Positions 1 through 64,000 of a stretch of DNA of 64,000 nucleotides are shown piece by piece. The notes below the pieces were generated by a model, which was given only the letters and a program-made list of their open reading frames with translations, was not told the origin of the DNA and did not search any database. This DNA is from a bacterium (GTDB lineage: Bacteria; Patescibacteriota; Minisyncoccia; Phycocordibacterales; UBA2100), in the NCBI GenBank assembly GCA_009924895.1, contig RFQR01000001.1, forward strand, positions 79,575-143,574. The letters are read 5' to 3'. The translations under genes were made by a program, and so were the position numbers. The number at the start of each line of letters is the position of its first letter. Position 1 is the stretch's first letter.

Positions 1-698
1 TTCTTTGCCATAAAGAGTCCGAAGCCGCTGCCGAGCGCGCCACTGCGCTGCGCGTTTGAGGCGCGGTGGTATCCACTAAAAACAGCCTGTAGCTCATTTT
101 TGGGGATTCCAATACCTTGATCCTGTACACTCACAATTTTATGCGTTCGATCCTGCGTGCATGAGACACGTACCACTGAGTGTTCAGGAGAGTACTTCAC
201 TGCATTACTGAGCAGGTTATCAAAAACAAGTCGGAGTCGTACGGGGTCCGCCAGTATAGGCGCTGTTCCCTCAAACAGAGGATCAACCCGGACTGAGGTA
301 TGTTTCATCTGCGCAACAGATTGCGCTTGGGCAACTGACTCGCGGACCATGGCAGCAAGGTCAATGTTTTTCAGATCCTTTCGCTTCATGTGCGTGTAGT
401 CTGCTGCTGCGGTTTCAAGGAAGGTGTTTGAGCGCGTAATGATGGCAGTAATTCGATCATACAATTCGTTCACAATCGTACGGGCATCTTGCGAAAGGGA
501 AGGTGAATTACGAAGTTCTGAAAGTGCCCAACGCACCGCAGTAAGTGGTGAGCGCAGTTCGTGCGATGCCGTCGCGACAAATTCCATTTTGAGGTCAGCG
601 AGTTCGCGCATCTTGTGTTTCATGTGTATGAGAAGACCGATGATACATAAAATAAGTCCACATGAAAAAATAAAAAGAAAGAGATCGAGGGCCAGCAT
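1..698 (-). CDS. Sensor histidine kinase, membrane-anchored; the gene continues past coordinate 1 so the 3' end is missing
   Basis: Reverse-strand translation from the ATG at 698 gives MLALDLFLFIFSCGLILCIIGLLIHMKHKMRELADLKMEFVATASHELRSPLTAV..., with an N-terminal TM helix, a HisKA H-box (SHELRSPL), an N-box (LLSNAVKY), G1 (DQGIGIP) and G2 (GSGFGLF). It is absent from the ORF track because it has no in-window stop. Confidence 0.8.
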   Translation of the reverse strand, partial: MLALDLFLFIFSCGLILCIIGLLIHMKHKMRELADLKMEFVATASHELRSPLTAVRWALSELRNSPSLSQDARTIVNELYDRITAIITRSNTFLETAAADYTHMKRKDLKNIDLAAMVRESVAQAQSVAQMKHTSVRVDPLFEGTAPILADPVRLRLVFDNLLSNAVKYSPEHSVVRVSCTQDRTHKIVSVQDQGIGIPKNELQAVFSGYHRASNAQRSGALGSGFGLFMAK

Positions 699-788
699 GT
701 ATCTAAGTATAACTCGACGTCAGAAGGTGGTTTGTATTGTATGGATTAATAGGTATACACTATCATCTCAGGTAAATACAATTAATGT

Positions 789-1586
789 ATGAAACGCGGA
801 GCCCGTCCAAAGGGAACTGTTAATAAAAATTGGTCCCCAGGACTTGCTTATGTTGTTGGGTTGATTACCTCTGACGGTTGTCTTTCTAAAAATGGTCGCC
901 ACATCGATATTACATCGAAAGATTACTCGCAAGTGAAGCTTTCGAAGAAAATATTAAACGTATCCGTAAAAATAGGTAAGAAAAACGCTGGGGCTAATAA
1001 CGAAGCGTATCGAATTCAACTTGGAGATGTGCTTTTCTACAGGTTTCTGCTCAATATTGGAATTACGCCTTCGAAATCAAAAACAATCCAAAATGTACGA
1101 GTCCCAAAAAAGTATTTTTCTCACTTTTTGAGAGGGTATTTTGATGGAGATGGAACTACTTCCTCGTATTACGATTCCAAGTTTCACAAAAGCTTTCGAT
1201 TTTACCTCTCTTTCATGTCAGCCAGTCCCCAATTTATTTTTTGGCTGAGAAATAAAATAAACCTTTTGGTAGGTGTAGAGGGGCACCTCAGTGGCTACTC
1301 TGATAGAAATTATCTGCAACTACGGTATGCAAAGAATGAGGCGTGTGTAGTGGCTCGCTACATGTATAAAAATAAGGACGATTTATTTTTGCCGAGAAAA
1401 TTTATTAAAATTCAAAAAACTCTCAAAATCATAGAGAATAGTTTGGTTAGTGGGCGCGGAAGCTCGGTCAAGCACTCAGAAAAATGCCGCCACATTTTTC
1501 TTCCGCCTGACCACGATTTTGCATCCCGTTCTACTGAACGGGTCCCAGCAAAATCTTTCTCGTCTCCCCGCGCCCAAAAAATCTAA
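789..1586 (+). CDS. Free-standing double-motif LAGLIDADG-family homing endonuclease. The conserved part is approximately 789-1440, and the ORF then reads on into a compositionally different tail
   Basis: Two LAGLIDADG-like motifs are present: LAYVVGLITSDGCL and LRGYFDGDGT. The region 789-1440 is strongly AT-rich compared with both flanks. The gene begins with its own Met, so it is not an intein. Confidence 0.7.
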   Translation: MKRGARPKGTVNKNWSPGLAYVVGLITSDGCLSKNGRHIDITSKDYSQVKLSKKILNVSVKIGKKNAGANNEAYRIQLGDVLFYRFLLNIGITPSKSKTIQNVRVPKKYFSHFLRGYFDGDGTTSSYYDSKFHKSFRFYLSFMSASPQFIFWLRNKINLLVGVEGHLSGYSDRNYLQLRYAKNEACVVARYMYKNKDDLFLPRKFIKIQKTLKIIENSLVSGRGSSVKHSEKCRHIFLPPDHDFASRSTERVPAKSFSSPRAQKI

Positions 1587-1776
1587 TCGCCCGAAGCCAT
1601 GCTTCGGTCTGAAGAGTTTTAGTGGACGATTATACTCTACGCACGAACTTTTTGACACTATAGCATCCCACACCGAAAGCATGGAAGCGTGGAATGATGC
1701 AATACGCGAGTTTTTGAGCCAAGATCGCAAGGCCGCAGTGCTACCCGTGCTCCTGTAGGCGCGGTAGAATGAGGGT

Positions 1777-2040
1777 ATGTGGAAGCGCAAAGACAACCTA
1801 ACCGATCTCACTGAACGACTCCCAAATGTCGATGTTTCAGCACCGCCCGCTCCTTCCGTCGACCAACAAGTCGTGAATCCCTATGGTGAAATCGTGACTC
1901 TCGGCAACAAGAAGCCCGAAAATCCCGCAAAAGAGATCAAGGGTATTCCTCTTGAACTTATGGAGTTAGTGAACGCAACGAAGCGTGCCGTCGAAAAAGC
2001 GTTTGACAGAGCCATCGAGCGACTGCAAAAGCACGAATAA
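1777..2040 (+). CDS. Hypothetical small protein, cargo of the putative integrated element
   Basis: An 87-aa ORF in tandem with the next ORF. No motif recognised. Confidence 0.35.
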   Translation: MWKRKDNLTDLTERLPNVDVSAPPAPSVDQQVVNPYGEIVTLGNKKPENPAKEIKGIPLELMELVNATKRAVEKAFDRAIERLQKHE

Positions 2041-2048
2041 CCACGAAC

Positions 2049-2567
2049 ATGAGAAAGCCAAAAGAAATCGAGGAACTGATCAAGCGAGCGATACGCGATG
2101 AGATCGCGCTGCACCCTCTCAAGTCCGTGGCGCAAGTACGCATCGCGCTTTTCAAGTATGGATACCAAGCCCTTGAAGGCCCGCTCGACTGGCACTATGT
2201 TGCCCGACTCATGCGTGCGATCCGCAAGGAAAATCTCAAGACACTTACGAATCAAAGTCGAGCCGAACGCATTGCGACACTCAAAGAACGACACCGCCTG
2301 ATCACACAAAAACTTGCCGACATTCTCGATGGTAAACCGATCTCACGAATGCACGACATCTCCTATCCCGCACACGCGGATCGAGTAGCCGCCGCAAACA
2401 CAATCCTCAAGTGGGATATGGCAATGTTTTTTGCGGAGGAACAATCACCATCCGTGCCTGGGGTAGAAAAAACTACGGGTGAAATTGTTCAGCCTATGAT
2501 ATTGAAAATCGAGAGTCGCGAGACGAATATCCCAAGCATTCCACAAAGAGCGTTCGTGCGGTTGTAA
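2049..2567 (+). CDS. Hypothetical protein, cargo of the putative integrated element
   Basis: A 172-aa ORF with protein-like composition, followed by a hairpin terminator. Confidence 0.45.
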   Translation: MRKPKEIEELIKRAIRDEIALHPLKSVAQVRIALFKYGYQALEGPLDWHYVARLMRAIRKENLKTLTNQSRAERIATLKERHRLITQKLADILDGKPISRMHDISYPAHADRVAAANTILKWDMAMFFAEEQSPSVPGVEKTTGEIVQPMILKIESRETNIPSIPQRAFVRL

Positions 2568-2574
2568 AACAAAA

Positions 2575-2597
2575 CCGCCCCTTGTTGAAGGGGGCGG
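2575..2597. terminator. Bidirectional intrinsic-terminator hairpin between convergent genes
   Basis: The hairpin is ccgcccc-ttgttgaa-gggggcgg. On the minus strand it is followed by ttttgtttt, and on the plus strand it is preceded by an A-run. Confidence 0.6.
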
Positions 2598-2605
2598 CTG
2601 AGGCG

Positions 2606-2968
2606 CTAGGCCTCAAGGTGCAGAGTGAATGGTGCTCCGCGACCGAAAGCGGGAACAGGGCCACGGACAACCTTTCCAGTCATGTCGATCTGGAAGGCGT
2701 CCTTGCCGAGATATACCCACGCGAGTTTGGTTTTCGCGTCGAACATCCCAACACCTTCCCAGCGTTCGGCGTACAGAGGTGTGCCATCCCTGCGGATGTG
2801 CAGTGCCTTCTTGTTTGCAGCATTCTCGACAGGGAGAATGCCACAGCAAAAGCGCGAAGATACGGGCAGGTACCCTTCTTCTCTCGAATAAAGGCGACGA
2901 ATCTCGGCCCGTTCCTCATCGGAAAGCCACGGCTCGCCTGTAGGCGATACTGGACTCCTTGGCATCAT
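2606..2968 (-). CDS. Hypothetical protein
   Basis: A 120-aa ORF on the strand convergent with 2049-2567. No motif recognised. Confidence 0.4.
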   Translation of the reverse strand: MMPRSPVSPTGEPWLSDEERAEIRRLYSREEGYLPVSSRFCCGILPVENAANKKALHIRRDGTPLYAERWEGVGMFDAKTKLAWVYLGKDAFQIDMTGKVVRGPVPAFGRGAPFTLHLEA

Positions 2969-3060
2969 TTTGCTCCTGTTTCCAACATCCTAGCCGGAAT
3001 CACGGCTGCAAGAATTGTAGCACGTTACAGGATGTCTGTCAAACAAAATCGTGAACCTTT

Positions 3061-3699
3061 TTACTCAAACCTCGTCAAAACTTTGTCCAAGATCTTGCTC
3101 CCACCTCCTGCCTCGAGCACTGCAGCATACAACGTCTCGAAGTTCGCTTTGTCTTTGTAAAATGCAAAGTCATGGCTCGCTCGCCGGATCTCTTCTCGGA
3201 GCGTTGTTGCACTCTCAAAATCCGCAACCTTGATGTTGTGCGCTACTGCCCACGATCGCAAAATCGGGAGATTGTTTTGCGCGATTAGTTCATTCGCAAG
3301 AGCAAGAGTGAATGCTAGCCGTCGATCGTCTGCGTTGAGGGTATTGAAATCTGATGTCTTGTTTGCCGTGTTTGGCGTTGTTGGGGCTTTCGGCGCGGAT
3401 GAGAAAATTGCCTCGCTTTTTGTGCTTTCAACGATCGTGAGGCCAGTATTCGGGCTTTGTGAGGGCATTATCGACGAGGGCGAGGTAACAGCAAACAGGA
3501 AAAAGAAAGCGAGAGCCGCAGTGCTGAAAATTGCCATTACATGCAGTCGAGATGGGGTGCGTAACCACGCGGGACGTATGAGACCGATCACAAGTCCTGC
3601 AAGAGAAAGTAAGGCGAGAGCCGCAAAGATGTTGTACATAGAAGTTCGCTTGATTGCTAAACAACCGTGCGAACTCTTTCCACACAAAAAGCCCGCCAC
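3061..3699 (-). CDS. Membrane-anchored hypothetical protein; the real start is probably the Met of MYNIFAALALL at about 3639
   Basis: A hydrophobic N-terminal helix is followed by a Ser/Thr/Pro-rich linker and a soluble domain. Confidence 0.45.
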   Translation of the reverse strand: MAGFLCGKSSHGCLAIKRTSMYNIFAALALLSLAGLVIGLIRPAWLRTPSRLHVMAIFSTAALAFFFLFAVTSPSSIMPSQSPNTGLTIVESTKSEAIFSSAPKAPTTPNTANKTSDFNTLNADDRRLAFTLALANELIAQNNLPILRSWAVAHNIKVADFESATTLREEIRRASHDFAFYKDKANFETLYAAVLEAGGGSKILDKVLTRFE

Positions 3700-3704
3700 G
3701 GGCT
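3686..3704 (-). terminator. Hairpin followed by a T-run on the minus strand, giving an intrinsic-terminator-like element
   Basis: The hairpin is agcccg-cca-cgggct with aaaaa immediately 5' on the plus strand, which is a T-run on the minus strand. It lies between the divergent 3061-3699 gene and the recombinase gene. Confidence 0.35.
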
Positions 3705-3921
3705 ACGGCTTGCGCCGTACGCACCAGTTTCCCGGTGCGGCAGAACATGCGACCTCATGACGGGTTCTTTATGCATGTTCTGCCTCCCACAACCATGCCG
3801 AGTCGTTGTTCGATTCGGTTTAGGTCGCCGCCCTTCCGGGCCGATATTTAGTTGTTCTTACATCGTACAGGATTTTTGCGATTTACTCCACTTCGTCGCT
3901 GATTTCCGCTATGATCACTAT

Positions 3922-5601
3922 ATGCAACTCAACACCCCTGCCGACCTCCTCGCGGCACTCAAAGATCTCCACACTCCCATCAATGACCAAGCCTCGATCA
4001 AGGAATATCGCTACGTTGTTTACATCCGAAAATCCACGGATCAAGAGGAAAAACAGGTGCGCTCACTGGCCGACCAGATACTCGAATGCAAAGAATATGC
4101 CGAGCGCGTAGGTATCACGATCCGCGACGAAGACATCGTGCAAGAAGCAGAATCTGCGAAAGAGCCGGATATCCGACCCAAGTTCCGCAAGATGATCAAA
4201 GACATCCAAGAGAAGGGTAAATACGACGGCATCCTCGCATGGCATCCCGATCGCTTGGCCCGCAACATGAAAGATGCGGGAGAAATCATCGACCTTCTCG
4301 ACAAGGGCACGATCAAGGATCTCAAGTTCGTGAGTTTTTCGTTTGAGAAAACAACCGCGGGCAAAATGCTCCTCGGCATCATGTTCGTTATGTCCAAAGA
4401 GTACAGCGACAAACTTTCCGACGACGTATCACGCGGGAACAAGCGGAGCATCGAGGAAGGCAAATACATCAACAAAAACAAACATGGCTATTTCAAGGAC
4501 GCGAATCAGCACATGCAGCCCGACGGCGAAAACTTCCTTTTGATCAAGCAAGCGTTCCGTATGCGCGTCGAGGGTAAGACGATGAAAGAAATATCGGAGT
4601 TTTTGAACACAAATCACTACATGAAATGGCACACAAGCAAACCTCGCGCGATATTCAAGTGGAATCCACAGACGATTGAAAAGACACTCAAAGATCCCTC
4701 ATACACCGGAATCGTCATGTACGGAAAATCCCATCGGGTAGCATTCGTGAATCTAATCGATGCGTACGGATTCCAACCGATGATCTCGGTGTCGGAGTTC
4801 ATGCAAATCAACAAACTTACACATGAAAAACAACTTTTCAAACTTGCTCGAAAGTATCGCAAGGGTGAAGACGTGAAAGCCGATCTCATGCGCGGCATGG
4901 TGATCTGCGACGGGTGCGGCGAGGCCATGACCGCAAGTATCACGCCCAAGAAAACACCACACGGCGTTACGCGCTATTTCTACTACCGCTGCGAATCAGA
5001 GGATTGCGAACGAAAACCACGATCGATTCGCGCAAAAGTCGTGCTCGCTCACATATTCGATTTTCTCGACACGCATCCGTTCTCCACGAAGGAAGCGTAC
5101 GAACATTATGCAAAAGAGATGGAGCGTGTGGCTGCCGAGCGCAATCGTACTGCTCAACAACTCTCACAGACACTCCGCCTCGAAAGAGGCCGGATTGAGG
5201 ATCACTTGATCACAACGAAAGAGTACTTGATCGAAGAAAAGGACGAAACGATCAAAAAATCATACAAGAGTGATGTGCTTCGCTACGAGGCCCGGATCAA
5301 AGAACTCAAGGGCGAGATCGAGAAAGCGCAGACCGTCGTAGCACGTCAAAAGGCCGCGATTCTGACATACGAAAACTTCCTCGAACTCATGGAAAAAATG
5401 CCTAAAATCCTACGTTCTATGCAGAATATGCAGGAGATGGATTTCCTGATCCGCAAAATCTACACGAACTTTACAATCGAGGGAAAAAACGTAGCAAAAT
5501 CAACGCTTTCTGCGCCATTCGATGCGCTTTACACCCTCAAAATCTCAAACGGTGGGCGCGGGGAGACTCGAACTCCCAAGCCTTTCGGCACACGCTTCTG
5601 A
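3922..5601 (+). CDS. Large serine recombinase (resolvase/invertase-type catalytic domain plus recombinase, zinc-ribbon and coiled-coil C-terminal region)
   Basis: MQLNTPADLL...YRYVVYIRKSTDQEEKQVRSLADQ shows the catalytic Ser motif. A Cys cluster (CDGCGE...CESEDC) and a long coiled coil are present. The track ORF begins earlier, but the Met at 3922 fits the domain start. The last roughly 16 codons lie inside the tRNA-Leu gene. Confidence 0.9.
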   Translation: MQLNTPADLLAALKDLHTPINDQASIKEYRYVVYIRKSTDQEEKQVRSLADQILECKEYAERVGITIRDEDIVQEAESAKEPDIRPKFRKMIKDIQEKGKYDGILAWHPDRLARNMKDAGEIIDLLDKGTIKDLKFVSFSFEKTTAGKMLLGIMFVMSKEYSDKLSDDVSRGNKRSIEEGKYINKNKHGYFKDANQHMQPDGENFLLIKQAFRMRVEGKTMKEISEFLNTNHYMKWHTSKPRAIFKWNPQTIEKTLKDPSYTGIVMYGKSHRVAFVNLIDAYGFQPMISVSEFMQINKLTHEKQLFKLARKYRKGEDVKADLMRGMVICDGCGEAMTASITPKKTPHGVTRYFYYRCESEDCERKPRSIRAKVVLAHIFDFLDTHPFSTKEAYEHYAKEMERVAAERNRTAQQLSQTLRLERGRIEDHLITTKEYLIEEKDETIKKSYKSDVLRYEARIKELKGEIEKAQTVVARQKAAILTYENFLELMEKMPKILRSMQNMQEMDFLIRKIYTNFTIEGKNVAKSTLSAPFDALYTLKISNGGRGETRTPKPFGTRF

Positions 5602-5634
5602 GACGTGAACGGTTACCAATTTCGCCACGCGCCC
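5553..5634 (-). tRNA. tRNA-Leu (anticodon CAG), type II with a long variable arm
   Basis: The reverse complement folds as a cloverleaf. The acceptor stem is GGGCGCG/CGCGCCC with discriminator A. There is a 3-bp D-stem with a GG loop. The anticodon stem CACGT/GCGTG carries the loop CU-CAG-AA. The variable stem-loop is GCC-GAAA-GGC. The T-arm is GGGAG-TTCGAGT-CTCCC. Confidence 0.9.
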
Positions 5635-5690
5635 GCAGCAGAGAGTATTGTATCTATTTTACCCGTTTTGGAAAATGATATGATTCTGTA

Positions 5691-5894
5691 ATGGACTCAC
5701 AAACTCAGCAGAAACTTGCAGAACTTGAACAAAAAATTGATGCAATTTATGTATCGGTCGAAAAAACACGCAGATACTTTCTCGGTACGCTCATAGTAAC
5801 TGCGATAGCGTTTCTTCTACCGCTTGTCGGGCTCCTCCTTGCTATCCCGTCACTTCTCTCGACGTATAGCGATATTTCGAATCTCAGTATTTAG
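5691..5894 (+). CDS. Small predicted membrane protein
   Basis: A 67-aa ORF with one strongly hydrophobic helix. Confidence 0.3.
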   Translation: MDSQTQQKLAELEQKIDAIYVSVEKTRRYFLGTLIVTAIAFLLPLVGLLLAIPSLLSTYSDISNLSI

Positions 5895-8113
5895 CGCGAG
5901 AACCAGGAGCGAATCCATTGGGTAATACGCGAGAGGAATGAATCAGGTACGGCATTTACCGCAGTTGCTGTCTGTTCGAGGGGTGGTGTTTCTGGAGATG
6001 CGACAGGTTGTGTTTGAACCACTTTTAATTTTTTCTGTACGGCAAGTTTCTTTCCAATTTTTTTAGGAATAACCAGATTCGTTGATGACGCTACGGACGA
6101 GGTGCTTGATGCCGCTCCTACGAGAGGAGTGCTTGTTGCATCTTCTGGTGACGTAGTTGCGATTGCCAGATTTGCTGTGACAATCGTTGACGTGGTAGTG
6201 CTGGTCGCCATGGTTATGACTGGTGAGGTACTCGATACTGGTGTTCCGCCACCCCCTACAGCTACAGGAATCGGAAACGTCTGCAATACGGTGATCCAGC
6301 TACGGCCCGATGCTGCGGTCAAGGCATAACTCGTACTCCAGAGACGATTATCAACGCTGTCAGTTGTAGGACGAACCCCGCCATCAGGTTGTTGCGCAGC
6401 AGCAAGTGCGTCTTTCGGCAATGCACCGGTAGAAGTTTTCCAGGCGCTTTCGGGCGACGCGTGCGCTTCGCTAAAGGAGTTCAAAGCGGTCATGACCCAG
6501 CTCGTTGAATCGATGTTCCCCCAGCCGCCATCACTGTTTTGTACTGATTTAAGGTAACCAATCGATTTCCCGAGTCCTCTGTTTACTCCCGGCACCGCAA
6601 AAAGAGCGCCAAGCGCCTGTGTCGCCGCCGCAGTAACGTCGGGACTATTTTCCCATGAGCCGTTCGGACTTTGCTTTGAGAGTACGAACGCTGCAACTTT
6701 TTGAATAATGTCGTCGTTTTGAGTGTAACCTGCGTGTTCGAGCACGATGAGTCCGAAAATATCGTCGTTCACGAGTGATGGATCGCCGATTTGTGTACCA
6801 TCAAATGCAGCAATGATTGGTTTTATAACGTTGCGCGTAGACCCTTTGTAGGGGTCAATACCGAGTGCCATAAGTGCCATCGCATGACGCATATAGTCTG
6901 TCACACTCCCAAAATCACTATCGGGTTGCGGATTGAGCATAAATGCTTTGATTGCATCAGTTGGGCCTCTGTTTGCCGCAATACCGATTGCCGCCCAATC
7001 TGAATATAGTAGTGATCCAAACGAACCGTTTTGCTTTTGCTTGCTTGAAAGAAAGGCAAGTGCACCTGGTACATCAAATACCTTGGGCCCACTTGTTCCA
7101 GCAGGTGTTCCACCGCCGCCTGTTGCCTGAGACACCATGAGAGGAGTATTGGGAAAGTAGCCAGTATTTTGAATACCGGCGGCATAGGTGCCAGCAATAT
7201 TCACGATAACGGTTGCCACGCCGTTTGTATCAGTTGTTGAGGTTGCGAACTCGGTGGCGATAAAATTGCTATCGAACTGCACTACACCCACGACTTCATT
7301 CGGTGCAGGAACGTACGTGCCAGTTGCAGGATCGTACCGTTTAGCGGTGATAGTGACTGACTGTCCGGTTTGTATGCTTGAAACCGAGGTGGTGACTTGC
7401 CACGGTGATCCAAAAATGAGATAGACGGTGTCATTACCAGAAACGGTGTACGAGTCAATACCAACAGATGGAAATGTGTTGTTTACCGCATACGTCCAGT
7501 TGTTGCAATCAGGTGAAGTGGTTGCGGTAAAAGTAATACAGTTGAGGAGAAACGAACTAAAAGATGGGTAGTACTGAAGATCGCTCACCGCGAAACTGCT
7601 GTCAGTGGTATCGAGTGATGAGAGAAGCGCCAACACACTGCGCGCAGGTACGTTGTATGTGGTCGTAGTTCCTGTTGGAGTGATAGATACATCTGGTGTG
7701 GTAGTCCCTGGAAGTGTAAGAGTCACTGGCCCTACCGTCTGAGAGCTGCCACGGATGGTCAATGTGACAGTCTCTGGTGTAGGCACAGGTGGTGTGTTGT
7801 CGACAATGATAACGAGTGAGGATGTAGTAGTGCTGTTACCAGATACGTCTGTTGCGGTCCAAGTAACGGTAGTGGTACCAACAGGGAAAGTAGTAGGTGA
7901 GTAGGTAACTGTTGGATTTGGGTCAGTATCATCGGTTGCAGTTGCAGGTACTAAAAGTGGCGAAGCAGGAAAGGTGCTGGTGGCGAAGGTCTGGTCAGCA
8001 GGCGCTGTTATGGTCGGTGCGGTTGTGTCTGGGGTCGGTACTGGAAGGGCATGCGCTGATGGTGAGTATAAAAAGGGAAGGACAATAAGGACACTCAGTA
8101 GTATTTTTTTCAT
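5891..8113 (-). CDS. Secreted surface protein with an N-terminal HYR-like domain, prenyltransferase/alpha-alpha-toroid repeats and a Thr-rich C-terminal region
   Basis: A signal peptide (MKKILLSVLIVLPFL) is present. TVTWTATDVSGN is HYR-like. Repeated QxxDGGWG-type motifs occur (LSKQSPNGSWEN, VQNSDGGWGN, QQPDGGVRP). Confidence 0.7.
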   Translation of the reverse strand: MKKILLSVLIVLPFLYSPSAHALPVPTPDTTAPTITAPADQTFATSTFPASPLLVPATATDDTDPNPTVTYSPTTFPVGTTTVTWTATDVSGNSTTTSSLVIIVDNTPPVPTPETVTLTIRGSSQTVGPVTLTLPGTTTPDVSITPTGTTTTYNVPARSVLALLSSLDTTDSSFAVSDLQYYPSFSSFLLNCITFTATTSPDCNNWTYAVNNTFPSVGIDSYTVSGNDTVYLIFGSPWQVTTSVSSIQTGQSVTITAKRYDPATGTYVPAPNEVVGVVQFDSNFIATEFATSTTDTNGVATVIVNIAGTYAAGIQNTGYFPNTPLMVSQATGGGGTPAGTSGPKVFDVPGALAFLSSKQKQNGSFGSLLYSDWAAIGIAANRGPTDAIKAFMLNPQPDSDFGSVTDYMRHAMALMALGIDPYKGSTRNVIKPIIAAFDGTQIGDPSLVNDDIFGLIVLEHAGYTQNDDIIQKVAAFVLSKQSPNGSWENSPDVTAAATQALGALFAVPGVNRGLGKSIGYLKSVQNSDGGWGNIDSTSWVMTALNSFSEAHASPESAWKTSTGALPKDALAAAQQPDGGVRPTTDSVDNRLWSTSYALTAASGRSWITVLQTFPIPVAVGGGGTPVSSTSPVITMATSTTTSTIVTANLAIATTSPEDATSTPLVGAASSTSSVASSTNLVIPKKIGKKLAVQKKLKVVQTQPVASPETPPLEQTATAVNAVPDSFLSRITQWIRSWFSR

Positions 8114-8140
8114 GATAGTAATGACGTTAATAATGAATAA

Positions 8141-8635
8141 TTATTTCTGTGTTTCGTACCTCCACTCGATGCTGTCGCCAGGAGCGACCATTTTTTGTGA
8201 AGCACCAAGATCTGATGAGGTTCCATTGACGTACAGGAACCAATACATGCCGTTTTCATTTTTTCGACCCGCAACAGAGTCGACGAAGTCTCCTAATGAT
8301 GGGTACGCACGAGAAGTGAAGTTTATTTTACCGATACTACGCTCGTATTGCATGGTCTCGAGTACGGTCTGGTTCTTTTTAGCGACCATTCGCACGATAG
8401 TTGGTAGCTCTGAGGCCTGTGTTACTTCTTTTTGAGGCGAGGTAATTCGAGTAGGAAGTGGCGATGGCGCGATGCGTGGTTGGTTCTCGGTCGAGGTAAT
8501 TGTTTCTTTTTTCTGGAGCGCAGGGGCGAGATAGGCATCTTGAGTGTATTGATAGGGTTGCTGCGATGAAAGTGCGCCAGAGCCGATGCCGACGATAAAA
8601 AGTACAAGAACAATGAGAAGTATTTTTTGGTTCAT
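8141..8635 (-). CDS. Signal-anchored protein with a DUF4430-like C-terminal domain
   Basis: The start was chosen at MNQKILLIVLVLF. The C-terminus GMYWFLYVNGTSSDLGASQKMVAPGDSIEWRYE resembles DUF4430. Confidence 0.5.
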   Translation of the reverse strand: MNQKILLIVLVLFIVGIGSGALSSQQPYQYTQDAYLAPALQKKETITSTENQPRIAPSPLPTRITSPQKEVTQASELPTIVRMVAKKNQTVLETMQYERSIGKINFTSRAYPSLGDFVDSVAGRKNENGMYWFLYVNGTSSDLGASQKMVAPGDSIEWRYETQK

Positions 8636-8870
8636 ATAAAAAGCTCTGCTGGTGCAGAGTCTTGAGAAGTGCCGTACTAGCACAAGATCCTGCTCGGGAA
8701 TTTTTCTTCTTTGAAGACCGGACTTGTCCACGTAAGGTGGCATTACCGTTGCGGCACAGTGGAGGAATCACCTGTCCGTTGAAAACAGTTAGGACACCTC
8801 ACTTCCACAAAGAAGTGTGAGCATCATACACCCGCAAGCACTCGAGTCAAATATATGCTTGAATGAGTTC

Positions 8871-9617
8871 ATGATTGGTCTCTTCGATTCGGGCTGCGGT
8901 GGGCTCACTGTGTTGCGTGCTATTCGCGCACGTGCTCCTCAAGTAGATATTGTGTATTTCGGCGACATACGAAATGCCCCTTATGGTTCTAAATCACAGA
9001 AAGAACTCGAACGATTAACCAAAAATGGCATACAAGTATTGCAGTCTTTTGGTGCGAAGGACGTGGTGAGTGCTTGCAACAGTGCCTCCACCTCATTTTT
9101 GGAAGGTGCGACGCGCGGGCGATTTGTGGAAATGACGCGACCGACCGCACGCGCGATGCGACTTCTCGCAGGGGCGCGCGTGCTTCTCTTAGCGACTGAA
9201 GCCACGGTGAAATCGGGTATTTATAATGATGCACTCGATCCGATCGTTTCGCTGACGCCACTCCCTGCAGCACTGCTTGCTAGTTCTATTGAAAATGGGG
9301 AAGATAATGCCGAAATAAGCCGCATTGTCTCGACTCTTTTTGACATCGTGGCGCGTAAAAAGTTTGATGCGGTCTTGCTTGCCTGTACTCACTATCCGTT
9401 GGTTCGTGACGTTATCCAGAATGAGGTCGATGCGCGATGGGGGCATATTCCGGTTCTTGATCCCGCTGATGCGGTAGCTGAGGAAGTGGTGGAACGTTTC
9501 CCAATCGCTGGGGGCGGGAAGACCACCTTCTATATTTCAAAAGAGAGCGCACCGTTCCAGCGATTGGTTCGTCGCCTTTTTGGCGCAAGGAAGTATGCTG
9601 TAGAGGTAGTGTCTTGA
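8871..9617 (+). CDS. murI: Glutamate racemase
   Basis: MIGLFDSGCGGLTVL matches the Asp/Glu racemase N-terminal motif, and a second catalytic-Cys region LLACTHYPL is present. Confidence 0.85.
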   Translation: MIGLFDSGCGGLTVLRAIRARAPQVDIVYFGDIRNAPYGSKSQKELERLTKNGIQVLQSFGAKDVVSACNSASTSFLEGATRGRFVEMTRPTARAMRLLAGARVLLLATEATVKSGIYNDALDPIVSLTPLPAALLASSIENGEDNAEISRIVSTLFDIVARKKFDAVLLACTHYPLVRDVIQNEVDARWGHIPVLDPADAVAEEVVERFPIAGGGKTTFYISKESAPFQRLVRRLFGARKYAVEVVS

Positions 9618-9642
9618 CACAAAAATAGTATATTATACTATG
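9614..9642 (+). promoter_or_regulatory. Promoter overlapping a perfect 15-bp palindrome, a likely operator for the toxin-antitoxin pair
   Basis: TTGACA at 9614-9619 is followed 16 nt later by TACTAT. The palindrome tagtata-t-tatacta at 9626-9640 overlaps the spacer and the -10 element. Confidence 0.5.
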
Positions 9643-9662
9643 TATGTATTATATTGTAATAC

Positions 9663-9899
9663 GTGCATACTATGCGCAACGTAACCATTCCGCTCCCAAA
9701 AGACCTGCTTGCATACCTCGATGAACAGGTGGCATCTCATCAGGCAGATACACGCGCAGGGCTGATTCGTCGCATTATCGCGCAGCACCGCGAGAATGAG
9801 CTTGTTACCGTATGGCGTCAGGCACAGGAAGAGCGTCGAGCGGGAAAGACAGTACGTGGCAATCTGCGTGACATCCTAAAAGTATTTCCAACTGAATAG
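9663..9899 (+). CDS. Ribbon-helix-helix (CopG/ParD-like) antitoxin
   Basis: VTIPLPKDLLAYLDEQVA....AGLIRRII is a typical RHH N-terminus. It sits immediately upstream of a RelE/ParE-like gene. Confidence 0.7.
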   Translation: MHTMRNVTIPLPKDLLAYLDEQVASHQADTRAGLIRRIIAQHRENELVTVWRQAQEERRAGKTVRGNLRDILKVFPTE

Positions 9900-9906
9900 T
9901 TGCACT

Positions 9907-10164
9907 ATGGGAATTGTATTCACGACTCGTTTTTTGCGTTTAGTGAAGAAGATGAGCGTGAAAGAGCAGAAAAAAGTCTTGAAACTAGTTGAAATATTTG
10001 AGAAAAATCCTAAAGATCGTTCGCTCAAAGTTCATAAATTACAGGGCAAACTTGCGGGAGCTTTTGCGCTCTCAGTAGAGTATGATGTACGTATACTCTT
10101 CAGTGTTGAAGATGATGAAATTCTCTTTTTCGATATCGGCTCACACGATGATGTGTATAGATGA
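9907..10164 (+). CDS. RelE/ParE-family type II toxin
   Basis: KVHKLQGKLAGAFALSVEYDVRILFSVEDDEILFFDIGSHDDVY matches the RelE/ParE core. The stop overlaps the murD start as ATGA. Confidence 0.75.
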   Translation: MGIVFTTRFLRLVKKMSVKEQKKVLKLVEIFEKNPKDRSLKVHKLQGKLAGAFALSVEYDVRILFSVEDDEILFFDIGSHDDVYR

Positions 10165-11480
10165 TTATGAACTACCACGATTTTTTTTCAGGCAAAAAAG
10201 TAACCCTCATGGGTTTGGGGCTTCTTGGGCGTGGAGTAGGGGATGCTCAGTTTTTACTTGAGCAAGGAGCGGAAGTTTTGGTGACTGACACAAAAACAGA
10301 ATCAGAATTGAGTGAATCATTGGCTCAACTTGAGGGAGAAAAAAACGTATCGTTTCGTCTTGGTGGGCATGACACCCTCGATTTTATTGATACCGATATG
10401 GTGATAAAAGGGGCGGGGGTTCCTCTCAACTCTACCTACATTACCGATGCAAAACGCGCTGGCATACCGGTATACATGTCTACTGCTCTTGCGGCACAAT
10501 TTGCGCGAGAAATGGGCGTGAAGATTGTTGGCGTGACGGGCACGCGCGGAAAAAGTACGGTGACTCAGATGATTGTTCATGTTCTCAAACAATCAGGTCA
10601 TCGTGCACATGTAGGAGGAAATGTGCGCGGTGTTTCAACGCTCGCGCTGTTACCGCAGCTCAAGAAGGGAGATATTCTCGTTCTTGAGCTTGATTCATGG
10701 CAGCTGCAAGGCTTTGGCGACTTGAAGATAAGTCCTGATGTGTCAGTATTTACTAATTTGATGCCCGATCATCAAAACTATTACCTAAATCTCGACGTAT
10801 ATTTTGAAGATAAAGCAAAAATATTTTCACATCAAAAATCAAGCGACATTTTTATCTGCGCTAGGGGGATATTCGAAAAGGTAAAAGCGGCTCATCCACC
10901 GGTCGTGCCTCGTATCCCTGCGCCACTTCCTGATTCATGGGTAGTACGGGTACCGGGCATGCACAATCGTGAAAATGCGGCTTTTGCTGTAGAAGCGCTC
11001 CGCGCGCTTGGTGTATCAGAAGAGGAGATACAGAAGGGTCTCGAGTCATTTGAAGGAGTGGAAGGAAGGCTTCAGTTTGTAAAAGAAATTCGCGGCATCA
11101 AAATCTATAACGACAATAATTCCACAACACCAGAAGCAACAATCGCGGCGCTCAAGGCACTCGACCATGAAAAGAAAAATATCATTTTGATTGCTGGCGG
11201 GTCTGATAAAGGGCTCGATATGAGCGCGCTCTTATACGAAATCGCACACACCTGTAAACGCGTGATTTTGCTTGCGGGGAAGGGTACCGACCGCGTTGTG
11301 CCGTTTATGCAAGACTACTCAATTTTTGATTCACTCGAAGCTGCAGTACATGAAGCAGTACGCGCGGCGCAGCCAGGGGATGTGGTTCTTTTCAGCCCGG
11401 CGTTTGCATCGTTTGGCATGTTTAAAAATGAATACGAGAGGAATGACCGATTCTTGCAAATAATGAAAGATGTGACATAA
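10161..11480 (+). CDS. murD: UDP-N-acetylmuramoylalanine--D-glutamate ligase
   Basis: An N-terminal Rossmann motif (LGLLGRGVG), the Mur ligase P-loop GTRGKST and the C-terminal Mur ligase domain are all present. Confidence 0.9.
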   Translation: MIMNYHDFFSGKKVTLMGLGLLGRGVGDAQFLLEQGAEVLVTDTKTESELSESLAQLEGEKNVSFRLGGHDTLDFIDTDMVIKGAGVPLNSTYITDAKRAGIPVYMSTALAAQFAREMGVKIVGVTGTRGKSTVTQMIVHVLKQSGHRAHVGGNVRGVSTLALLPQLKKGDILVLELDSWQLQGFGDLKISPDVSVFTNLMPDHQNYYLNLDVYFEDKAKIFSHQKSSDIFICARGIFEKVKAAHPPVVPRIPAPLPDSWVVRVPGMHNRENAAFAVEALRALGVSEEEIQKGLESFEGVEGRLQFVKEIRGIKIYNDNNSTTPEATIAALKALDHEKKNIILIAGGSDKGLDMSALLYEIAHTCKRVILLAGKGTDRVVPFMQDYSIFDSLEAAVHEAVRAAQPGDVVLFSPAFASFGMFKNEYERNDRFLQIMKDVT

Positions 11481-11540
11481 TTTGGCGAGCCTTGGCATCC
11501 CGCCAAGAGCCTTGAAAAGGAGCTGACCATGTGACAGGAC

Positions 11541-12044
11541 ATGCTCGGAATCGTTGCGGATTTCACGACGAAATTGCGCACAGGAGCAATTACGCCAGAA
11601 GAAGCAAAGCGTTTTTTGCGGCGCGAAGACCCCTTTGCCCCACAAACCGCGGGCACCTTCAACCCCGCCACCTTCATCGGTAAAAACTGGGACATCATCG
11701 GCGAGCATAAATCCCTCCCCGAAGGATGGAACCCCTCTTTACTCAAGACAGTCTGCCCCCTCAAAAAGTGCGAGTCGTACCTCAACGGGAACGAATGGAA
11801 GAAACGCCTCGAAGGCACCAGCCTCCTCGGCGTGGAAGCCTTCTGGCTCTGCTGGAACAATCAAGAGCAGATTCCCGCAGAGCTGAAAGACAAGATCATC
11901 TTCTTCGACGGAGATGAGCTGCGCGGTCCGGACGACGATCGGTACTCGTTGTGCCTCAACTGGCACGGTGGACGGTGGGACTGGAGCTTCGACTGGCTCG
12001 GCGACAGCCGTAACGCGAGCTACGTCTCTGCGTGTGCAGGTTAG
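11541..12044 (+). CDS. Hypothetical Trp-rich protein encoded by a GC-rich, probably foreign segment
   Basis: The reading frame has a consistent high-GC3 codon bias and the segment GC is well above its neighbours. No known motif was recognised. Overlapping ORFs in other frames were judged to be shadows. Confidence 0.5.
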   Translation: MLGIVADFTTKLRTGAITPEEAKRFLRREDPFAPQTAGTFNPATFIGKNWDIIGEHKSLPEGWNPSLLKTVCPLKKCESYLNGNEWKKRLEGTSLLGVEAFWLCWNNQEQIPAELKDKIIFFDGDELRGPDDDRYSLCLNWHGGRWDWSFDWLGDSRNASYVSACAG

Positions 12045-12093
12045 CACTGAGAGCTAAAACCCTCAGCACTGCACTTGGATGCTTTGAACTTTG

Positions 12094-12124
12094 CCCCCAC
12101 CAAACTATCGGTGGGGGATTTTGT
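12094..12124 (+). terminator. Intrinsic terminator
   Basis: The hairpin cccccacc-aaactatc-ggtggggg is followed by attttgtt. Confidence 0.55.
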
Positions 12125-12155
12125 TACACTTACAAACGGTAGTAGGCGATTATGA

Positions 12156-12554
12156 ATGAGATTACGATTTCATTCTGCCTCAATCCAGTATCTGCACAAA
12201 CAGAATGGGTGCGATTTTCGATATGTAAATGATTTTGTTATTCTTTCCCGTAACCGTACCGAACTCGAAATGCTACTGCACCCCTTGGAATATTTTCTAA
12301 AAGAAAGACTTAAACTACTGCTTCATCAAAACAAGGTTTCAATTCGCACTCTTGCCTCAGGTGTTGATTTCCTGGGATGGGTACATTTTCCCGATCATCG
12401 AGTACTGAGAAGTCCCACCAGACGCAGGCTTATCAAGTTCTGTGCTAATAAAAGCGTAGATGACCCCTCTGTTATCTCATACCGTGGTCTCTTAAGGCAT
12501 GGCAACGGGCACAGGATAGCGCTTCGTATTTCTGGGTACGACGGAGTATACTGA
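12156..12554 (+). pseudogene. Reverse-transcriptase fragment from a group II intron, retron or DGR-like RT, covering motifs 5-7 and a short thumb only, with YVND in place of YADD
   Basis: FRYVNDFVILSRNRTELEMLLHPLEYFLKERLKLLLHQNKVSIRTLASGVDFLGWVHF aligns with RT motif 5 (YADD), motif 6 and motif 7 (FLGY). There is no room upstream for motifs 1-4. The block is AT-rich. Confidence 0.7.
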
Positions 12555-12618
12555 CAAAGATGGCAAAACAGTTTGATGATTGGAATCGTAAAAAACAAAA
12601 ATTGATGAACGAACTAAT

Positions 12619-12945
12619 GTGCTTTTGTACCACACGCGCGAGGTATGGTGGGTGCATCTTGGACTCAATGTTGGTTTTGAACAAGACGGTATGGGAGAAT
12701 ATTATAAACGCCCGGTACTTATTCTTCGTGGGTTGAGTCGGAATGTGTGCATTATTATTCCGCTTACGACGTCGGAAAAAAGAAATATGTTTTATGTTGA
12801 TGCTGGTGTAGTTGCTGGCAAGTCAGCTGCCGCCATTATTTCTCAAATCCGATTGATTGATACAAAACGTCTTGTAGAAAAGATTGCTACTATGCCAGTA
12901 AAAGAGTTTGAAGTTATACGAAAATCGGTCAGAGATTTACTCTGA
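12619..12945 (+). CDS. MazF/PemK/EndoA-family toxin (mRNA interferase), with a GTG start and no evident cognate antitoxin
   Basis: REVWWVHLGLNVGFEQDG..KRPVLIL...IIIPLTT...IRLIDTKRLVEKIATM aligns with the EndoA/MazF core motifs. Confidence 0.75.
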   Translation: MLLYHTREVWWVHLGLNVGFEQDGMGEYYKRPVLILRGLSRNVCIIIPLTTSEKRNMFYVDAGVVAGKSAAAIISQIRLIDTKRLVEKIATMPVKEFEVIRKSVRDLL

Positions 12946-13009
12946 CCGATTTTCGGTATTGTTGCCTTCAGGTTATCCTGAAGGGGAGGCCGAAGCCATT
13001 TGCATTTGT

Positions 13010-14383
13010 ATGATACACCTAACAACACAAAAGTCAAGTCTACCGGTCCACATACATATGGTAGGGATTGGTGGCGTTGGCATGTCCGCGCTTGCCCAGC
13101 TTCTTGTCTCGCGTGGTGTTTCTATAACTGGGTCAGATAGGTCTGAATCACCAACAACCGAACTCCTTTCTCGAAAGGGAATCGTGGTATCAATTGGGCA
13201 TGATGGATGTCTCATTCCGGCAAATACTGAAATGGTTATTTATAGCGATGCGGTGTGGCCGGATAATCCAGAGCGAATGCGTGCAGTGGAGATGAAGATT
13301 CCACAAATTTCGTATTTTGAAGGACTTGCTCGCGCAACGGTAGGCATGCGCACTGTTGCAGTTGCAGGTACACACGGCAAGACAACTACGACCGGCATGC
13401 TCGCCAAGATTTTGATTGATGCAGGTGTGTCTCCGACGGTAATCGTCGGTTCTATTGTGCGTGATTTCGATCCACACTTGCCCAAAGGTGAGATCGGCCG
13501 AACAAATTTGCAAAGCAAATCTGTTTTAGGCTCGAACTTTGTAAAAGGAAAGTCAGATATATGCGTCGTGGAAGCGTGCGAATATCGTGATCATCTCCTC
13601 GAACTCAGTCCTGAAGTATTGGTGATTACCAACATCGAACTTGATCATACTGATTTTTTCCCCTCACTCTCTGCGCTTCAAAACACGTTTCGTACTGCAG
13701 TAGAGAAAGTGCCACGAACTGGCGCTATTGTGACAAATCAAAACGACCCCCACATAAAGCCCGTTCTTGAACACGCACAAGCGCGCATTGTTGATTACAC
13801 ACAAATGGCAGTAGGGAGTCTTTTATTGCCGGGAGAGTTTAATCGAGAGAACGCACGTGCAGCGCTTGCTGCGGCGCACATTGTTGCCCCAAAGCTTTCG
13901 CTTGAAGCCGGCGTTCACTCGCTCTCACAATTTAAAGGTTCATGGAGACGCTTTGAATATAAAGGAGAGATGAAAAGTGGCGTGCAAGTGTATGACGATT
14001 ATGCACACCATCCCACTGCGGTTGAAAAAACCATCGCTGCTGCTCGCGAGAAATTCCCTGGCAAAAAAGTGGTGGTTGCATTTCATCCGCACCTCTTTTC
14101 GCGCACTCGTGATTTTATGGACGAGTTTGCACAAGCGCTTTCAGGAGCCAATGAAATACTCCTTGCTCCGATTTTCCCTGCGCGTGAGAAACCAATTGAA
14201 GGAATAACCAGCGAGGTACTCGCAGAAAAGATTGTTGCTCTCGGTACTTCTGCAAAAGCATTTACAACCTTACATAACATGTACGACTACTGTGTCGATG
14301 CGAATTGGAACGATGATACTGTGCTGTTGACTATGGGTGCGGGAGATATCTACAAAGTCGCAGAACAACTAACAGAAGAATAG
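13010..14383 (+). CDS. murC: UDP-N-acetylmuramate--L-alanine ligase
   Basis: HIHMVGIGGVGMSALAQ, the P-loop AGTHGKTTTTGML and the Mur ligase middle and C-terminal domains are present. The start was chosen at MIHLTT, whereas the track ORF starts at 12908. Confidence 0.9.
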   Translation: MIHLTTQKSSLPVHIHMVGIGGVGMSALAQLLVSRGVSITGSDRSESPTTELLSRKGIVVSIGHDGCLIPANTEMVIYSDAVWPDNPERMRAVEMKIPQISYFEGLARATVGMRTVAVAGTHGKTTTTGMLAKILIDAGVSPTVIVGSIVRDFDPHLPKGEIGRTNLQSKSVLGSNFVKGKSDICVVEACEYRDHLLELSPEVLVITNIELDHTDFFPSLSALQNTFRTAVEKVPRTGAIVTNQNDPHIKPVLEHAQARIVDYTQMAVGSLLLPGEFNRENARAALAAAHIVAPKLSLEAGVHSLSQFKGSWRRFEYKGEMKSGVQVYDDYAHHPTAVEKTIAAAREKFPGKKVVVAFHPHLFSRTRDFMDEFAQALSGANEILLAPIFPAREKPIEGITSEVLAEKIVALGTSAKAFTTLHNMYDYCVDANWNDDTVLLTMGAGDIYKVAEQLTEE

Positions 14384-14385
14384 GT

Positions 14386-15069
14386 ATGGGAAAACTCTCA
14401 ATCGTTGCGACACCGATAGGAAATCTTGAAGACATCACGCTGCGTGCTCTACGGACTCTCAAAGAGAGCGATGTGATTTATGCCGAAGACACCCGTGTGA
14501 TTACCAAACTTCTCGCAAAGTATGAAATTGAAAAACCATTGCAAAGGCTCGATGCTGCCTTGGAAGGAAAACGAATCGAAGAAGTAATTGAGCGCATTAA
14601 TACGGGGGAGAAGGTTGTGTATGTTTCCGATGCGGGTACGCCAGGAATTTCTGATCCCGGAGCACGGCTGGTGGCAGGTGCGCGAGAGGCAGGAGTAACC
14701 ATCGAAGCAATTCCAGGTCCGTCGGCGCTCACGGCGCTTCTGTCTATTGCAGGTCTTTCATCTGACGAATTTGTGTTCGTTGGCTTTTTGCCGCACAAAA
14801 AAGGCCGCCAAACCGCAATAAAAGAGATGGTCTCTTGTGCTCGACCGACGATTCTCTACGAATCACCACACCGCATTGTGAAGTTTCTTGAAGAGCTTGC
14901 AGTGTATGACATGTTTGCCCGAGTCACTATTGGTCGTGAGCTCACAAAAATGTTCGAAGAAGTGCTTGTTGGTACCCCTTCCGAACTTGGTACGCTTCTC
15001 AAAAAGGGGAAAAAAGAACGCGGAGAATTTGCTGTTATTGTTGAACCTTCAATAACCGTTAAAAAATAG
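14386..15069 (+). CDS. rsmI: 16S rRNA (cytidine1402-2'-O)-methyltransferase (tetrapyrrole-methylase fold)
   Basis: LSIVATPIGNLEDITLRALRTLKESDVIYAEDTR and the overall length are typical of RsmI. Confidence 0.85.
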   Translation: MGKLSIVATPIGNLEDITLRALRTLKESDVIYAEDTRVITKLLAKYEIEKPLQRLDAALEGKRIEEVIERINTGEKVVYVSDAGTPGISDPGARLVAGAREAGVTIEAIPGPSALTALLSIAGLSSDEFVFVGFLPHKKGRQTAIKEMVSCARPTILYESPHRIVKFLEELAVYDMFARVTIGRELTKMFEEVLVGTPSELGTLLKKGKKERGEFAVIVEPSITVKK

Positions 15070-15084
15070 GTATACTGTCGGAGT

Positions 15085-15303
15085 ATGTCACTTGACACTC
15101 TCATCATGTTTGCGGGCGCGTTTGTGGCAGTTTTGCCTTTTTTAGGATTCCCGGCAAGCTGGGACCGTGTGATGTTCTTTATTGCAGGTGTATTTGTCTT
15201 TGCGCTCGGTATTGCAGTTCGTCGACGCATACCGCGTAGCGTGCCGCGCACATTTGTCGAATCTGTCCCCCCGCCATCCGATACGAAACAAGAGATCTCG
15301 TAA
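15085..15303 (+). CDS. Small two-helix membrane protein
   Basis: A 72-aa ORF with two hydrophobic segments. Confidence 0.35.
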   Translation: MSLDTLIMFAGAFVAVLPFLGFPASWDRVMFFIAGVFVFALGIAVRRRIPRSVPRTFVESVPPPSDTKQEIS

Positions 15304-15361
15304 CACTCACGTACACAACGCTTGCGCCACTATTGGTGCGGGAATTTGTTACAATAACCCC

Positions 15362-17257
15362 ATGTCTGAATACGTCGACGATCCTCGGCGAATAACCTAT
15401 TTTGCCTCCACGCATACCCGCGGCAAACGTGAGATGTTTGGCATCCGCGCTGATGATCGTGGCAAGCACATGTATGTCATCGGGAAAACCGGTATGGGTA
15501 AATCAACCATGCTTGAAAATCTTGCGATTCAAGACATACAAAATGGGGAAGGGCTGGCATTTATCGATCCACACGGTTCGACTGCAGAAAAGCTGCTCGA
15601 CTTTGTCCCGCATGACCGCATCAAAGATGTCCTCTATTTAGCACCATTTGATGTCGATAATCCAATTGGGTTTAATGTGATGGAGGACGTGGGGTATGAC
15701 AAGCGACACCTCGTCGTGTCAGGCCTGATGGGTGCATTCAAGCGTATTTGGGTTGATGCGTGGAGTGCGCGCATGGAATACATCTTGAGTAACACCATGC
15801 TCGCGCTTTTGGAATATCCGGGCGCGACACTCCTTGATGTGAACCGCATGCTCACCAACAAAAATTTTCGTGCTGCGGTGATTGAGAAAATAACCGATCC
15901 AGTCGTGCGCGATTTCTGGACCGTCGAGTTTGCAACTTATACTGACCGCTATACGCAAGAGGCAACGCCGGCGATTCAAAACAAAATCGGTGCGTTTACC
16001 GCAAACCCACTTATTCGCAACATAGTTGGACAACCAAAATCGTCGTTTGATGTTCGAAAAATGATGGATGAAAGAAAAATTCTCATCATCAATCTTTCAA
16101 AGGGGCGCATGGGTGAACAGAATGCATCACTCTTAGGTTCGATGCTGGTGGTAAAGATTTATCTCGCGGCGATGAGTCGCGCTGATGAACCGTATGTGCG
16201 TATGCAGAAGCTACCGCGCTTCTTCCTCTTTGTCGACGAATTTCAGTCGATGATGAACGATGCCTTTGCTGATATTTTGTCTGAAGCCCGCAAATATAAA
16301 CTCGCGTTAACGCTTGCAAACCAATATATCGAGCAGATGGAAGAGAAGGTTCGTGATGCGGTCTTTGGTAACGTTGGTACCCTCATTACATTTCGTGTTG
16401 GCCCGTTTGACGCAGAAGTGTTAAAGACAGTGTTTGAGCCGACTTTTTTTGCAGAGGATTTGGTTGAGCTCGGTTTAGGACAAATCTACCTCACGCTCAT
16501 GATTGATGGTGTTGGGTCACCGCCGTTTTCTGCAGAAACGATTCCGCCGATCGAAGCGCCGAACATCTCGTACCGAAATGATGTCGTGATTTCTTCGCGC
16601 GAAAACTATTCTCGTCCTCGCGCTGATATTGAGAGAAGTATCACTGAGCGACTACAAGAATTTTTACCGCCGCCTCCGCAAAAGAAGGCAAACTCATGGT
16701 CAAACGCACCGTCTAAGAATACTCAGCCGCCTCGATCACAAGCTTCTGCTCCGAAACCCCCGCCAGAAAGACCACTTCGGGAAGAACGAAAAGAAAAACC
16801 ACGTGATGTGCGTCCGCCGCAAGAAGTACAGAGATTTCCAGAACCACGAGTCTCTGTTGAACATGCGCCACGATTTATTCAGCAGCCGCATGTCGCACAC
16901 CCGACTGTGGTCCAAGAGCGCCCTGCGCCAAAACCAGTACGTCCATTCGAAGTCCGCCCTCAACAGCCCGTTTCTGCGTTTGCAGCACAAAAAAATGAAT
17001 TGCGGGATGCGCTCAATCAGTACCAGAGTACTGCCGCACCGAAAGAGTCTCCCGCCGATCTTTTGCGATCAAAACTCAAAACAAAAGTACGCGAGCAGGA
17101 AATTGAAGCCGGCAACCGGGAGACGTCTCGTCCCTACAATACATCACCACAATCTGCAAAGACACGCTCAGAGGAGCCCACTCGAGCGCCAGAGGGTCCA
17201 CGTGATGATATTCCTAATGAGTTTCTACAACGCTTACTCAAGGGAGGTGATCTATGA
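15362..17257 (+). CDS. TraD/VirD4-like (type IV coupling protein-like, HerA/FtsK superfamily) P-loop ATPase. It is soluble and carries a long Pro/Gln-rich C-terminal tail
   Basis: Walker A is VIGKTGMGKST and Walker B-like is FFLFVDEFQ. There are no N-terminal TM helices. The C-terminus PPPPQKKANSW...PPRSQASAPKPPPERP is low complexity. The start was chosen at MSEYVDD rather than at the long track ORF. Confidence 0.7.
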   Translation: MSEYVDDPRRITYFASTHTRGKREMFGIRADDRGKHMYVIGKTGMGKSTMLENLAIQDIQNGEGLAFIDPHGSTAEKLLDFVPHDRIKDVLYLAPFDVDNPIGFNVMEDVGYDKRHLVVSGLMGAFKRIWVDAWSARMEYILSNTMLALLEYPGATLLDVNRMLTNKNFRAAVIEKITDPVVRDFWTVEFATYTDRYTQEATPAIQNKIGAFTANPLIRNIVGQPKSSFDVRKMMDERKILIINLSKGRMGEQNASLLGSMLVVKIYLAAMSRADEPYVRMQKLPRFFLFVDEFQSMMNDAFADILSEARKYKLALTLANQYIEQMEEKVRDAVFGNVGTLITFRVGPFDAEVLKTVFEPTFFAEDLVELGLGQIYLTLMIDGVGSPPFSAETIPPIEAPNISYRNDVVISSRENYSRPRADIERSITERLQEFLPPPPQKKANSWSNAPSKNTQPPRSQASAPKPPPERPLREERKEKPRDVRPPQEVQRFPEPRVSVEHAPRFIQQPHVAHPTVVQERPAPKPVRPFEVRPQQPVSAFAAQKNELRDALNQYQSTAAPKESPADLLRSKLKTKVREQEIEAGNRETSRPYNTSPQSAKTRSEEPTRAPEGPRDDIPNEFLQRLLKGGDL

Positions 17258-18054
17258 GTAGGATGCTTTTCTTGATGCTTTTGGTGCCGCAGAGCACCTA
17301 TGCGAGCGTCATCGTCACAGAGATCATGTACAATGCGCCAGGCACGGATGCAAAACAAGAATGGATTGAACTCTATAACAATAGTTCAGAAACAGTTGAT
17401 CTGAAGGGATGGAAAATTTTTGACGGTTCAAATCATACGCTCGCCATCCCGCCCAAAAACGGGGGAGTCGGATCGCTTTCGCTCGCGCCCAATTCATACC
17501 TCATTGTTGCGGCAAACGCTGCACAATTTCTTTCACAGCATACGGTCACGGTTTCGGTCATTGATTCATCCCTTTCGCTGGGGAACGAGGGAGACATCGT
17601 GAAGCTCATTGATGGAAGCGGGTCGGTCGTTGATGCAGTAACGTATACAAAGAATGCGGGCGCGCGGGGCGATGGAAATAGCTTGCAGTGGAACGGTAGT
17701 GCTTTTATCGCTACGTCACCAACACCGGGTGAGGCGATGCGAGCAGTTGTTCAGAAACGTGTAGAGCCCCTCACGGCCCGGACCAGTGCACCAGAATCTC
17801 GCACAGTATCGAAAAAAATCTTGACATTTAAACAGCGTACCGAATCTAGAACGCCCTCCAACACAAAGTCTCGAAACGAAAGCGAGTTACCTGAATATAG
17901 CTCGAGCACTACGGAGTCTCTTGTGGCATCAGCAACGGTACCTTCGTGGAGCTGGGCGGGCGGCGCCGCTACGCTCTCGCTTCTTGCTGGTGGCGCGGTG
18001 TTTGCCGCACGCCGCATAAAAAGGGAAGAGTGGGATATTGAGGAAATCACATGA
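17254..18054 (+). CDS. Lamin-tail-domain (LTD) surface protein with a signal peptide and a C-terminal membrane anchor
   Basis: IVTEIMYNAPGTDAKQEWIELYNNSSETVDLKGWKI...GDIVKLIDGSGSVVDAVTY matches the LTD fold. The C-terminus AGGAATLSLLAGGAVFAARRIKRE is a TM helix followed by a basic tail. Confidence 0.7.
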   Translation: MSRMLFLMLLVPQSTYASVIVTEIMYNAPGTDAKQEWIELYNNSSETVDLKGWKIFDGSNHTLAIPPKNGGVGSLSLAPNSYLIVAANAAQFLSQHTVTVSVIDSSLSLGNEGDIVKLIDGSGSVVDAVTYTKNAGARGDGNSLQWNGSAFIATSPTPGEAMRAVVQKRVEPLTARTSAPESRTVSKKILTFKQRTESRTPSNTKSRNESELPEYSSSTTESLVASATVPSWSWAGGAATLSLLAGGAVFAARRIKREEWDIEEIT

Positions 18055-18932
18055 AGACGATAGGCTTTCTCTATATGAATACAACAAAGACGATTGTGGT
18101 GACTGGTGGCGCGGGGTTTGTTGGGTCTCATGTAGTGCAACGGCTTGTTGAAGGAGGGCACCGTGTGATTGTCGTTGATAATTATTTCATGGGAGCGGGC
18201 GTAAAAATCGAAGGTGCAGAATACCGTGAAGGTCATACCAAAAATATTGATGCGCTTGTCCCCGAAAAACCTGACCTTATCTTTCACCTCGGCGAGTATT
18301 CGCGCACCGAAGAAAGTCTGCTTGAGCCATATGTTGTATGGGACTTAAATATCGCCGGATCACTTGGTGTGTTTGAGTTTTGGCGCAAACACGGATGCAA
18401 ACTTATATATGCGGGCTCATCGACAAAATTCGCCGATGGAGGTGCGGGGAAAGCGCAAAGTCCGTACGCATGGTCAAAGTCGCTCAACAGTGAGACCGTA
18501 CGGCGGTACCACGAGTGGTACGGACTTCCGTTTGCCACTACGTATTTCTACAACGTGTTTGGTCCGGGCGAGCGCGCAGGGAAGTACGGGACCCTCATTG
18601 AGATTTTCCGACAGAAAATGCTACAGGGTGAGCCACTCACGGTGCGAAAGCCTGGTTCGCAAAAGCGAATCTTCACGCACGTTGAAGATATTGTTGATGG
18701 GCTTTTGTGTGTCGCAGAAAAGGGGGAGAATGACGAGTACGGCCTCGGTGCCGAAACGAAGTATTCAGTTCTTGATATTGCTCACTTTTTTGGGGGAGAG
18801 ATTGAATGGCTCCCCGAGCGCGGAGGCAACCGCGCTGATGCTTCGATTGACCTCACGACATCACACGCGCTTGGCTGGAAGGCACGGCGTGATGTTGTCG
18901 ACTATATTGCAGCAATAAAAAATAAACCATGA
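18051..18932 (+). CDS. NAD-dependent epimerase/dehydratase (short SDR-type nucleotide-sugar enzyme)
   Basis: The Rossmann motif VVTGGAGFVGSH and a YxxxK region are present. Confidence 0.8.
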   Translation: MKTIGFLYMNTTKTIVVTGGAGFVGSHVVQRLVEGGHRVIVVDNYFMGAGVKIEGAEYREGHTKNIDALVPEKPDLIFHLGEYSRTEESLLEPYVVWDLNIAGSLGVFEFWRKHGCKLIYAGSSTKFADGGAGKAQSPYAWSKSLNSETVRRYHEWYGLPFATTYFYNVFGPGERAGKYGTLIEIFRQKMLQGEPLTVRKPGSQKRIFTHVEDIVDGLLCVAEKGENDEYGLGAETKYSVLDIAHFFGGEIEWLPERGGNRADASIDLTTSHALGWKARRDVVDYIAAIKNKP

Positions 18933-19597
18933 AAACAGCAGTTCTCATTCACGGTCATCATTTGGGAACTTCCAATTGGGAAGAGGTAGTGTGGGGAGAT
19001 CCCAAAAGTGGAGTTTATGGGCGCGCACCTGCTGGCGTTCGTGAAGCAATTCGTTTTAATGCCGATATATTATTTTTTCCGACGGGAGGCTCAGAAAAAC
19101 AGGGGCTCAAGGAGGGGCAGTGGGCATTTAACATTACACAGGAGCGCTTTCGAGATATTCCAGAATGTAACCTGTGGACAGAGGATGAAGCGCACGATTG
19201 GCTCACAAAGCGTGCGGTACTTGAGCTCACTTCAACAACAACAGTGACAGAAATCGGAACGTGTATGAAAATTGCCCAAGAGAGAGGAATGGAACGCATT
19301 GTTCTAGTGTCGGGCCCAACACATCTTCCTCGCGCACTTCTCACAGCGCTCACACTATGCGCTTCTGATCCGCATGCATATCCGTATGCACACGGACTCT
19401 GCGCAATTCCATCTGACACCTGCTATGCGGGCACTACGGCAGAGGATGTGGTCATCGTTGAACCACCACACAGACCCGATCGAAACTCGTACCCGTTGCA
19501 CCAGTTAGTAAAAGAGCTACTTGCACAATCTAATGGAGAACAGGCAACGGACATACTTGCTAAGATTCAAGGGCTTTTGAACAAAACACAAATATGA
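18929..19597 (+). CDS. DUF218 (ElyC/SanA/YdcF-like) protein
   Basis: IVLVSGPTHLPRA resembles the DUF218 signature (SxYHMxRA). Confidence 0.5.
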   Translation: MKTAVLIHGHHLGTSNWEEVVWGDPKSGVYGRAPAGVREAIRFNADILFFPTGGSEKQGLKEGQWAFNITQERFRDIPECNLWTEDEAHDWLTKRAVLELTSTTTVTEIGTCMKIAQERGMERIVLVSGPTHLPRALLTALTLCASDPHAYPYAHGLCAIPSDTCYAGTTAEDVVIVEPPHRPDRNSYPLHQLVKELLAQSNGEQATDILAKIQGLLNKTQI

Positions 19598-20808
19598 AAA
19601 AAAGAGTTCTCATTTTTTCGCTCGCGTATTTTCCCAAGCACGTTGGCGGTGCAGAGGTGGCAATACAAGAAATCACTGATCGGTTACCTGACTATGAATT
19701 TCATATGGTAACGAATCGATTTGATTCGACTCTGCCCGCAGTGGAACAGGTTGGGAATGTATTAGTGCATCGCATCGGCATCACGACAAAAAACCCGAGC
19801 ATGGCCGACTTAAAAAAGTTTCCGCTCAATCTGAATAAGCCTCTTTTTCAGTTTCTTGCTGCGTGGAAAGGGTGGAGATTGCACAGGCAGTACCACTATG
19901 ACGCGACGTGGGCAATGATGGCACACAGTTGTGGTGTTCCTGCGGCGCTGTTTAAAATGTGTAATCCGTCAGTGCCCTATCTTTTGACACTGCAAGAAGG
20001 TGACTCGATTCCGTACATTGAGCGCAAAATGCGACCACTGTGGCCGCTCTTTATCCGCGCATTTACGCGAGCAGACATGGTGCAAGCGATATCGACGTTT
20101 CTCGGAACATGGGCGCGAGCACGGCACTTTACCGGGCAGTTAGAAGTTGTACCGAATGCCGTAAATACAGCACATTTTGCTCAGGAATTTCCTTTGAAAA
20201 TAATTGATGATGTTAAAACTGCGCTCAATAAAAAAATGGGGGATGTGTTTGTGATCACCACGTCACGTTTGGTGCATAAAAATGCTGTTGATGACATGAT
20301 TCGTGCACTACCACTACTTCCTGAGAATGTCTCGTTTATTGTTCTGGGTACGGGTCCTGATGAAGTGATGCTCAAAAAACTCGCATCTGATTTGAGGGTG
20401 CAGGAGCGTGTCCATTTTGTGGGACAAGTAGGCCATAAAGAGATGCCGCTGTATTTGAAAGCGTCAGACATTTTTATCCGCGCATCTCGTTCGGAGGGAA
20501 TGGGAAATTCGTTTGTGGAAGCGATGGCTGCGGGGCTTCCGGTGATTGCTACACAAGAAGGCGGTATCGCTGACTTTTTATTCGATGAGAAACGTAATCC
20601 TGATAAGCCAATTACGGGATGGGCAGTTGACACAGATTCGCCAAAGCAGATTGCAGAAGCCGTGCGAGAAATTATGTCTCGTCCTGAAAAAGTGCGCGCG
20701 GTTACTGCGACCGCAAAACAAATGGTCATTGAAAAATACGACTGGGACATTATTGCGCGCGATATGAAAACGAAAGTCTTTGAGCCGCTTTTGGGCATAC
20801 GTGGATAA
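19594..20808 (+). CDS. Glycosyltransferase family 4 (GT-B)
   Basis: EGMGNSFVEAMAAGLPVIAT matches the GT4 E-x7-E region. Confidence 0.85.
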   Translation: MKKRVLIFSLAYFPKHVGGAEVAIQEITDRLPDYEFHMVTNRFDSTLPAVEQVGNVLVHRIGITTKNPSMADLKKFPLNLNKPLFQFLAAWKGWRLHRQYHYDATWAMMAHSCGVPAALFKMCNPSVPYLLTLQEGDSIPYIERKMRPLWPLFIRAFTRADMVQAISTFLGTWARARHFTGQLEVVPNAVNTAHFAQEFPLKIIDDVKTALNKKMGDVFVITTSRLVHKNAVDDMIRALPLLPENVSFIVLGTGPDEVMLKKLASDLRVQERVHFVGQVGHKEMPLYLKASDIFIRASRSEGMGNSFVEAMAAGLPVIATQEGGIADFLFDEKRNPDKPITGWAVDTDSPKQIAEAVREIMSRPEKVRAVTATAKQMVIEKYDWDIIARDMKTKVFEPLLGIRG

Positions 20809-21068
20809 CTCCTTGCACTCTGTACCAACACAGCTATTGTTGAAATAGGTGATGGTGGTTGTTCCACCAGCCTATAAAGTGAAAGGATTCGTCATGAATT
20901 ACCGCTCGCAGCGAATGAGTGTGAGTGTAGTTTCTTCGTGGTCGACCTGGTCTTTCGTGAAGGGAGCCCTTCACAATTTTTCATACCCGCGTAAATGGCC
21001 TCCACGAGCGTAAGGCCTGAGCGCAGGGCATCGAGAGATTTGAATCCTTCGATGCCAGAAGAGTTTGA

Positions 21069-21105
21069 GGGGGCGCTGTGTTACACAGCGCCCCTCGATT
21101 CGTCT
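21069..21105 (+). terminator. Strong hairpin with a weak terminator context, in a 325-bp intergenic spacer
   Basis: A perfect 11-bp stem ggggcgctgtg-tta-cacagcgcccc is followed 10 nt later by ttttt. Confidence 0.35.
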
Positions 21106-21133
21106 TTTTCCATATTTCCGTTACAGTTATTGT

Positions 21134-22120
21134 ATGAAACTCGTGATTGCAACTGGCATTTATCCGCCTGAAATTGGCGGGCCTTCGTACTACGCCAAAG
21201 AGCTCGCGGAAGCCCTCACGCGCACGGGTCACGATATCACCGTCTGCACGTTCAGTGCGTTCAGGCGCTACCCGAGCGGTATTCGACATATTACGTACTT
21301 TTGGCATGTAGTGCGTGCAGCTCGTGATGCTCGAGCGATAATCGCTCTCGATACGTTTAGCGTGGGATTTCCAGGTTTTGTTGCAAGCATACTTACCGGC
21401 GTCCCAATTATTATCCGCACCGGCGGTGATTTCTTATGGGAATCATTTGTAAACCGTACGAACGAACCAATAGGTCTGTCAGAATTTTATGCGACTGATC
21501 ATGAGTTTACATTTAAAGAGCGACTCATATGGTCAATTACTCGTTTGGTAGTCCGCAGAGCGACTATGGTATTTAGTACTGCGTATCAGCGCGACCTCTG
21601 GATTGATGCGTATCGTATTGAAAAGCCGACGCATATTATTGCAAATGCAATTGAGTCTCAGCTTCCATCCTATCCACCAACACGAAAAAACTTTTTATGG
21701 TATGTACGAGACGTGGGGGTTAAAAATGGACCACGCGTTAAAGAGGCGTTTGCACTCGCACAAAAAGTGCACCCCGATATTGAGCTGGATACCGGACACG
21801 TCACCAAAGAAGAATTACTGAAGCGTATGGCAGCATGCTATGCAGTCATCTTGCCATCGCTTTCAGAAATTAGTCCCAACTATATTTTTGATGGACTTCG
21901 ATTCAAAAAGCCGTTTATAGTTACCGCTGAGTGCGGGCAAGCAGAATTACTGGAACCCTACGGCACGCTCGTTGATCCGACCAACGTGAACCGCATGGCA
22001 GATGTATTTTGTATGCTTGCGACTGACGAGGGGTATGAAGAAGCCAAAGCAAAAGCAGAGCACTTCGCATCAATTCGCACGTATGATGCCGTTGCCGAGG
22101 ATTTTTTACAATTACTATGA
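21134..22120 (+). CDS. Glycosyltransferase (GT4-like)
   Basis: MKLVIATGIYPPEIGGPSYYAKELAE is a GT4-type N-terminus. The start was chosen at the internal Met. Confidence 0.8.
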   Translation: MKLVIATGIYPPEIGGPSYYAKELAEALTRTGHDITVCTFSAFRRYPSGIRHITYFWHVVRAARDARAIIALDTFSVGFPGFVASILTGVPIIIRTGGDFLWESFVNRTNEPIGLSEFYATDHEFTFKERLIWSITRLVVRRATMVFSTAYQRDLWIDAYRIEKPTHIIANAIESQLPSYPPTRKNFLWYVRDVGVKNGPRVKEAFALAQKVHPDIELDTGHVTKEELLKRMAACYAVILPSLSEISPNYIFDGLRFKKPFIVTAECGQAELLEPYGTLVDPTNVNRMADVFCMLATDEGYEEAKAKAEHFASIRTYDAVAEDFLQLL

Positions 22121-23190
22121 ACGTATCTCCACGAAAAGTTTCTGAAGCGCTCAGAGTGCTCTCGATTGGTACCGATCGAACGCTGTTTGATAAGGAAAGC
22201 GCTGTTCGGGTACGTCAGAGAGCATTTGCTGCACGGTTTGATGCGTTCATAATCATTGTTTTTTCAACGGCACGACATCCTGAGGTTACAGAAGGGTCGC
22301 TGAAAATCATGAGTACTAACTCGCTCATGCCTCTTACATATGGTTTTGGTGCACTGCGCAGGGCAGCTGCTATTGATGCTGATATCGTTACGGCACAAGA
22401 TCCGTTTGAAACGGGGCTTGTCGCATGGTGTATTGCCTGGAGCAAACGAATACCGCTCCATGTACAAGTTCATACTGATCCTTTTAGTTCAAGCTTTAAG
22501 CGTCATTCTTTCATAAATCGTATCCGTACCATCATTGCACGGTTTGTGCTCAAGCGTGCGAGTGCGGTGCGTGTTGTGTCTGAGCGAGTCGCTGAGTCAG
22601 TGGAGCGGTACACACAAGCACCAATGAGCGTTTTACCGTTGTATACGGACATTGCACGCTTTGAATCGCTGCCGCGTTTAAAACACCCCCGCTTCAAAAT
22701 TGCGTTGTTGTTTATTGGAAGGCTGGAGTCAGAAAAGGGTTGTATGCAAGCGTTGCAGGCGCTTAAGCTGGTGCGCTCACGCGGACATGACGCAGGGCTC
22801 ACTATTGTTGGCTCGGGAAGAGAAGATCACGTGCTCAGAGAATTCGCTCGTGGAAATGGACTCGAGCAGCATGTCATTTTCTGCGGTTGGCGAGCAGATG
22901 TGAGTTCGTTTCTGAGCGAGGCTGATGCTCTGCTGGTCCCTTCTTTGTATGAAGGGTACGGTGTCGTTATAGTTGAAGCACTCGCAGCACATGTGCCTGT
23001 CATTGCGGCTGATGTTGGTGTCGCCCGAGAAGCAGGCGCTATCATTGCTGAATCCGACTTTACACAATCAGTGCTTGCGTGGGTCGAACATGGTCCACGC
23101 ACCGCTGACTTAAAACTCCCACTAATACATTCTTTTGACGAATACGTCGATGCGTGGGCGCAAGGAATAACCGAAGTTGTTCAACAATAA
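22117..23190 (+). CDS. Glycosyltransferase family 4
   Basis: SLYEGYGVVIVEALAAHVPVIAADVG is present. Confidence 0.85.
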   Translation: MNVSPRKVSEALRVLSIGTDRTLFDKESAVRVRQRAFAARFDAFIIIVFSTARHPEVTEGSLKIMSTNSLMPLTYGFGALRRAAAIDADIVTAQDPFETGLVAWCIAWSKRIPLHVQVHTDPFSSSFKRHSFINRIRTIIARFVLKRASAVRVVSERVAESVERYTQAPMSVLPLYTDIARFESLPRLKHPRFKIALLFIGRLESEKGCMQALQALKLVRSRGHDAGLTIVGSGREDHVLREFARGNGLEQHVIFCGWRADVSSFLSEADALLVPSLYEGYGVVIVEALAAHVPVIAADVGVAREAGAIIAESDFTQSVLAWVEHGPRTADLKLPLIHSFDEYVDAWAQGITEVVQQ

Positions 23191-23227
23191 GAATCGGGGA
23201 CCAATCGAAAGATTGGTCCCCACGTCA

Positions 23228-23839
23228 TCATGAAGGCACCACATCAGTTCGGGGTTTGTATGTTCCCCGAAGCTTGTCCGCAATGCCTTGGATTTCCTCT
23301 GCAACACGCTCTGCCAAAGTACCTTGCCCGAAAGCGTCGATGAGTTGCTCTTTGCTCCACTTCTCGGCGAGAAGGAGAAAGGATTCTGCCGAAAAGAGGG
23401 GGAGCATGAGGCCTGCTGCAGAAATATCCATTGCGGCCCGCGGCAGATGATAGTGGTTTGTTACCACAAAAGCATCACGCGGTTCCAATGCTTGTTGGTC
23501 ACGAATGATGGCAATGTTGCCACCAGTGTTCGAGTTAGAAGCTACCGCGGATAGTTTTGAGGGACTGATTTCATGATCATGCACCAGCATTTCTTTGATT
23601 GCGTGCGCCCTGTTCACGACTGGCTCTTCGCTTTTGTAGCGACCTTCGTTGCCGCCGACGAGTACGAGGTGCTCTGCATACCCGAGGCGGAGCAGGGATG
23701 CAAACCCAGCGAGCCGAAGTTCTCCAAAGAGATACTTCCGAGAACCGAGGTCCGTGAGTGCGGGTTTGAAACCACTACGTCGTCCAAGGTCTTTTTCCAC
23801 GTCGAACGCAAGTCCATAGGCGTGAGAATACTCGGCCAT
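23228..23839 (-). CDS. DUF218 (ElyC/SanA/YdcF-like) protein
   Basis: VVTNHYHLPRA matches the DUF218 signature. Confidence 0.6.
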   Translation of the reverse strand: MAEYSHAYGLAFDVEKDLGRRSGFKPALTDLGSRKYLFGELRLAGFASLLRLGYAEHLVLVGGNEGRYKSEEPVVNRAHAIKEMLVHDHEISPSKLSAVASNSNTGGNIAIIRDQQALEPRDAFVVTNHYHLPRAAMDISAAGLMLPLFSAESFLLLAEKWSKEQLIDAFGQGTLAERVAEEIQGIADKLRGTYKPRTDVVPS

Positions 23840-23941
23840 CCTAATCTCCTTTTTCTGGCAGGGTAACTCTTTTAGAATAATAAAACATCATAAAAAAAAG
23901 TCAATTACTTGCATTGTGGGGTGCGTGATAGAGTATTCACC

Positions 23942-24835
23942 ATGTCAAAACCAACCATCGGATTTATCGGCCATGGATATGTCGGTAAAAATTACGCAGA
24001 TAATTTGACAGACCGCGGTTTTTCAGTCGTTCGGTACTCACTTGAAGAACCCCACGTGCACAATAAGGATAAAGTGAAAGAATGTGACATTGTTTTTGTA
24101 GCCGTTCCTACGCCGACCAACCCAAAAGGTTTTGATGTATCGATCGTTGAAGGGGCACTCAAGTTGATAAAGAAGGGTGCGGCCGTGGTTATAAAATCGA
24201 CAGTGTTGCCCGGCACTACTCGAAAACTACAGAAAAAATTTCCGCATCTCATATTCATGTTTAGCCCGGAATTTCTTTCAGTTGCGACTGCGCGCAAAGA
24301 TACCGATGCTCCGTTTGTATGCGTGATTGGGATACCGGTCGATGACGAGAAGCACCGGAAGGCTGCTGCGATGATGCACGAAATTTTGCCAAAGGCTCCG
24401 CTCCATCTCACGTGCACGAGCGAAGAAGCGGAAATCTATAAATATGCTCACAATATTAACGGCTACACCCAGATTCTTGCGTTCAACTTGATGTATGATT
24501 TGGCGTTGCATCACAAAGCGGATTGGAACCAGATAGAAAAAGCGCTCAAAGCTGATCCGTACATACCAACGAGATATGCTTCTCCTGTACACAAGAGCGG
24601 TCGCGGCGCTGGCGGTGGATGCTTTATCAAAGACATGGCAGCGTTTTCGCACCACTATCGCTCAGTCCTGAAGAATAAGCATGCACACGCCTTTTTGCAG
24701 GCCGCAGAGCGTCATAACATCGCGCTTCTTCTCGGCACCAATAAAGATCTTGATCTGTTACAAGGTGTGTACGGTAGAAAAGTTTTGAGTGCGCCTAAGA
24801 AAACCCAAAAAGCGAAGAAGGCAAAAAAGCGCTAG
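23942..24835 (+). CDS. Nucleotide-sugar dehydrogenase (UDP-glucose/GDP-mannose dehydrogenase family, short form)
   Basis: The N-terminal Rossmann motif IGFIGHGYVG and the GGGCFIKD catalytic-Cys motif are present. Confidence 0.75.
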   Translation: MSKPTIGFIGHGYVGKNYADNLTDRGFSVVRYSLEEPHVHNKDKVKECDIVFVAVPTPTNPKGFDVSIVEGALKLIKKGAAVVIKSTVLPGTTRKLQKKFPHLIFMFSPEFLSVATARKDTDAPFVCVIGIPVDDEKHRKAAAMMHEILPKAPLHLTCTSEEAEIYKYAHNINGYTQILAFNLMYDLALHHKADWNQIEKALKADPYIPTRYASPVHKSGRGAGGGCFIKDMAAFSHHYRSVLKNKHAHAFLQAAERHNIALLLGTNKDLDLLQGVYGRKVLSAPKKTQKAKKAKKR

Positions 24836-24844
24836 AATAGGAAG

Positions 24845-25873
24845 GTGAAACTTCTCATACTTACGCAAGCAGTTGACCGCACCAATCCGATCTTAGGGTT
24901 CATGCACCGCTGGATCCAAGCGCTCGCGCAAAAATGCGACAGCGTCGTTGTTGTGTGTCTGAAAAAGGGTACCTACACACTGCCCAGTAATGTACGTGTG
25001 CTCTCCCTTGGGAAAGAGGAGGGGGTGGGGAAGTTCACGTACGTCACACGCTTCTTTTTGTATCTTTGGAGCGAGCGGAATAACTATGATGCGGTATTTG
25101 TTCATATGAACCAGGAGTACGTTCTCATTGGTGGACTTTTGTGGCGACTTCTCGGAAAAAGGATTGTATTGTGGCGTAATCACAAAAAGGGAAGCATTCT
25201 GACCCGCATTGCTGTCGCGCTTTCTCATGCGGTTACCTGCACATCGCCGGATTCGTATACAAAGCGTTTTTCGAAAACAGTGTTGATGCCGGTCGGGATT
25301 GACACTGATTTTTTTGTACCGGGGAAGCCGCCCGAAAAAAATACTATCCTTTTTTTCGGGCGGCTTGACCCGGTAAAACGTGTACATATTTTTGTCGAAG
25401 CGTTGGTGCGTCTCAAAGCGCGCGGCGTCATGTTTTGTGCCACGATTTGCGGTGATCCGAGTATCGGTAGCGAGTCATATGGCGAAGAAGTGCGTTCGTT
25501 TGGAAAAAAACTTGTCGAGGATGGCTCGCTGATATTCCGCCCGAGTATACCGCAGGCGCAGGCGCCACAGCTTTTTCAATCACATGCAGTGTATGTAAAC
25601 CTGACTCCTTCGGGAAGTTTCGATAAGACAATACTTGAGGCAGCTGCTTCTGGGTGTATTCCTGTCGTAGAAAACAATGTTTTACATGCGATAGTGCCTG
25701 GAGAGCTGCACGCGGGAACTCATGTCGACGGTGCTCTTATTCACGCGCTTTCACTAAACGATGAGCGTCGAAAAGCGCTTCAAGATCGCTTGCGCGTATA
25801 TGTGGTTTCTGAACACTCGCTTAACTTACTCATTAATCGTATACTCGCCGTATGTTCGAACGTAAAAAAGTAA
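24845..25873 (+). CDS. Glycosyltransferase (GT-B, GT4-like), with a GTG start
   Basis: An N-terminal MKLLILTQAV-type GT-B domain and a C-terminal sugar-donor domain are present. Confidence 0.7.
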   Translation: MKLLILTQAVDRTNPILGFMHRWIQALAQKCDSVVVVCLKKGTYTLPSNVRVLSLGKEEGVGKFTYVTRFFLYLWSERNNYDAVFVHMNQEYVLIGGLLWRLLGKRIVLWRNHKKGSILTRIAVALSHAVTCTSPDSYTKRFSKTVLMPVGIDTDFFVPGKPPEKNTILFFGRLDPVKRVHIFVEALVRLKARGVMFCATICGDPSIGSESYGEEVRSFGKKLVEDGSLIFRPSIPQAQAPQLFQSHAVYVNLTPSGSFDKTILEAAASGCIPVVENNVLHAIVPGELHAGTHVDGALIHALSLNDERRKALQDRLRVYVVSEHSLNLLINRILAVCSNVKK

Positions 25874-26568
25874 GTGTTGTCATACCCACGTATAATGAGG
25901 AGCACAGTATTCGTGCCGCAATTGATGGTTTTTTTGCGACAGGCTTTGTAGATGAAGTCGTCGTCGTCGACAACAATGCTCGCGGTAACACCGCACAAGA
26001 AATACAGAAAACACGCGCGGTACATGTGCGAGAGACAGAAAAGCAGGGTTATGGCCATGCTATCATGCGCGGTCTTATAGAATCGACAGGTGATCTAATT
26101 ATTGTTTGCGAAGGCGATGGAACGTTTGACCCTCGAGATACCGAAAAATTTTTGATCTATTCTCGGAATTTTGATGTGGTCTTTGGTTCACGTACATCCC
26201 GGTCTACAGTACTTGGTAATGCTTTCATGCCCGAATCAGTGCGAATCGGTAACTGGGGCATGGCGAAATTTTTGGAATTTCTTCATAACGGAACTGTTAT
26301 AACTGATGTAGGATGCACGTTTCGTCTCTTGTCCCGCTCAGCTCTCGAGAAGATAAAACCACTATTCCCATTCTCTGACGGCGGAGGAAGATTCTCGCCT
26401 GAAATGATGATATGGCTTTTCCGCTCAAACCTGCGCTGTATTGAGATTCCGGTCATGTATAAAGAGCGCGTTGGTCAGAGCATGTATACCGGCTCAGTGT
26501 GGAAGGCGGCGCGTTTGGGTTTTTTCATGATACCACTTATCATCTGGTACCGATTTAAAAAAATATGA
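25852..26568 (+). CDS. GT2-family glycosyltransferase (dolichol/polyprenol-phosphate sugar synthase-like)
   Basis: VSVVIPTYNEE...VVVVDNNA and a DxD region are present. Confidence 0.85.
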   Translation: MFERKKVSVVIPTYNEEHSIRAAIDGFFATGFVDEVVVVDNNARGNTAQEIQKTRAVHVRETEKQGYGHAIMRGLIESTGDLIIVCEGDGTFDPRDTEKFLIYSRNFDVVFGSRTSRSTVLGNAFMPESVRIGNWGMAKFLEFLHNGTVITDVGCTFRLLSRSALEKIKPLFPFSDGGGRFSPEMMIWLFRSNLRCIEIPVMYKERVGQSMYTGSVWKAARLGFFMIPLIIWYRFKKI

Positions 26569-27206
26569 AAGACGCTTATTACGCATCACGATTTACTCCT
26601 GACCCCAACAGAAGCGCGGTATGGTCAGAAATAGTTCGTTACCACAAACGATTTATCCCCGAAAATGCAACAGTTGTTGATTTGGGGGCAGGGTATTGTG
26701 ACTTCATCAATCTCGTGAGAGGAAAAAAGAAATACGCAGTTGATTCTTCTCCCGAATTACCCAATTACGCTCATGCTTCTGTCGAAGCAATTCAAGCAGT
26801 AGCATGGGATCTTTCCAAAATATCTTCAGACTCGGTTGACGTTATCCATGCGAGTAACTTGTTTGAACATTTTTCAGATGATGAATTGGCACGAGTTATG
26901 GCTGAAGTAAAACGAGTCTTGAAAAAGGGAGGCAAGCTCATCCTTATGCAGCCGAATTACCGACTTGCATACAAGACATATTTTGACGATCCAACTCACA
27001 AGAAAGTTTTTAGTGATGCAGCGCTTGAGAGTTTTCTAGTATCGCATGAGATGGATGTTGTGTGTAAGATGCCACGGTTCTTACCGTTTTCGTTGCGATC
27101 GCGTCCATCAATTATTCCTGCACATCCGCTTATCGTACGTGCGTACCTCCATTCTCCTGTGAAGCCGTTTGCGGGACAGATGTTGTTTGTGTCAGTGAAA
27201 AAATAG
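26565..27206 (+). CDS. Class I SAM-dependent methyltransferase
   Basis: VVDLGAGYCDF is SAM-binding motif I. Confidence 0.75.
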   Translation: MKDAYYASRFTPDPNRSAVWSEIVRYHKRFIPENATVVDLGAGYCDFINLVRGKKKYAVDSSPELPNYAHASVEAIQAVAWDLSKISSDSVDVIHASNLFEHFSDDELARVMAEVKRVLKKGGKLILMQPNYRLAYKTYFDDPTHKKVFSDAALESFLVSHEMDVVCKMPRFLPFSLRSRPSIIPAHPLIVRAYLHSPVKPFAGQMLFVSVKK

Positions 27207-27207
27207 T

Positions 27208-28866
27208 ATGAAACGTGAATATCTACTCCTTGCAATGATTGCAGCACTTTTTCTGGTACTGCGCTTGCCAGGCGTTGAATTGCCGCTCCATCAAGACGAA
27301 TATAAATGGCCGCAAATTGTAAATCCAGCATACGTAAGCGAAACCGAAATTCCACATCCGCCACTTTCTCAGTTTATTTATGCTCTGGCAGGGAAGGTAA
27401 CAGGGTACGATGTTCATCTGCGTTTTGTACCGCTTACATTTGGGCTCATAAACCTTTTTTTGCTTTGGTACTGGATGCGCCATCGATTTGGTCCACGAGA
27501 AGCACTCCTCGGTGCACTCTTTTTCGCGCTTTCATTTTACAGCGTGCTCGCGTCCTTGATGGTCGACACGGATGGACAGATACTGCCGTTTTTCTTGCTT
27601 ATCGCCTTGATCGCGTATGAACGAGCGCAAGAGTGGAATACGCGCGCAAAGTGGTGGTCGTTTGTTTTGGTAGCGGCATGTGTTGCGGGCTTTTTTGTGA
27701 AAACGAGCTTCGTGTTAGTCATCGGTGCGCTCATGCTTGATTTTCTCTGGGAGCGCCGCACGCGCTTACCACTGCGCACGCTCGCATGGTATGCACTCTA
27801 TGCGGCATGTGCGGTAGTCGCGCTCCTGCTTCTCCTTATACTGGCACAAAAAGCATTCCCATTCTTTAATCTCCGCGCGTCACTGTCGTATTGGGAGCAT
27901 TTCGCATCCTTACATCACAATTGGTTTCAGACGGCAATTCAGGTAGTGAAGGCGTGTTTTTACCTCTCGCCATTTCTCGTGCTTATGCCAGTTTTGGTGA
28001 CTCGCGACATTGTATGCCGCACGCGCCCCCTTTTCTTTTTTGTTGGACTCGGTCTGTTTTTCTATCTTATCTTGTTTGACTTCTCGGTCGGAGCGCTCGA
28101 TCGATACCTGCAGTTTCTGGTCATTCCGCTCGTGGTATGGGCAGTGCTTATTGTCGCCCGCATACGGTGGGAAGGTAGATTTTTGCGTGCCGCGTGTGGC
28201 GCAGGTGTTGTCGTTGCCGTGGTGCTGCTCTACGTTCAGTTTTTTCCTCACAGCGTCCCGTCACTTTACCCTAAGGCTGACTGGATTGGACGGATCACCC
28301 ATTTCCATTGGGCTATGTTGTATCCGTTTTCAGGGGGATCGGGCCCGCTCACGTTTTACATGTCATTCCTCTTTATCGCCCTTATATGGTGCGTGAGCGT
28401 GGCTGCAGTTGTGCTCGCACGGTGGAAAACTGAGTGGCGTGTCGCCGCAGTAAGTTTCTTGGTGCCACTCGCACTCGTCTATAATGGCATGTTTACCGAA
28501 GAGTATCTTGCCGGAGCAGTGAATGGGTTTGCACCGGGACTTGTCGAGCGTTCTGTTTCGTTTATTGCACAGAACCCCGACATTCAGCGTGTCGTCGTCT
28601 ACAACGACAACGGTGGCGCGGAAGTACAGGCAATAGGGAAGTATGAGAAACGATTGTATACATCGCCTGATTTTAATTGGAATGACAAAGCAAAAACGAT
28701 GAATGCATTTTCAGGACACTATCTGGTTATTGATGCTCCACCTGTTGATCCAAACTCTTTTTTCGCCAAGTATTTTGCAACGTGCCAGGTGGTTTATAGT
28801 GACACATCACGTGCCATGACGGCGAAAGTATACGATTGTCGAAAAGCACCGAAAATTCAGCTCTAG
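27208..28866 (+). CDS. Polytopic membrane glycosyltransferase (GT39/ArnT/PMT-like)
   Basis: It has about 12 TM helices, an N-terminal loop with QDEYKW (GT-C DE-like) and a C-terminal soluble domain. Confidence 0.6.
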   Translation: MKREYLLLAMIAALFLVLRLPGVELPLHQDEYKWPQIVNPAYVSETEIPHPPLSQFIYALAGKVTGYDVHLRFVPLTFGLINLFLLWYWMRHRFGPREALLGALFFALSFYSVLASLMVDTDGQILPFFLLIALIAYERAQEWNTRAKWWSFVLVAACVAGFFVKTSFVLVIGALMLDFLWERRTRLPLRTLAWYALYAACAVVALLLLLILAQKAFPFFNLRASLSYWEHFASLHHNWFQTAIQVVKACFYLSPFLVLMPVLVTRDIVCRTRPLFFFVGLGLFFYLILFDFSVGALDRYLQFLVIPLVVWAVLIVARIRWEGRFLRAACGAGVVVAVVLLYVQFFPHSVPSLYPKADWIGRITHFHWAMLYPFSGGSGPLTFYMSFLFIALIWCVSVAAVVLARWKTEWRVAAVSFLVPLALVYNGMFTEEYLAGAVNGFAPGLVERSVSFIAQNPDIQRVVVYNDNGGAEVQAIGKYEKRLYTSPDFNWNDKAKTMNAFSGHYLVIDAPPVDPNSFFAKYFATCQVVYSDTSRAMTAKVYDCRKAPKIQL

Positions 28867-28900
28867 TGCGCTCGTTTGCCCTCTGTGCTAGACTGCCGCC

Positions 28901-29935
28901 ATGGCAAAACAGACTAAAAAAGTAGTAGGAACCAAAGCGGTCGAGAAGCTGTTAATCACTGGTGGCGCAGGGTTTATTGGCCACCACATTGTGCAGTATT
29001 TTCTTGAGGAAACGAATTGGGACATTGTTATTTTGGATCGCCTCGATGTTTCAGGCACCTTGAATCGTTTGACTGATTTGCCGAACTGGGAAGCACAAAA
29101 GAGTCGTGTGAAATTTGTGTACCACGATTTTCGTGCGCCACTCAATGAATATGTCACCACTCGCTTGGGTGAGGTGAACTACATCTTGCACCTTGCAGCT
29201 TCGACGCATGTCGACCGCTCGATTTCTGATCCGATGCTCTTTGTGGAAGATAATGTCGTTGGTACGACGAACATGCTGCAGTACGCACGCACACTCAAGA
29301 ATCTGAAAGCGTTCATTAACTTCTCAACTGATGAGGTGTTTGGTCCTGCGCCAGTGGGCGTTTCTCATAAAGAAGATGCGCCGTATATTCCTTCAAACCC
29401 GTACTCTGCATCCAAAGCAGGTGCGGCATCAATGGGTATCGCTTTTTTCATTACGTATGGCGTGCCAGTCATTACCACGTACACGATGAATAATTTCGGT
29501 GAACGGCAGCACCCTGAAAAGTTGATTCCGCGCACTATCCGTTCGGTGATTAAGGGCGAGACGATGCCGATTTTTGCAGAGCTCAATTCAAAAGGGAAAT
29601 TGCAGGGTGTGGGAAGCAGGTTCTGGCTCCATGCACGCAACACCGCCTCTGCGGTTCATTTCCTTTTACAGAAAGGAAAGGCAGGTGAGGCATACAACAT
29701 CATTGGTTTTGATGAGTTAACTAATCTTGAAATTGCACAGAAAGTTGCACAGTTTGTCGGAAAGCCACTCAAGTATAAATTTGTAGACTTCCACAAAATG
29801 CGTCCTGGTCATGATAGGCGCTATGCACTTGATGGAACAAAATTGAAGGAACTCGGCTGGAAGCCGTTGGTAGATTTTGAAACATCACTCAAGCAAACCA
29901 TAGATTTCGCACTCGAGCACCCAGAGTGGATTTAA
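28901..29935 (+). CDS. rfbB: dTDP-glucose 4,6-dehydratase
   Basis: LITGGAGFIGHH, ILHLAASTHVDRS and YSASKA (YxxxK) are present. Confidence 0.85.
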   Translation: MAKQTKKVVGTKAVEKLLITGGAGFIGHHIVQYFLEETNWDIVILDRLDVSGTLNRLTDLPNWEAQKSRVKFVYHDFRAPLNEYVTTRLGEVNYILHLAASTHVDRSISDPMLFVEDNVVGTTNMLQYARTLKNLKAFINFSTDEVFGPAPVGVSHKEDAPYIPSNPYSASKAGAASMGIAFFITYGVPVITTYTMNNFGERQHPEKLIPRTIRSVIKGETMPIFAELNSKGKLQGVGSRFWLHARNTASAVHFLLQKGKAGEAYNIIGFDELTNLEIAQKVAQFVGKPLKYKFVDFHKMRPGHDRRYALDGTKLKELGWKPLVDFETSLKQTIDFALEHPEWI

Positions 29936-29939
29936 TTCT

Positions 29940-30704
29940 ATGAAAGGAATCATTCTCGCAGGAGGAAAAGGAACACGACTTCGTCCGGCGACGTTGGTGA
30001 TGAATAAACACCTGATTCCTATTCTGAATAAACCAATGGTGCTCTATCCGATTGAGACACTTCGAGACGTGTTCGGAATTAAGGACATTTTAATTGTTTC
30101 TGGAGGTGATCATATTGGAGGATTCGCTGAGTTTTTGGGTGATGGATCAGAATATGGGGTTGAACTCACATATCGTGTACAAACGCAAGCGGGAGGTATC
30201 GCCCAAGCCCTTGCCCTTGCTGAAAACTTTGCACAAGGTGAGTCAATCGCTGTGATTTTGGGAGACAATATTTTTGATGCAAAGGCGCTCAAAAAATCAA
30301 GCAAGAATCTCAAAAAAAGTAACAATGCAACACTTTTTTTGAAAGAAGTTCCCGATGCAGAACGATTTGGTGTGCCCACTTTAAATCAAAAAGGTAAGAT
30401 AGTAAAAATCACTGAAAAGCCGCAAAAGCCAGATTCTTCGTATGCAGTAACGGGTCTCTATCTCTACCCAGGCGACGTATTCAAGAAGGTTAAGAAACTA
30501 AAACCGTCCGCACGTGGAGAACTCGAAATCACCGACGTGAATCAGATGTATGTCCAGGAGGGTAAGTGTAACGATATTATTTTCGACGGTTTTTGGTCTG
30601 ACGCGGGCACGCCTGCTTCACTTGCACGTACCGTGCTCTGGGCAGCAGAACAATCAGATATTGGTACCGCGGATGATTCCTCTTATTTGCGATTATCACC
30701 CTAA
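29940..30704 (+). CDS. Sugar-phosphate nucleotidyltransferase (RfbA-like glucose-1-phosphate thymidylyltransferase, short form)
   Basis: MKGIILAGGKGTRLRP is the NTP-transferase signature. Confidence 0.8.
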   Translation: MKGIILAGGKGTRLRPATLVMNKHLIPILNKPMVLYPIETLRDVFGIKDILIVSGGDHIGGFAEFLGDGSEYGVELTYRVQTQAGGIAQALALAENFAQGESIAVILGDNIFDAKALKKSSKNLKKSNNATLFLKEVPDAERFGVPTLNQKGKIVKITEKPQKPDSSYAVTGLYLYPGDVFKKVKKLKPSARGELEITDVNQMYVQEGKCNDIIFDGFWSDAGTPASLARTVLWAAEQSDIGTADDSSYLRLSP

Positions 30705-30724
30705 CTAAGTAAAATACCGACACT

Positions 30725-31993
30725 ATGGCAAAAATCTTCAAACATCACGATGCGAAACTAGGAATCTTGAACCGCTGTCAGATTACAAACTCAAAGAATC
30801 TGTTTGAAGGAATTGATTTGGGACACCAGCCGCCGTGCAGTGTATTGCCAAACCAAAAGACGATTCGCGAACCAGAAACCTTCTACCCGCTGCGCCTCAT
30901 GATTTGCCCTGACTCAGGTTTAGGACAGCTTGACTACGTGGTGGATGGAAAAATTTTGTTCCCCACAGAGTATCCGTATCGTCCTGGTATTTCGGCGCCA
31001 CTTCGTGACCACTTGAATGCAATCAGTGGAGAAACCGTCGCAACGGCAGGCATTCCTCCAAAGTCACTCTGTGTTGACGTGGGTTCAAACGATGGAACAC
31101 TGCTCTCTTTCTTTAAGGCGCGCGGCATGAAGACTCTTGGTGTTGAGCCAACAAACATGGCAAAAGTAGCACGCAAAGAAAACAAGATAAACACCATTCA
31201 GAGTTTCTTTACTGAAGTAGTTGCAAAACAAATTGTAAAAAAAGAAGGAAAGGCAAAGGTGATTACGTTCACCAATGTCTTTGCACACATGGCGCCACTT
31301 GGTGAGGTCATGCGCGGCATTACGAGCCTTTTGGACAACGACGGAGTCTTCATGTCTGAGAGTCAGTATCTTCTCGATGTGTTTCTCGGAAATCAGTTTG
31401 ACGAAATCTATCATGACCACGTCCGCATTTACAGCCTCAAATCGCTTGTGAAGCTCTTCTCGCTCTATGGCATGGAAGTATTCGATGCAAAACGAGTACA
31501 CACTCGTGAGGGTAGTATCCGTATTTATGCGGGCTGGAAGGGTAAGCATAAAGTGACTGATGAGGTAGCAAAGATTTTGAAGACTGAAGAGGATTCTGGC
31601 ATGTTTACTGAAAAGGGATGGGAAGGATTCCGTGCTCGAGTTAAAAAGAGTCGGGATCAGTTTTTGGATCTTGCGCATGAAGCTCGTCGCAAGGGATTGA
31701 AGTTTGTTGCAGATTCATGTCCGACACGTGGCGTGGTCCTTACGAATTACTACGGACTCGACCGTGAGCTCTTACCGTATGTCTCTCAAATTCCTGGCAC
31801 GGAAAAGGTGGGCAAGTATATGCCGGGAACCCACAATCCAATCGTCAGTAACGAAATCATCTTGAAGGACAAGCCTGACTACATCATCATTCTTGCGTGG
31901 CACTACGCTGACTACATCATCAAAAATTGGCGTGCAAAAGGGGTAAAGGCAAAGTTCGTCATCCCACTCCCTGATTTCCAAATTGTTGAGTAG
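30725..31993 (+). CDS. NDP-hexose C-methyltransferase-like enzyme (TylC3/C-methyltransferase family)
   Basis: A SAM MTase core (CVDVGSNDGTLL) is combined with the characteristic C-terminal domain of sugar C-methyltransferases. It sits beside RfbB and a DegT aminotransferase. Confidence 0.6.
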   Translation: MAKIFKHHDAKLGILNRCQITNSKNLFEGIDLGHQPPCSVLPNQKTIREPETFYPLRLMICPDSGLGQLDYVVDGKILFPTEYPYRPGISAPLRDHLNAISGETVATAGIPPKSLCVDVGSNDGTLLSFFKARGMKTLGVEPTNMAKVARKENKINTIQSFFTEVVAKQIVKKEGKAKVITFTNVFAHMAPLGEVMRGITSLLDNDGVFMSESQYLLDVFLGNQFDEIYHDHVRIYSLKSLVKLFSLYGMEVFDAKRVHTREGSIRIYAGWKGKHKVTDEVAKILKTEEDSGMFTEKGWEGFRARVKKSRDQFLDLAHEARRKGLKFVADSCPTRGVVLTNYYGLDRELLPYVSQIPGTEKVGKYMPGTHNPIVSNEIILKDKPDYIIILAWHYADYIIKNWRAKGVKAKFVIPLPDFQIVE

Positions 31994-32024
31994 AATGAGT
32001 GTGTGAGGCACCTCACGATACTCC

Positions 32025-33077
32025 ATGATGCACATTCCACTCTTTAAGACGTATATCTCCTGGCGTTCAGTCTGGAATGTTTCAACGCTTCTCATTAAAT
32101 CAAATTACGGCACCTATCTCGGCGAGGGTCCGCAGGTAAAAGCTCTCGAACAAGAATTCGGACAGATGTTCGGTGTCAAAAATGTCTCCGTGCTTAATTC
32201 AGGAACATCAGCGCTTGAGCTTTCGTACGAGCTTGCAGGGATTGGTCCTGGAGATGAGGTTATAAGTCCTGTTCTTACCTTCTCTGGCACAAACTCCTGT
32301 TTGGTGCACCGCGGAGCGCATATTGTCTTTGCTGATACCGACCGTGATCTCAATGTTGATATTGAGGATGTAAAGCGAAAAATTACACCAAAGACCAAAG
32401 CGATCGTGTTCGTGCATTTTGGAGGCAATAATCGTGGACTCAAAGAACTGCTCGAGATTGGTGCCCAGAAAAATATCATTATTATTGAAGACGCCGCACA
32501 GGCAATTGGCTCGGATTTTTGGGGGCAGGCAGATTTTACCTGTCTTTCATTCCAGGCTATTAAAACATTCACGACCGGTGATGGTGGGGCGCTTTTGTGT
32601 AAAGATGACGAGCACGATAAAAAGGGAAGGAGGTTGCGTTGGTTTGGGTATGATCGTGAAAAGAAACAGAAAGAAGGTGATACTGACCTTGTTGAAGCAG
32701 GATACAAATATCATATGAATGATATAACGGCAGCAATTGGTCGTGGAAATCTTATTTCGCTTCCGAAAATGATCGCACATCGTAAAACACTGATGGAAGA
32801 ATATCGTCGCCAGGGTATTCCTGCTTCGATATGGTTTGCGCATTATCTCAGCCCTCGACGCAAAGAACTCATGGCATTTTTGAAAGAGAGCGGTATTCAT
32901 ACGGGTATACACCACTATCGCAACGATGCGTATACGCTCTTTGGAGGCAGAAAGCCCTTTAAGATTATGGATGAAATTGAAAATCAATACCTTCTTTTGC
33001 CGCTACATCACGGAATGAACGTGAATGATGTGCGCCGTATTTGTAGCCTCATAAAATCATTTCATGAAATACACTAA
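32025..33077 (+). CDS. DegT/DnrJ/EryC1/StrS-family PLP-dependent sugar aminotransferase
   Basis: NSGTSALELSY....DEVI and a lysine-region pattern (FQAIKTFTTGDGG) are present. Confidence 0.85.
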   Translation: MMHIPLFKTYISWRSVWNVSTLLIKSNYGTYLGEGPQVKALEQEFGQMFGVKNVSVLNSGTSALELSYELAGIGPGDEVISPVLTFSGTNSCLVHRGAHIVFADTDRDLNVDIEDVKRKITPKTKAIVFVHFGGNNRGLKELLEIGAQKNIIIIEDAAQAIGSDFWGQADFTCLSFQAIKTFTTGDGGALLCKDDEHDKKGRRLRWFGYDREKKQKEGDTDLVEAGYKYHMNDITAAIGRGNLISLPKMIAHRKTLMEEYRRQGIPASIWFAHYLSPRRKELMAFLKESGIHTGIHHYRNDAYTLFGGRKPFKIMDEIENQYLLLPLHHGMNVNDVRRICSLIKSFHEIH

Positions 33078-33732
33078 TCCTGATCTCGATAGTTCATATC
33101 GCGAAAACAATCTGGGAAAAGATTTGTACGATGCGGTGCTCGAACACAAGCCAAAAAAAATTATTGAATTTGGTTCTTTGTACGGGTACTCAACAGTTGC
33201 GATGGCGCTCGCACTGCATGAATTAGGGGAAGGAAGCATCTGTGTGTATGACCTGTTTGAGTCCTATATGTACACGCATTCAGCGCACAAACACACGAGT
33301 CAAGAATCTCTTAAAAAAGGAGGCCTTCGCTACTATCTTGAGGCGTTCATTATGGACATACCTATGTGGCTTCATCCAAGTAGGAACATGATTTCGCGCA
33401 GACAAGTGCGCACTAATTTGGAGAAATATGGAGTGTCAAACTTTGTGACTCTCAAGAAAATGAATTTTAAAGACTGGATTAAAAATCCTGAGCCGTTCGA
33501 CATGATGCACTTTGATGTCGCAAACAACGGAGATACTTTGCGCGCGCTCTATGAAGCCGTAAAGCCTTTTGTACAAGCAGGCTCGCACGTTTACTTTGAA
33601 GGGGGGAGTGCCGAACGAGATTCGTTGGTGTGGATGGAGAAACACGGATTGAAAAAAATAAGCGAATCGGGAGTGCCGTATCGTGTTGTGAACGAGAATT
33701 TTCCTTCATTATCAGTTATCGAACGCGTATGA
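33064..33732 (+). CDS. Class I SAM-dependent methyltransferase (TylF/CmcI-like O-methyltransferase fold)
   Basis: IIEFGSLYGYSTVAMA is present; the size and context fit a sugar O-methyltransferase. Confidence 0.55.
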   Translation: MKYTNPDLDSSYRENNLGKDLYDAVLEHKPKKIIEFGSLYGYSTVAMALALHELGEGSICVYDLFESYMYTHSAHKHTSQESLKKGGLRYYLEAFIMDIPMWLHPSRNMISRRQVRTNLEKYGVSNFVTLKKMNFKDWIKNPEPFDMMHFDVANNGDTLRALYEAVKPFVQAGSHVYFEGGSAERDSLVWMEKHGLKKISESGVPYRVVNENFPSLSVIERV

Positions 33733-34550
33733 AACGACTCGCGGTAGTTGCAAGTGGTTGGCATTTCCCACTCTCGTTTTACGAACAAATGGCGGCGCAA
33801 AAGAAGCCTGAGGGGTGGGAGGTGGATTTGTTTGTTGTTTCTCATCGTGATCCTTCTTATTCAGCTGCAGAAAAAAAAGAAGCCTTGAAGACACTCGGGT
33901 ACGGAAGACGTGAACTTTTCGATCGCATTATGTACCGCGCGGTGGCGACAGTTGCTGACATTGAACGATTGGGGTGGAACTATGTTCTCGAGCCAAACAC
34001 TATGGGCGATTGGGGGTGTATTAATCAATGGCTTGAAAAGCATGATTACAAGCAGTACGACAAGTTTTTGTTTACGCACGATGATAACTATCTTTTTACC
34101 GAGAGTATTTTTGAAAAGATTCTTCCACAAGATGATTGGCTGATTATGACCAATTCGACGGGAAGTGCTCAGCGAAGACTCAGAGAATGGCTCTATCTCC
34201 CGAAGCCATTTTCTGCGCGTGGCTCTTTTGAATTTTTCACCCGAGAGATGATGGATTTATTGGGTGGTTCTTTTGATTTGTCTCGTACGAATGTAACGCG
34301 TGTCGGGCAGTTCGGCTCACCAGCTGATTTTCGGGAAATTTCAGAATGGAATGAAAACGATCGAGCGATTAAGGATTTTGTCGATTCGCATGGACTTACT
34401 TCTCGAGTGAAGGCGCTTTCGAGGTACTACCGCATGAGTATCTACTGCCTCGAGGGAGAACGTGGTTTCATTCATCGCACCGAGAAAAGTAACACGGCAG
34501 AAGAGGAACGCGGGCTCGATGCAATCGAGGCACATTATCGTCAGAAATAG
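33729..34550 (+). CDS. Hypothetical protein within the glycan locus
   Basis: A 273-aa protein-like ORF coupled through ATGA to the upstream gene. Confidence 0.4.
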   Translation: MKRLAVVASGWHFPLSFYEQMAAQKKPEGWEVDLFVVSHRDPSYSAAEKKEALKTLGYGRRELFDRIMYRAVATVADIERLGWNYVLEPNTMGDWGCINQWLEKHDYKQYDKFLFTHDDNYLFTESIFEKILPQDDWLIMTNSTGSAQRRLREWLYLPKPFSARGSFEFFTREMMDLLGGSFDLSRTNVTRVGQFGSPADFREISEWNENDRAIKDFVDSHGLTSRVKALSRYYRMSIYCLEGERGFIHRTEKSNTAEEERGLDAIEAHYRQK

Positions 34551-34591
34551 CCTCGATTGTGACGCTTTGCACTTCGCGCTAGTATGAGCAG

Positions 34592-35731
34592 ATGAAATTG
34601 GTTTACGTCACGAGTTCACGCATTCCTACTGAGCGTGCCTATGGACAGGCCATCATGAAGATGTGTGAGGCTTTTGCAGAGACTGGAGTTGAAGTCACTC
34701 TGATTTCACCGAAAAAAAGTCCCCATCAGCCAAAAGATTCTTTTGAGTTTCATGCTATTAGGCGCACCTTTGTTCATACTCATGCATGGGGAACTGACCT
34801 TCTTAATGGCGTCCTGGTAGGGCGTTGGGGGTATTGGACTGATCTTCTCACCTTCTTGTTATCGATGTATACGATCCAGCTTCCCACATTGCTACGGGCG
34901 GATGTGGTTTTTACACGTGAATTAGCATTTGTGCCACTGCGCTTGTTTGGTATTGCGGTGGTGCTTGAAAGTCACGCACTTCCTGCGAGGCGAGGTTGGT
35001 ATCTGTGGTGTGCACGCTTTCTTTCAGGAATTGTAACCATTTCGCAACCGTTAAAACGAGCATTCGAAAGTGGTGGTGTTTCGTCAAAAAAAATATGCGT
35101 GTTACCGAGCGGTGTGGATTTGGCCACCTTTCAAATTAATACCGAACAAAACGAGGCGCGCGCCACGCTCGAATTACCGCAAGGCCCACTCTTTCTCTAT
35201 ACGGGTAATTTTACGACAATGGGTGAGGACAAGGGCATACTCGACGTATTTCGTGCACTCGCACACATGCCCCAAGGAACTTTTGTGGCTGTGGGGGCGT
35301 ATCCAGAGGACTTTGAGCATTATACTTCTGAAGCTCGGAAACATAATGTACAGGATCGCGTTATTATTCGGGGGAGAGAATCACAGGCGAATCTCGCGCT
35401 GTATCAGCGCGCAGCGGATATTCTCCTCATGCCTTTTCCTGACAAACCACACTATCGCAATGCAATGTCTCCGATAAAGATGTTTGAGTACATGGCATCA
35501 GGGCGCCCCATTATTGCTTCTGACTTACCAACGATTCGTGAAGTATTAAATGATTCGAATGCGTACTTTGTGCAACCAGGTGATGCTGTGAGGCTCTCGT
35601 CAGTTTTGCAAGAAGTTTTCTCTCACTCCGACGAAGCACAAAAACGTGCAGAGCAGGCTCGACGTGATGTACAATCCTACAGCTGGCTAGAACGTGCAAG
35701 AGCCTTGCACACCTTTTTTGCTCATCTCTAA
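34592..35731 (+). CDS. Glycosyltransferase family 4
   Basis: GT-B N- and C-domains are present, with a MASGRPIIASD region. Confidence 0.85.
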   Translation: MKLVYVTSSRIPTERAYGQAIMKMCEAFAETGVEVTLISPKKSPHQPKDSFEFHAIRRTFVHTHAWGTDLLNGVLVGRWGYWTDLLTFLLSMYTIQLPTLLRADVVFTRELAFVPLRLFGIAVVLESHALPARRGWYLWCARFLSGIVTISQPLKRAFESGGVSSKKICVLPSGVDLATFQINTEQNEARATLELPQGPLFLYTGNFTTMGEDKGILDVFRALAHMPQGTFVAVGAYPEDFEHYTSEARKHNVQDRVIIRGRESQANLALYQRAADILLMPFPDKPHYRNAMSPIKMFEYMASGRPIIASDLPTIREVLNDSNAYFVQPGDAVRLSSVLQEVFSHSDEAQKRAEQARRDVQSYSWLERARALHTFFAHL

Positions 35732-35733
35732 TT

Positions 35734-36435
35734 ATGCAGCTCACGGTACTCATTCCAACGTATAACGAGGCGGGGAATATTGCGGATTTTCTTTCTGAAC
35801 TTTCTCGTGTAGCGCCCGATGCAAAATTGTTAGTGGTAGATGATAATTCCCCTGACGGCACCGGTACTATTGTGAAAGGTCTTGCCCTCAAAAATCCACA
35901 GATAGAACTTTTGCATCGTGAAAAAAAAGAGGGGCTGGGAAAAGCATATTTGCATGCATTTACTGAAGTGCTGCGAGACGCACGTACGGAATCAGTGCTA
36001 ATGATGGACGCTGATTTTTCACACGATCCAGAATATATTAGTCAGATGCGCGAAGCACTCACCGATGCAGATGTGGTTATTGGTTCTCGATACTGTGCGG
36101 GCGGTGCAACTGAAGGATGGGAGAGATGGCGCAAGGCATTGAGTAAGTATGGAAATCTTTACGCTGGTCTGATAACGCAAATGCCGGTACGTGATATGAC
36201 GGCTGGATTTTGTCTGATTCGCGCCTCGCTCCTGCGGAAACTTGATTTAAAGAGGCTCGGATCATCTGGATACGCGTTTCAAATTGAACTGAAATATCGT
36301 CTCTTTCAGGCGGGTGCACGTATTCGCGAAGTGCCCATTCATTTCAAAAATCGTCGAGAGGGAGAATCGAAAATCTCGCGTCATATCATTCGAGAGGGTA
36401 TTATTGCCCCATGGCTTCTCCGGTTCAAAAAATAG
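35734..36435 (+). CDS. GT2 polyprenol-phosphate sugar synthase-like transferase (DPM1-like)
   Basis: LTVLIPTYNEAGNI...LLVVDDNSPDGT is present. Confidence 0.85.
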   Translation: MQLTVLIPTYNEAGNIADFLSELSRVAPDAKLLVVDDNSPDGTGTIVKGLALKNPQIELLHREKKEGLGKAYLHAFTEVLRDARTESVLMMDADFSHDPEYISQMREALTDADVVIGSRYCAGGATEGWERWRKALSKYGNLYAGLITQMPVRDMTAGFCLIRASLLRKLDLKRLGSSGYAFQIELKYRLFQAGARIREVPIHFKNRREGESKISRHIIREGIIAPWLLRFKK

Positions 36436-37274
36436 CGGCTTGTCCGCATTGCTTGCGGCAAGTAGTCTACTGGTTTAGCAAAAATTCATACCATCTCTAT
36501 CGTTGTTCTTGTGGTTTAGGTTTTGTACATCCGTTGCCGAATCCGAGTGAGGTGTACAGTACTGATTACTTCTCGGGCGCCCATGAAGGGTTTGGCTATG
36601 CGGACTACGATCGTGATAAGGAGGTGATGGTGCCAACGTTTCGTGAATACATTCGCCGCATTAAAGTACTTAAGCCAACGGGCTGTCTACTCGACATTGG
36701 TGCTGCAACAGGCTTTTTTCTCAACATCGCGCGTATGGAAGGGTTTCAGATTGAAGGAGTTGAGATTTCTATGTTTGCGGCTGAGCGTGCACGCGAAAAA
36801 GGGATTGTGATGCATACAGGAACACTTGAGACGTTTCGTTCAATTAAACAGTTTGATGTAATAACGATGCTCGATCTTCTCGAACATGTCACCGATCCAC
36901 AAGCACTGCTGAAACGTGCTCGAGATATGATGGGAGCGGGAGGTGTGCTTATTATCAATACTCCCGATTTTAGATCATGGTATGCGCGTATGCTGGGGAA
37001 AGGCTGGCATCTTATTGTTCCACCAGAGCATTTGTATTACTACACGCGACCAGTTTTGCGGGAGATGCTTGACCGAGCGGATTTTGAAATCGTTGAAATG
37101 ACCACAATTGGCAAAAAATTTACTCTGCCTTATATTTTCACCACACTCTATAAGTGGCTTGGGCTTTCGATTTTTGCGTCACTTTCGCACATGACTGAGC
37201 GCGGCGTGTTTGCGCGAATCGGCATCCCGATTAATCTCTATGACAACGTATTTATCATTGCTCGCGCAAAGTAA
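36411..37274 (+). CDS. Class I SAM-dependent methyltransferase with an N-terminal Cys4 zinc ribbon
   Basis: CPHC...CSCG is followed by LLDIGAATGFF (motif I). Confidence 0.75.
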   Translation: MASPVQKIAACPHCLRQVVYWFSKNSYHLYRCSCGLGFVHPLPNPSEVYSTDYFSGAHEGFGYADYDRDKEVMVPTFREYIRRIKVLKPTGCLLDIGAATGFFLNIARMEGFQIEGVEISMFAAERAREKGIVMHTGTLETFRSIKQFDVITMLDLLEHVTDPQALLKRARDMMGAGGVLIINTPDFRSWYARMLGKGWHLIVPPEHLYYYTRPVLREMLDRADFEIVEMTTIGKKFTLPYIFTTLYKWLGLSIFASLSHMTERGVFARIGIPINLYDNVFIIARAK

Positions 37275-37278
37275 AGAG

Positions 37279-38934
37279 ATGCGCTCCATTCTACTTGGTG
37301 TGTGCATCACATGGTTTTTTTTGCTTGCTCCGTACGCGTACGTGCTGATGGCTTGGGGAACGTATTCGGTCCCGATTGAATTAGTCGACGATTCTCATTA
37401 CTATCTCGCGCGCATGGTCGCGGTTTCTCATGGATACCCGCTTATCGGGAATCCATATATCGCCGAACATGCGAATGATCCCGCCATTGCATTTTTTGGC
37501 GCTGATTGGCTTGGCGCCATACCACTGTTTTTGGGTTTTTCTGTGGTCGGCGCAGAGCTTTGGAATATTGTATTTTGGAGTGCTGCATCAGCGCTCTCGC
37601 TGTGGTATTTTGCACGTTCTTTTGCGTGGTCGTCCCGGCAGTATTTATTTTTAGTAAGTGTCGTTACGGTGTCCGCACTTCCTATGCTGTTACGACCGGT
37701 TGCAATGCAGATTGTCTTTCCGCTCTTTCTCGCATTTCTTGCCGCACTCAAAGGCTGGTTGGATGAGCCTCATAGCCATCGTCGTTCAGTACTCCTTGCA
37801 CTATTTTCGATTATTCCTTTTTATCTCTATACGTACTTTTGGCAGATTGTAGTTGTGGCGTTTGCGATTCTGCATCTAATTGCGTGGAAAAAAGCACAGT
37901 ACCGTATGCCGCTCTTTTGGGTTGACTGCGCGGTTGGTATTGGCGCTCTGCCGATGGCACTCTACACGCTGCATCAGCTTTCACTCCCGTTGTATTGGGA
38001 AACAGTCACACGAATCGGATTTGTCGCAACGCATACGTTCGGTTTTTCAGGAGTTCTCGCGGCGCTGTTTATTGTAGTTCCACTTTTTGCGCTATGGTTT
38101 TCTTATCGATCTTCACTCGATTCGTTTTGGGTGATTGTTGCGATCTCGTTGTGGGTAGCAGCGTGGAGTAATGTCATTTCAGGAAAAGATCTTGAAACTG
38201 CAGTTCACATGATGCGCTTTGTCATGGTATACGCCGTAAGTGCCAGTGTTGCGGTGCTTTTTTCTCTTGAAAATAAGAAAACCATAAGCATATACGCTGC
38301 TCTAATCTGTGTTGTGGTGGTAGGAGTATACCAACTTCATGACGTGTATCGTTTCTCGGCAGTCTTATCTTCTGACCCTCGCACGGGAGAGCAGTATGCG
38401 CCGTTGTTTACATGGCTAAACGAACATGCGCAAACGGGAGATGTCGTTCTCTCGCCGTATGATATTGGTCGGTACATGCCGATTATGACAACCCAGTTTG
38501 TTCTCTATCATCCGAACGCGGAGCTTTTTTTGATGTCAGACCGCGAGGTAGAAGACCGCTACCTCGCTTCGCATGTTTTTGACTCACTTACTTTGTCGGA
38601 TATTGAACGCGATTTTCGATTATATGCGGGTGCGGGCAATTCCTTGCATCAGTACAAAACTCATAATCGTGAAGTAACACTGTGTCGATGGTTGCAGCAA
38701 TCGGATTGTGGAGTATATGCAACAGAGTTCTCGTGGAGAGGGGAAGCATATTTTAGGTCTCTGCTCAATCGTTTCCAAGACATACAGCGGTCACCCTCTA
38801 AAACACTGCGAACATGGAATGTACGGTATGTTATTTTGGACTCAATAAAACTACCAAAATCAAACCTCCCCCTTCAGGTTCAGGTTGTGATTGGTCCGTA
38901 CACCATCTACCGAGTACCCGTTACGACTTCATGA
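37279..38934 (+). CDS. Large polytopic membrane protein, possibly a glycan polymerase or transferase
   Basis: It has more than 10 TM helices and a C-terminal soluble domain. The start was chosen just after the upstream stop. Confidence 0.5.
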   Translation: MRSILLGVCITWFFLLAPYAYVLMAWGTYSVPIELVDDSHYYLARMVAVSHGYPLIGNPYIAEHANDPAIAFFGADWLGAIPLFLGFSVVGAELWNIVFWSAASALSLWYFARSFAWSSRQYLFLVSVVTVSALPMLLRPVAMQIVFPLFLAFLAALKGWLDEPHSHRRSVLLALFSIIPFYLYTYFWQIVVVAFAILHLIAWKKAQYRMPLFWVDCAVGIGALPMALYTLHQLSLPLYWETVTRIGFVATHTFGFSGVLAALFIVVPLFALWFSYRSSLDSFWVIVAISLWVAAWSNVISGKDLETAVHMMRFVMVYAVSASVAVLFSLENKKTISIYAALICVVVVGVYQLHDVYRFSAVLSSDPRTGEQYAPLFTWLNEHAQTGDVVLSPYDIGRYMPIMTTQFVLYHPNAELFLMSDREVEDRYLASHVFDSLTLSDIERDFRLYAGAGNSLHQYKTHNREVTLCRWLQQSDCGVYATEFSWRGEAYFRSLLNRFQDIQRSPSKTLRTWNVRYVILDSIKLPKSNLPLQVQVVIGPYTIYRVPVTTS

Positions 38935-40168
38935 ACTGCCACGAAACTATCGCAGCGTTTCCGGCGCGATATATGATTTGTGCAATGACAGCGCCCATAA
39001 TCCCATAGAGCGGAACGAGGATAAGGATGGATGCAATTAAAATAATCGAAGGGCCATTGGTGACGATGTAGAGGGCACGTGTTTTTTTGTGTGCCGTCAA
39101 AGAAGCAAGAAGCATGGGCGGAATTGCAGAAAAGACAATAGAAAGTGCATACCATTGTGAATACTGCACAGAATCGAGGTACACAGGAAAGAATACTCGA
39201 AACAACAGTGGAGCAATCAGGATATAAAGACCAATACAGGCAAACGTAAACAACGAGAGGAGGAGTATTTTTCGCCAGAGTGTAACGCGCAGTTCTTCGA
39301 GTGGTCGACCGGTAAGTTTTGGTAATGAGAGGCCATAGAAATTTTTGAGCACACCTTTGAGTTGTTCAGGAGCGGCGCCTGCGAATGCATAGGTTGCCAA
39401 TTGTACAGGACCAAGAAGTGAAAAGATAATTATACTGTCGAACTTGTCAGCAATTGCCGCCAAAATATTCATCACACTGAGATGAGAACTGTAGTGGAGT
39501 AGTTCAGGGTCGGTGATGGTGTTGCGTGCGTGCGTGCGTGCCTTCCAAAAAAAGTATCCTGAAGCAATTGTTTTTGCAAGAAAATAAGTGCCGACCAAAA
39601 TAATCGCTCGTTCGCCCAAAAAAAGTGCGGCAATCATGGCAATGAAGGTAAACGTATTTGTTCCAATGAGAGAAAGAGAGCCGCGGGCAAAGTCTTTTTG
39701 GGCGAAGAAAAAACCAGCAAAGGGTGAGAGTGCTGACAATAGCGGTTGGAGAAAGGCGACAATAATCAAGGCGCTCGCCAGATATCCGTTACCAAGAAAT
39801 CCATAATAGGCGCTGGCACCTAAGGAGAGTAAGACAAAAGGCAGGCTCCATTTGATTTGCAGTTTAAATGACTGCACGAGTGTCCCGTCGAGTCCTCGTG
39901 CGACTGATTGCGACATGGCATCGCCAAGTCCCGAGAGCGAAATGGCCCCGAACATGGCGGCGAGCGATAACACGTATTTATAGTTACCGTACATGTCTTT
40001 GCTTGCAAAATGCCCAAACGCAATAGCGAGGCTCATTGAGAGCGCGATGCCAACCGCTTGTTCAAGTACGAGCCAAAACCCGCCGGAAGCCAAATACACC
40101 ATGTCGGTTTTGGTATAGCGCTCGCTCCAGCGCAGGATACTGTAAGTAGAGGCACGCAACTTATCCAT
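38921..40168 (-). CDS. Wzx-type polysaccharide flippase (MOP/MATE superfamily)
   Basis: It has 12-14 TM helices and a polysaccharide-biosynthesis-protein pattern. The start was chosen at MDKLRAST, since the longer track ORF overlaps the divergent gtrA. Confidence 0.75.
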   Translation of the reverse strand: MDKLRASTYSILRWSERYTKTDMVYLASGGFWLVLEQAVGIALSMSLAIAFGHFASKDMYGNYKYVLSLAAMFGAISLSGLGDAMSQSVARGLDGTLVQSFKLQIKWSLPFVLLSLGASAYYGFLGNGYLASALIIVAFLQPLLSALSPFAGFFFAQKDFARGSLSLIGTNTFTFIAMIAALFLGERAIILVGTYFLAKTIASGYFFWKARTHARNTITDPELLHYSSHLSVMNILAAIADKFDSIIIFSLLGPVQLATYAFAGAAPEQLKGVLKNFYGLSLPKLTGRPLEELRVTLWRKILLLSLFTFACIGLYILIAPLLFRVFFPVYLDSVQYSQWYALSIVFSAIPPMLLASLTAHKKTRALYIVTNGPSIILIASILILVPLYGIMGAVIAQIIYRAGNAAIVSWQFMKS

Positions 40169-40212
40169 ACCGGCATGGTAGCGCGAAAAAAGTAGACTTG
40201 GTAGCATAGAGC

Positions 40213-40599
40213 ATGCAAATTCCGCAGACAGCTCGATTCTTAATTGCCGGGTCGACAGGTGCTGTGGTAAATCTCTCAACGTTTTATGTGCTCGAGCAGA
40301 TATGGGATGTATGGTACATAACGGCATCTGTCTTTGCATTTTTATTAGCCTTCGTTGTTGGCTTTCTATTGCAGCGATTCTGGACGTTCGAATACACCGG
40401 GAGTGATGACTTCCATCGACATGCACTGATGTATTTTGTAACCGCGTTGGTGAATGTTGGGATTAACGCGGGCATTGTTGCGATTCTTGTTGAACGGTGG
40501 TCTCTCTGGCCCTTGTTTGCGCAAGCGCTCGCTGGTACAATTGTTGCAGTATGGAGTTTCTTTATCTACCGATATGTTATCTTTGTTGAAAAGATATGA
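40213..40599 (+). CDS. GtrA-family membrane protein
   Basis: RFLIAGSTGAVVNLSTFYVL and four TM helices over about 128 aa are present. Confidence 0.7.
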   Translation: MQIPQTARFLIAGSTGAVVNLSTFYVLEQIWDVWYITASVFAFLLAFVVGFLLQRFWTFEYTGSDDFHRHALMYFVTALVNVGINAGIVAILVERWSLWPLFAQALAGTIVAVWSFFIYRYVIFVEKI

Positions 40600-41090
40600 A
40601 GAAAAAAAATAAAAAAACAGTGGCAAAAAATGCAAAACCAAAGTGGGTTGCGGTTTCGGGTGGTTTTGACCCCATCCATATCGGGCACGTCCGCATGTTT
40701 CAACAAGCGCGCAAATATGGCGATAAACTTGTTGTGATTTTAAATAACGATAATTGGCTAGAGGCGAAAAAAGGATATGCATTCATGAATGAAAAAGAAC
40801 GCGCCGAACTCATCAGTGCATTTCCAGAAGTCGACAAGGTGGTGATTACTTCACATATAAAAAACGACTCAGATCGTAGTGTGTGTCGTGAGCTTGCTAA
40901 ATTAAAGCCAGCAGTATTTGCCAATGGTGGGGATCGAAAGCCAGATGGTGATCCGGTTCCCGAAGTTGAGCTCTGCAGTAAGCTCGGTATTAAGATGGTC
41001 TACAACATCGGCAAGGGAGGTAAGGTGCAGTCATCCTCCTGGCTGGTAAATGCTGCAATCGAGAACGCAGCAAGAAACAGGAAAGGCTAG
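40596..41090 (+). CDS. Cytidylyltransferase-like nucleotidyltransferase (TagD/RfaE-domain-II-like)
   Basis: SGGFDPIHIGHVRMF matches the HxGH motif. Confidence 0.7.
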   Translation: MKKKNKKTVAKNAKPKWVAVSGGFDPIHIGHVRMFQQARKYGDKLVVILNNDNWLEAKKGYAFMNEKERAELISAFPEVDKVVITSHIKNDSDRSVCRELAKLKPAVFANGGDRKPDGDPVPEVELCSKLGIKMVYNIGKGGKVQSSSWLVNAAIENAARNRKG

Positions 41091-41136
41091 TGGTCAACTC
41101 TAGCGGCAGGGCGGGGGGTCTGATAGCATACAGTGC

Positions 41137-43470
41137 ATGTCACTTGAAAAAGTATTGCGCGCTGTGGTCTTAACTGGAGTCTTTGCGCTCCCTTTTATTC
41201 CTTTTATTGTCTCATCAAACCTCTTCTTCCCGTTTATTACCGGTAAGAATTTTGCATTTCGTTTATTTGTTGAGATTGCAGTAGGAGCGTGGCTTGCGCT
41301 CGCTTTTGTACATCCGCAGTATCGACCGCGCCGCTCGTTTGTATTAGGTGCGTTCGTGTTTTATGCAGCCGCACTCCTCCTTTCTGCACTCTTTAGCTTC
41401 AATCCGGTTCGCAGTATCTGGAGTAATTACGAACGCATGGAGGGGTGGATAACGATTGCACACCTGGTTGCGTATCTTACCGTTTGTTTGTCGGTCATGA
41501 CGAGCGAGCGTTTGTGGCGCAATTGGTGGATGGTCTCAATGCTCGCGTCTATCGGCATCGGTCTCTTTGGGGTATTGCAGCTCATGGGAGCTCTTACCAT
41601 CAACCAGGGGGGTATTCGTCTCGATGCGACTCTTGGTAATGCGACCTATCTTGGCGTATACATGCTCTTTCACATCTTCATTGCCGTGCTCTATCTCGTT
41701 CGAGAAGGTGGTGAGTACTGGAATACGACCGAAAAAGCGGTTGTCGGTGGAGCTGCGCTTCTTTGGCTGCTCTCGGTCTTGAGCCTCCTTCAAGGTCAAC
41801 TTTCAATTGGTAAACCATTCTTTGTCCAATTTCTTCTCGCTGGTTTTGGTTTTTTGCTAGTACTGACTTTGAGACGATCGTATGCACTCTCAGCACTTAT
41901 CGCTCTTGCAGCGACCATTCTATTTTTCACCGCGACCCGTGGTGCAATGGTGGGTCTTGCAGGTGGAGCGTTTCTCGCGGCGATTACCTATGTTGTGCTT
42001 GAGCCCTGCTCGCGAATGGCATGGCGAACTGGTGTTGCAGTTATCGCAGCTCTTGCGCTTGTTGGAATGTTTTATCTCGGCCGTGAATCGACGTTTGTAC
42101 GAAATATCGAGCCACTCCAGCGACTTGCTACCATGTCGATTTCTGATAGCAGCTTTACGGGTCGTTTGGTGAACTGGAGTATGGCATGGAATGGCGTTAA
42201 GGAACGTCCGATTCTCGGTTGGGGTCAAGAAAACTACGGCCTCGTCTTTAACAAATACTTTGATCCGCGCATGTATGGGCAAGAGCCGTGGTTTGATCGA
42301 GTCCATGAAGTCGTACTTGATCAGCTTATCGCGGGCGGTATGGTAGGACTTCTTGCATACCTCTCGCTGTATCTCGCGGCACTATACTGTCTGTGGCGCA
42401 GTGGCGCGTTTGACTCGGTTGAGAAAAGTATTCTCACTGGTCTTCTTGCGGGATACTTTTTCTATCTCGTGTTTACGTTCGACAATATAACGAGTTGGGT
42501 GTTGTTTGTCTCTCTCCTTGCATTTATTGCAGTGCGTGCGGCGCTTGCACAACAATCGCGCGTCGTATTTACTTCCGGCGGTATGCCACTGCAGTCGCTT
42601 CCTATGGTGGCGGTTGTTGTATCGGTTGCCACGGTCGCAAGCATTTGGTACCTCAATGGTCCTGCGTATCTCGCTAATCGCGAATTAATTCAAGCGGTCA
42701 CGCCGCAGCGCGGAGGCGTTATCGTAAACTACGATCACTTTACCAAAGCGCTCTCGTATAACGCTCTCGGAATGCAAGAAATTCGTGAGCACCTCGCACA
42801 GGGCACGGCGCAGCTTGCAAACGCACAAAGTGTCTCTGAGGACGTCAAGAAGAAGTTCTATGATTTGGCAACCGGCGAGATGCTTACTATGCAAAAGCAG
42901 GTGCCGCTTGAGGCGCGCTTCCCGCTCTTTTTGGGCATGGTCTACACTGCGTATGGCCAGTTTGATTTGAGTGGGCAAGAGTACCAGAAAGCGCTCGCAA
43001 TCTCTCCAAAGAAAATTGATATCTTGTTCCAAGCTGGCGCGAACGCCTTGAACGCAAAGAAGAATGACCAAGCGCTTGCGTACTTCAAACAAGCGTATGA
43101 GCTGGTGCCGAACAATGATGATGCTCGCACGCTCTACGTCGCGATGGCAATTCAAGTCGGTAAACTTGATCTTGCAAAAGAGCTTACTGTGCCGCTCATG
43201 GCAAGCGACAAACTGTACCAGTCGCGTGTCATGAATGCCTATGCGGCAGGGAAGTATTACAAAGAAGTGATTGCGATTGTTCAAAATCACATCAAGTTGA
43301 AACCCTATGATCCGCAGGCCCGTTTCACGCTGGCAGCGGCATACTATCTGGCAGGCGATAAACAAACAGCAATAAAGACACTGCAAGAGGCTGCGCAGCA
43401 GTTGCCAGACATTGCTCAACAAGCGAACCAGCTTGTCGATCAAATCAAAAAAGGCACGATAAAGATTTAG
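41137..43470 (+). CDS. O-antigen-ligase/Wzy-like membrane protein fused to C-terminal TPR repeats
   Basis: It has about 12 TM helices and a TATRGAMVGL loop (Wzy_C-like). The C-terminal roughly 250 aa have TPR-like AxxY periodicity. Confidence 0.7.
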   Translation: MSLEKVLRAVVLTGVFALPFIPFIVSSNLFFPFITGKNFAFRLFVEIAVGAWLALAFVHPQYRPRRSFVLGAFVFYAAALLLSALFSFNPVRSIWSNYERMEGWITIAHLVAYLTVCLSVMTSERLWRNWWMVSMLASIGIGLFGVLQLMGALTINQGGIRLDATLGNATYLGVYMLFHIFIAVLYLVREGGEYWNTTEKAVVGGAALLWLLSVLSLLQGQLSIGKPFFVQFLLAGFGFLLVLTLRRSYALSALIALAATILFFTATRGAMVGLAGGAFLAAITYVVLEPCSRMAWRTGVAVIAALALVGMFYLGRESTFVRNIEPLQRLATMSISDSSFTGRLVNWSMAWNGVKERPILGWGQENYGLVFNKYFDPRMYGQEPWFDRVHEVVLDQLIAGGMVGLLAYLSLYLAALYCLWRSGAFDSVEKSILTGLLAGYFFYLVFTFDNITSWVLFVSLLAFIAVRAALAQQSRVVFTSGGMPLQSLPMVAVVVSVATVASIWYLNGPAYLANRELIQAVTPQRGGVIVNYDHFTKALSYNALGMQEIREHLAQGTAQLANAQSVSEDVKKKFYDLATGEMLTMQKQVPLEARFPLFLGMVYTAYGQFDLSGQEYQKALAISPKKIDILFQAGANALNAKKNDQALAYFKQAYELVPNNDDARTLYVAMAIQVGKLDLAKELTVPLMASDKLYQSRVMNAYAAGKYYKEVIAIVQNHIKLKPYDPQARFTLAAAYYLAGDKQTAIKTLQEAAQQLPDIAQQANQLVDQIKKGTIKI

Positions 43471-43472
43471 AT

Positions 43473-43907
43473 ATGACCGAGCGGATGCTCTGTGCAGGTG
43501 GCATCGTCCTTAATACCGAAGGCAAGCTCGCACTTGTTATGAGTGGTCCGAAGGACGATGCGTTCTGGGGTTTCCCGAAAGGGCATGTTGATGCTGGTGA
43601 GGACGTGAGGGGAGCGGCGCAGCGAGAAATAGAAGAGGAGACAGGACTCACGCACCTTACGTTTGTGCGCGAGCTTGGTTTCTATGAGCGATTTCGCGGA
43701 ACAAAAGGCGGGGGAGATGACACGAGCGAGCTCAAAGAAATTCACATGTTTCTGTTTCGTACCGACGAAATGGTACTTGCGCCGAACGATGAGTGGAACC
43801 CCGAGGCGCGCTGGGTTAGCGTCGATGAAGCGCTTGCACTCATCACGCATCCAAAAGATCGCGCATTTTGTGAGCGTATTCGTGGATTGATAGAGGCTGG
43901 AAAATAG
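43473..43907 (+). CDS. NUDIX hydrolase
   Basis: GFPKGHVDAGEDVRGAAQREIEEETGL is the Nudix box. Confidence 0.8.
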   Translation: MTERMLCAGGIVLNTEGKLALVMSGPKDDAFWGFPKGHVDAGEDVRGAAQREIEEETGLTHLTFVRELGFYERFRGTKGGGDDTSELKEIHMFLFRTDEMVLAPNDEWNPEARWVSVDEALALITHPKDRAFCERIRGLIEAGK

Positions 43908-43926
43908 AGTACATTTCTTGGTACTG

Positions 43927-44000
43927 TCGGGGTAGCTCAGCCGGTTAGAGCGAGCGTTTCATAAGCGCTAGGTCGAGAGTTCGAGTCTCTCCCCCGACAC
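43927..44000 (+). tRNA. tRNA-Met (anticodon CAT), elongator type; a tRNA-Ile2 with lysidine cannot be excluded
   Basis: The cloverleaf has acceptor GTCGGGG/CCCCGAC with discriminator A, D-stem GCTC/GAGC, anticodon stem AGCGT/GCGCT with loop TT-CAT-AA, and T-arm GAGAG-TTCGAGT-CTCTC. No CCA is encoded. Confidence 0.9.
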
Positions 44001-44441
44001 AAAATGAGAGACCAAATCGGTTTCGGTGGTTTTTTCTGCGGTGGCGGGCAGAAAAAACCACGGATTTTCGGGCACGCCGCGCGCTTCGCGCGCGACGAGG
44101 GTGAGGTTCGAGCCGAAGATTTTTTGGAGGGCTGCTTTTTTGGAGGGGAGGTCATTAGATTGTGCCGCTTCGTCCAATAACAAAGCGTCTTTTATCCATT
44201 TCCGCATAGGTTCGAGCCACGCGGCGGCGTTCCGTTCCAAGCGCAAGATATTCTCTTGTGCCGACCTCTTTTGAGACATCAACTCGCGCTTGCGAGATAG
44301 ATATTCTTCTCTCTCAAGATCTTGCTCCACAAAGAGGTCGGTGATTCGGGCGATTTTGCCGTCCAAATCATCAATCTTTGCCCGCATCGCTTGAACGGAC
44401 GCCGCCGTTTGAACGGCGTTAGCCGCGTCTTTCGTAGCCAT
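43968..44441 (-). pseudogene. C-terminal fragment (about 157 aa) of a large serine recombinase, with its 3' end inside tRNA-Met
   Basis: The coiled-coil tail ...LQKIFGSNLTLVAREARGVPENPWFFL aligns with the intact recombinase tail FLIRKIYTNFTIEGKNVAKSTLSAPFDAL. The last 11 codons are the reverse complement of the tRNA T-arm and acceptor, and the stop falls in the variable loop. No catalytic domain lies upstream. Confidence 0.6.
44027..44062. repeat. Perfect 14-bp inverted repeat with an 8-bp spacer, 27 bp downstream of the tRNA-Met 3' end
   Basis: The repeat is gtggttttttctgc-ggtggcgg-gcagaaaaaaccac. Confidence 0.75.
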
Positions 44442-44541
44442 ACGATCTAACTCTTCTGCCCACTCGCGCGGAAAGTGAATTACTACTGAAATTTACGACA
44501 GAAAAAGTAAAGAATATGGAAACACACTTGAAAGATTACAA

Positions 44542-44811
44542 ATGGAATACAAAGAGCATATTACAGCAGACACAGACTATAAAAACACTTTAATATCAGT
44601 AATAAATCTGGCAAAGAACGCAAAGACCTTGTTTGAAAGTTCTGAACCAAAGGAAAAACAGCAAATTATTAAATATCTTGTTCAGAACTACCAAGTAGAT
44701 GGAAAAACTCCATATTTTACAATAACAAAACCATTTAATTGGCTACTTAAAATAGCAGATGAACCAACTTGGCTGGCACATATGACGACCATCTCTCAGA
44801 AGAAGGTATAA
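44542..44811 (+). pseudogene. AT-rich C-terminal fragment (89 aa) of another serine recombinase, on the opposite strand
   Basis: QIIKYLVQNYQVDGKTPYFTITKPFNWLLKI aligns with FLIRKIYTNFTIEGKNVAKSTLSAPFDALYTLKI of the intact recombinase. GC is about 30%. No N-terminal catalytic region is present. Confidence 0.5.
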
Positions 44812-45338
44812 AACAAGTTCGACCTCTTGCAGCAAAGATGTCGCAGAAAGGAATACAGAAAATATTCTCTAGTCCACTTATTCGCGCACGAGAAACAGCA
44901 ACTATTCTTGCGGACTCGATTGACTGCTCGGTTGAAACTGTTGACGATTTGAAAGAACGAAACCAGTACGGTATTTTGGCTGGAATAAAAAAAGAAGAGG
45001 CGCAAGAGCGGTATCCTGAGCTTGTTGAGAATCTGAAAGATCGCATGAATATTATACAAGGCGCGGAATCATACGAGAACTTTCGTAACCATGTGGTTAG
45101 TGGGATAGAAACCGTGCTCGCGAAATCTGAGCAAGAGAATCTTCAGATCGTAGCTGTTGTCTGGCACGGCGGTCCGATGCGTGTCCTCTTTCGCGATTAT
45201 TTGAAATGGGGAGATCTCACGACGACAGAGGACTGCTGTTGGGCAGAATTTGGTATTGAACAAGGTGTCTGGAGGACTACCGTCTCAGAAGGCATCACGT
45301 TTGCTTTTGATACTGAAATAAGCAATGACGTCAGTTAG
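44769..45338 (+). pseudogene. Histidine-phosphatase (PGAM-family) gene lacking the N-terminal RHG catalytic motif
   Basis: The ORF aligns from the G..D.PLse.G..QA region onward (GTYDDHLSEEGIKQV). An in-frame TGA immediately upstream and the AT-rich recombinase fragment replace the roughly 20 residues that should carry RHGxT. Only a TTG start is available. Confidence 0.55.
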
Positions 45339-45413
45339 TTAGGAACAAGGTGCCCCAGGCACAGTAAGTGGCAATCACTTTTGCATCCTTGAAAAATTGG
45401 GTACTATAGAGGC

Positions 45414-46031
45414 ATGGCTAAATACATCATCAGTGGAATTATTCTTATCATACTTGCAGTGGGTGGGGGATATTACCTTCAAAATAAAAATGCCATCGCA
45501 TCTGCACCGGTTCCTGTAATCGAGCAGCCGCAACCGTTTGTGGCATCGACGAGTACCTACGCATCATCGTCATATTCAATCGTCTATCCAAACGAGTTTA
45601 TAAAAAATGAGAACTATGTGAACGATGCGTTTGGTCCAAAAAAATTGATTCATGGCGTGCAGTTCACTATTTCAGAGTCGATGGCAACTGGTACGAATCT
45701 TGCTATGAGCGATACCGGGGTTTCGGTAGAGCAGCTTCCACGCGCACAAAAATGCTCTGGCGATATTTACCTCAAAGAGAACGTGAAAGCGCAAACCGTG
45801 AATGAAAATGGTGTTGAATATTCTCTCGCGACCACGACGCGCGAAGTAGGCGGAGCAGTCGTTGAAGAAATGGTATACACACTCACTGCAAGTAAGCCCT
45901 GCACCGCACTGCGGTACCGAATCACGCTTCTCGACCTGGGTCCTGCAGCGACGAGCACTCGTGAATACGACCGCACCGCACTCCTCAAAGAATTCGACAG
46001 TATTCGTTTCTCGCTCAAGCTCGCGCAGTGA
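45414..46031 (+). CDS. Signal-anchored hypothetical protein
   Basis: The N-terminal helix is MAKYIISGIILIILAVGGGYY. It is separated from the next open frame only by an in-frame TGA. Confidence 0.4.
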   Translation: MAKYIISGIILIILAVGGGYYLQNKNAIASAPVPVIEQPQPFVASTSTYASSSYSIVYPNEFIKNENYVNDAFGPKKLIHGVQFTISESMATGTNLAMSDTGVSVEQLPRAQKCSGDIYLKENVKAQTVNENGVEYSLATTTREVGGAVVEEMVYTLTASKPCTALRYRITLLDLGPAATSTREYDRTALLKEFDSIRFSLKLAQ

Positions 46032-46187
46032 ACCACAGTCGTTGGAAACTACAACAACGGTTCCGACGAGAACCTCACCTTTACGGTCTGTACTGGCGAC
46101 ACTGTTTCCTCTGGCGCCAAAACCATCACCATCGGTGCTGCAACCAAGCTCATCACGAACCCTTCAAGTTCCGGTTCCTATCGCATC

Positions 46188-46820
46188 TTGATCGGGGGTA
46201 CACAAGACAACTCAGGTGAGACTCGCGTTGCTATCTTGAGTAACGTCACAGTTACTGCTTCTGTCGACACCTCGTTCACATTCACGGTTGCTGGTGTGGC
46301 AAGTGGTGCATCAGTAAATGGTGATACTACTTCAACAACAACCGCAACCGCAATCGGCTTCGGTACTCTTGTTCCGACTGTTCCCGTGATTGCTGCCCAA
46401 GATCTCACGGTCACCACAAACGCAGTAAACGGTTTCTCGGTGACCGTTCAGGAAGACCAAAACCTTACCTCGGCAAATGGTGCAGACATTGATCTTTTCA
46501 AAGACGGAAACGAAAATGTAGCACCAACGACATGGACATCACCAACAAACACACTCGGTCAAGAAAAGACGTACAGCCACCTTGGTATCTCAAGTGAAGA
46601 CGCTACGCTTACCGCAGGTGATGAGTTCGGTACCTCGCTCTATGCGGGTAACTTCGGATCAACGACGCGTCAGGTTTTTTATCACAACGGCCCCGCAAAC
46701 GGTTCAACCGCAAACATCGGTGCTACTCGCGTCGGCTACAAGATTGAGATCGCATCCCTCCAGGAAGCTGCGAATGACTACATTAACCGCATTACGTACG
46801 TTGCAACTCCTGTTTTCTAA
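46188..46820 (+). CDS. Thr/Ser-rich beta-strand surface protein. The reading frame is open from 46032 with no ATG, and 46188 is a TTG
   Basis: It has TFTFTVAGV-type beta-rich repeats. The frame is continuous with the upstream ORF apart from a single TGA at 46029-46031. Confidence 0.4.
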   Translation: MIGGTQDNSGETRVAILSNVTVTASVDTSFTFTVAGVASGASVNGDTTSTTTATAIGFGTLVPTVPVIAAQDLTVTTNAVNGFSVTVQEDQNLTSANGADIDLFKDGNENVAPTTWTSPTNTLGQEKTYSHLGISSEDATLTAGDEFGTSLYAGNFGSTTRQVFYHNGPANGSTANIGATRVGYKIEIASLQEAANDYINRITYVATPVF

Positions 46821-46876
46821 ACCACAGGTGCACTCTCTCGTGTAAGTTTTTTAAACGAGGGTGATGTGGTACAACT

Positions 46877-47959
46877 ATGGAACACAGACGAACAGGTATG
46901 AGACCACTTACTCTCGCAGTTGCTTCTCTTTTTCTCACAGCTATTCTGTTTGGGGGTACAACTGTGTTTGCACAAGTATCAGAGGGCCTACAGATGAAGC
47001 CCGCAATCATCGAGGGAAAAATCAATCCGGGAGATTCTGCAACGTACTCAATAAAAGTAACCAATCTCTCTTCTGAGGAGCGTACGCTCTATTTGAGTCC
47101 CCAAAATATTGAAGGTGTCAATGAAAAAGGTTTGCCGCGGTTCGTGCAAGAGGGCGTACCGACCGGTTATGAACTCAGTTCATGGGTAGTTATTTCAGAT
47201 GATGTGGTGGTTTTGAAACCAAACAAGACAAAGGTGATTTCCTTTGAAGTACGGGTTCCTAAGGATGCGGCCCCGGGCGCGCACGTCGGAGGCATTTTTC
47301 TCGATGCTCGTGCACCGCGTTTGCGCACATCCGGATCAGGTATTAGTGTAAAAGTGGGAACACTGATTAGTTTGCGTATCTCAGGAGATATTATCGAAGA
47401 GGCTCGCATGCGGGAATTTTCAACTGAGCACACGGTATATAGTTCACCCAAGATCACCTTTAATTCGAAAGTGGAGAATCTTGGTAATGTGCTGCTTCGA
47501 CCACAGGGACTTATCGAGATTACTGACATGTTTGGAAAGCAGGTTGCAAACATTCCCGTCAATGATGCAGGCGCCTCGGTATTTCCAAAGACACAAAAAA
47601 TTTATGCGACTGAATGGAACTATCAGCGATTTACCTTTGGTCGCTACCAAGCAGTAGTGAGTCTTGTCTTTGGTGATGAGGCGCGCAAAACAATCTCAAG
47701 TACGTCATCATTTTGGGTCTTGCCAGCGCAGCCGATTCTTATAGCCTGCGGCACGCTCCTGGGGTTCTTGCTCCTCTTGTACTTCTTTGTGCGTATGTAT
47801 TTGCGCCGCAAATTCCGCGAAATGGAGCTCAGTGGCCGCAGTTCTGAGTACCATTTGCGCCGCAGCTCTCAGACTGCTTCGCGGCTCGTCGGTGTCGCGC
47901 TCTCAGTCTTCTTTGTATGCGTTCTGATTCTCGTCTTACTCTTTCTCTTGTTCGCGTAA
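46877..47959 (+). CDS. Cell-surface protein with a DUF916/DUF3324-like architecture: signal peptide, extracellular domain and C-terminal TM anchor
   Basis: There is a signal peptide, a central domain and a C-terminus LIACGTLLGFLLLLYFFVRMYLRRK TM segment followed by a second hydrophobic tail. Confidence 0.45.
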   Translation: MEHRRTGMRPLTLAVASLFLTAILFGGTTVFAQVSEGLQMKPAIIEGKINPGDSATYSIKVTNLSSEERTLYLSPQNIEGVNEKGLPRFVQEGVPTGYELSSWVVISDDVVVLKPNKTKVISFEVRVPKDAAPGAHVGGIFLDARAPRLRTSGSGISVKVGTLISLRISGDIIEEARMREFSTEHTVYSSPKITFNSKVENLGNVLLRPQGLIEITDMFGKQVANIPVNDAGASVFPKTQKIYATEWNYQRFTFGRYQAVVSLVFGDEARKTISSTSSFWVLPAQPILIACGTLLGFLLLLYFFVRMYLRRKFREMELSGRSSEYHLRRSSQTASRLVGVALSVFFVCVLILVLLFLLFA

Positions 47960-47963
47960 CGGT

Positions 47964-48407
47964 TTGCCTAATGTGGGCGGGGGAGATACTGTTATTAGTA
48001 TGACTATCGCGAAGCGACTCACTCTGATGCAGGCGGCGCTTTTGTGTGCGGCATCACTGTTTCTCCTTGTCGCACTCCTTCTTTCAACTCCAGCGCATCT
48101 CGCGTCGTCTTCTCGCACGATGCTTGCGCAAGTAGTTGGGCTCTCCGCGGGTGTCATACCCAATAGTGATAACATGCTCGCCGCACAGTTTGCCGCAAAA
48201 GAAAAGGAGCTGGCAGAGCGCGAAGCAGAGCTTTCCTCGCGCATGCAATCGACTTCGTCAGAATCACTCGCAACCACCATAGCAAGCATCAGTCTCGGTA
48301 TGAGTTTGTTTTTGTTTGTGCTTTTGGTGACGCATCTTATATATGATCGCCGTAGAATACTGCAAGCGCCTCCAGCGCTTGCCGTCGATCTTCGCCGCAA
48401 AGGGTAG
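47964..48407 (+). CDS. Membrane protein (two TM helices flanking a coiled-coil segment)
   Basis: The hydropathy pattern supports this; no motif was recognised. Confidence 0.35.
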   Translation: MPNVGGGDTVISMTIAKRLTLMQAALLCAASLFLLVALLLSTPAHLASSSRTMLAQVVGLSAGVIPNSDNMLAAQFAAKEKELAEREAELSSRMQSTSSESLATTIASISLGMSLFLFVLLVTHLIYDRRRILQAPPALAVDLRRKG

Positions 48408-48576
48408 GCGCTGCAAAATACGGTATACTCAGGTGAATGAAAACCCTGCGGTTGTTTGTGGTAATGGTCGGCGCGATGGGGCTCGCGGCACTCAGCATTA
48501 ATGCGTTTGATAATTACGATAATCCATCGCGATCGCTTCTTGGGTCCGCATATACTGCATTTACACGCTCATCCGT

Positions 48577-49724
48577 GTGTCCGTCGGGATGAGTACCGAA
48601 ATAATACCCACCATGCCAGTTCGCTTTAATGGCCTGCCTTCAGGACTTATCCCGGCAGGAAACAACGTTATCGAGGTATCACTCAATACGAATCGCTTTG
48701 CCACGTGCCGATGTGCAACGACTTCAGGCGTTTTGTACGACGATATGACCTATCAATTTTCTCCCACCGTCGGTACCTCGTTTTATCGCGTTATAACCGG
48801 GCACCAAGATGACACGACCTATCATTATTATGTGCGCTGCATGGACACCAATGGCATAAAAAACGATGATGACTATGATATTTCGTTCAAACTCTTGCCA
48901 ACTCCCGATAGTGATTCATCGATTCTCGGGAAACCGGGTGCTGATGGTTCGGGCGGCGCGGGCGCGATTCCATACGGTAGTCCCTCGCTCTAGCAGGCAC
49001 AAGTCACGATAGGCGGGCGCAGCAGCCCGAATGCAACAGTCGTCTTTTAAAAGATGGCAAGCAAGCGGGAACGATTGCAGCAAAGCGAGATGGTTCATTT
49101 ACCTATACGATCACAAACTTAGAGTGCGGTATTTATACGTTCGGCGCCTATGCAGTAAATGCCGCGGGTCAAAAATCAGGCACATACTCGTCAACCCTGA
49201 CACTCGGACAAGGTACGCGCAACAGCATCGAAGGTGTCATCCTGCCGCCAATAATGGCGATACAAAAAAATCCGCTCACAATTGGCGAGTCGGTACGTGT
49301 TTCAGGCGAAAGCCTCCCAGGTAGTTCTATTGAGCTTGAGGTTCTACCGCAAGAATCATTTGACACCGATCTCACAGAGGTTTTCGTCGCGACGACCACC
49401 CAAGCTCCTCTTGATGCGCCCGTTACCTGGAGTATCACTATTCCTTCGTCGCAGCTTGCAAAGGGATCGTATCGGTTCCGCGCACGAACTTCTTCTTCGG
49501 ATGCGGTGCGAAGTACCTACACGACGCTTTTTGTCGGCGAAGGGGTAGTAGCAGGGGAGAGCAGTCTTCGAGTTGACTTAAACCGTGACGGCAAGATGAA
49601 TCTTGTCGACTTTTCGATTATGCTCTCAGGGTGGGGGAAGAGGGGCGTCGATGCGGATGTCAATGACGATGGTATGGTCAATCTTGCCGATGTCAGTATT
49701 CTTCTCTTCAATTGGACTGGATAA
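48577..49724 (+). pseudogene. Frameshifted secreted protein: N-terminal domain, Ig-like domain and C-terminal dockerin-type repeats
   Basis: The frame of 48577-48993 stops at TAG. The adjacent frame is open from 48981 with no start codon and encodes LKDGKQAGTIAAKRDGSFTYTITNLECGIYTFGAYAVNAAGQKSG (Ig-like), then the track ORF 49254-49724 with dockerin repeats DLNRDGKMNLVDFSIM / DVNDDGMVNLADVSILL. Confidence 0.5.
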
Positions 49725-49783
49725 CGTATGTTCATACTCGAATATGTGAAAGCTAACAGAGCCCTTTTTTTGTTGCAATTGGC

Positions 49784-50254
49784 ATGTCTTTTGCAGGCAG
49801 TGTGTGGGCGTACCGCGCCCTATCGCTCCCGCTTCACGGTGATACGGTAGCTCTCTTTTCAGAAACGGTGCAACGAGAAGATGGAACTAAGGCGCGCATG
49901 CTCCAGCGCCATGCACGCATCACTATTCTCTACTGGTGGGCGTCGTGGTGTCCCTATTGCGCCGATGAGTTTCAGCAGCTTCAAAAGGTAAAAAAGCGCT
50001 ATGGCAGTGCTGTTGAAGTTATCGCCCTTAATCGCGGAGAGTCGCTCGAAGTTATTCATTCATTTACCGCCCCGTTTCGATCAAATGGTATTGTATTTCT
50101 CAATGACGCAGATGATAGCGTGTTCAAAAAAATTGGCGGGTATGCTATGCCCGAAACGCTTTTTATTTCGAGAAAAGGGCAGATCATTGCCCATCAGCAC
50201 GGCCCCTCTGGAGAAGGTGAGCTCGAAGCACTTGTTGAACGCGAGTTGCGCTAA
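49784..50254 (+). CDS. TlpA/ResA-like thiol:disulfide oxidoreductase (thioredoxin fold)
   Basis: It has a WCPYC active site and a TlpA-like length. Confidence 0.8.
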   Translation: MSFAGSVWAYRALSLPLHGDTVALFSETVQREDGTKARMLQRHARITILYWWASWCPYCADEFQQLQKVKKRYGSAVEVIALNRGESLEVIHSFTAPFRSNGIVFLNDADDSVFKKIGGYAMPETLFISRKGQIIAHQHGPSGEGELEALVERELR

Positions 50255-50305
50255 GACCGTCCTTGCATTTTTTTAAAAGGTTGTTAGCGTGAAGAAGGAA
50301 GGGCA

Positions 50306-50608
50306 TTGGTCGAACCTCAGGAGGTGATCATGAGAAGCTCGGTACAATCCAAAACTCGTCGCAAAGCGCGGCAGATTCCGAAACAAATTGATCTTGCAGC
50401 TCTTGGCAACGGTGAGCTGTCATACATCAGACAAGTTTCAGCCGAAAAAGCACGTGAAGAGTTTCCGAGCATCGAAAAAATGCCGAAAGATATCGATCTC
50501 TTTGTCCTCCACGGAGCAGATGGAACACCGCTCGCGCTTACCGACACGAAACAAGCTGCAATCGGGTATGCAATGGGCGGTGACCTTGAGATTCGGATGT
50601 TGCACTGA
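50306..50608 (+). CDS. Small hypothetical protein (DUF1150-like pattern LFVLHGADGTPLAL)
   Basis: A 100-aa ORF with weak family resemblance only. Confidence 0.3.
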   Translation: MVEPQEVIMRSSVQSKTRRKARQIPKQIDLAALGNGELSYIRQVSAEKAREEFPSIEKMPKDIDLFVLHGADGTPLALTDTKQAAIGYAMGGDLEIRMLH

Positions 50609-50655
50609 GAACTAGAGAGCGCCGGGAAACCGGCGCTCTGTCTCTTATCAAAAAC

Positions 50656-50684
50656 TTGCTTTTTTTCTTTTTATATTGTATAAT
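50656..50684 (+). promoter_or_regulatory. Sigma-70-type promoter for the helicase gene
   Basis: TTGCTT is followed by a 17-nt spacer and then TG-TATAAT (extended -10). Confidence 0.5.
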
Positions 50685-50720
50685 AGAAAAATTGAAGGTA
50701 CGCCCTCAATACTAATTGTC

Positions 50721-51935
50721 ATGGAACCACATACAACGAATCCCGTTTCGGGATCTTTTCGCGGCATGGGTCTTGCACCGGCGCTTTTGGACGTGCTTGA
50801 TTCCGCGCATTTTACGACTCCAACTCCGATTCAAGAGCGTGCAATACCGCATGCGGTTGTTGGTACCGATGTTATTGGTGTTGCGCAAACGGGTACCGGC
50901 AAAACACTCGCCTTTGGGCTGCCGCTCGTGCAGCGTCTCCTCGGAAATCAATCAACCGGGCTTATCCTCGTGCCAACGCGCGAGCTTGCGCTGCAGGTTG
51001 CAGAAACACTCGCGCGCTTCGGAAAACCGCTCCATCTCTCAGGCACTGTTCTTATTGGCGGCGCTGCGATGGGGCCGCAGGTATCGGACCTTCGCCGCAA
51101 GCCGCGCATTATCATCGCAACCCCGGGACGCCTCCTTGATCATATGCGACAAGGCACCATTCGACTCGATACTGTTTCTATGTTGGTACTTGATGAGGCG
51201 GACCGTATGCTCGATATGGGTTTTTGGCCTCAGGTAAAAGAAATTATGAACGCACTCACGAGCGAACGACAAACGATGCTCTTTTCGGCGACGCTCTCGC
51301 GCGAAATTGTTGATCTGGCTCGCAAGTATATGAAAACGCCGACCTCTATCGAGGTAGCGCCTCCGGGAACAACTGCCGAAAAAGTAACGCAGGAATTTTT
51401 CTTTGTGCGAAAACAAGAGAAACCACAGCTTTTGGAAAAAGTGCTTGAGGGCTCAGGTTCGACTATTGTTTTTTTGCGTACGAAACACACGACGAAAAAA
51501 ATTGCTCGCTTGGTGCGAGATATGGGATATACCGCGGCAGAGATTCACGGCAACCGTACGCTGGGGCAGCGCACGCAAGCGATTGAAGGTTTCCGATCAG
51601 GAAAAATTAAGGTGTTGGTTGCAACGGATATAGCGGCGCGAGGTATTGATGTTAAAGGCGTTGAATTGGTAGTGAACTATGACATGCCAATGAAGCTCGA
51701 AGACTACGTGCATCGCATCGGACGAACTGCCCGCGCAGGAACGGAAGGGAAAGCGATTTCATTCGTGCTTCCCGAGGAGCGCCGGGTATTGAACGGTGTC
51801 GAACGCTTGATCCGTAAGCATGTACAGATTTCAAAAATGCCTGTATTGCCACCAGCACGTGCCGTATCTCAAACAACAATGGACGAGCCGTTTCGCGGTC
51901 GGTCTCAGCGTCGCAGGCCATTTCGACGTAGGTAG
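50721..51935 (+). CDS. DEAD-box ATP-dependent RNA helicase
   Basis: The Q-motif region, AQTGTGKT, DEAD (LVLDEADRML), SAT and HRIGRTARAG are present, together with an Arg-rich C-tail. An alternative start lies at 50676. Confidence 0.9.
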   Translation: MEPHTTNPVSGSFRGMGLAPALLDVLDSAHFTTPTPIQERAIPHAVVGTDVIGVAQTGTGKTLAFGLPLVQRLLGNQSTGLILVPTRELALQVAETLARFGKPLHLSGTVLIGGAAMGPQVSDLRRKPRIIIATPGRLLDHMRQGTIRLDTVSMLVLDEADRMLDMGFWPQVKEIMNALTSERQTMLFSATLSREIVDLARKYMKTPTSIEVAPPGTTAEKVTQEFFFVRKQEKPQLLEKVLEGSGSTIVFLRTKHTTKKIARLVRDMGYTAAEIHGNRTLGQRTQAIEGFRSGKIKVLVATDIAARGIDVKGVELVVNYDMPMKLEDYVHRIGRTARAGTEGKAISFVLPEERRVLNGVERLIRKHVQISKMPVLPPARAVSQTTMDEPFRGRSQRRRPFRRR

Positions 51936-52033
51936 TATACAATCAACGATGCTCTCGTTATTGGAACATCGTACTCCACGATACTCGGCACACGTGCCGC
52001 AGTGCTTGTAGTTCTAAGTGGTATAATTGCCAC

Positions 52034-53182
52034 ATGGGTTTTTCGTTTTCTGATCTTTTTGGAAAAATTACCGCTGTCTCAGGTGCGGGGTCTGGGGAGA
52101 GTGTTCTCGGTATTGACATTGGCGCCTCTTCAATCAAGGTCGTACAGCTGCGCAATAGTCACGGTGCTGCGGTTTTGGAGACGTATGGCGAAATTGCGCT
52201 TGCCCCGTATGCAAAACAGCCAGTAGGAAAGGCGATAAAACTTACTCCCGAACAATTAGCAAAAGCAATCACCGATCTTGTCAAAGAAGCAAATGTAACC
52301 AGCAATAAAGCGGGGGTCTCTATTCCATTTTCAGCGAGCCTCGTTACGGTGATTGATTTACCACAAGTGGGGGAGGACCAGCTCAAGCGTATGGTGCCGA
52401 TTGAGGCGCGTAAGTATATTCCCGTTCCAGTATCTGAAGTTGCGCTTGATTGGTTTGTGATACCAAAAGATACTGAAAGTGATACGTTTGACCATCTCGA
52501 AACAGCGCAAACTGCACACCCAAAGGGTGAAGAAGTGCTGTTGGTTGCCGTTCATAATGATATTTTGCGCTCCTACCAGGAGATTATGCAAAACGCATCG
52601 ATAAGCGCATCGTTTTATGAAGTCGAAATTTTTAGTGCGGTACGTTCATCGTTAGGCCACGGCCTTGCGCCGGTTATGATTGTTGATATTGGTGCCTCGA
52701 CGACCAAGATGTATGTGGTGGAGCGCGGAGTGGTGAGGCTCACGCACTTGCTTACGGTTGGGGGTCAGCATATGTCTGAGTATCTCGCGCGCGCGATGAC
52801 GTGGGAGTTTGATAAGGCGGAGCGTATCAAGCGTGAACGCGGTCTCGTTGATTCAGGTGCATTCTCTACCGATGAGAACGATCGCATTAAGAGCGCATTG
52901 TTATCAACACTGACTCGCGTGTTTACTGAGGTTGATAGAGTATTATTGAGCTACGGGCAACGATACAATAAGAATATCTCTCATGTTGTTTTTGCGGGAG
53001 GAGGAGCGTCATTACCGGGACTCCTTGATACCGCACAAGCATCGCTCAACGCCGAAGTTGAAATTGCCCAACCATTTTCTCGCACGGAAGCTCCCGCATT
53101 TCTTGCTGATGCTCTGCGACAAATTGGTCCCGGATTCGCAGTTGCAGTGGGGCTTGCACTCCGTAAGCTCAAACGCGGCTAA
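52034..53182 (+). CDS. pilM: Type IV pilus assembly protein PilM (actin-like ATPase fold)
   Basis: GIDIGASSIKVVQL and two actin-like subdomains are present, and it is the first gene of the pilus operon. Confidence 0.85.
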   Translation: MGFSFSDLFGKITAVSGAGSGESVLGIDIGASSIKVVQLRNSHGAAVLETYGEIALAPYAKQPVGKAIKLTPEQLAKAITDLVKEANVTSNKAGVSIPFSASLVTVIDLPQVGEDQLKRMVPIEARKYIPVPVSEVALDWFVIPKDTESDTFDHLETAQTAHPKGEEVLLVAVHNDILRSYQEIMQNASISASFYEVEIFSAVRSSLGHGLAPVMIVDIGASTTKMYVVERGVVRLTHLLTVGGQHMSEYLARAMTWEFDKAERIKRERGLVDSGAFSTDENDRIKSALLSTLTRVFTEVDRVLLSYGQRYNKNISHVVFAGGGASLPGLLDTAQASLNAEVEIAQPFSRTEAPAFLADALRQIGPGFAVAVGLALRKLKRG

Positions 53183-53185
53183 CCT

Positions 53186-53926
53186 ATGGAATCAAACATC
53201 ACTTCATCGTTCATTCCGTCAGATGCGGGCAACATGACCAGCTCGAGGAGCGCTGAGCCAGCGCTCTTTGATTTGTTTTTACTGCTCTCATCCGTACTTT
53301 TAGTCGCGTCAGGTACGCTTGCGGTTGGTGTGTTTCTATACCACCAGTACCTTGGCACGAGTTTGCAGTCGAAAACCGAACAGATTGAACGCGCGAAAAA
53401 AGCGTTTGAGCCGGCGCTCGTCCAGGATCTCGCGCGACTCGACGATCGCATGCACGCAAGCGACAGCATCTTGGGAGCGCACCTCGCAATCTCAGGATTT
53501 TTTCGTATGCTTGAAGCCGCTACTCTTAAATCAGTTACCTTTAAAACACTGACGTTTGACGCTTCGGACCCGAAAGATATTCAAATAAAAATGACTGGCA
53601 CGGCCCGAACAGTCAACGGCATCGCGCTTCAAGCCGACGTGTTTACAAAAGGCGGTGCCTTGGTGAGTCCCATTTTTTCCAATATCGTGCGGCAGGATGA
53701 TGGGGTAAATTTTGAGCTCAGTGCGGAGGTCAACCAGTCACTCGTTCGTTTTTCTTCGGTTAAAGGCGCGGCAGGTGAGAGCACTCTCCAGTCCGGAGAT
53801 GTTTTTGCTCCGCAAAATGTCTCGGTGCCACAAGAAGCACAGCCTCCCGCTCCCGCTCCCACTTCCACTTCCGTAAAAAGTAACGAGCCTGCAAGCGCTC
53901 CGCCGCAGCCACAACCGAGACTATGA
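53186..53926 (+). CDS. pilN: PilN-like bitopic inner-membrane pilus assembly protein with a Pro-rich C-tail
   Basis: It has a single TM helix (LFDLFLLLSSVLLVASGTLAVGVFLY) and then a periplasmic domain, in the position of pilN after pilM. Confidence 0.55.
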   Translation: MESNITSSFIPSDAGNMTSSRSAEPALFDLFLLLSSVLLVASGTLAVGVFLYHQYLGTSLQSKTEQIERAKKAFEPALVQDLARLDDRMHASDSILGAHLAISGFFRMLEAATLKSVTFKTLTFDASDPKDIQIKMTGTARTVNGIALQADVFTKGGALVSPIFSNIVRQDDGVNFELSAEVNQSLVRFSSVKGAAGESTLQSGDVFAPQNVSVPQEAQPPAPAPTSTSVKSNEPASAPPQPQPRL

Positions 53927-54486
53927 TACGAACTATCCTCGCCGTTTTAGCACTTGTCGGTTCGGGAGTCTTGTTTTTTGGCTACACCAAACCGTTGTAC
54001 GACGATGTGCATGTTCGTGAAGTAAAAATTGCTGAGCACGACCAAGCGCTCACTCGCGCTGCAGAGCTTCAGAAACTGAAGCAGACGCTGCTTTCACGCT
54101 ACAATGCATTTGATCCAGCCGATCTTGAACGTCTGCATAAAATGCTCCCCGACCATGTTGACAACGTGCGCTTGGTTCTTGATCTCGACAGTCTTGCAAC
54201 GAAGCACCACATGGCTGTTGAAAATGTAGTCGTAAATACACAAAAAGAAAAAAAGGATACCCAGACGATAGGAGGCACCTCTTCGAATCAAAAATACGAT
54301 TCGCTCACGCTGCGGTTTGCAACTGACGGAACGTATCAAGATTTTATACAGTTTATTGAAGAGCTCGAATCGAGCCTGCGTATCGTCGACGTGGTCAATG
54401 TTGCCCTGACACAAGGTGCTCAAAAGTCTGGCATCGAACCAATTTATCATTACGACATTACGATTAAAACCTACTGGCTCAAGTAA
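53923..54486 (+). CDS. pilO: PilO-like bitopic pilus assembly protein
   Basis: It has an N-terminal TM helix, a coiled coil and an alpha/beta domain, and follows pilN with an ATGA overlap. Confidence 0.55.
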   Translation: MIRTILAVLALVGSGVLFFGYTKPLYDDVHVREVKIAEHDQALTRAAELQKLKQTLLSRYNAFDPADLERLHKMLPDHVDNVRLVLDLDSLATKHHMAVENVVVNTQKEKKDTQTIGGTSSNQKYDSLTLRFATDGTYQDFIQFIEELESSLRIVDVVNVALTQGAQKSGIEPIYHYDITIKTYWLK

Positions 54487-54489
54487 CGT

Positions 54490-54849
54490 ATGCTGAATAA
54501 ATTACTTTTTTTCGGTTTTGCTGCCCTCATTGCTTTTGGTGCATGGTGGGGAATTTCCTCGAGTGGAACCGGAGAGCAGCCCCTCATCGCAACCGAATCG
54601 ACGCTCAATCAAGGCGCGGCTGGAGCCGATGGTTTACTCTCGTTGCGTACGATTACGCTCAGTAGCACCATTTTCAACGACCCCTTGTTTCGAGTACTGA
54701 TTGACGTGGGAGTTGATATTGTTCCTGAACTAGCAGGGAAGAGAAATCCATTTGCGCAACCGGCTGACGCTGCTCCTGCGGGGACGCTGCCGTCCTCGTT
54801 TGAGACAAAACCAAAGCAACAAAAGACGCCAGGAGGGTTGCGACCGTAA
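54490..54849 (+). CDS. Small signal-anchored protein in the pilus operon (PilP-like position)
   Basis: It has an N-terminal hydrophobic helix and is 119 aa long. Confidence 0.35.
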   Translation: MLNKLLFFGFAALIAFGAWWGISSSGTGEQPLIATESTLNQGAAGADGLLSLRTITLSSTIFNDPLFRVLIDVGVDIVPELAGKRNPFAQPADAAPAGTLPSSFETKPKQQKTPGGLRP

Positions 54850-54855
54850 CTACCT

Positions 54856-56559
54856 ATGGCTGTGCAAGCATCTGTTTTAAGTACGCCTCTTGAAGGAGCA
54901 CTTCCTACTCGAGTAGTGGCGCAAGGTAAAATCCCGTTTGATGTCTTGCGCTACATTCCTGAAGATTCTATTCGCCATTACCAAATCGCGCCGCTTGCAG
55001 TTTCCGAAGGAGTGTTGGAGGTAGGCATCGTCGATCCCGATAACATCGCAGCGGTAGATGCGCTCAACTTTATTACTCGCAAAACGGGAGTTGCATTTAA
55101 ATTGTTTCGCATCTCAGAAAACGACTTAGAAAAAATTCTTGAAATGTACCGGGGATTGAAGGGGGATGTAGAAAAAGCGGTGTCGGACCTTACAACAGGC
55201 ACTGCGGTGCAGAAAGATGATGACGATGTAGCTGACATTGTGCCGCTTGATTTGAATATCGCCGCAGAACCGGCACAAGACATGAGTGTCACGCTCGCGA
55301 TTGCAGAAGATGCGCCCACCGTCAAAATCGCTTCAACTATCTTGCGGTATGCAATTGACGGCAGGGCATCCGATATCCATATCGAGGCATCGCCGCAGGG
55401 AGTAAAGGTGCGCTACCGTGTCGATGGTGAATTGCACACTAGCGTGGTATTGCCGCTTAACACCCATCGCGCACTCGTTGCTCGCTTCAAGGTTCTTTCC
55501 TCTATTCGCCTAGACGAACAGCGCAAACCCCAAGACGGACGTTTTAGCGCTTCAATTGATGGTCGCCAGATCGATTTTCGTGTTTCGACCTTTCCCTCAT
55601 ACTATGGAGAAAAGATAGTGATTCGTATTCTCGATCATAATCAGAGCTTTGTTTCGGTAACCGATCTGGGCCTCTCAGAGCGTGATTTGCGCGTCATTCG
55701 CAGAGCGCTCAAGCGGCCCCATGGACTCATACTGATTTCCGGTCCTACCGGAAGTGGTAAGTCAACCACGCTGTACTCAATGTTGTCGGAAATTGACCGA
55801 GAACGACTCAACGTACTTTCGCTTGAAGACCCGATTGAATACTTCGTTGATGGCGTCACACAGTCGCAAATGAAACCAGAAATCGGATATACGTTTGCCT
55901 CAGGGCTTCGCACGACACTCCGTCAAGACCCGGACGTTATCTTGGTGGGTGAGATTCGCGACTCTGAAACAGCAAAACTCGCCGTTCAAGCGGCGCTCAC
56001 GGGTCACCTCGTACTCTCAACAATTCACACCAACGATGCGGTGGGTACGGTTTCCCGTCTCGTTGATATGGGAGTTGAACCATACCTCATTCCTCCCGTC
56101 CTCGTACTCTCTATGGCGCAGCGCTTGGTAAAAACGCTCTGCCCCGGTACCGGAAAAAAGGTGCCGCTCTCTGCGAGTGCTCGTGTTGCAATTGAAGCTG
56201 AGCGCCTCTCGCTCCCCGAACAGCATCGGTTTGCGCTCCCAACCGAAGTATTCGAAGCTGAGCGTACCGCAACCTGTCCCACGGGTACCCGAGGCCGTAT
56301 GGCAGTCTTTGAAGTTCTGGAGATGAATACCGATATTGAACGCATCGTTCTCGAACAGCCCCTTAAGGAATCAAGCCTGAGAGCAGCAGCCCGAGCGCAA
56401 GGCATGCTTACCATGCGCGAAGACGCGCTCATGAAATCAGTTGCGGGTAAATTACCGTTTAACGAAGTATCGGGCCTTTCAAGCACCATCAATGTCGAGG
56501 AAGAGCCGGCACTTATCGCTGAGGACGTTGGGGATGCCGCAGTAAAAACAGTAGTATAA
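54856..56559 (+). CDS. pilB: Type IV pilus assembly ATPase PilB (GspE family)
   Basis: A T2SSE_N-like N-domain, Walker A ISGPTGSGKSTTLYS, Asp box, Walker B and a tetracysteine-like region are present. Confidence 0.9.
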   Translation: MAVQASVLSTPLEGALPTRVVAQGKIPFDVLRYIPEDSIRHYQIAPLAVSEGVLEVGIVDPDNIAAVDALNFITRKTGVAFKLFRISENDLEKILEMYRGLKGDVEKAVSDLTTGTAVQKDDDDVADIVPLDLNIAAEPAQDMSVTLAIAEDAPTVKIASTILRYAIDGRASDIHIEASPQGVKVRYRVDGELHTSVVLPLNTHRALVARFKVLSSIRLDEQRKPQDGRFSASIDGRQIDFRVSTFPSYYGEKIVIRILDHNQSFVSVTDLGLSERDLRVIRRALKRPHGLILISGPTGSGKSTTLYSMLSEIDRERLNVLSLEDPIEYFVDGVTQSQMKPEIGYTFASGLRTTLRQDPDVILVGEIRDSETAKLAVQAALTGHLVLSTIHTNDAVGTVSRLVDMGVEPYLIPPVLVLSMAQRLVKTLCPGTGKKVPLSASARVAIEAERLSLPEQHRFALPTEVFEAERTATCPTGTRGRMAVFEVLEMNTDIERIVLEQPLKESSLRAAARAQGMLTMREDALMKSVAGKLPFNEVSGLSSTINVEEEPALIAEDVGDAAVKTVV

Positions 56560-56568
56560 TGCTTTGAT

Positions 56569-56955
56569 ATGCAACCATTCGTACTTCTTGTCGACGATGA
56601 TAAGTTTCTTCTCGATATGTACGCCATGAAGTTTACGAAAGAGGGTTACAAGGTGCAGACGTGTTTGTCGGTTGATGAGGCGCTTACCGCGCTGCGAGGA
56701 GGACTTCAGCCTGATGCTATTTTGAGCGATATACTCATGCCGATTCACGATGGTTTCTACTTCTTCGACACGATTCAAAAAGAGAAGCTCTCGCCAAAGA
56801 GCGTTGTTATAGCGCTCACTAATCAAAGTTCGGCTGAGGAGCAGGCGCGCGCAGAGCAACTGGGAATGCATACCTACATCGTAAAGGCAACCATGATTCC
56901 TTCGGAGGTTGTCCAGGCGGTTGCCCAGGCATTGAAGCAAAAAAGTGGTGCGTGA
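56569..56955 (+). CDS. Single-domain response-regulator receiver (CheY-like)
   Basis: LLVDDDKFLLDMY, the phospho-acceptor-type ILSDILMP and ALTN...K are present. Confidence 0.8.
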   Translation: MQPFVLLVDDDKFLLDMYAMKFTKEGYKVQTCLSVDEALTALRGGLQPDAILSDILMPIHDGFYFFDTIQKEKLSPKSVVIALTNQSSAEEQARAEQLGMHTYIVKATMIPSEVVQAVAQALKQKSGA

Positions 56956-57016
56956 GTGTTCACACCCACGGTCTTTCCTATGCAGTTGAGTTAAAAAGTA
57001 TTGGTATACTTACGGA

Positions 57017-58078
57017 ATGGATTATCAAGCTCTTTTACGAAAGTACATCAACGTGGTTTCGCACGAAGCCGCTTCGGACTTGCATCTTGCGGTCGGCGCG
57101 CATCCGACGATACGCGTTGCAGGAGCGCTTACCCCGATGCTCAAAGAGTCAGTTCTTGCCCCTGAGGACACCGAAAGTTTTTTGAAAGTACTCCTTACAC
57201 CTGAACAGCTTGCGGAATTTCGTATTAAAAAAGAATTCGACTTTGCCTACCAAACCGCTGATGGTATTCGTTTTCGTGGCAACGCATTCTTTCAGCGAGG
57301 CTCCGTGGGAATCGCGCTGCGCCTTATCCCGCCGGTTATTCGACCTATTCACGAACTGAATGTGCCTGATGTGCTCGAAACTTTTGCACGTAAATCCCAA
57401 GGATTCTTTTTGGTGGTGGGTCCTGTTGGGCAAGGAAAGTCAACGACGCTTTCTGCGATGATAGAACTCATCAACGTCGAGCGTATGGAACATATTGTGA
57501 CAATTGAAGACCCTATAGAGCACGTGTTTGAACCGAAACAATCACTCATTGCGCAGCGAGAAGTGGGTATTGACACCAAGGACTTTGCCTCCGCCCTGGT
57601 CTCTGCGTTTCGCGAAGACGTTGATGTGATCTTGGTAGGGGAAATGCGCGGTCCGGAAACAATGTCAGCGGCGGTGACGGCGGCAGAAACTGGCCACCTC
57701 GTCTTCTCCACCTTGCACACCAACAATGCCGCACAGACGATTGATCGCATTATCGATACCTTTCCCGCAAATCAACAAGATCAGATCCGCCTTCAGCTCG
57801 CTTCCTCTCTTATGGGTATTTTTTCACAACGCCTCCTTCCGCGCGTCTCGGGTGGCCTTATTCCGGCCTATGAGCTTTTGATCAACAACAAGGCGGTATC
57901 TAACTTAATTCGTGAAAAACGTACACACGAAATCAATACGGTCATCGAAACGGGCTCGTCGGAAGGCATGATTGATATGAACCGCTCTCTTGCGGATTTG
58001 GTCGCGCGAGGAGAGATAACTGTAGAGACTGCGTACCAGTATTCGCAGAATCCCAACATGCTGCAAAAGCTTCTGTAG
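57017..58078 (+). CDS. pilT: Twitching-motility/retraction ATPase PilT
   Basis: Its length is 353 aa and it has Walker A VVGPVGQGKSTTL and the PilT-type His box. Confidence 0.9.
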   Translation: MDYQALLRKYINVVSHEAASDLHLAVGAHPTIRVAGALTPMLKESVLAPEDTESFLKVLLTPEQLAEFRIKKEFDFAYQTADGIRFRGNAFFQRGSVGIALRLIPPVIRPIHELNVPDVLETFARKSQGFFLVVGPVGQGKSTTLSAMIELINVERMEHIVTIEDPIEHVFEPKQSLIAQREVGIDTKDFASALVSAFREDVDVILVGEMRGPETMSAAVTAAETGHLVFSTLHTNNAAQTIDRIIDTFPANQQDQIRLQLASSLMGIFSQRLLPRVSGGLIPAYELLINNKAVSNLIREKRTHEINTVIETGSSEGMIDMNRSLADLVARGEITVETAYQYSQNPNMLQKLL

Positions 58079-58081
58079 CGT

Positions 58082-59290
58082 ATGGCAGTTTTTACTTACA
58101 CCGCACTCGATCAAGAGGGAAATCAGCGCAAAGGCACGATTGATGCAGTCGGGCTTGATGTCGCAATTGCTGCGCTGCAGCGTCGTGGACTCATTATTTC
58201 TGATATTCAAGCGGAAGAAGTGAAGGAATCACTGAGCCAGAGATTTTCGTTCTTAAACGGTGTGACCACAGCGGATGTTGTCTTGCTCTCACGTCAAATC
58301 ACAACGCTCTTTGAGGCACAAGTATCAGCGTTGCGCGCGTTTAAACTTCTTGCCGCCGAGGCACGTACCCCACAGCTCTCTGGTCAACTCACTGCAATTG
58401 CAAACGATATTCAGGCAGGAAGCAGTATCTCTACCGCGCTTTCACGGCACCCGGACGTTTTTTCACTGTTTTACGTCAGTATGGTGCGCGCCGGAGAAGA
58501 GACGGGAAAGCTTGATGAAACCTTTTCGTTCCTCGCGGACTACCTTGATCGTAACTATGAGATTAGTCAGAAGGCGAAAAATGCCCTTATTTACCCCACA
58601 TTTATTGTCTTTACGTTTATCACGGTCATGACGCTCGTTATGACCCTCGTTATTCCGCAACTCGCTTCAATGCTCAATGATGTGGGACAGGAAATACCGC
58701 TCTATACCCGCGTTGTGATTGGAATAAGTTTATTTCTCTCGCACTACATTGTCCCGATTCTCATACTACTCGTACTCTTGGGCGGTTTTTCCTATCGATA
58801 TTTTCAGACACCCGCTGGCAAAATGCTGTTTTCTCGCGCCCGCCTTCAGGTGCCGCATATCGGTGGTCTCTACCAAAAACTCTTTCTCTCGCGCATTGCC
58901 GATAATCTCTCGACCATGCTCACGAGCGGCATTCAGCTTCTGCGCGGTCTCGAAGTGACCTCAAATGTAGTCGGTGATCCTGTGTATGAAAAAGTGCTTC
59001 TTGAGGCGACGCAGGATGTACGAGCGGGGCTCCCGGTCTCTGAAGCATTTCGTAAGCACCCCGAAATACCGGGTGTTATTGTCGCGATGATGAAAATCGG
59101 TGAGGAAACTGGTAATACCGGTAAAATCCTCAATACTATTGCAAAATATTATCGACGAGAGGTAAATAACGCTATCGATACTTTGGTGGGACTCATTGAA
59201 CCGATCATGATTGTGGCGCTTGCGGTTGGTGTTGCGTTCTTACTCGCGGCAGTCTTGGTACCGATATATAACATTGCGTCAGGATTCTAA
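58082..59290 (+). CDS. pilC: Type IV pilus platform protein PilC (GspF family)
   Basis: It has two GspF repeats and three TM segments. Confidence 0.9.
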   Translation: MAVFTYTALDQEGNQRKGTIDAVGLDVAIAALQRRGLIISDIQAEEVKESLSQRFSFLNGVTTADVVLLSRQITTLFEAQVSALRAFKLLAAEARTPQLSGQLTAIANDIQAGSSISTALSRHPDVFSLFYVSMVRAGEETGKLDETFSFLADYLDRNYEISQKAKNALIYPTFIVFTFITVMTLVMTLVIPQLASMLNDVGQEIPLYTRVVIGISLFLSHYIVPILILLVLLGGFSYRYFQTPAGKMLFSRARLQVPHIGGLYQKLFLSRIADNLSTMLTSGIQLLRGLEVTSNVVGDPVYEKVLLEATQDVRAGLPVSEAFRKHPEIPGVIVAMMKIGEETGNTGKILNTIAKYYRREVNNAIDTLVGLIEPIMIVALAVGVAFLLAAVLVPIYNIASGF

Positions 59291-59394
59291 ACTCGAGTTT
59301 GTCCACAGAGTACAAGAGGGCGCGCGTGAGAGCGGTATAATAGAAGCACGTCGCCCTTTAGGTGATGGCAATTATTTACTTAATCTAATTTACT

Positions 59395-59871
59395 ATGCAG
59401 CATGCAACAAAACGAGGTTTTACCTTGATCGAACTTCTCGTTGTTATTGCTATTATTGGTCTCCTGTCAACAGTAGTCTTGGCATCACTCAGTTCTGCTC
59501 GCGCGAAAAGTCGTGACGCTCGCCGTCTTTCAGATCTCAAGCAAATCGCAAACGCTGTTGCGCTCATTGACACGGGTGTTTCTACTACTGCCTTTGCTGG
59601 CTGTACTGCTGCTGGTGCGCGCGCAACGACGTGTACAACGCCTGATTTGTCCAAGTTTACCGACCCATCAGGATCGACGACTGCATGTACGACAACCTCA
59701 GGTGCTGCATGTGACTACGCTGTAGGTAAGGGAGCTCTCGCAACCGCAGGAGCTGACACTGGTACCTGGGAAGTATGTGTGTATCTTGAAACGAAAGCAG
59801 GACCGCTCACCACAAACGGTGGTATGGTCAGGGTTGATCAGAATGGTAACGTTTCAGCGGGTTGTAACTAG
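59395..59871 (+). CDS. Type IV major pilin (prepilin with class III signal)
   Basis: RGFTLIELLVVIAIIGLLS shows G-1, F+1 and E+5. Confidence 0.85.
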   Translation: MQHATKRGFTLIELLVVIAIIGLLSTVVLASLSSARAKSRDARRLSDLKQIANAVALIDTGVSTTAFAGCTAAGARATTCTTPDLSKFTDPSGSTTACTTTSGAACDYAVGKGALATAGADTGTWEVCVYLETKAGPLTTNGGMVRVDQNGNVSAGCN

Positions 59872-59876
59872 CATCT

Positions 59877-60356
59877 ATGCACCGAAATCGAGGCTTCACA
59901 CTGATAGAGCTTTTGGTTGTCATTGCCATCATCGGCATGCTCTCAACAGTTGTGCTTGCCTCGTTTTCGAGTGCGCGCAAAAAAGGAGTCGATGCGCGCC
60001 GTGTTGGTGATATAAAACAGGTGCAGCTTGCGCTCGAGCTCTACAACGATGCAAACGGCACGTATCCTGTGCAAGGCACGCTCGGAAGTATTCCAGCGGG
60101 GCTTGCACCAACTTTCATTTCGGTTGTTCCTACTGATCCAAAGAATTCGAGTCCCTACGTATATCAATACATCTCCACCGACGGAGCAGCATCTCCTGCA
60201 GCCTGTAGCGCTACTGCCTGCGCGGGGTATGTTCTTCGCGCGGATCTTGAAACACAAGGCCATACGTCGCTTGCGAATGATATCGACGGCACCCCGGCGG
60301 GCGTTGATTGTGCTGATATTTCGACAACGAACTATTACTACTGCGTCCAGCCGTAG
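59877..60356 (+). CDS. Type IV pilin, tandem paralogue
   Basis: RGFTLIELLVVIAIIGMLS is present, and the C-terminus has a Cys pair. Confidence 0.85.
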   Translation: MHRNRGFTLIELLVVIAIIGMLSTVVLASFSSARKKGVDARRVGDIKQVQLALELYNDANGTYPVQGTLGSIPAGLAPTFISVVPTDPKNSSPYVYQYISTDGAASPAACSATACAGYVLRADLETQGHTSLANDIDGTPAGVDCADISTTNYYYCVQP

Positions 60357-60388
60357 TGGCACGCGCGCAATAGCTTCTGAGAACCGCC

Positions 60389-61225
60389 ATGGGGCGGTTT
60401 TTTCGCGATATACTGAGCGCTATGGCACTTTTTGGTGTGTTCGGACTCATTGTCGGGAGCTTTCTCAATGTATTTGTTTTGCGGTGGGGAACAGGGAGGG
60501 GCATGGGGGGAAGAAGTGCCTGTATGTCATGTGGGTATCAGCTGCGATGGTATGATCTCGTCCCGATTTTTTCATGGCTACTTTTGAAAGGACGGTGCCG
60601 TTCGTGCAGCAGCGCTATTTCATTTCAGTATCCACTCGTCGAGCTTTTGACAGCGCTCAGTTTTGCGTTTCTTGGAGGCGTGCCTGGTGTGCCACTCCTT
60701 ATACAAGTCCTCTGGTGTATTGTCGCTTCGCTATTGCTTGTAATTGCGATCTACGATCTTCGTCATACGATCATTCCTGATACGTGGGTATACGCATTCT
60801 GCCTCCTCGCGCTTCTCTCCATGGGCCCCGCCATGACAAGCAGTATGCCTTTGCATTGGTACCTTGTCGCAGGTCCCCTTACGGCATTTCCTCTCTTTGG
60901 TATCTGGTTGTTCTCGCGCGGGACGGCTATGGGGTTTGGTGACGTGAAGCTTGCAGTCGGAATTGGCTATCTTTTGGGTCCTTGGTTTGGGCTCGGAGCG
61001 ATTATGTGCGCGTTTATGATTGGAGGCCTCATAAGCGTACCGCTGTTAGTAGGTTCATCAGTGTGGTGGCGAGGCATGTCGGTACGTCTTGCACAGAGAG
61101 GTCTCATACTGCCACGAGTCTCTGTTACAATGAAAAGTGAGATTCCATTCGGGCCCTTTCTGGTTCTCGCGACTTTTCTGCTCTGGCTTTTGTGGCTCTA
61201 CGGTCTCTCTCTCTCATTTTCATGA
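60389..61225 (+). CDS. pilD: Prepilin peptidase PilD (A24 family) with a zinc-binding CxxC...CxxC loop
   Basis: The polytopic membrane protein has CMSCGY...CRSC and conserved Asp-containing loops. Confidence 0.85.
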   Translation: MGRFFRDILSAMALFGVFGLIVGSFLNVFVLRWGTGRGMGGRSACMSCGYQLRWYDLVPIFSWLLLKGRCRSCSSAISFQYPLVELLTALSFAFLGGVPGVPLLIQVLWCIVASLLLVIAIYDLRHTIIPDTWVYAFCLLALLSMGPAMTSSMPLHWYLVAGPLTAFPLFGIWLFSRGTAMGFGDVKLAVGIGYLLGPWFGLGAIMCAFMIGGLISVPLLVGSSVWWRGMSVRLAQRGLILPRVSVTMKSEIPFGPFLVLATFLLWLLWLYGLSLSFS

Positions 61226-61794
61226 AGCACACGTTTTCTCGCGGCTTTTCGATTGTCGAGCTTTTGGTAGTAACCGCGATCGTGGTCATGGTGACTGCGC
61301 TCTTGCTTTCGAATCATGCAAAATTTGGTAGTGTCGTAGTCCTTGAACGCCTCGCATATCAGGTCGCCTCGACTGTTCGTAAGGCACAAGTATACGGAAC
61401 CTCGGTATACCGAAACGATATTGGCGGCTTTGCTTCATCGTATGGCGTATTTGCCACACTTTCGAGCCCGAGTAGTTACCTATTGTTTACCGACACGGTA
61501 TCAGCAAATGGCATATATGACACAGGAGAATCGTATGAAAACATCCAACTCATGAATGGATACACCGTTCGAAAACTCTGCGCCACACCTCCTGGCGGCT
61601 CTGAAGATTGTGCATTCACCAGCCTCAACATCTTGTTCAAACGACCAGAACCGGATGCACTTATTCGTACGCAAGCAGGCGGAGTACTTCAGGAAAGCGC
61701 AAAAATTATTCTTCGTTCTCCTCAAAACGACTGCAGAGCTGTTTTTATAACCGCAACCGGTCAAGTCGAAGTTCGGGTAGCGACATGTTCATAA
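61222..61794 (+). CDS. Minor pilin / pseudopilin
   Basis: RGFSIVELLVVTAIVVM prepilin signal. Confidence 0.7.
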   Translation: MKHTFSRGFSIVELLVVTAIVVMVTALLLSNHAKFGSVVVLERLAYQVASTVRKAQVYGTSVYRNDIGGFASSYGVFATLSSPSSYLLFTDTVSANGIYDTGESYENIQLMNGYTVRKLCATPPGGSEDCAFTSLNILFKRPEPDALIRTQAGGVLQESAKIILRSPQNDCRAVFITATGQVEVRVATCS

Positions 61795-61797
61795 GAT

Positions 61798-62364
61798 ATG
61801 ACCACAATGCGACATAATCGTGGATTTACGCTTATAGAAACCATTGTCGCAGTTGCACTTTTTTCTATTGTGATGCTGGTGGGCACCTCTGCACTGCTCT
61901 CACTCGTTTCCGCGAATCGAAAGGCACAGGCGCTACAGTCAGTGATGAATAACCTCAATACTGGTGTCGACGGCATGGTTCGCGCTATCCGCATGGGAAG
62001 TGCTATTCGCTGCGGTGGTCCATCGCCCACAGACCCGAATTGCCCCAATGGCGGCAGTGTTATTTATTTTGAATCGTACGGGGGGAATAAGTCATCCACG
62101 CTTGATGACTGGATGTACTCTTACAACGCTGCACAGCGCCGACTTGAGCGCTCCCAACAAAATGGATCAAATCCGCTTGCGATAACCGCACCCGAGATCA
62201 GTATTGATTCATGTACGTTTTATGTTGTTGGCGCAACCCGAGGCGATATCACTCAGCCCAAGGTTCTCATTGTGATTAAGGGTACCGTTGCAGCGTCTGA
62301 CCCGCGGTTTCGTACCTCCTTTACCCTTCAGGCAACTGCAGTGCAGCGTTCACTCGATATTTAA
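61798..62364 (+). CDS. Minor pilin / pseudopilin
   Basis: RGFTLIETIVAVALFSIV prepilin signal. Confidence 0.7.
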   Translation: MTTMRHNRGFTLIETIVAVALFSIVMLVGTSALLSLVSANRKAQALQSVMNNLNTGVDGMVRAIRMGSAIRCGGPSPTDPNCPNGGSVIYFESYGGNKSSTLDDWMYSYNAAQRRLERSQQNGSNPLAITAPEISIDSCTFYVVGATRGDITQPKVLIVIKGTVAASDPRFRTSFTLQATAVQRSLDI

Positions 62365-62366
62365 CT

Positions 62367-62945
62367 ATGAGCACTCGCGGATTCACTCTCATTGAAACAT
62401 TAGTTGCCGTCATGATTCTTTCGCTTGCGCTTATTGGGCCGATGGCGCTCGTTGCGCGCTCGGTCGCTACCTCGTTTTATTCACGCGACCAAGTCGTCGC
62501 GTTTTTTCTCGCACAAGAAGCGCTTGAGTCGATACGAAATGCTCGTGATAACAACATTCTTTCGAATGCATACGGAACACCGACAAGCCTCCTTGCAGGA
62601 TTTCCCGCAATTGATAACAGCCCTTTTGTTATCGATAGTCGCGACAACCTCATGATTTCATGCCAGGGCGGTGTATGCCCGCCTCTTAAGACAGATGGGG
62701 TATTTTATGCCTATGGTCCGACAGGAACTACGCAGATTTATAGTGCGCAAACAGGGTGGAGCCCAACGCGCTTTACTCGGACCGTTCGTGCTCAATATGT
62801 GAAAAAACCCGATGGAATCGATAACACTGATCAGATTAAGGTTACCGTAACGATTACCTGGCGTAGCAGCGGCGCAGTTCCGACGAAAACAGTGACACTC
62901 TCTGAAGAGTTTTATAAGTGGATTCCCAATAATGCGTTGCAATAA
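62367..62945 (+). CDS. Minor pilin / pseudopilin
   Basis: RGFTLIETLVAVMILSL prepilin signal. Confidence 0.7.
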   Translation: MSTRGFTLIETLVAVMILSLALIGPMALVARSVATSFYSRDQVVAFFLAQEALESIRNARDNNILSNAYGTPTSLLAGFPAIDNSPFVIDSRDNLMISCQGGVCPPLKTDGVFYAYGPTGTTQIYSAQTGWSPTRFTRTVRAQYVKKPDGIDNTDQIKVTVTITWRSSGAVPTKTVTLSEEFYKWIPNNALQ

Positions 62946-62949
62946 CGGT

Positions 62950-63417
62950 ATGAATAACAAGCACACCAATCGAGGCTTCACGATTCTTCTTGCCGCACTG
63001 GTTTCTTCCATCGTGCTCGCTCTCGGTATCTCTGTCTTTGAGCTTGCACAAAAAAGTATTTTTCTCTCGGGTATGGGACGCGATTCTCAATATGCGTTTT
63101 ACACGGCTGACACTGCTGCTGAGTGTGCGCTGTATTGGGACATTCGGTACAATTATTTCGGCACGACTCCGCCTCCCGAAGTGGTTTCTCCCGAACCGCA
63201 GTGCGATGGTCAGTCGCTCACCGTGAGCGGGCGGCAGGCCGCACCTCCCTACACCATGTCGTTTCAGTTTCAGCCGGGAGGCTACTGCGCACAAGTCACG
63301 GTCACTAAAAACGCCCTCACCCCCAAAACAGTGATACATGCCGACGGGTTTAGTGTCTCGTGTGCAAATCTTGGATCGTCGCGCTCTCTGCAGCGCAGTG
63401 TCGAGTTGCGCTATTGA
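62950..63417 (+). CDS. PilX/GspK-like minor pilin lacking E+5
   Basis: It has RGFTILLAALVSS and a Cys pair. Confidence 0.5.
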   Translation: MNNKHTNRGFTILLAALVSSIVLALGISVFELAQKSIFLSGMGRDSQYAFYTADTAAECALYWDIRYNYFGTTPPPEVVSPEPQCDGQSLTVSGRQAAPPYTMSFQFQPGGYCAQVTVTKNALTPKTVIHADGFSVSCANLGSSRSLQRSVELRY

Positions 63418-63438
63418 TGTCTGTGGTAGAGTGGTGGC

Positions 63439-64000
63439 ATGATTCCCAAAAGCGTACGCGAACGATACCGAAAGCTCGTGGATACCATACACGAGTATCG
63501 GCGCGCCTACCATGTATACGACCGCGAAATAGTTTCTTCGGCGGCGCTCGACAGTCTCAAACACGAACTCACGCAGATAGAGGCACAGTATCCTCGCATT
63601 ATTGCCCCCGACAGCCCGTCGCTGCGCATCTCCGGCGAAGTGATGCCTCAATTTCAAAAGACGCGTCACGAAGTGGCGCAGTGGTCCTTCAATGACATCT
63701 TTAACGAAAAAGAACTTCACGATTTTGATGCGCGCATAACGCGTTTTTTGAAAGACAGTATCCAAAACCCACATCCGACATACCTCTGCGAACTCAAAAT
63801 CGATGGCCTCAAGATTGTACTCACGTACAAACGCGGCATCCTTGAGAGCGCCGCGACGCGTGGTGATGGAGTCGTGGGTGAAGACGTGACGCACACGGTT
63901 CGCACGATTGAATCAGTGCCGCTTTCGCTGACGCGCCCAATTGATGTTGTGGTCGAAGGAGAAGCGTGGCTCGGTGAGAGTGTTTTTGCAGCGCTCAATA
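63439..64000 (+). CDS. ligA: NAD-dependent DNA ligase, 5' part only; the gene continues past the window end
   Basis: The adenylation-domain KxDG motif (CELKIDGLK) and the LigA Ia-domain N-terminus are present. It is absent from the track because it has no in-window stop. Confidence 0.85.
   Translation, partial: MIPKSVRERYRKLVDTIHEYRRAYHVYDREIVSSAALDSLKHELTQIEAQYPRIIAPDSPSLRISGEVMPQFQKTRHEVAQWSFNDIFNEKELHDFDARITRFLKDSIQNPHPTYLCELKIDGLKIVLTYKRGILESAATRGDGVVGEDVTHTVRTIESVPLSLTRPIDVVVEGEAWLGESVFAALN

Follow-up and report, generated by a model that had tools for sequence, protein, structure and literature searches.

The locus raises the question of how a large serine recombinase (LSR) gene came to end inside a tRNA gene, and of where the corresponding integrated element starts and stops. 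All positions given here refer to the window, that is, the whole 64-kb stretch of DNA that was analyzed. Our best overall explanation, to which we assign a probability of roughly 80%, is that an element of a CPR family lies at approximately 1626-5555 and encodes an LSR with the phage-type attachment site (attP) inside its open reading frame (ORF), such that the gene is split on integration.

The recombinase gene and its target tRNA

The features at the right end of the element are as follows.

3922..5601, plus strand: LSR gene in its integrated, tail-less form, 559 aa plus stop (ATG at 3922, domains, PDB matches)
5553..5633, minus strand: tRNA-Leu(CAG), the integration target, attB (ARAGORN, Rfam)
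5552..5559, plus strand: right junction (attL) core, GTGGGCGC, matching the extreme tRNA 3' end (discriminator/CC plus first acceptor bases)

An intact LSR ORF converges on the minus-strand tRNA-Leu gene, as a first-pass annotation of this DNA had proposed, and overlaps it by 49-51 nt. ARAGORN called the tRNA at 5551-5634 on the minus strand, encoded CC included, in agreement with the Rfam tRNA model (50.6 bits against 5553-5634). That annotation was also right in assigning the last LSR codons and the stop to the tRNA gene: the protein ends in GGRGETRTPKPFGTRF, which is what the strand complementary to the acceptor and T arms encodes. Thus, the first 543-545 codons are element DNA, the last ~15 codons and the stop (~5557-5601) are host tRNA complement, and the tRNA itself is host DNA except for its last few 3' bases. 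The overlap is not due to chance, because it recurs in 60 of 81 related loci, where convergent tRNAs with 14 anticodons (tRNA-Pro, Leu, Val, Asp, Ala, Glu, Gln and Gly) are overlapped by 11-69 nt.

Pfam searches identified Resolvase, Recombinase and Zn_ribbon_recom domains in the LSR: the N-terminal resolvase catalytic domain (PF00239, 5.9e-23) at residues 32-182 and, in the C-terminal part, PF07508 (1.1e-10) and PF13408 (1e-6). Both the R-K-S motif with the serine nucleophile (R36, K37, S38) and the zinc-ribbon cysteines C329, C332, C357 and C362 are invariant across the 36 family members compared. PDB searches matched the protein to the integrases of SPbeta (2.6e-12) and TP901-1, and an AlphaFold2 model of an LSR homologue has long helices at 379-464 (coiled-coil insertion).

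The natural C-terminus lies at the opposite end of the element

The left end of the element begins with three features.

1621..1758, plus strand: displaced LSR tail exon, 45 codons (SGRLYSTHELFDTIASHTESMEAWNDAIREFLSQDRKAAVLPVLL) plus stop (phase, homology, conserved length)
1622..1629, plus strand: left junction (attR) core, GTGGaCGa, matching the tRNA 3' terminus in LSR codon phase
1777..2040, plus strand: orf87 (KDNLTD...GEIVTLG), the best conserved of the family's accessory genes, starting 18 nt past the tail stop

Homologues of the peptide encoded at 1621-1755 were found upstream of the LSR on the same strand, one per source, in 38 sources, at a distance of 2.6-9.3 kb from the tRNA. Directly 5' of each tail is a block of 4-11 nt identical to the tRNA terminus and matching the tRNA of that very locus. 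In an unbiased test of codon phase, the tail was in the LSR frame in 12/12 unambiguous loci (chance ~2e-6), with five further loci having cores too short to be phased unambiguously. Joining the LSR body and the tail of the window at the core yields a 588-aa ORF, followed by orf87. Among the 38 sources, such a fusion is present only in L088, a circular contig, and at a single tandem joint, L028, where an in-frame LSR 3' end plus tail stands at the contig start, immediately left of the next element. L088 is a contig of 4,929 nt with a 30-nt terminal overlap that carries a single 577-aa ORF (LSR plus tail), then an orf87 homologue, and also a LOOT RNA, with no tRNA. It is the one circular contig representing the excised form, and a tandem array could yield an identical graph cycle. 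Since the tail is in phase and is fused to the LSR in L088, the core of attP falls within the LSR ORF, 45 codons before its natural stop, and recombination with the tRNA 3' terminus therefore splits the LSR gene. The attP predicted for the window covers coding sequence, starting ~10 codons before the core and ending ~13 codons after it, and has the first ~40 nt of the tail doubling as its P' arm. It is collinear with that of L088 (48/75 nt identical, no gaps).

The aligned tails were exactly 45 codons long in 22/22 cases, with E9, L10 and N25 invariant, and stops interrupt the other two frames in 22/22 and 21/22 copies. In 10/10 compared pairs, pS exceeded pN (pS 0.37-0.95, pN 0.14-0.43), and dN/dS was 0.09-0.49 for the six pairs with unsaturated dS. 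These comparisons show that purifying selection acts on the tail exon. No Pfam or PDB matches were found for the tail. When a full-length homologue was modelled with AlphaFold2, confidence was good to approximately residue 525 and low in the tail except for one helix, with no confident docking of the tail. On this model, the 559-aa integrated ORF would keep every predicted folded domain, and removal of the tail would cost none.

Boundaries of the element

The left junction was placed at 1622-1629 because of the in-phase, conserved 45-codon tail, the fused ORF in circular L088 and the host-gene boundary in L092. In this close relative (LSR 72% identical), only 8 nt separate the beginning of the tail from the start codon of an EPSP synthase gene of the host, and the tail junction and attL have the core GTGGGCAT in common. 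The element in the window spans ~1626-5555, a length of 3,930 bp, at the extreme 3' end of tRNA-Leu(CAG), with two mismatches between its cores (GTGGaCGa at 1622-1629 vs GTGGGCGC at 5552-5559). It is organized like an integrated element, with the tRNA whole on one side, the tRNA end repeated on the other and variable cargo in between. The first-pass annotation had likewise placed an element at the tRNA 3' end, with the recombinase gene carrying the attachment site in its 3' end. This holds, with the core even inside the ORF, but the proposed left end and attachment core do not, and the proposed size of ~4.1 kb becomes 3.93 kb when measured from the left junction at 1622-1629.

Two features outside the element lie directly to its left.

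789..1449, plus strand: free-standing LAGLIDADG homing-endonuclease gene, GC ~38%, not part of the element (ORF, domain, composition)
1450..1620, no strand assigned: separate insertion of ~170 nt duplicating the tRNA 3' end, not part of the LSR element (same type of insertion beside LSR-free tRNAs)

The insertion opens with a decayed repeat, in direct orientation, of the tRNA 3' end as far as the T-loop (1450-1469). Next come two hairpins that start with GTCA (from 1467), then the tRNA 3' end in inverted orientation (1557-1576) and a hairpin resembling a terminator (1591-1607). When the LSR element came in, this insertion was what flanked the tRNA on its 3' side. The LAGLIDADG open frame runs on into the insertion, to 1586.

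Alternative explanations

These neighboring features bear on where the element ends. The original proposal was a 4.1-kb element bounded by the 10-nt repeat at 1450-1459, with crossover in the tRNA acceptor/T-arm and 1450-1620 included. We consider this improbable. The 10-mer GTGGGCGCGG is real and rare, with exactly two copies in 64 kb (at 1450 and 5552) vs 0.16 expected; in nine loci the tRNA 3' end is repeated directly over 19-22 nt, with GTCAC after it, immediately left of the element, and joining the window at the T-loop gives an open frame of 646 aa. However, the same repeat and GTCAC insertion is also found 3' of intact Leu-UAA, Cys, Lys and Val tRNAs with no recombinase near, whereas it is absent from many elements (e.g., L092, L014, L003 and L011) and the motif is lacking from circular L088. 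Moreover, T-loop joins in other loci run into early stops, and the L092 tail adjoins a host gene directly. The repeat thus belongs to the separate ~170-nt insertion rather than marking the left end of the element. An extension further left to ~700, which would take in the LAGLIDADG gene and had been put forward as the other option, is scarcely credible. The composition across 600-1450 is AT-rich and foreign-looking, and the reported switch in base composition near the repeat was confirmed (GC rising from ~38% to ~50% around 1400-1500). Yet the tRNA 3' end has no additional copy to the left of 1450, the elements of the 37 other tail-bearing sources lack a LAGLIDADG gene, and the sole LAGLIDADG homologue, in L005, is situated beyond tRNA-Leu, outside the L005 element. 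In addition, both the tail junction and the separate insertion lie between the LAGLIDADG gene and the element.

Even with the boundaries at the tail and the tRNA, the tail could be an independent small gene at the element end whose phase match is coincidental, with the LSR not being split at all. Gene callers do annotate ORFs of 49-69 aa over the tail, a GTG at 1450 opens a 102-aa ORF in the window, and non-ATG starts are possible in loci with longer upstream open frames. We nonetheless regard this as highly improbable given the phase agreement in all unambiguous loci and the LSR fusions in L088 and at the L028 joint. Furthermore, homology begins exactly at the tRNA-matching core, and in many loci a stop precedes the tail by just 1-8 sense codons, too few for it to have a separate start codon. 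An integrated element with a split LSR could also be a fossil or domesticated one, the copy or the family being immobile, the truncated LSR inactive or repurposed and the tail a relic. No empty site or circular junction was found for the window element; all 11 contigs (from at least five samples) with the exact right-flank protein carry it, and its cores are mismatched as described above. The first-pass annotation had named shared cargo and synteny with no empty site among related genomes as evidence against a mobile element; this is the situation within the source population, but at the family level the loci differ in cargo, size and target tRNA. The LSR body and the tail are intact both here and across the family, pS exceeds pN in the tail, and a circular form and tandem joints exist. 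We deem the fossil reading, for copy or family, unlikely, although the window copy itself may currently be quiescent.

Cargo and occurrence of the family

Between orf87 and the LSR gene, the element carries the following.

2049..2567, plus strand: orf172, cargo/accessory gene, shared by a few related elements (L006, L008, L010, L094)
2575..2597, no strand assigned: GC-rich terminator-like hairpin between the convergent orf172 and orf120 (sequence)
2606..2968, minus strand: orf120, orphan cargo ORF (ORF call)
3061..3699, minus strand: orf212, cargo, likely start the ATG at 3639
3704..3826, minus strand: LOOT RNA (Rfam RF03000), 73.2 bits vs a gathering score of 46.4, full length 1-121

The four small ORFs and the hairpins reported earlier on the element side are all present. 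Domain searches found no family match for orf172. An N-terminal hydrophobic stretch (...NIFAALALLSLAGLVIGL...) was judged by eye in orf212, the N-terminal part of which is conserved in L008 and L061. The cargo of relatives varies and includes ThsB_TIR, Abi_C, AAA ATPase and SEC-C. The LOOT RNA is divergent from the LSR gene and is followed by a terminator-like hairpin at 3690-3704. Its Rfam entry (RF03000) gives it as an sRNA gene only, and the main text of the 2017 publication behind that entry contains no discussion of LOOT under this name. The window copy fits the full model, and in our dataset LOOT is a regular passenger of the LSR element family: 26 of 84 sources carry it, and 26 of 27 matches sit 75-3,775 nt upstream of the LSR.

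At E<=1e-10, 2,947 LSR homologues were found, with C-termini that read as translated tRNA complements. Confirmed matches numbered 205 among the genomes of 185,579 species (at most one genome per species), and nearly all of the 80 loci kept were labelled Patescibacteria/CPR. The target tRNA, the cargo and the size (2.6-9.3 kb) of the elements vary across the family. The split-LSR arrangement is a trait of this family, which is widespread in Patescibacteria (CPR).

Proposed mechanism of integration

attP and the tRNA 3' terminus recombine at their short common core, GGTGG.... After integration, the LSR body stays beside the tRNA and reads into the tRNA complement to the first chance stop (ending in ETRTPKPFGTRF), and the 45-codon tail, together with the tightly linked orf87, comes to lie at the opposite end of the element (1621-2040). 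The natural LSR tail is in this way swapped for tRNA-encoded residues. We propose that the full-length LSR would be produced solely while the element is excised or circular and would be the integration-proficient enzyme. In the integrated state, activity may be altered or damped by the exchange of the tail and by the separation of orf87 from the LSR transcript. This would be an integration-dependent switch akin to that of Mx8 IntP/IntX or of archaeal SSV-type integrases. The copy in the window is probably stably resident in its population. It is possible, though we put this forward only tentatively, that splitting of the LSR gene acts as a switch of directionality, with the 588-aa protein and orf87 co-transcribed only when the element is excised and driving integration, and with the tail-swapped enzyme of the integrated state having a different activity or none.

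Relation to known integrases

The LSR has the same domain set as known large serine integrases (SPbeta SprA/YokA, TP901-1, A118, Bxb1, phiC31), and the attachment core of its family, which appears from the junction comparisons to be just 4-11 bp, would fit a serine integrase better than a tyrosine one. In classical serine integrases, attP lies beside the integrase gene, not inside it, and to our knowledge they do not target tRNA genes. In the window clade, by contrast, attP is inside the gene and tRNA 3' ends are the targets.

The closest parallels are found among tyrosine integrases, the only ones for which the attP-in-ORF design has otherwise been described. Phage Mx8 targets a tRNA-Asp gene. 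Its attP lies within the 3' part of int, and integration provides a new 3' end and hence a changed, not an inactivated, protein (IntP/IntX; PMC6070905). As in Mx8, the C-terminus of an otherwise complete integrase is replaced in our family (559 aa integrated vs 588 aa reconstructed in the window), but Mx8 has a tyrosine integrase and is a single phage lineage, whereas the arrangement reported here defines an LSR clade with thousands of members. Archaeal viruses and plasmids carry tyrosine integrases of the SSV type, called 'suicidal', which Badel et al. (2020, PMC7253208) give as 'so far restricted to archaea'. They share with the window family an attP in the integrase ORF, a tRNA target, a gene partitioned to both ends of the element and a tandem joint that restores it. 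However, the window LSR is a serine recombinase in bacteria, and thus works alike without being a member of that group. Moreover, SSV-type integration leaves two inactive pseudogenes, whereas the LSR loses only its last 45 codons, and one ORF, intact in most loci, is predicted to keep all domains. Islander-type tRNA islands similarly occupy the tRNA 3' end with the integrase adjacent and the tRNA intact, but they use tyrosine integrases and displace a tRNA fragment of tens of nt, compared to the 4-11-nt repeat of the window family. A 2020 paper (PMC7192596) lists only 14 candidate cases out of 297, with proof still required.

Implications

The clade breaks two standard statements about serine integrases, that they avoid tRNA genes and that attP lies outside the integrase gene, and shows that gene-partitioning integration evolved independently in bacteria with a different recombinase chemistry. 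Annotation pipelines that use integrated copies report a chimeric LSR C-terminus. Serine integrases are valued tools for genome engineering and serve as textbook cases of simple, directional recombination, and our findings provide testable attP/attB predictions for dozens of new ones. If the proposed directionality switch is true, a large serine integrase would be controlled without any separate recombination directionality factor of the classical kind. The clade concerned is unusual among serine integrases in having tRNA genes as attB, and it carries the orphan LOOT RNA. This RNA is here given a genomic home, and a main class of small mobile elements with cargo, partly for defence, is identified in the reduced genomes of CPR bacteria.

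Recombinase and tRNA-Leu at the right end of the element

The first-pass annotation had described a recombinase gene running into a tRNA-Leu gene, a pair of 10-mers and a change in base composition. All of these features were found again, and the kind of element that it proposed also stood, whereas its left end and its att core did not.

Features at the right end of the element:

3922 (ATG) to 5601 (end), plus strand: recombinase ORF with Resolvase, Recombinase and Zn_ribbon_recom domains
5551-5634, minus strand: tRNA-Leu(CAG), called by ARAGORN

The Rfam tRNA model matched at 5553-5634 with 50.6 bits, and the final 16-17 recombinase codons read the strand complementary to the tRNA acceptor and T arm. 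When solved structures were searched, the recombinase matched the serine integrases of SPbeta and TP901-1, and by every domain criterion it is a large serine integrase. The 10-mer GTGGGCGCGG occurs in the window at 1450 and 5552 only, with 0.16 copies expected, and the GC content switches near 1450.

Homologues of the recombinase numbered 2,947 at E≤1e-10, those with names being Parcubacteria/Patescibacteria, and the C-termini of nearly all resemble translated tRNA complements (...GGRGETRTP.., ..RTRTCDL.., ..ERT). With one genome scanned per species, 205 relatives were confirmed; 80 loci were retained and run through ARAGORN. With the window counted, 60 of 81 loci had a convergent tRNA whose 3' end was overlapped by the recombinase ORF over 11-69 nt: Pro in 23, Leu in 16, Val in 10, Asp in 4, Ala in 3, Glu in 2, and Gln and Gly in 1 each. 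At most of the remaining 21 loci either the contig end was reached or the recombinase ORF passed straight through a tRNA. Judged from these comparisons, overlap of recombinase and tRNA is a trait of the family. A search of 2.9 million viral contigs gave only two relatives, both integrated at tRNA-Gly, which sets the elements apart from ordinary prophages.

For the comparison that the first-pass annotation had proposed, an unoccupied tRNA-Leu was sought in the source population. No empty site was found there, the element being present in 11 of 11 contigs from at least five samples. A metagenome scan for close relatives returned only three distant loci.

A tail exon marks the left junction

Homologues of the missing end of the recombinase gene were found in a circular relative. 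This Logan contig (L088) is 4,929 nt long with a 30-nt terminal overlap, that is, a cycle in the assembly graph, and it lacks a tRNA. Its recombinase has 577 aa and runs past ...NGGR for 42 more residues (...KHTTLELFET...EFLSEEIRLPLVEIRL, then stop), with a small ORF following 18 nt after the stop codon. Both of these pieces, tail and small ORF, have homologues at the left end of the element in the window, at 1621-1758 and 1777-2040 (orf87), respectively.

Feature at the left end of the element:

1621-1758, plus strand: tail exon, homologous to the C-terminus of the circular contig's recombinase, reading ...SGRLYSTHELFDTIASHTESMEAWNDAIREFLSQDRKAAVLPVLL and stop

A profile of the tail found exactly one copy per source in 38 sources. 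The copy always precedes the recombinase on the same strand and lies 2.6-9.3 kb from the tRNA end (3,930 bp in the window). The tail was exactly 45 codons long in 22 of 22 aligned copies; residues E9, L10 and N25 did not vary, and W24 hardly did. Over codons beyond a possible DNA-site constraint, the synonymous proportion exceeded the nonsynonymous one in 10 of 10 pairs, dN/dS was 0.09-0.49 in the six pairs with unsaturated dS, and the two remaining reading frames were rich in stops; these patterns indicate that the tail is under purifying selection. In many loci a stop lies only 1-8 codons 5' of the tail, so the tail has no start codon of its own; only in the circular contig is it preceded by 544 recombinase codons. 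A protein search with a single tail sequence gave no match, the tail-profile search gave 8 small ORFs only, and searches of PDB and PHROG gave no informative match.

Each tail is directly preceded by 4-11 nt that are identical to the tRNA 3' terminus of the same locus, for example CAATTGGTCGG in L014, GTGGGCG in L003 and ATGGCGG in L021, three of the related loci; the window's cores are GTGGaCGa versus GTGGGCGC. Under position-anchored, phase-blind matching, 12 of 12 unambiguous loci had their best match at the tRNA 3' end, in the recombinase frame; in five further loci the cores were too short for a decision. In the closest relative with flanks (L092, recombinase 72% identical), the core GTGGGCAT is common to the tail start and attL, and 8 nt separate the start of the tail exon from the start codon of a host EPSP synthase gene. 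Joining the window's two cores gives an ORF of 588 aa, and the resulting attP is collinear with that observed in the circular contig (48 of 75 nt identical, ungapped). The predicted attP junction is ...CCCTCAAAATCTCAAACGGTGG joined to ACGATTATACTCTACGCACGAACTTTTTGAC..., and the predicted empty site ...GGTCTGAAGAGTTTTAGTGG joined to GCGCGGGGAGACTCGAACTCCC.... Both junctions can be placed to within a few bases on sequence grounds.

A second uninterrupted joint was seen at the start of another related contig (L028:1-300), where the recombinase 3' end is fused in frame to a tail directly left of the next element. Two tandem copies would be expected to meet in this way, and the joint recreates a full-length gene. 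A further candidate, in which a recombinase abuts the tail exon of the next element (L094:3-1690), was rejected as a reconstituted joint: the upstream recombinase is of a different subtype and out of frame with the tail, and the arrangement is tandem accretion only.

From the tail exon, the phase of the cores, the flanks of L092 and the two uninterrupted joints, we conclude that the attP core is inside the recombinase ORF and that integration at the extreme 3' end of the tRNA splits the gene in frame. The comparisons likewise indicate that an uninterrupted recombinase-tail-orf87 form exists.

The repeat at 1450 belongs to a separate insertion

The first-pass annotation had placed the left boundary of the element at the repeat at 1450-1459. 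This repeat is part of a distinct structure between the LAGLIDADG gene and the tail exon, and the left junction is at the tail exon.

Features left of the tail exon:

789 to ~1449, plus strand: free-standing LAGLIDADG homing-endonuclease gene (PHROG endonuclease family, 1e-32)
1450-1469: decayed direct repeat of the tRNA 3' end, reaching as far as the T-loop
between 1450-1469 and 1557-1576: two hairpins beginning GTCA
1557-1576: inverted copy of the tRNA 3' end, 20 nt, 90% complementary
after 1557-1576, last in the region 1450-1620: terminator-like hairpin

As a single strand, the region 1450-1620 has a very stable fold (z = -8), and the same arrangement is found just left of the elements in nine other loci, with 19-22-nt repeats ending ..CTYG/GTCAC. 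The repeat, which stops in the T-loop, flanks the insertion proper; this opens with GTCAC, a hairpin and GCGACCCC, and has an inner inverted copy of the T-arm/acceptor. Insertions of the same kind occur in recombinase-free neighbourhoods, 3' of intact tRNA-Leu(UAA), Cys, Lys and Val genes, many recombinase elements are without one, and the outer stem covaries with the neighbouring tRNA, with compensatory changes in 10 of 16 pairs. We therefore regard 1450-1620 as a separate insertion, ~150-180 nt long, by which the tRNA 3' end is duplicated. Further sites in related loci are L017:4570 and 5484, L024:3508 (minus), L061:15107 (minus), L067:8047 (minus), 8379 and 8559, and L025:15903 and 19268. 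Neither an Rfam match nor an associated gene was found for the insertion, which may be a miniature integrative element or else a structured RNA. In the window it made up the 3' flank of the tRNA, into which the recombinase element inserted later.

Two other readings of this region were considered. A crossover in the T-loop, at ..CTYG/GTCAC, would give an open frame of 646 aa in the window, but early stops arise in the seven other loci where the frame crosses the join, and in L046, another related locus, the ORF stops before the join. L092, the circular contig and the insertions without a recombinase also speak against this crossover, which was rejected. The shared acceptor stem, the 20-nt inverted tRNA 3' copy and the stable fold (z = -8) had pointed to an intron-bearing tRNA or pseudo-tRNA at 1452-1576; no cloverleaf and no Rfam match were found, and the region proved to be one copy of the recurrent insertion.

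An alternative left end that included the LAGLIDADG gene had also been put forward. The gene lies further out, and no additional copy of the tRNA end was found to its left. It has 38% GC in a genome of ~50% GC and adjoins the tRNA-Leu(CAG) 3' flank, its frame continuing into the duplicated tRNA end. A homologue (42% identical) lies beside a tRNA-Leu(UAG) in a related locus (L005:11713-12330, minus strand).

On the other side of the element, PemK-like and YafQ-like toxin genes (per the annotation of L081:5169-5495 and 7950-8207) are interspersed with the host-chromosome Mur ligase genes that adjoin it. Further right, an AdoCbl riboswitch match at 8706-8815 (minus strand) was below threshold (36 bits versus a gathering score of 50, E = 8e-4). 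A DUF4430 gene (8141-8743, minus strand) follows directly downstream of it and, given this position, the match may be a genuine, divergent riboswitch.

Contents of the element

The orf87 family (M.KKDNLTDVV..LP..proline-rich linker..QQVV..GEIVTLG; 38-100 aa) has homologues in 27 loci and no database match. In 23 of 28 loci its start is 11-20 nt past the tail stop codon, which makes it the next gene downstream of the full-length recombinase in the attP form and a candidate accessory or directionality factor. The four small ORFs gave no informative match in Pfam, PHROGs, PADLOC or NCBIfam; the sole match of orf212 was an unannotated PHROG, and orf172 and orf120 had none that was informative.

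Cargo of related elements included a SEC-C protein as well as ThsB_TIR with 8xMP, Abi_C or an AAA_15/21 ATPase (L092:9054-9981; L086:1232-2404; L088:118-1821). The latter proteins suggest that anti-phage defence genes are carried by some of these small elements. No defence-type match of this kind was obtained for the cargo in the window.

Features between orf212 and the recombinase gene:

3704-3826, minus strand: full-length LOOT RNA (RF03000, 73 bits)
3690-3704, minus strand: terminator-like hairpin after LOOT

A covariance model built from five LOOT copies and run over 84 sources found the motif at 27 places in 26 sources, including the circular contig; 26 of the 27 sit 75-3,775 nt upstream of a recombinase, on either strand. 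The orphan LOOT motif thus seems to belong to this element family. A related element in another genome contains two matches to the type III hammerhead ribozyme (L003:4127-4181 and 6466-6520, minus strand), scoring 48.8 and 52.1 bits, just over the threshold of 48.5.

A split serine integrase

An AlphaFold2 model of the full-length homologue was confident to about residue 525; it gave the tail a pLDDT of 30-50, one helix and no confident position. By this model, the integrated ORF retains every predicted folded domain. We infer that the 588-aa protein would be produced from the excised form only and would be the integrating enzyme. In the integrated form, 3-22 arbitrary tRNA-encoded residues would replace the tail, with no orf87 downstream, and activity may be altered or reduced.

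This split-gene strategy works like that of two tyrosine-integrase systems, whereas the enzyme here is a serine integrase. In the 'suicidal' SSV-type integrases of archaea, integration into a tRNA splits the int ORF, within which attP lies; these integrases have been described as 'so far restricted to archaea' (PMC7253208). In phage Mx8, attP is also within int, and integration gives the gene a new 3' end but does not inactivate the enzyme (PMC6070905). In 2020, 14 of 297 candidate cases were given as needing proof (PMC7192596). In the full-text literature searched, whose coverage is incomplete so that an earlier account may exist elsewhere, neither a serine integrase whose attP is internal nor this CPR recombinase family was found described. 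The locus belongs to a large clade of bacterial serine integrases that target tRNA genes, partition their own gene and carry the orphan LOOT RNA.

Follow-up and report, generated by a model that had tools for sequence, protein, structure and literature searches.

Most known homing endonucleases come from introns, inteins and phage genomes. Several phage enzymes of this kind are free-standing and spread by intron-less or "collaborative" homing, among them T4 SegB, which lies in a tRNA gene cluster and is associated with tRNA genes, SegF/SegG, and cyanophage F-CphI, all of them GIY-YIG or HNH proteins of phage genomes. The intron-encoded GIY-YIG enzyme I-TevI autorepresses through an operator resembling its homing site, and group I introns occupy the anticodon loops of bacterial tRNA genes, for instance cyanobacterial tRNA-Leu(UAA). 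I-Tsp061I (PDB 2DCH) and I-DmoI are, like the protein described here, single-chain, two-motif enzymes of about 200 aa; its identity to them is only about 20%, and they reside inside archaeal rRNA introns, whereas the present gene is free-standing, bacterial and of a kind attached to tRNA genes.

This gene is an open reading frame (ORF) at 789-1586 on the forward strand of the window, the whole 64,000-nt stretch of a Patescibacteria chromosome that was analysed; it begins with ATG and encodes a 265-aa product. The reading favoured here, to which a probability of roughly 0.7 is given, is that its conserved part encodes a monomeric two-domain LAGLIDADG endonuclease and that its family consists of free-standing homing cassettes on tRNA genes in Patescibacteria, with cleavage and homing as putative activities. 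In searches of open-access full text, no paper describing LAGLIDADG genes linked to tRNA genes in CPR bacteria was found. Coordinates of the features discussed below are collected in Table 1.

Table 1. Features of the endonuclease locus and of the adjoining island, in window coordinates.
Feature	Position	Strand	Evidence and remarks
Orphan fragment resembling the 5' half of tRNA-Leu	~740-772	+	D-loop-like GGATTAATAGGTATAC, anticodon-stem 5' strand, loop CTCAGG with CAG at 769-771
Promoter-like site TATACA-17-TACAAT	754-782	+	Consensus scan; overlaps the orphan half
Conserved LAGLIDADG core, 218 aa	789-1442	+	Pfam, 644 homologues, protein alignment, PDB profile match, AlphaFold2/Foldseek
Read-through tail, 48 codons including stop	1443-1586	+	Homologues end near residue 217; normal DNA composition
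Copy of the tRNA-Leu 3' end (read on the + strand) with 4 nt of flank, TTAGTGGGCGCGG	1447-1459		Read from the sequence
Stem-loop element, 126 nt	1451-1576		First 7-8 nt of tRNA-Leu, ~103 nt unrelated (two hairpins), last 15 nt (1562-1576)
attL, left GTGG core	1622-1625		Island homology with locus L085 starts here
Integrative island, 3.9 kb	1626-5551		ORFs 1777-2040, 2049-2567, 2606-2968 (-) and 3061-3699 (-), LOOT RNA, recombinase
LOOT RNA (RF03000)	3704-3826	-	Rfam 73.2 bits (gathering score 46.4); divergent from the recombinase gene
Large serine recombinase	3922-5601	+	Resolvase, Recombinase and Zn_ribbon_recom domains (Pfam, on homologues)
Right GTGG core	5552-5555		Junction with the tRNA-Leu 3' end
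Intact tRNA-Leu(CAG), partner of the endonuclease and target of the island	5553-5634	-	Rfam 50.6 bits; ARAGORN

The endonuclease gene and its read-through tail

The two motifs of the ORF are LAYVVGLITSDGCL at residues 19-32 (nt 843-884) and LRGYFDGDGT at residues 114-123 (nt 1128-1157). Pfam LAGLIDADG_3 (PF14528) matches the product over two stretches with an E-value of 1.2e-7 and 32.3 bits against a curated cutoff of 22.5, and a profile built from 20 family members finds I-Tsp061I at E 2.4e-9; NCBIfam holds no specific family for the endonuclease. The AlphaFold2 model of residues 1-218 (pLDDT 86.6, pTM 0.86) consists of two helix-and-strand repeats and predicts the two-domain alpha-beta-beta-alpha-beta-beta-alpha arrangement with pseudo-two-fold symmetry expected of a LAGLIDADG protein. 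Foldseek places I-Tsp061I at rank 1 (E 6e-11, TM 0.68-0.72), followed by E-DreI/I-DmoI, I-AniI, I-OnuI and similar enzymes, and all of the top 50 PDB matches have the LAGLIDADG fold, whether enzymes, intein endonuclease domains, the bI3 maturase or WhiA. In an alignment of 20 family proteins, with a mean column identity of 66%, the acidic residues closing motifs 1 and 2, D29 and D121, are invariant and are putatively catalytic. The earlier note had proposed a two-motif LAGLIDADG gene from the letters and named the lack of such a fold as grounds against it; the fold was found, and on profile and model evidence the ORF is confirmed as a real endonuclease gene of this type, with putative cleavage activity.

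The conserved part is also compositionally distinct, as had been remarked: its GC content of 0.376 compares with about 0.50 in the immediate flanks and 0.48 over 5700-64000. The same holds throughout the family, the GC content of the gene falling below that of its flanks at 82 of 82 loci by a mean of 9 points.

A protein search returned 644 homologues, most of the best matches being about 216-232 aa long with about 82% query coverage, and conservation ends about residue 217-218 (~nt 1440-1442). Since only residues 1-218 are conserved, the remaining codons are interpreted as read-through; the earlier estimate of some 50 codons running on through compositionally normal DNA was close to the actual count of 48. 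Tails of this kind vary widely among 82 loci, extending 0-95 aa past residue 217 with a median of 5.5 aa, and many ORFs of the clade linked to tRNA-Leu(CAG) terminate in GRRGGEIGKHASFRS followed by the stop, a translation of the 5' half of the adjoining tRNA gene. To judge by these reading frames, genes of the family often lack their own stop codon before the tRNA gene, and tail read-through is a family habit. In the window, the tail would represent read-through into a 159-nt insert at 1460-1618.

Evidence that the gene stands on its own comes from several directions. It has its own Met and a promoter-like site, which ends 6 nt before the ATG and thus suggests a leaderless mRNA; at other loci a TATAAT-like box lies at the equivalent position. 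No group I intron reaches the Rfam gathering score anywhere in the window, and none appears at E<=10 in 500-2100. The protein is not a piece of a longer intein host either, as Pfam detects only LAGLIDADG_3, the homologues share the start Met and the upstream ORFs are unrelated. The statement that the gene is not embedded in an rRNA, tRNA, intron or intein thus stands for introns and inteins, but for tRNA it has to be qualified: tRNA-Leu-derived sequence lies on both sides of the gene, at ~740-772 and within 1451-1576.

Attachment to tRNA genes across the family

Relatives of the gene are numerous: among the matches listed from GTDB species genomes, more than 500 stretches encode one. By this count the family is large and widespread in Patescibacteria (CPR bacteria), and the expectation that free-standing LAGLIDADG genes would be uncommon in bacteria does not extend to this phylum. 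Genomic context was compared at 80 loci, drawn from separate species-level genomes of Patescibacteria in nearly every case and of Omnitrophota in a few, and at four more reached by contig look-ups (84 in all); they were not selected for island content, and tRNA adjacency was scored by a script combining ARAGORN with tblastn. At 79 of the 84, a tRNA gene starts between -15 and +60 nt from the end of the conserved domain. The five loci left without a tRNA call comprise four contig ends and L061, where a tRNA gene split by a group I intron directly follows the ORF. The tRNA gene lies on the strand of the ORF everywhere except at L003 and L011. Because a tRNA neighbour is present at essentially every locus, and the loci were not chosen for islands, the association is regarded as a property of the family itself.

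The partner tRNA also follows phylogeny. A neighbour-joining tree of the proteins sorts them by partner, with groups for Leu(CAG), a monophyletic clade that contains the window protein, for Leu(GAG), for Leu(TAG)/(TAA), for Cys(GCA), and for Asp(GTC) together with one Val(TAC).

A second link to tRNA lies upstream of the gene. At most Leu-linked loci the ORF is preceded by a motif that covers the D-loop (AATTGGTAGAC) and the anticodon-stem 5' strand and reaches the anticodon loop, and its tRNA homology ends 0-3 nt past the anticodon, where the TATAAT-like box follows; at L015, L020 and L069 it also includes the acceptor-stem 5' strand. In the window this orphan half was read by eye, the automatic classifier having mis-anchored there. 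The anticodon in the orphan half agrees with that of the partner at 14 of 16 loci with Leu(CAG), 22-23 of 43 with Leu(GAG) and two of three with Leu(TAG), and at no locus is the anticodon of another clade found alone; loci without a matching anticodon have lost the loop or the motif. One Leu(GAG) locus carries both GAG and TAG, hence the range in that count. Per-locus Smith-Waterman comparison of the upstream region with the tRNA gave weak scores and told less than the anchored consensus and the anticodon table did. As the clades are made up of related lineages, the covariation should be counted as three or four independent events rather than about 40. Taken as a covariation between sequences, it shows that the upstream motif either descends from the cognate tRNA or evolves together with it.

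Empty sites, small insertions and the serine-recombinase island

Occupancy of tRNA genes by the family is patchy. Unoccupied Leu isoacceptor genes coexist with an occupied one in the same genomes: Leu(GAG) is free in L002 and L003, Leu(CAG) in L022, L032, L044, L048 and L058, and unoccupied Leu(TAG), Leu(TAA), Cys and Asp tRNA genes are found as well. Three contigs with an empty site (L193-L195), reached through a neighbour gene of L002, have the gene order of L002/L003 on both sides. In L193 and L194 the site consists of tRNA-Arg(TCT), tRNA-Leu(CAG) and tRNA-Val(TAC) with spacers of 23 and 42 nt, and in L195 of the same three tRNA genes with Val inverted; at none of these three clusters is there a LAGLIDADG gene (tblastn E>3) or an orphan half. 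A syntenic tRNA-Arg/Leu/Val cluster is thus occupied in L002, L003 and L011 and empty in L193-L195, a presence/absence polymorphism at a conserved genomic site of the sort expected of a homing gene, here seen between species whose genomes are 25-35% diverged in nucleotides rather than between strains.

Comparison of L003 and L011 with the empty alleles locates the change. Both states share tRNA-Arg and the Leu-Arg spacer, with tRNA-Leu in the same place and orientation, and similarity is lost 2-5 nt past the 3' end of tRNA-Leu, at the cassette; from this alignment it follows that the cassette is an insertion that brought the orphan half along. The tRNA-Leu genes themselves differ, the acceptor strand being GCCGCGG in cassette-linked genes and GGGCATG, together with a CGTCTCAGAAGCG anticodon arm, at empty sites. 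The window tRNA-Leu, with GGGCGCG and CGTCTCAGAAGCG, is of the empty-site type. These differences in acceptor and anticodon stem offer a lead as to which alleles might be targets and which resistant, a lead that fails in some lineages (L032).

In the window, the slot after the ORF, elsewhere filled by the tRNA gene, holds the 126-nt stem-loop element. Its fold z-scores are -5.1 on the - strand and -6.6 on the + strand. Neither ARAGORN nor Rfam finds a tRNA, tmRNA, SRP RNA or other known RNA at 1451-1576, its interior has no similarity to tRNA, to the window or to any locus, and a metagenome search with an exact 24-mer gave 0 matches. A pattern describing its architecture gave 98 metagenome matches, all of them chance matches in GC-rich DNA. 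The element is probably part of the 159-nt insert at 1460-1618; alternatively, it may be a decayed cassette tRNA. Repeats around it exceed expectation (3 matches against 0.1 expected): the 10-mer at 1450-1459 recurs at 5552-5561, and 1562-1576 (+) and 5553-5567 (-) share the 15-mer GTCTCCCCGCGCCCA. The 13-nt copy of the tRNA-Leu 3' end is identical to the reconstructed attB, that is, 1619-1625 joined to 5556-5561, and L011 has TTAG/TGCTGCGG as its junction at the equivalent place. The repeat at 1450 that had been proposed as an att site is real, but the att role is not, since alignment with L085 sets the border of the island at 1622-1625.

The island itself combines the domain set of a large serine recombinase with identical short cores at both junctions. 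The closest NCBIfam families of the recombinase are XisF and CcrB, and the last codons of its gene run into the antisense strand of tRNA-Leu. In its relatives the junction reads (A/G)GTGG and then passes into a convergent tRNA-type gene at its 3' end, with GTGG at the tRNA or tmRNA junction in four of them: L085 (72% recombinase identity; 3' end of a tRNA-type gene, at which the contig ends), L086 (66%; tmRNA) and L088/L089 (56%; tRNA-Ala). The first ORF of the island is 51% identical between the window and L085. From the limits of homology with L085 and the other relatives, the island and its two cores are assigned the coordinates of Table 1; by this comparison it is inserted at the 3' end of tRNA-Leu(CAG) with GTGG as core and is an element distinct from the endonuclease gene. 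Excision is predicted to yield CTCAAACGGTGGACGATTATAC as attP and GAGTTTTAGTGGGCGCGGGGAGAC as the empty attB. Direct repeats at the tRNA-Ala islands of L088/L089 yielded none that were informative, and no island-free contig of the same species was found among three of the 12 contigs with an identical protein, all three of which continue into the island. The LOOT RNA also occurs near homologous recombinase genes in L086, L088 and L089; the main text of Weinberg et al. 2017 (PMC5737381) contains no description of it.

A homing model, its rivals and known systems

Under the favoured reading, a cassette would consist of a decoy-like 5' half of the partner tRNA (D-loop to anticodon), an overlapping promoter and an apparently leaderless ORF that ends at, or enters, the tRNA gene. 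The enzyme would cut cassette-free alleles of the partner tRNA gene or of the tRNA boundary, and the break would be repaired from the cassette-bearing allele, in the manner of intron-less homing. The half-site of tRNA-like sequence that overlaps the promoter may be an operator for the enzyme or a homology arm. Any target inside the tRNA would be carried by the adjacent intact tRNA gene too, so that resistance of the latter must be assumed. The orientation of L002 relative to the empty allele is opposite to that of simple homing with tRNA-internal homology arms and is not predicted by the model.

The window copy belongs to the tRNA-Leu(CAG) clade and is convergent with its tRNA, as in L003 and L011. 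Its ancestor would have had the ORF and tRNA-Leu convergent and about 10 nt apart. The first later insertion would be the 159-nt structured insert at 1460-1618, flanked by the 13-nt duplication and maybe the remnant of an earlier integrated element, and the last would be the 3.9-kb island; together the two would have displaced the tRNA gene by 4.1 kb.

Different accounts can be given of the same locus. The earlier note saw either an endonuclease gene that had invaded the att junction of the island or an ORF fused to its tail by the insertion, and it is true that the gene lies only 36 nt from the left border and that the ORF tail includes a 10-nt repeat of the tRNA end. Both versions are highly improbable. 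All informative loci of the family are tRNA-linked and were not selected for islands; the ORF with its tail lies wholly in non-island DNA, its stop preceding the left border by those 36 nt; and relatives of the recombinase enter tmRNA and tRNA-Ala genes with no endonuclease gene nearby. Less remote, and still unlikely, is domestication, in which the protein would be a resident and immobile LAGLIDADG derivative, cotranscribed with the tRNA and acting as a WhiA-like regulator of a tRNA operon or as an RNA maturase. Such a role would suit the strictly conserved position, the level of column identity, an operator-like use of the tRNA-like motif over the promoter and the presence of WhiA and the bI3 maturase among the fold matches. 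It sits poorly with the invariance of both putatively catalytic Asp residues, with AT-richness in all 82 hosts, with patchy occupancy of tRNA sites that includes syntenic empty ones, and with a partner tRNA that changes between clades.

Somewhat less probable than domestication is descent from a tRNA intron, whereby an anticodon-loop intron would have lost its ribozyme and left its ORF behind, the tRNA gene being restored by duplication. The breakpoint of the orphan half just past the anticodon is what such a history would leave, and the family members L061 and L076 have neighbouring tRNA genes with group I introns. Yet intron RNA flanks the ORF neither in the window nor at 16 loci, the downstream tRNA is complete, and comparison of L003 and L011 with the empty sites places their cassette outside the tRNA gene; moreover, a relic of this kind would account for the origin of the cassettes and not for their present behaviour. 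A bolder form of the homing model, that the cassettes are an undescribed class of bacterial mobile elements homing to specific tRNA genes and carrying the 5' half of the target as operator or homology arm, usually with a resistant replacement tRNA, is put at a little short of even odds.

A chromosomal bacterial family tied one-to-one to tRNA genes would make these genes homing targets, and it would supply natural LAGLIDADG scaffolds for which genomic context hints at the target. The anticodon of the orphan half would be a built-in record of target choice, through which target switching among Leu(CAG), Leu(GAG), Leu(TAG), Asp and Cys becomes testable. For annotation, the family explains the recurrent "hypothetical proteins" that enter tRNA genes in CPR metagenome-assembled genomes; if the mobile-element class is real, it would also account for part of the inverted, duplicated or fragmented tRNA genes around cassettes in Patescibacteria. 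In the present genome, tRNA-Leu(CAG) would be a hotspot with three separate insertions.

The island is similar to tRNA- or tmRNA-targeting islands of the XisF/CcrB type in its Resolvase-Recombinase-Zn-ribbon protein, its insertion at a tRNA 3' end and its short GTGG core, and differs from them in carrying a LOOT RNA. With group I introns of tRNA genes the cassette shares a breakpoint at the tRNA-Leu anticodon loop and genomic neighbourhoods in which such introns occur; unlike them, it has no ribozyme flanking the ORF, and the adjacent tRNA gene is uninterrupted. By analogy with I-TevI, what may be a target-like half-site overlaps the promoter of the gene itself. The free-standing endonucleases of phages resemble it in that the gene lies beside its presumed target and would be inherited with a linked, presumably resistant allele, whereas the family described here is of the LAGLIDADG type and resides in Patescibacteria chromosomes, each gene being joined end-to-end to one specific tRNA gene and accompanied by a copy of that tRNA's 5' half.

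Transfer RNA genes and fragments around the endonuclease cassettes

At two homologue loci of the LAGLIDADG endonuclease family a group I intron accompanies the adjoining tRNA gene (see the table), and in L061 it interrupts the anticodon loop of the partner tRNA. In two further homologue loci the cassette is flanked by tRNA-Leu orphan fragments of a second type, in L014 at 1031-1055 and upstream of the orphan 5' half, and in L009 upstream; they consist of the T-arm and acceptor, GGGAGTTCGAGTCTCCCCGCACCCA and its inverse, and are similar to the 3' end of the window tRNA-Leu. As a separate observation, single tRNA genes (Leu, Val) are inverted in place between otherwise syntenic Patescibacteria, both among homologue loci (L002 versus L003/L011) and among empty-site contigs (L193 versus L195).

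Group I introns and LOOT RNAs at the loci compared
Feature	Locus	Position	Strand	Score	Setting
Group I intron	L061	3678-3919		Rfam, 71 bits	in or beside tRNA gene adjoining LAGLIDADG family member
Group I intron	L076	2550-2813		Rfam, 88 bits	in or beside tRNA gene adjoining LAGLIDADG family member
LOOT RNA (RF03000)	window	3704-3826	-		near large serine recombinase gene
LOOT RNA (RF03000)	L086	923-1045			near large serine recombinase gene
LOOT RNA (RF03000)	L088/L089	7413-7540			near large serine recombinase gene

The island in the window and its flanks

In the window (1-700, minus strand) as in homologue locus L001 (3572-4912), the immediate upstream neighbour of the endonuclease gene is a HisKA histidine kinase gene read from the other strand; the local synteny is therefore older than the island. 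The island itself (1626-5551) is an integrative element of 3.9 kb whose GTGG cores occupy 1622-1625 and 5552-5555. The recombinase ORF runs into the tRNA-Leu gene in antisense and draws its final 16 codons and its stop from there, so excision would alter the C-terminus of the protein. Beside the island, at 1451-1618, sits a very stable two-hairpin element whose closing stem is built from tRNA-Leu acceptor sequences; it probably belongs to an insert of 159 nt that has a 13-nt duplication, TTAGTGGGCGCGG, on its two sides, and a search for relatives of the element found none.

LOOT RNA and related recombinase islands

LOOT RNA lies near the recombinase gene not only in the window but also in three related islands, and so seems to be one of the components of these tRNA/tmRNA-targeting elements. 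Its placement takes two forms, being divergent from the recombinase gene and about 100 nt upstream in the window and L086, and on the gene's own strand about 1.5 kb upstream in L088/L089. The main text of Weinberg et al. 2017 (PMC5737381) contains no description of this RNA. L089 carries two differing tRNA-Ala(TGC) genes (4431-4506 and 10609-10683) in inverted relative orientation, flanking a 6-kb segment with two serine recombinase genes. Of this arrangement L088 has the right-hand part in common with L089, but its left-hand DNA is different. The island at L085, the nearest relative of the window's island (recombinase 72% identical), carries ThsB_TIR and 8xMP as cargo (6054-6981), probably anti-phage defence genes.

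What the first reader, a model, noticed from the sequence alone, without database searches (positions are those of the whole stretch)
3922..44811. Three copies of one recombinase tail family in 64 kb, each abutting an attachment-site-like junction
The intact enzyme and both fragments share a conserved C-terminal block, (R/K)K-I-(Y/F)-x-N-(F/L)-T-(I/L)...PF(D/N)xLxxLKI / NPWFFL. In each case the coding sequence terminates at a junction: tRNA-Leu, tRNA-Met and the truncated PGAM start. This suggests a lineage-specific family of serine recombinases whose genes are arranged so that the attachment site lies within their own 3' end. The fact that one family targets different tRNAs and possibly a protein-coding site is notable.
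Basis: inference. Interest (0 to 1): 0.55.

Follow-up and report, generated by a model that had tools for sequence, protein, structure and literature searches.

The report
Self-splitting tRNA-end serine integrase elements
The window holds one complete and two decayed copies of small mobile elements of candidate-phyla-radiation bacteria whose serine integrase gene runs across its own attachment site, so that insertion at the 3' end of a tRNA gene cuts off the enzyme's last ~46 amino acids, a design so far described only for archaeal tyrosine integrases.

Summary
3922-5601 is a large serine recombinase (LSR). 43968-44492(-) and 44479-44811(+) are C-terminal remnants of two other LSRs. The three are not significantly alike pairwise, but each matches LSR tails of one Patescibacteria-wide clade.

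In 58 of 72 evaluable genome loci and 49 of 80 metagenome loci, relatives end in an oppositely oriented tRNA gene at a fixed register. Eighteen tRNA identities are used.

The window element spans about 1621-5555. Its left end is a conserved 46-aa ORF ("X"). X starts at a short copy of the tRNA's last nucleotides, in the same frame as the LSR-tRNA junction.

A 4.9-kb contig with a k-1 terminal overlap, read as circular, carries LSR and X as one 577-aa ORF and has no tRNA. So attP most likely lies inside the integrase ORF, and integration at tRNA nt ~71-74 swaps X for antisense-tRNA read-through.

The X-side arm carries a T-loop-like motif 6 bp further out than the tRNA does. This is the offset expected between attP and attB half-sites.

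The truncated phosphatase junction sits exactly at the canonical crossover position, but it is a single case.

An orphan Rfam RNA, LOOT, is part of these elements.

The parts
1621..1628 (.). Left junction (attR) core AGTGGACG. It copies the antisense of the last nucleotides of tRNA-Leu, in the same reading frame as the right core.
   Evidence: Homology with the related element in L094 begins at window 1624, and the flanks to the left differ.
1618..1758 (+). 'X': a 46-aa domain/ORF (FSGRLYSTHELFDTIASHTESMEAWNDAIREFLSQDRKAAVLPVLL*). It is the detached C-terminal part of the integrase. Its first ~30 nt are the P arm of attP, with a CGAAC motif at +23.
   Evidence: X HMM hits in WIN, L023, L003, L021, L002, L004 and L081. 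X is fused to the LSR in P0093/L100. There are 43 small homologues with X at the C-terminus. Motif offset.
1777..2040 (+). orf87, a conserved second gene of the element, function unknown.
   Evidence: tblastn hits directly after X in L081-88, L003, L023 and L004, and after LSR-X in the circular L100.
2049..2567 (+). orf172, a cargo/backbone gene of unknown function.
   Evidence: 55% identical homologue in the same position in L023. No Pfam hit.
3061..3639 (-). Small single-pass membrane protein gene downstream of LOOT.
   Evidence: Homologue in L023.
3704..3826 (-). LOOT RNA (Rfam RF03000), divergent from the integrase gene and upstream of the membrane protein gene.
   Evidence: 73.2 bits against a gathering score of 46.4. 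The same RNA lies on the upstream side of the LSR in about 15 other loci and in the circular L100.
3922..5601 (+). Large serine recombinase in its integrated form. The body and tail are element-encoded up to ~5550. The last 17 codons (GGRGETRTPKPFGTRF*) are antisense tRNA-Leu.
   Evidence: Pfam domains. Catalytic motif YxRKST and other invariant residues. 2947 homologues. C-terminal alignment.
5551..5558 (.). Right junction (attL) core GGTGGGCG, the antisense of tRNA-Leu nt ~68-75. The crossover is inferred to lie within GTGG.
5551..5634 (-). tRNA-Leu(CAG), the integration target (B arm). The mature tRNA body is left intact.
   Evidence: ARAGORN. Rfam tRNA, 50.6 bits.
43926..44000 (+). tRNA-Met(CAT), the target of the decayed second element.
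43968..44492 (-). Fragment 2: C-terminal ~170 codons of a subfamily-2 LSR, reading into the antisense of tRNA-Met.
44479..44811 (+). Fragment 3: C-terminal ~97 codons of a third, AT-rich LSR subfamily. The canonical junction is at 44769|44770. After that the frame reads through into the phosphatase gene.
44769..45338 (+). 5'-truncated histidine phosphatase (His_Phos_1) gene lacking the RHG motif. Homology begins within 3 nt of the canonical LSR junction.
   Evidence: No RHG-encoding N-terminus elsewhere in the window.

Best explanation
The window carries three insertions of small (~3-5 kb) integrative elements that are common in Patescibacteria (CPR). Each is driven by a large serine recombinase.

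In the free circular form, the integrase ORF continues across the attachment site attP into a ~46-aa C-terminal domain, X. The last ~25 nt of the conserved tail form one attP arm. The first ~30 nt of X form the other arm, which mimics the T-loop and acceptor end of a tRNA with the motif shifted 6 bp outward.

The enzyme recombines attP with the extreme 3' end of a specific tRNA gene (nt ~71-74, at the discriminator/CCA) and leaves the mature tRNA intact. Integration therefore separates the integrase body from X. The body is now terminated by whatever stop codon occurs in the antisense tRNA. X ends up at the far end of the element.

The element at 1621-5555 in tRNA-Leu(CAG) is complete. The ones at tRNA-Met and next to the phosphatase gene are reduced to integrase 3' stubs, joined head to head by a later deletion.

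Shown: the domain architecture, the tRNA association and its register, the element ends, the in-frame cores, an LSR-X ORF on a contig read as circular, and the half-site offset. Inferred: the exact crossover dinucleotide, present-day activity, and any regulatory meaning of losing X.
For: LSR domains and catalytic residues are present.

The organism is a Parcubacteria/Paceibacterota relative.

An opposite-strand tRNA sits at the ORF end in 58 of 72 genome loci, covering 18 amino-acid identities and 25 anticodons, and in 49 of 80 metagenome loci. Relatives labelled as non-CPR taxa lack it.

The register is fixed. In 24 of 31 loci the frame is xxT|GGN at the CCA antisense. Homologue C-termini read RT (T-loop TCGAAC) and even YQLS (D-loop).

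Left-end X begins at a 5-10 nt copy of the cognate tRNA end, in the same frame as the right junction, in 5 of 5 testable loci. Examples are L003 CAT GGT GCA CGC against AAT GGT GCC CGG, and L094 TGT GGG CAT against GGT GGG CAT. A permutation test of cognate against non-cognate cores gives p = 0.03.

Homology between the window and L094 (72% identical LSR) starts at window 1624. The left flanks are unrelated.

P0093 is the LSR body, then GGR, then X, in one 577-aa ORF. Its 4929-bp contig L100 has an exact 30-nt terminal overlap and no tRNA, with gene order LSR-X, orf87, cargo, LOOT. X in P0093 scores 31 bits (E 6e-12) against an HMM built without it. The in-frame reconstruction of the window LSR-X (588 aa) aligns end to end with P0093 at 47% identity.

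The motif (C/T)(G/T)GAAC lies at +23 in every P arm and at +17 in every tRNA B arm. Subfamily 2 shows a 4-nt shift.

In subfamily 2 (the family of fragment 2), attL, attR and an attP-like site share a 4-5 nt core in L037, L044 and L045.

Non-tRNA relatives have a contiguous ~50-aa extension after the tail, so an extension in the place of X may be ancestral. Its homology to X was not tested: the X HMM did not match these loci in that call.
Against: No empty attB site was found. All 11 contigs carrying the neighbouring 740-aa gene have the element, so present-day mobility in this species is not shown.

Only one circular/attP-form contig was found. A head-to-tail tandem array would assemble the same way.

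The profile search with X found only small ORFs, with no further LSR-X fusions.

Core covariation is modest (p = 0.03), because most sampled targets are tRNA-Leu.

The P' (tail) and B' (flank) arms show no recognisable symmetry with P and B.

X is modelled with low confidence (pLDDT 33-52), and its function is unknown.

The inverted pseudo-tRNA-Leu 45 nt outside the left end (1452-1576) is not explained by the model.
Confidence: 0.8

Rival explanations
1. The three tails resemble each other only through generic coiled-coil composition, and their position next to tRNAs or the phosphatase gene is coincidence.
For: Pairwise BLASTP among the three tails is not significant. Fragment 2 gets weak coiled-coil Pfam hits.
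Against: Each fragment matches bona fide LSR C-termini well beyond the coiled coil (E 9e-30 and 1e-10). The tRNA junction recurs in more than 100 independent loci at a fixed register.
Confidence: 0.01
2. The recombinase is a resident chromosomal gene kept next to tRNA genes, for example an invertase or regulator, and not the integrase of a mobile element. The overlap with the tRNA is conserved synteny.
For: The element is fixed in all 11 contigs of this species. No phage or conjugation genes are present. Few relatives occur in viral contigs.
Against: Close relatives sit at 18 different tRNA identities. The flanks beyond the cores are unrelated between the window and L094. A tRNA-free contig read as circular exists. 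Tandem and decayed copies are seen. Assemblies often break at the junction.
Confidence: 0.05
3. This is a classical tRNA-island geometry. The crossover lies deep inside the tRNA, the element supplies a replacement 3' half, X is an independent small gene, and the LSR-X ORF of L100 is an artefact of a tandem array or mis-assembly.
For: This is how most tyrosine-integrase islands work. X homologues are mostly annotated as free-standing 47-60-aa ORFs. Only one LSR-X ORF was seen.
Against: No direct or inverted copy of the tRNA 3' 22-mer lies within 10 kb in 55 of 58 loci. The similarity at the left end is only 5-10 nt. Conservation of X begins exactly at the core, and the residues there co-vary with the tRNA. 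Even a tandem array would contain a recombination-made attP joint with the same in-frame fusion.
Confidence: 0.08
4. This rival concerns the phosphatase junction only. Fragment 3 abuts the truncated PGAM gene because of an ordinary deletion that happened to end near the integrase stop, not because the integrase used a site in that gene.
For: The same region has suffered at least one unrelated deletion, which joined fragments 2 and 3 at 44474/44479 inside both genes. There is no second example of a protein-coding target. The 5' part of the PGAM gene is nowhere in the window.
Against: The junction falls within 3 nt of the canonical crossover. A gap-free alignment puts PFNWLLKIADEPT|W against L033 PFNLIYDLNKTQE|W, where W = TGG = the CCA antisense. 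L023 shows another rearrangement anchored at the core.
Confidence: 0.45

Closest known systems
Large serine integrases of phages and integrative elements (phiC31, Bxb1, A118/LI, TP901-1)
   Same: Same domain order: Resolvase, Recombinase, zinc ribbon with an inserted coiled coil. Short att sites. An attP half-site whose outer motif lies ~5-6 bp further from the centre than in attB (the 5-bp rule is from my own knowledge of the LI integrase-attP structure, Rutherford et al. 2013).
   Different: To my knowledge, the known ones have attP outside the integrase ORF and mostly target protein-coding genes. Here attP lies inside the ORF, the target is the last few nucleotides of a tRNA gene, and the clade has diversified over at least 18 tRNA identities.
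SSV-type 'suicidal' tyrosine integrases of archaeal viruses and plasmids (SSV1, pTN3, pT26-2)
   Same: The recombination site lies within the integrase's own gene, which is partitioned on integration. The targets are tRNA genes. The module is compact. [quoted passage not shown]
   Different: Those are tyrosine recombinases in archaea, and the gene is split so that the enzyme is disrupted. Here a serine recombinase in bacteria loses only a ~46-aa C-terminal domain, and its catalytic and DNA-binding domains stay intact.
Integration-dependent immunity of mycobacteriophages (BPs, Brujita, Charlie; Broussard et al. 2013, from my own knowledge)
   Same: attP lies inside a coding sequence, so integration changes the C-terminus of the product and thereby its behaviour.
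   Different: There the split gene is the repressor (a C-terminal degradation tag is removed) and the integrase is a tyrosine enzyme. Here the integrase itself is the split gene. Any regulatory effect is only inferred.
tRNA-gene genomic islands with tyrosine integrases (P4-like and others)
   Same: Integrase gene adjacent to and convergent with the target tRNA. Tandem arrays and decayed remnants at tRNA sites.
   Different: Those duplicate 15-50 nt of the tRNA 3' half as direct repeats. Here only ~5-10 nt at the very end are shared.
LOOT RNA motif (Rfam RF03000; Weinberg et al. 2017 candidate RNA set)
   Same: Window 3704-3826 scores 73 bits against the Rfam model over its full length.
   Different: No function or genomic context was found for it in the paper's main text. 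Here it is a component of the LSR elements, always followed by a small membrane-protein gene.

Membership tests
Large serine recombinase (serine integrase) | N-terminal resolvase catalytic domain with the nucleophilic serine | tested here: met
   PF00239, E 6e-23. The Y34-R36-K37-S38 motif and the DRLAR motif are invariant in 41 homologues.
Large serine recombinase (serine integrase) | Recombinase domain followed by a zinc ribbon with four Cys | tested here: met
   PF07508 and PF13408 score above their cut-offs. C329, C332, C357 and C362 are invariant.
Large serine recombinase (serine integrase) | Coiled-coil motif inserted in the zinc-ribbon domain | tested here: met
   The AF2 model of homologue P0093 has long paired helices at 379-427 and 431-464, followed by a beta-hairpin at 503-518, with pLDDT around 90.
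Large serine recombinase (serine integrase) | attP and attB half-sites that differ in the spacing of the outer (ZD) motif | tested here: met
   The CGAAC-type motif is at +23 in the P arm and +17 in the tRNA B arm in all 7-8 loci. Only one arm of each site could be read in this way.
Large serine recombinase (serine integrase) | Conservative recombination at a 2-bp crossover; unidirectional without an RDF | not testable with these tools
   Needs biochemistry. The shared core GTGG only bounds the crossover.
Self-partitioning ('suicidal', SSV-type) integrase | att site inside the integrase ORF, with the gene partitioned on integration | tested here: met
   The LSR-X ORF is continuous across the core in L100. 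The body and X lie at opposite element ends in the window, L094, L003, L002, L004 and L081.
Self-partitioning ('suicidal', SSV-type) integrase | Tyrosine recombinase fold and catalysis; archaeal host | tested here: not met
   The enzyme is a serine recombinase in Patescibacteria. It therefore works like that family but is not a member of it.
Self-partitioning ('suicidal', SSV-type) integrase | The integrated copy is inactive | not testable with these tools
   Only the last ~46 aa are lost. Activity of the truncated form is unknown.
LOOT RNA (RF03000) | Score above the Rfam gathering threshold over the full model | tested here: met
   73.2 bits against 46.4, model positions 1-121.
Histidine phosphatase superfamily branch 1 (the 'PGAM' gene) | N-terminal RHG catalytic motif | tested here: not met
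   The Pfam alignment starts at profile position 19. A stop lies 3 codons upstream in frame. There is no RHG fragment elsewhere in the window.

The most novel reading that the evidence does not exclude
A very large Patescibacteria-wide clade of serine integrases is the first bacterial, and the first serine-type, example of integrases that partition their own gene. The full-length enzyme (body + X) would be made only from the circular element. The integrated copy would make a truncated enzyme with a junk tail, with X encoded separately at the other end. The physical state of the element would then set the form of the enzyme and probably the direction of recombination.

Because each member's attB is simply the 3' end of a particular tRNA gene, and its attP can be read from its own ORF, the clade would also be a natural catalogue of hundreds of integrase/att pairs.
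Probability: 0.35. Interest if true: 0.8.

Novelty: new variant of a known kind. Interest (0 to 1): 0.68.

Why it matters
Serine integrases are the main tools for inserting large DNA into genomes, and their usefulness is limited by knowing matched attP/attB pairs. This clade has thousands of members (2947 hits at E<=1e-10 among the candidates scored), and both sites can be read directly from sequence. attB is the last ~25 nt of a tRNA gene plus its flank. attP is the integrase's own tail/X junction.

The clade also breaks the published generalisation that integrases carrying the att site inside their own gene are exclusive to archaea (PMC8371274).

It suggests a simple way for minimal elements in tiny CPR genomes to couple integrase form to integration state.

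It gives the orphan LOOT RNA a genomic home.

Tried and rejected
- Pairwise BLASTP of the three tails gave no significant similarity. The relationship had to be shown through third-party homologues.
- A search for a second copy of the tRNA 3' 29-32-mers in the window found none. A 22-mer search with up to 4 mismatches in 58 loci found essentially nothing, which ruled out long att repeats.
- A Smith-Waterman search for an inverted partner of the integrase tail at the left end of subfamily-1 elements found nothing above shuffles, apart from the pseudo-tRNA.
- I looked for an empty site with the exact 740-aa neighbour. All 11 contigs are occupied.
- The tblastn hit of the L081 upstream LSR to window 1546-1731 first looked like a fourth integrase stub. 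It is the X domain, which in L081 is fused to the tail of an upstream LSR.
- I tested whether the 'PFD' codons (TTCGA) are the mirror-image ZD motif of the P' arm. This was rejected because the DNA is not conserved (TTCAAT, TTTGAT and TTTAGT in relatives).
- The word-indexed search with the X alignment gave only 4 small proteins. The last protein search, with the tail+X of P0093, found no candidates.
- The viral-contig scan gave only 5 distant hits.
- The AF2 model gave no confident structure for X, so no fold search was run.
- Literature searches for serine recombinase + tRNA + Patescibacteria/Saccharibacteria/CPR found nothing relevant.
Full report
**What is in the window**

ARAGORN finds two tRNA genes: tRNA-Leu(CAG) at 5551-5634(-) and tRNA-Met(CAT) at 43926-44000(+).

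ORF 3667-5601(+) encodes a large serine recombinase (LSR). Pfam finds Resolvase (E 6e-23), Recombinase and the recombinase zinc ribbon. An alignment with 40 homologues puts the start at 3922 and shows the catalytic YxRKS serine motif and four zinc cysteines invariant. The ORF has no stop of its own before the tRNA. Its last 17 codons (GGRGETRTPKPFGTRF*) are the antisense of the 3' half of tRNA-Leu.

On the other side of the window, an open frame at 43968-44492(-) ends in the antisense of tRNA-Met. An AT-rich open frame at 44479-44811(+) runs into a His_Phos_1 gene (44769-45338). That gene lacks the first 18 profile positions, including the RHG motif. The two frames meet head to head at 44474/44479.

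**Are the three tails one family?**

Not by direct comparison. BLASTP among them gives E values of 1.5 to 10. Each is nevertheless a genuine LSR C-terminus.

- Fragment 2 hits the phage integrase family phrog_95 at positions 454-548. It matches the last 156 residues of the LSR in locus L066 at 42% identity (E 9e-30) and about 30 further LSRs.
- Fragment 3 matches the last 98 residues of a second LSR in L033 (E 1e-10). It also matches the HMM of the intact enzyme's family at the colinear positions 452-532.

PFD) is conserved across the intact enzyme's family. In an AlphaFold model of homologue P0093 it is the beta-hairpin and short helix that follow the coiled coil. The window therefore contains three subfamilies of one clade, not three copies of one close family.

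The intact enzyme has 2947 homologues at E<=1e-10 among the scored candidates, named Parcubacteria, Paceibacterota or Patescibacteria wherever a name exists. Their C-termini, after the conserved tail, read GG/GA/CG followed by x-x-R-T, and sometimes run on to YQLS. These are the antisense translations of a tRNA acceptor end, T-loop (TCGAAC) and D-loop, in a fixed frame.

A scan of one genome per species gave 80 loci.
- In 58 of them a tRNA gene on the opposite strand overlaps or abuts the end of the LSR ORF.
- Eight more contigs stop within 184 nt of the match.
- Fourteen have no such tRNA, and these include every locus labelled as a non-CPR phylum.
- The 58 tRNAs cover 18 amino-acid identities and 25 anticodons, and 43 encode CCA.
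- In 24 of 31 closer relatives, the CCA antisense begins at the third base of a codon (xxT GGN), 10-11 codons after the PF motif.

An independent scan of JGI metagenome contigs reproduced the pattern in 49 of 80 loci. Most of the remainder are contigs that end at the integrase. The association is far beyond chance and is specific to the CPR clade.

**Ends of the window element**

Long repeats of the tRNA 3' end are absent, so the crossover must lie at the very end of the tRNA.

The far end was found through a small conserved ORF, here called X (window 1618-1758). X is followed by orf87 (1777-2040) and orf172 (2049-2567). The same X-orf87 module lies upstream of the LSR in L023, L003, L002, L004, L021 and L081-88.

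Conservation of X starts exactly at F(S/G)GR. The codons there resemble the antisense of the cognate tRNA end, in the same reading frame as at the LSR-tRNA junction:

| Locus | Left junction (X) | Right junction (LSR-tRNA) |
|---|---|---|
| window | AGT GGA CGA | GGT GGG CGC |
| L003 | CAT GGT GCA CGC | AAT GGT GCC CGG |
| L004 | GAT GGC GGC | AAT GGC GGA |
| L094 | TGT GGG CAT | GGT GGG CAT |

Cognate pairs match better than shuffled pairs (p = 0.03).

L094 carries an LSR 72% identical to the window's. Its similarity to the window begins at window 1624. To the left, L094 has the EPSP-synthase gene, whereas the window has a terminator-like hairpin and other sequence.

The element is therefore about 1621-5555 (3.9 kb). 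It comprises X, orf87, orf172, one or two further small ORFs, a membrane-protein gene, LOOT RNA and the LSR.

**attP lies inside the integrase ORF**

The two cores are in the same frame, the LSR has no stop before the core, and X has none after it. Circularisation must therefore fuse them.

Such a fusion exists. P0093 (577 aa) is a subfamily-1 LSR whose tail ...PFSELVTSKVLN is followed by GGR and an X domain. That X domain scores 31 bits (E 6e-12) against an X HMM built without it.

Its contig L100 (4929 bp) has an exact 30-nt terminal overlap, as expected of a circle in a k=31 assembly. It contains no tRNA and has the predicted circular permutation: LSR-X, orf87, cargo (an AAA_15/21 ATPase), LOOT. 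The in-frame reconstruction of the window enzyme (588 aa) aligns end to end with P0093.

A head-to-tail tandem array would assemble identically. It would contain the same recombination-made joint.

Relatives that do not abut tRNAs carry a contiguous ~50-aa extension after the tail. This suggests that an extension in the place of X is an ancestral part of the enzyme, although its homology to X was not tested and the X HMM did not match these loci.

**Site geometry**

Counting from the core, a T-loop-like motif (C/T)(G/T)GAAC starts at +17 in every tRNA arm. It starts at +23 in every X-side arm, where it encodes the x-E-L of X.

In the subfamily of fragment 2, the equivalent element-borne pseudo-T-loop is 4 nt further out than the real one.

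An outward shift of about 5 bp of the zinc-ribbon-domain motif is what distinguishes attP from attB half-sites in the characterised LSRs (my own knowledge of the LI integrase work). So the enzyme probably reads the T-arm and acceptor end of the tRNA gene as its B half-site.

The other two arms (the integrase tail and the tRNA downstream flank) show no obvious symmetry.

The shared GTGG places the crossover at tRNA nt ~71-74, so the mature tRNA sequence is preserved.

**The two decayed copies**

Fragment 2 belongs to a subfamily in which the LSR gene is flanked by perfect 85-160-nt inverted repeats of its own 3' end. In L037, L044 and L045 these elements have three related sites that share a 4-5 nt core:
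- an attL (tail | tRNA);
- an attR (host | pseudo-T-loop arm), lying in L037 beside the next tRNA of the cluster and in L045 about 100 nt from one;
- an internal inverted attP-like copy.

In the window only the last ~170 codons remain at tRNA-Met.

Fragment 3 aligns without gaps to the L033 enzyme, whose ORF ends ...NKTQE|WGG* in tRNA-His. This puts the canonical junction at 44769|44770. Phosphatase homology (LAGTYDDHLSEEG) begins at 44769-44775.

The junction with the truncated gene is thus at the crossover position. That favours an integrase-mediated event, either use of a pseudo-site or an att-anchored deletion such as the one in L023. But it is a single case, the missing 5' part is not in the window, and an ordinary deletion cannot be excluded.

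**Comparison with known systems**

The enzyme is a member of the large serine recombinases by every sequence criterion tested.

It works like the SSV-type 'suicidal' tyrosine integrases of archaea, whose att site lies in their own gene and which target tRNA genes. A 2021 review states that such enzymes are exclusive to archaea (PMC8371274). It is not a member of that family, because the chemistry, the domain of life and the extent of the split all differ.

It also recalls the integration-dependent immunity phages, where integration changes a protein's C-terminus (my own knowledge).

I found no paper describing serine integrases that target tRNA ends in CPR bacteria. The library searched is incomplete.

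**Limits**

- No empty site or excision product was found for the window species.
- Only one attP-form contig was found.
- The function of X is unknown and its structure could not be predicted.
- Any regulatory consequence of losing X is inference.

Noticed in passing
window 3704-3826 (-); also L001 5405-5525, L023 9589-9715, L018 9821-9940, L002 8874-8992, L003 7971-8090, L016 7933-8047, L081 6413-6539, L100 2440-2554, L106, L110, L118, L128, L144: The orphan Rfam motif LOOT RNA (RF03000) is a component of these serine-integrase elements. It almost always lies on the upstream side of the integrase and is always followed on its own strand by a gene for a small protein with an N-terminal transmembrane helix. 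One copy (L148) lies downstream of a non-tRNA relative.
   Followed up: partly
window 1452-1576 (+): A degenerate copy of tRNA-Leu(CAG), inverted relative to the real gene, lies 45 nt outside the left end of the element. It has an identical acceptor 5' strand GGGCGCG, the anticodon loop CTCAGAA, and 18 of 20 nt of the 3' end. It folds strongly (z = -7). It overlaps the end of a LAGLIDADG-like ORF (789-1586). Its origin is unexplained.
   Followed up: partly
L037, L040, L044, L045, L050, L055, L056, L058-L061, L066, L072, L074, L080: In the subfamily of fragment 2, the integrase gene is bracketed by perfect 85-160-nt inverted repeats of its own 3' end plus the last 4-6 nt of the tRNA. The upstream copy is joined to a pseudo-T-loop arm, making a complete inverted attP-like site just upstream of the integrase start. 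This could be an operator or an alternative recombination site.
   Followed up: partly
L081-L088 (P0006 loci), e.g. L081 3632-9677; L083 3501-3632: Two different LSR genes lie in tandem at tRNA-Ala. The upstream one is fused in frame to the X domain of the downstream element, as expected if one element integrated into the attL of another. Strain L083 differs by an inverted 133-nt copy of the upstream integrase's tail and a different left flank.
   Followed up: partly
L023 9920-10627: A 69%-identical relative at the same tRNA-Leu(CAG) has lost integrase residues ~200 to the end. The deletion stops within a few nucleotides of the att core. This is a second example, besides the phosphatase junction, of a rearrangement anchored at the crossover site.
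   Followed up: no
L139, L147, L148, L164, L176 (relatives without a tRNA junction): Their contiguous C-terminal extensions mostly end in -AA (RAA, HAA, QAA, SAA; L147 ends -CA), reminiscent of ssrA-like degradation tags. The X domains end in hydrophobic tripeptides (VLL, VKL, VVF, ITL).
   Followed up: no
L021, L022, L028, L036, L046, L064, L077, L094, L102, L106 and others: Many assemblies break exactly at the 3' end of the integrase gene. This suggests heterogeneity (occupied and empty sites, or several tRNA contexts) in the sampled populations.
   Followed up: no
L094 9054-9981; L100 118-1821: Cargo of related elements includes a ThsB-like TIR protein with an 8xMP membrane protein, and an AAA_15/AAA_21 ATPase. 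These are candidate anti-phage defence genes.
   Followed up: no
window 1577-1620: The reconstructed native sequence downstream of tRNA-Leu contains a hairpin (CCGAAGC-ATG-GCTTCGG) followed by a T-run on the tRNA strand. It is probably the tRNA terminator, now separated from the tRNA by the element.
   Followed up: no
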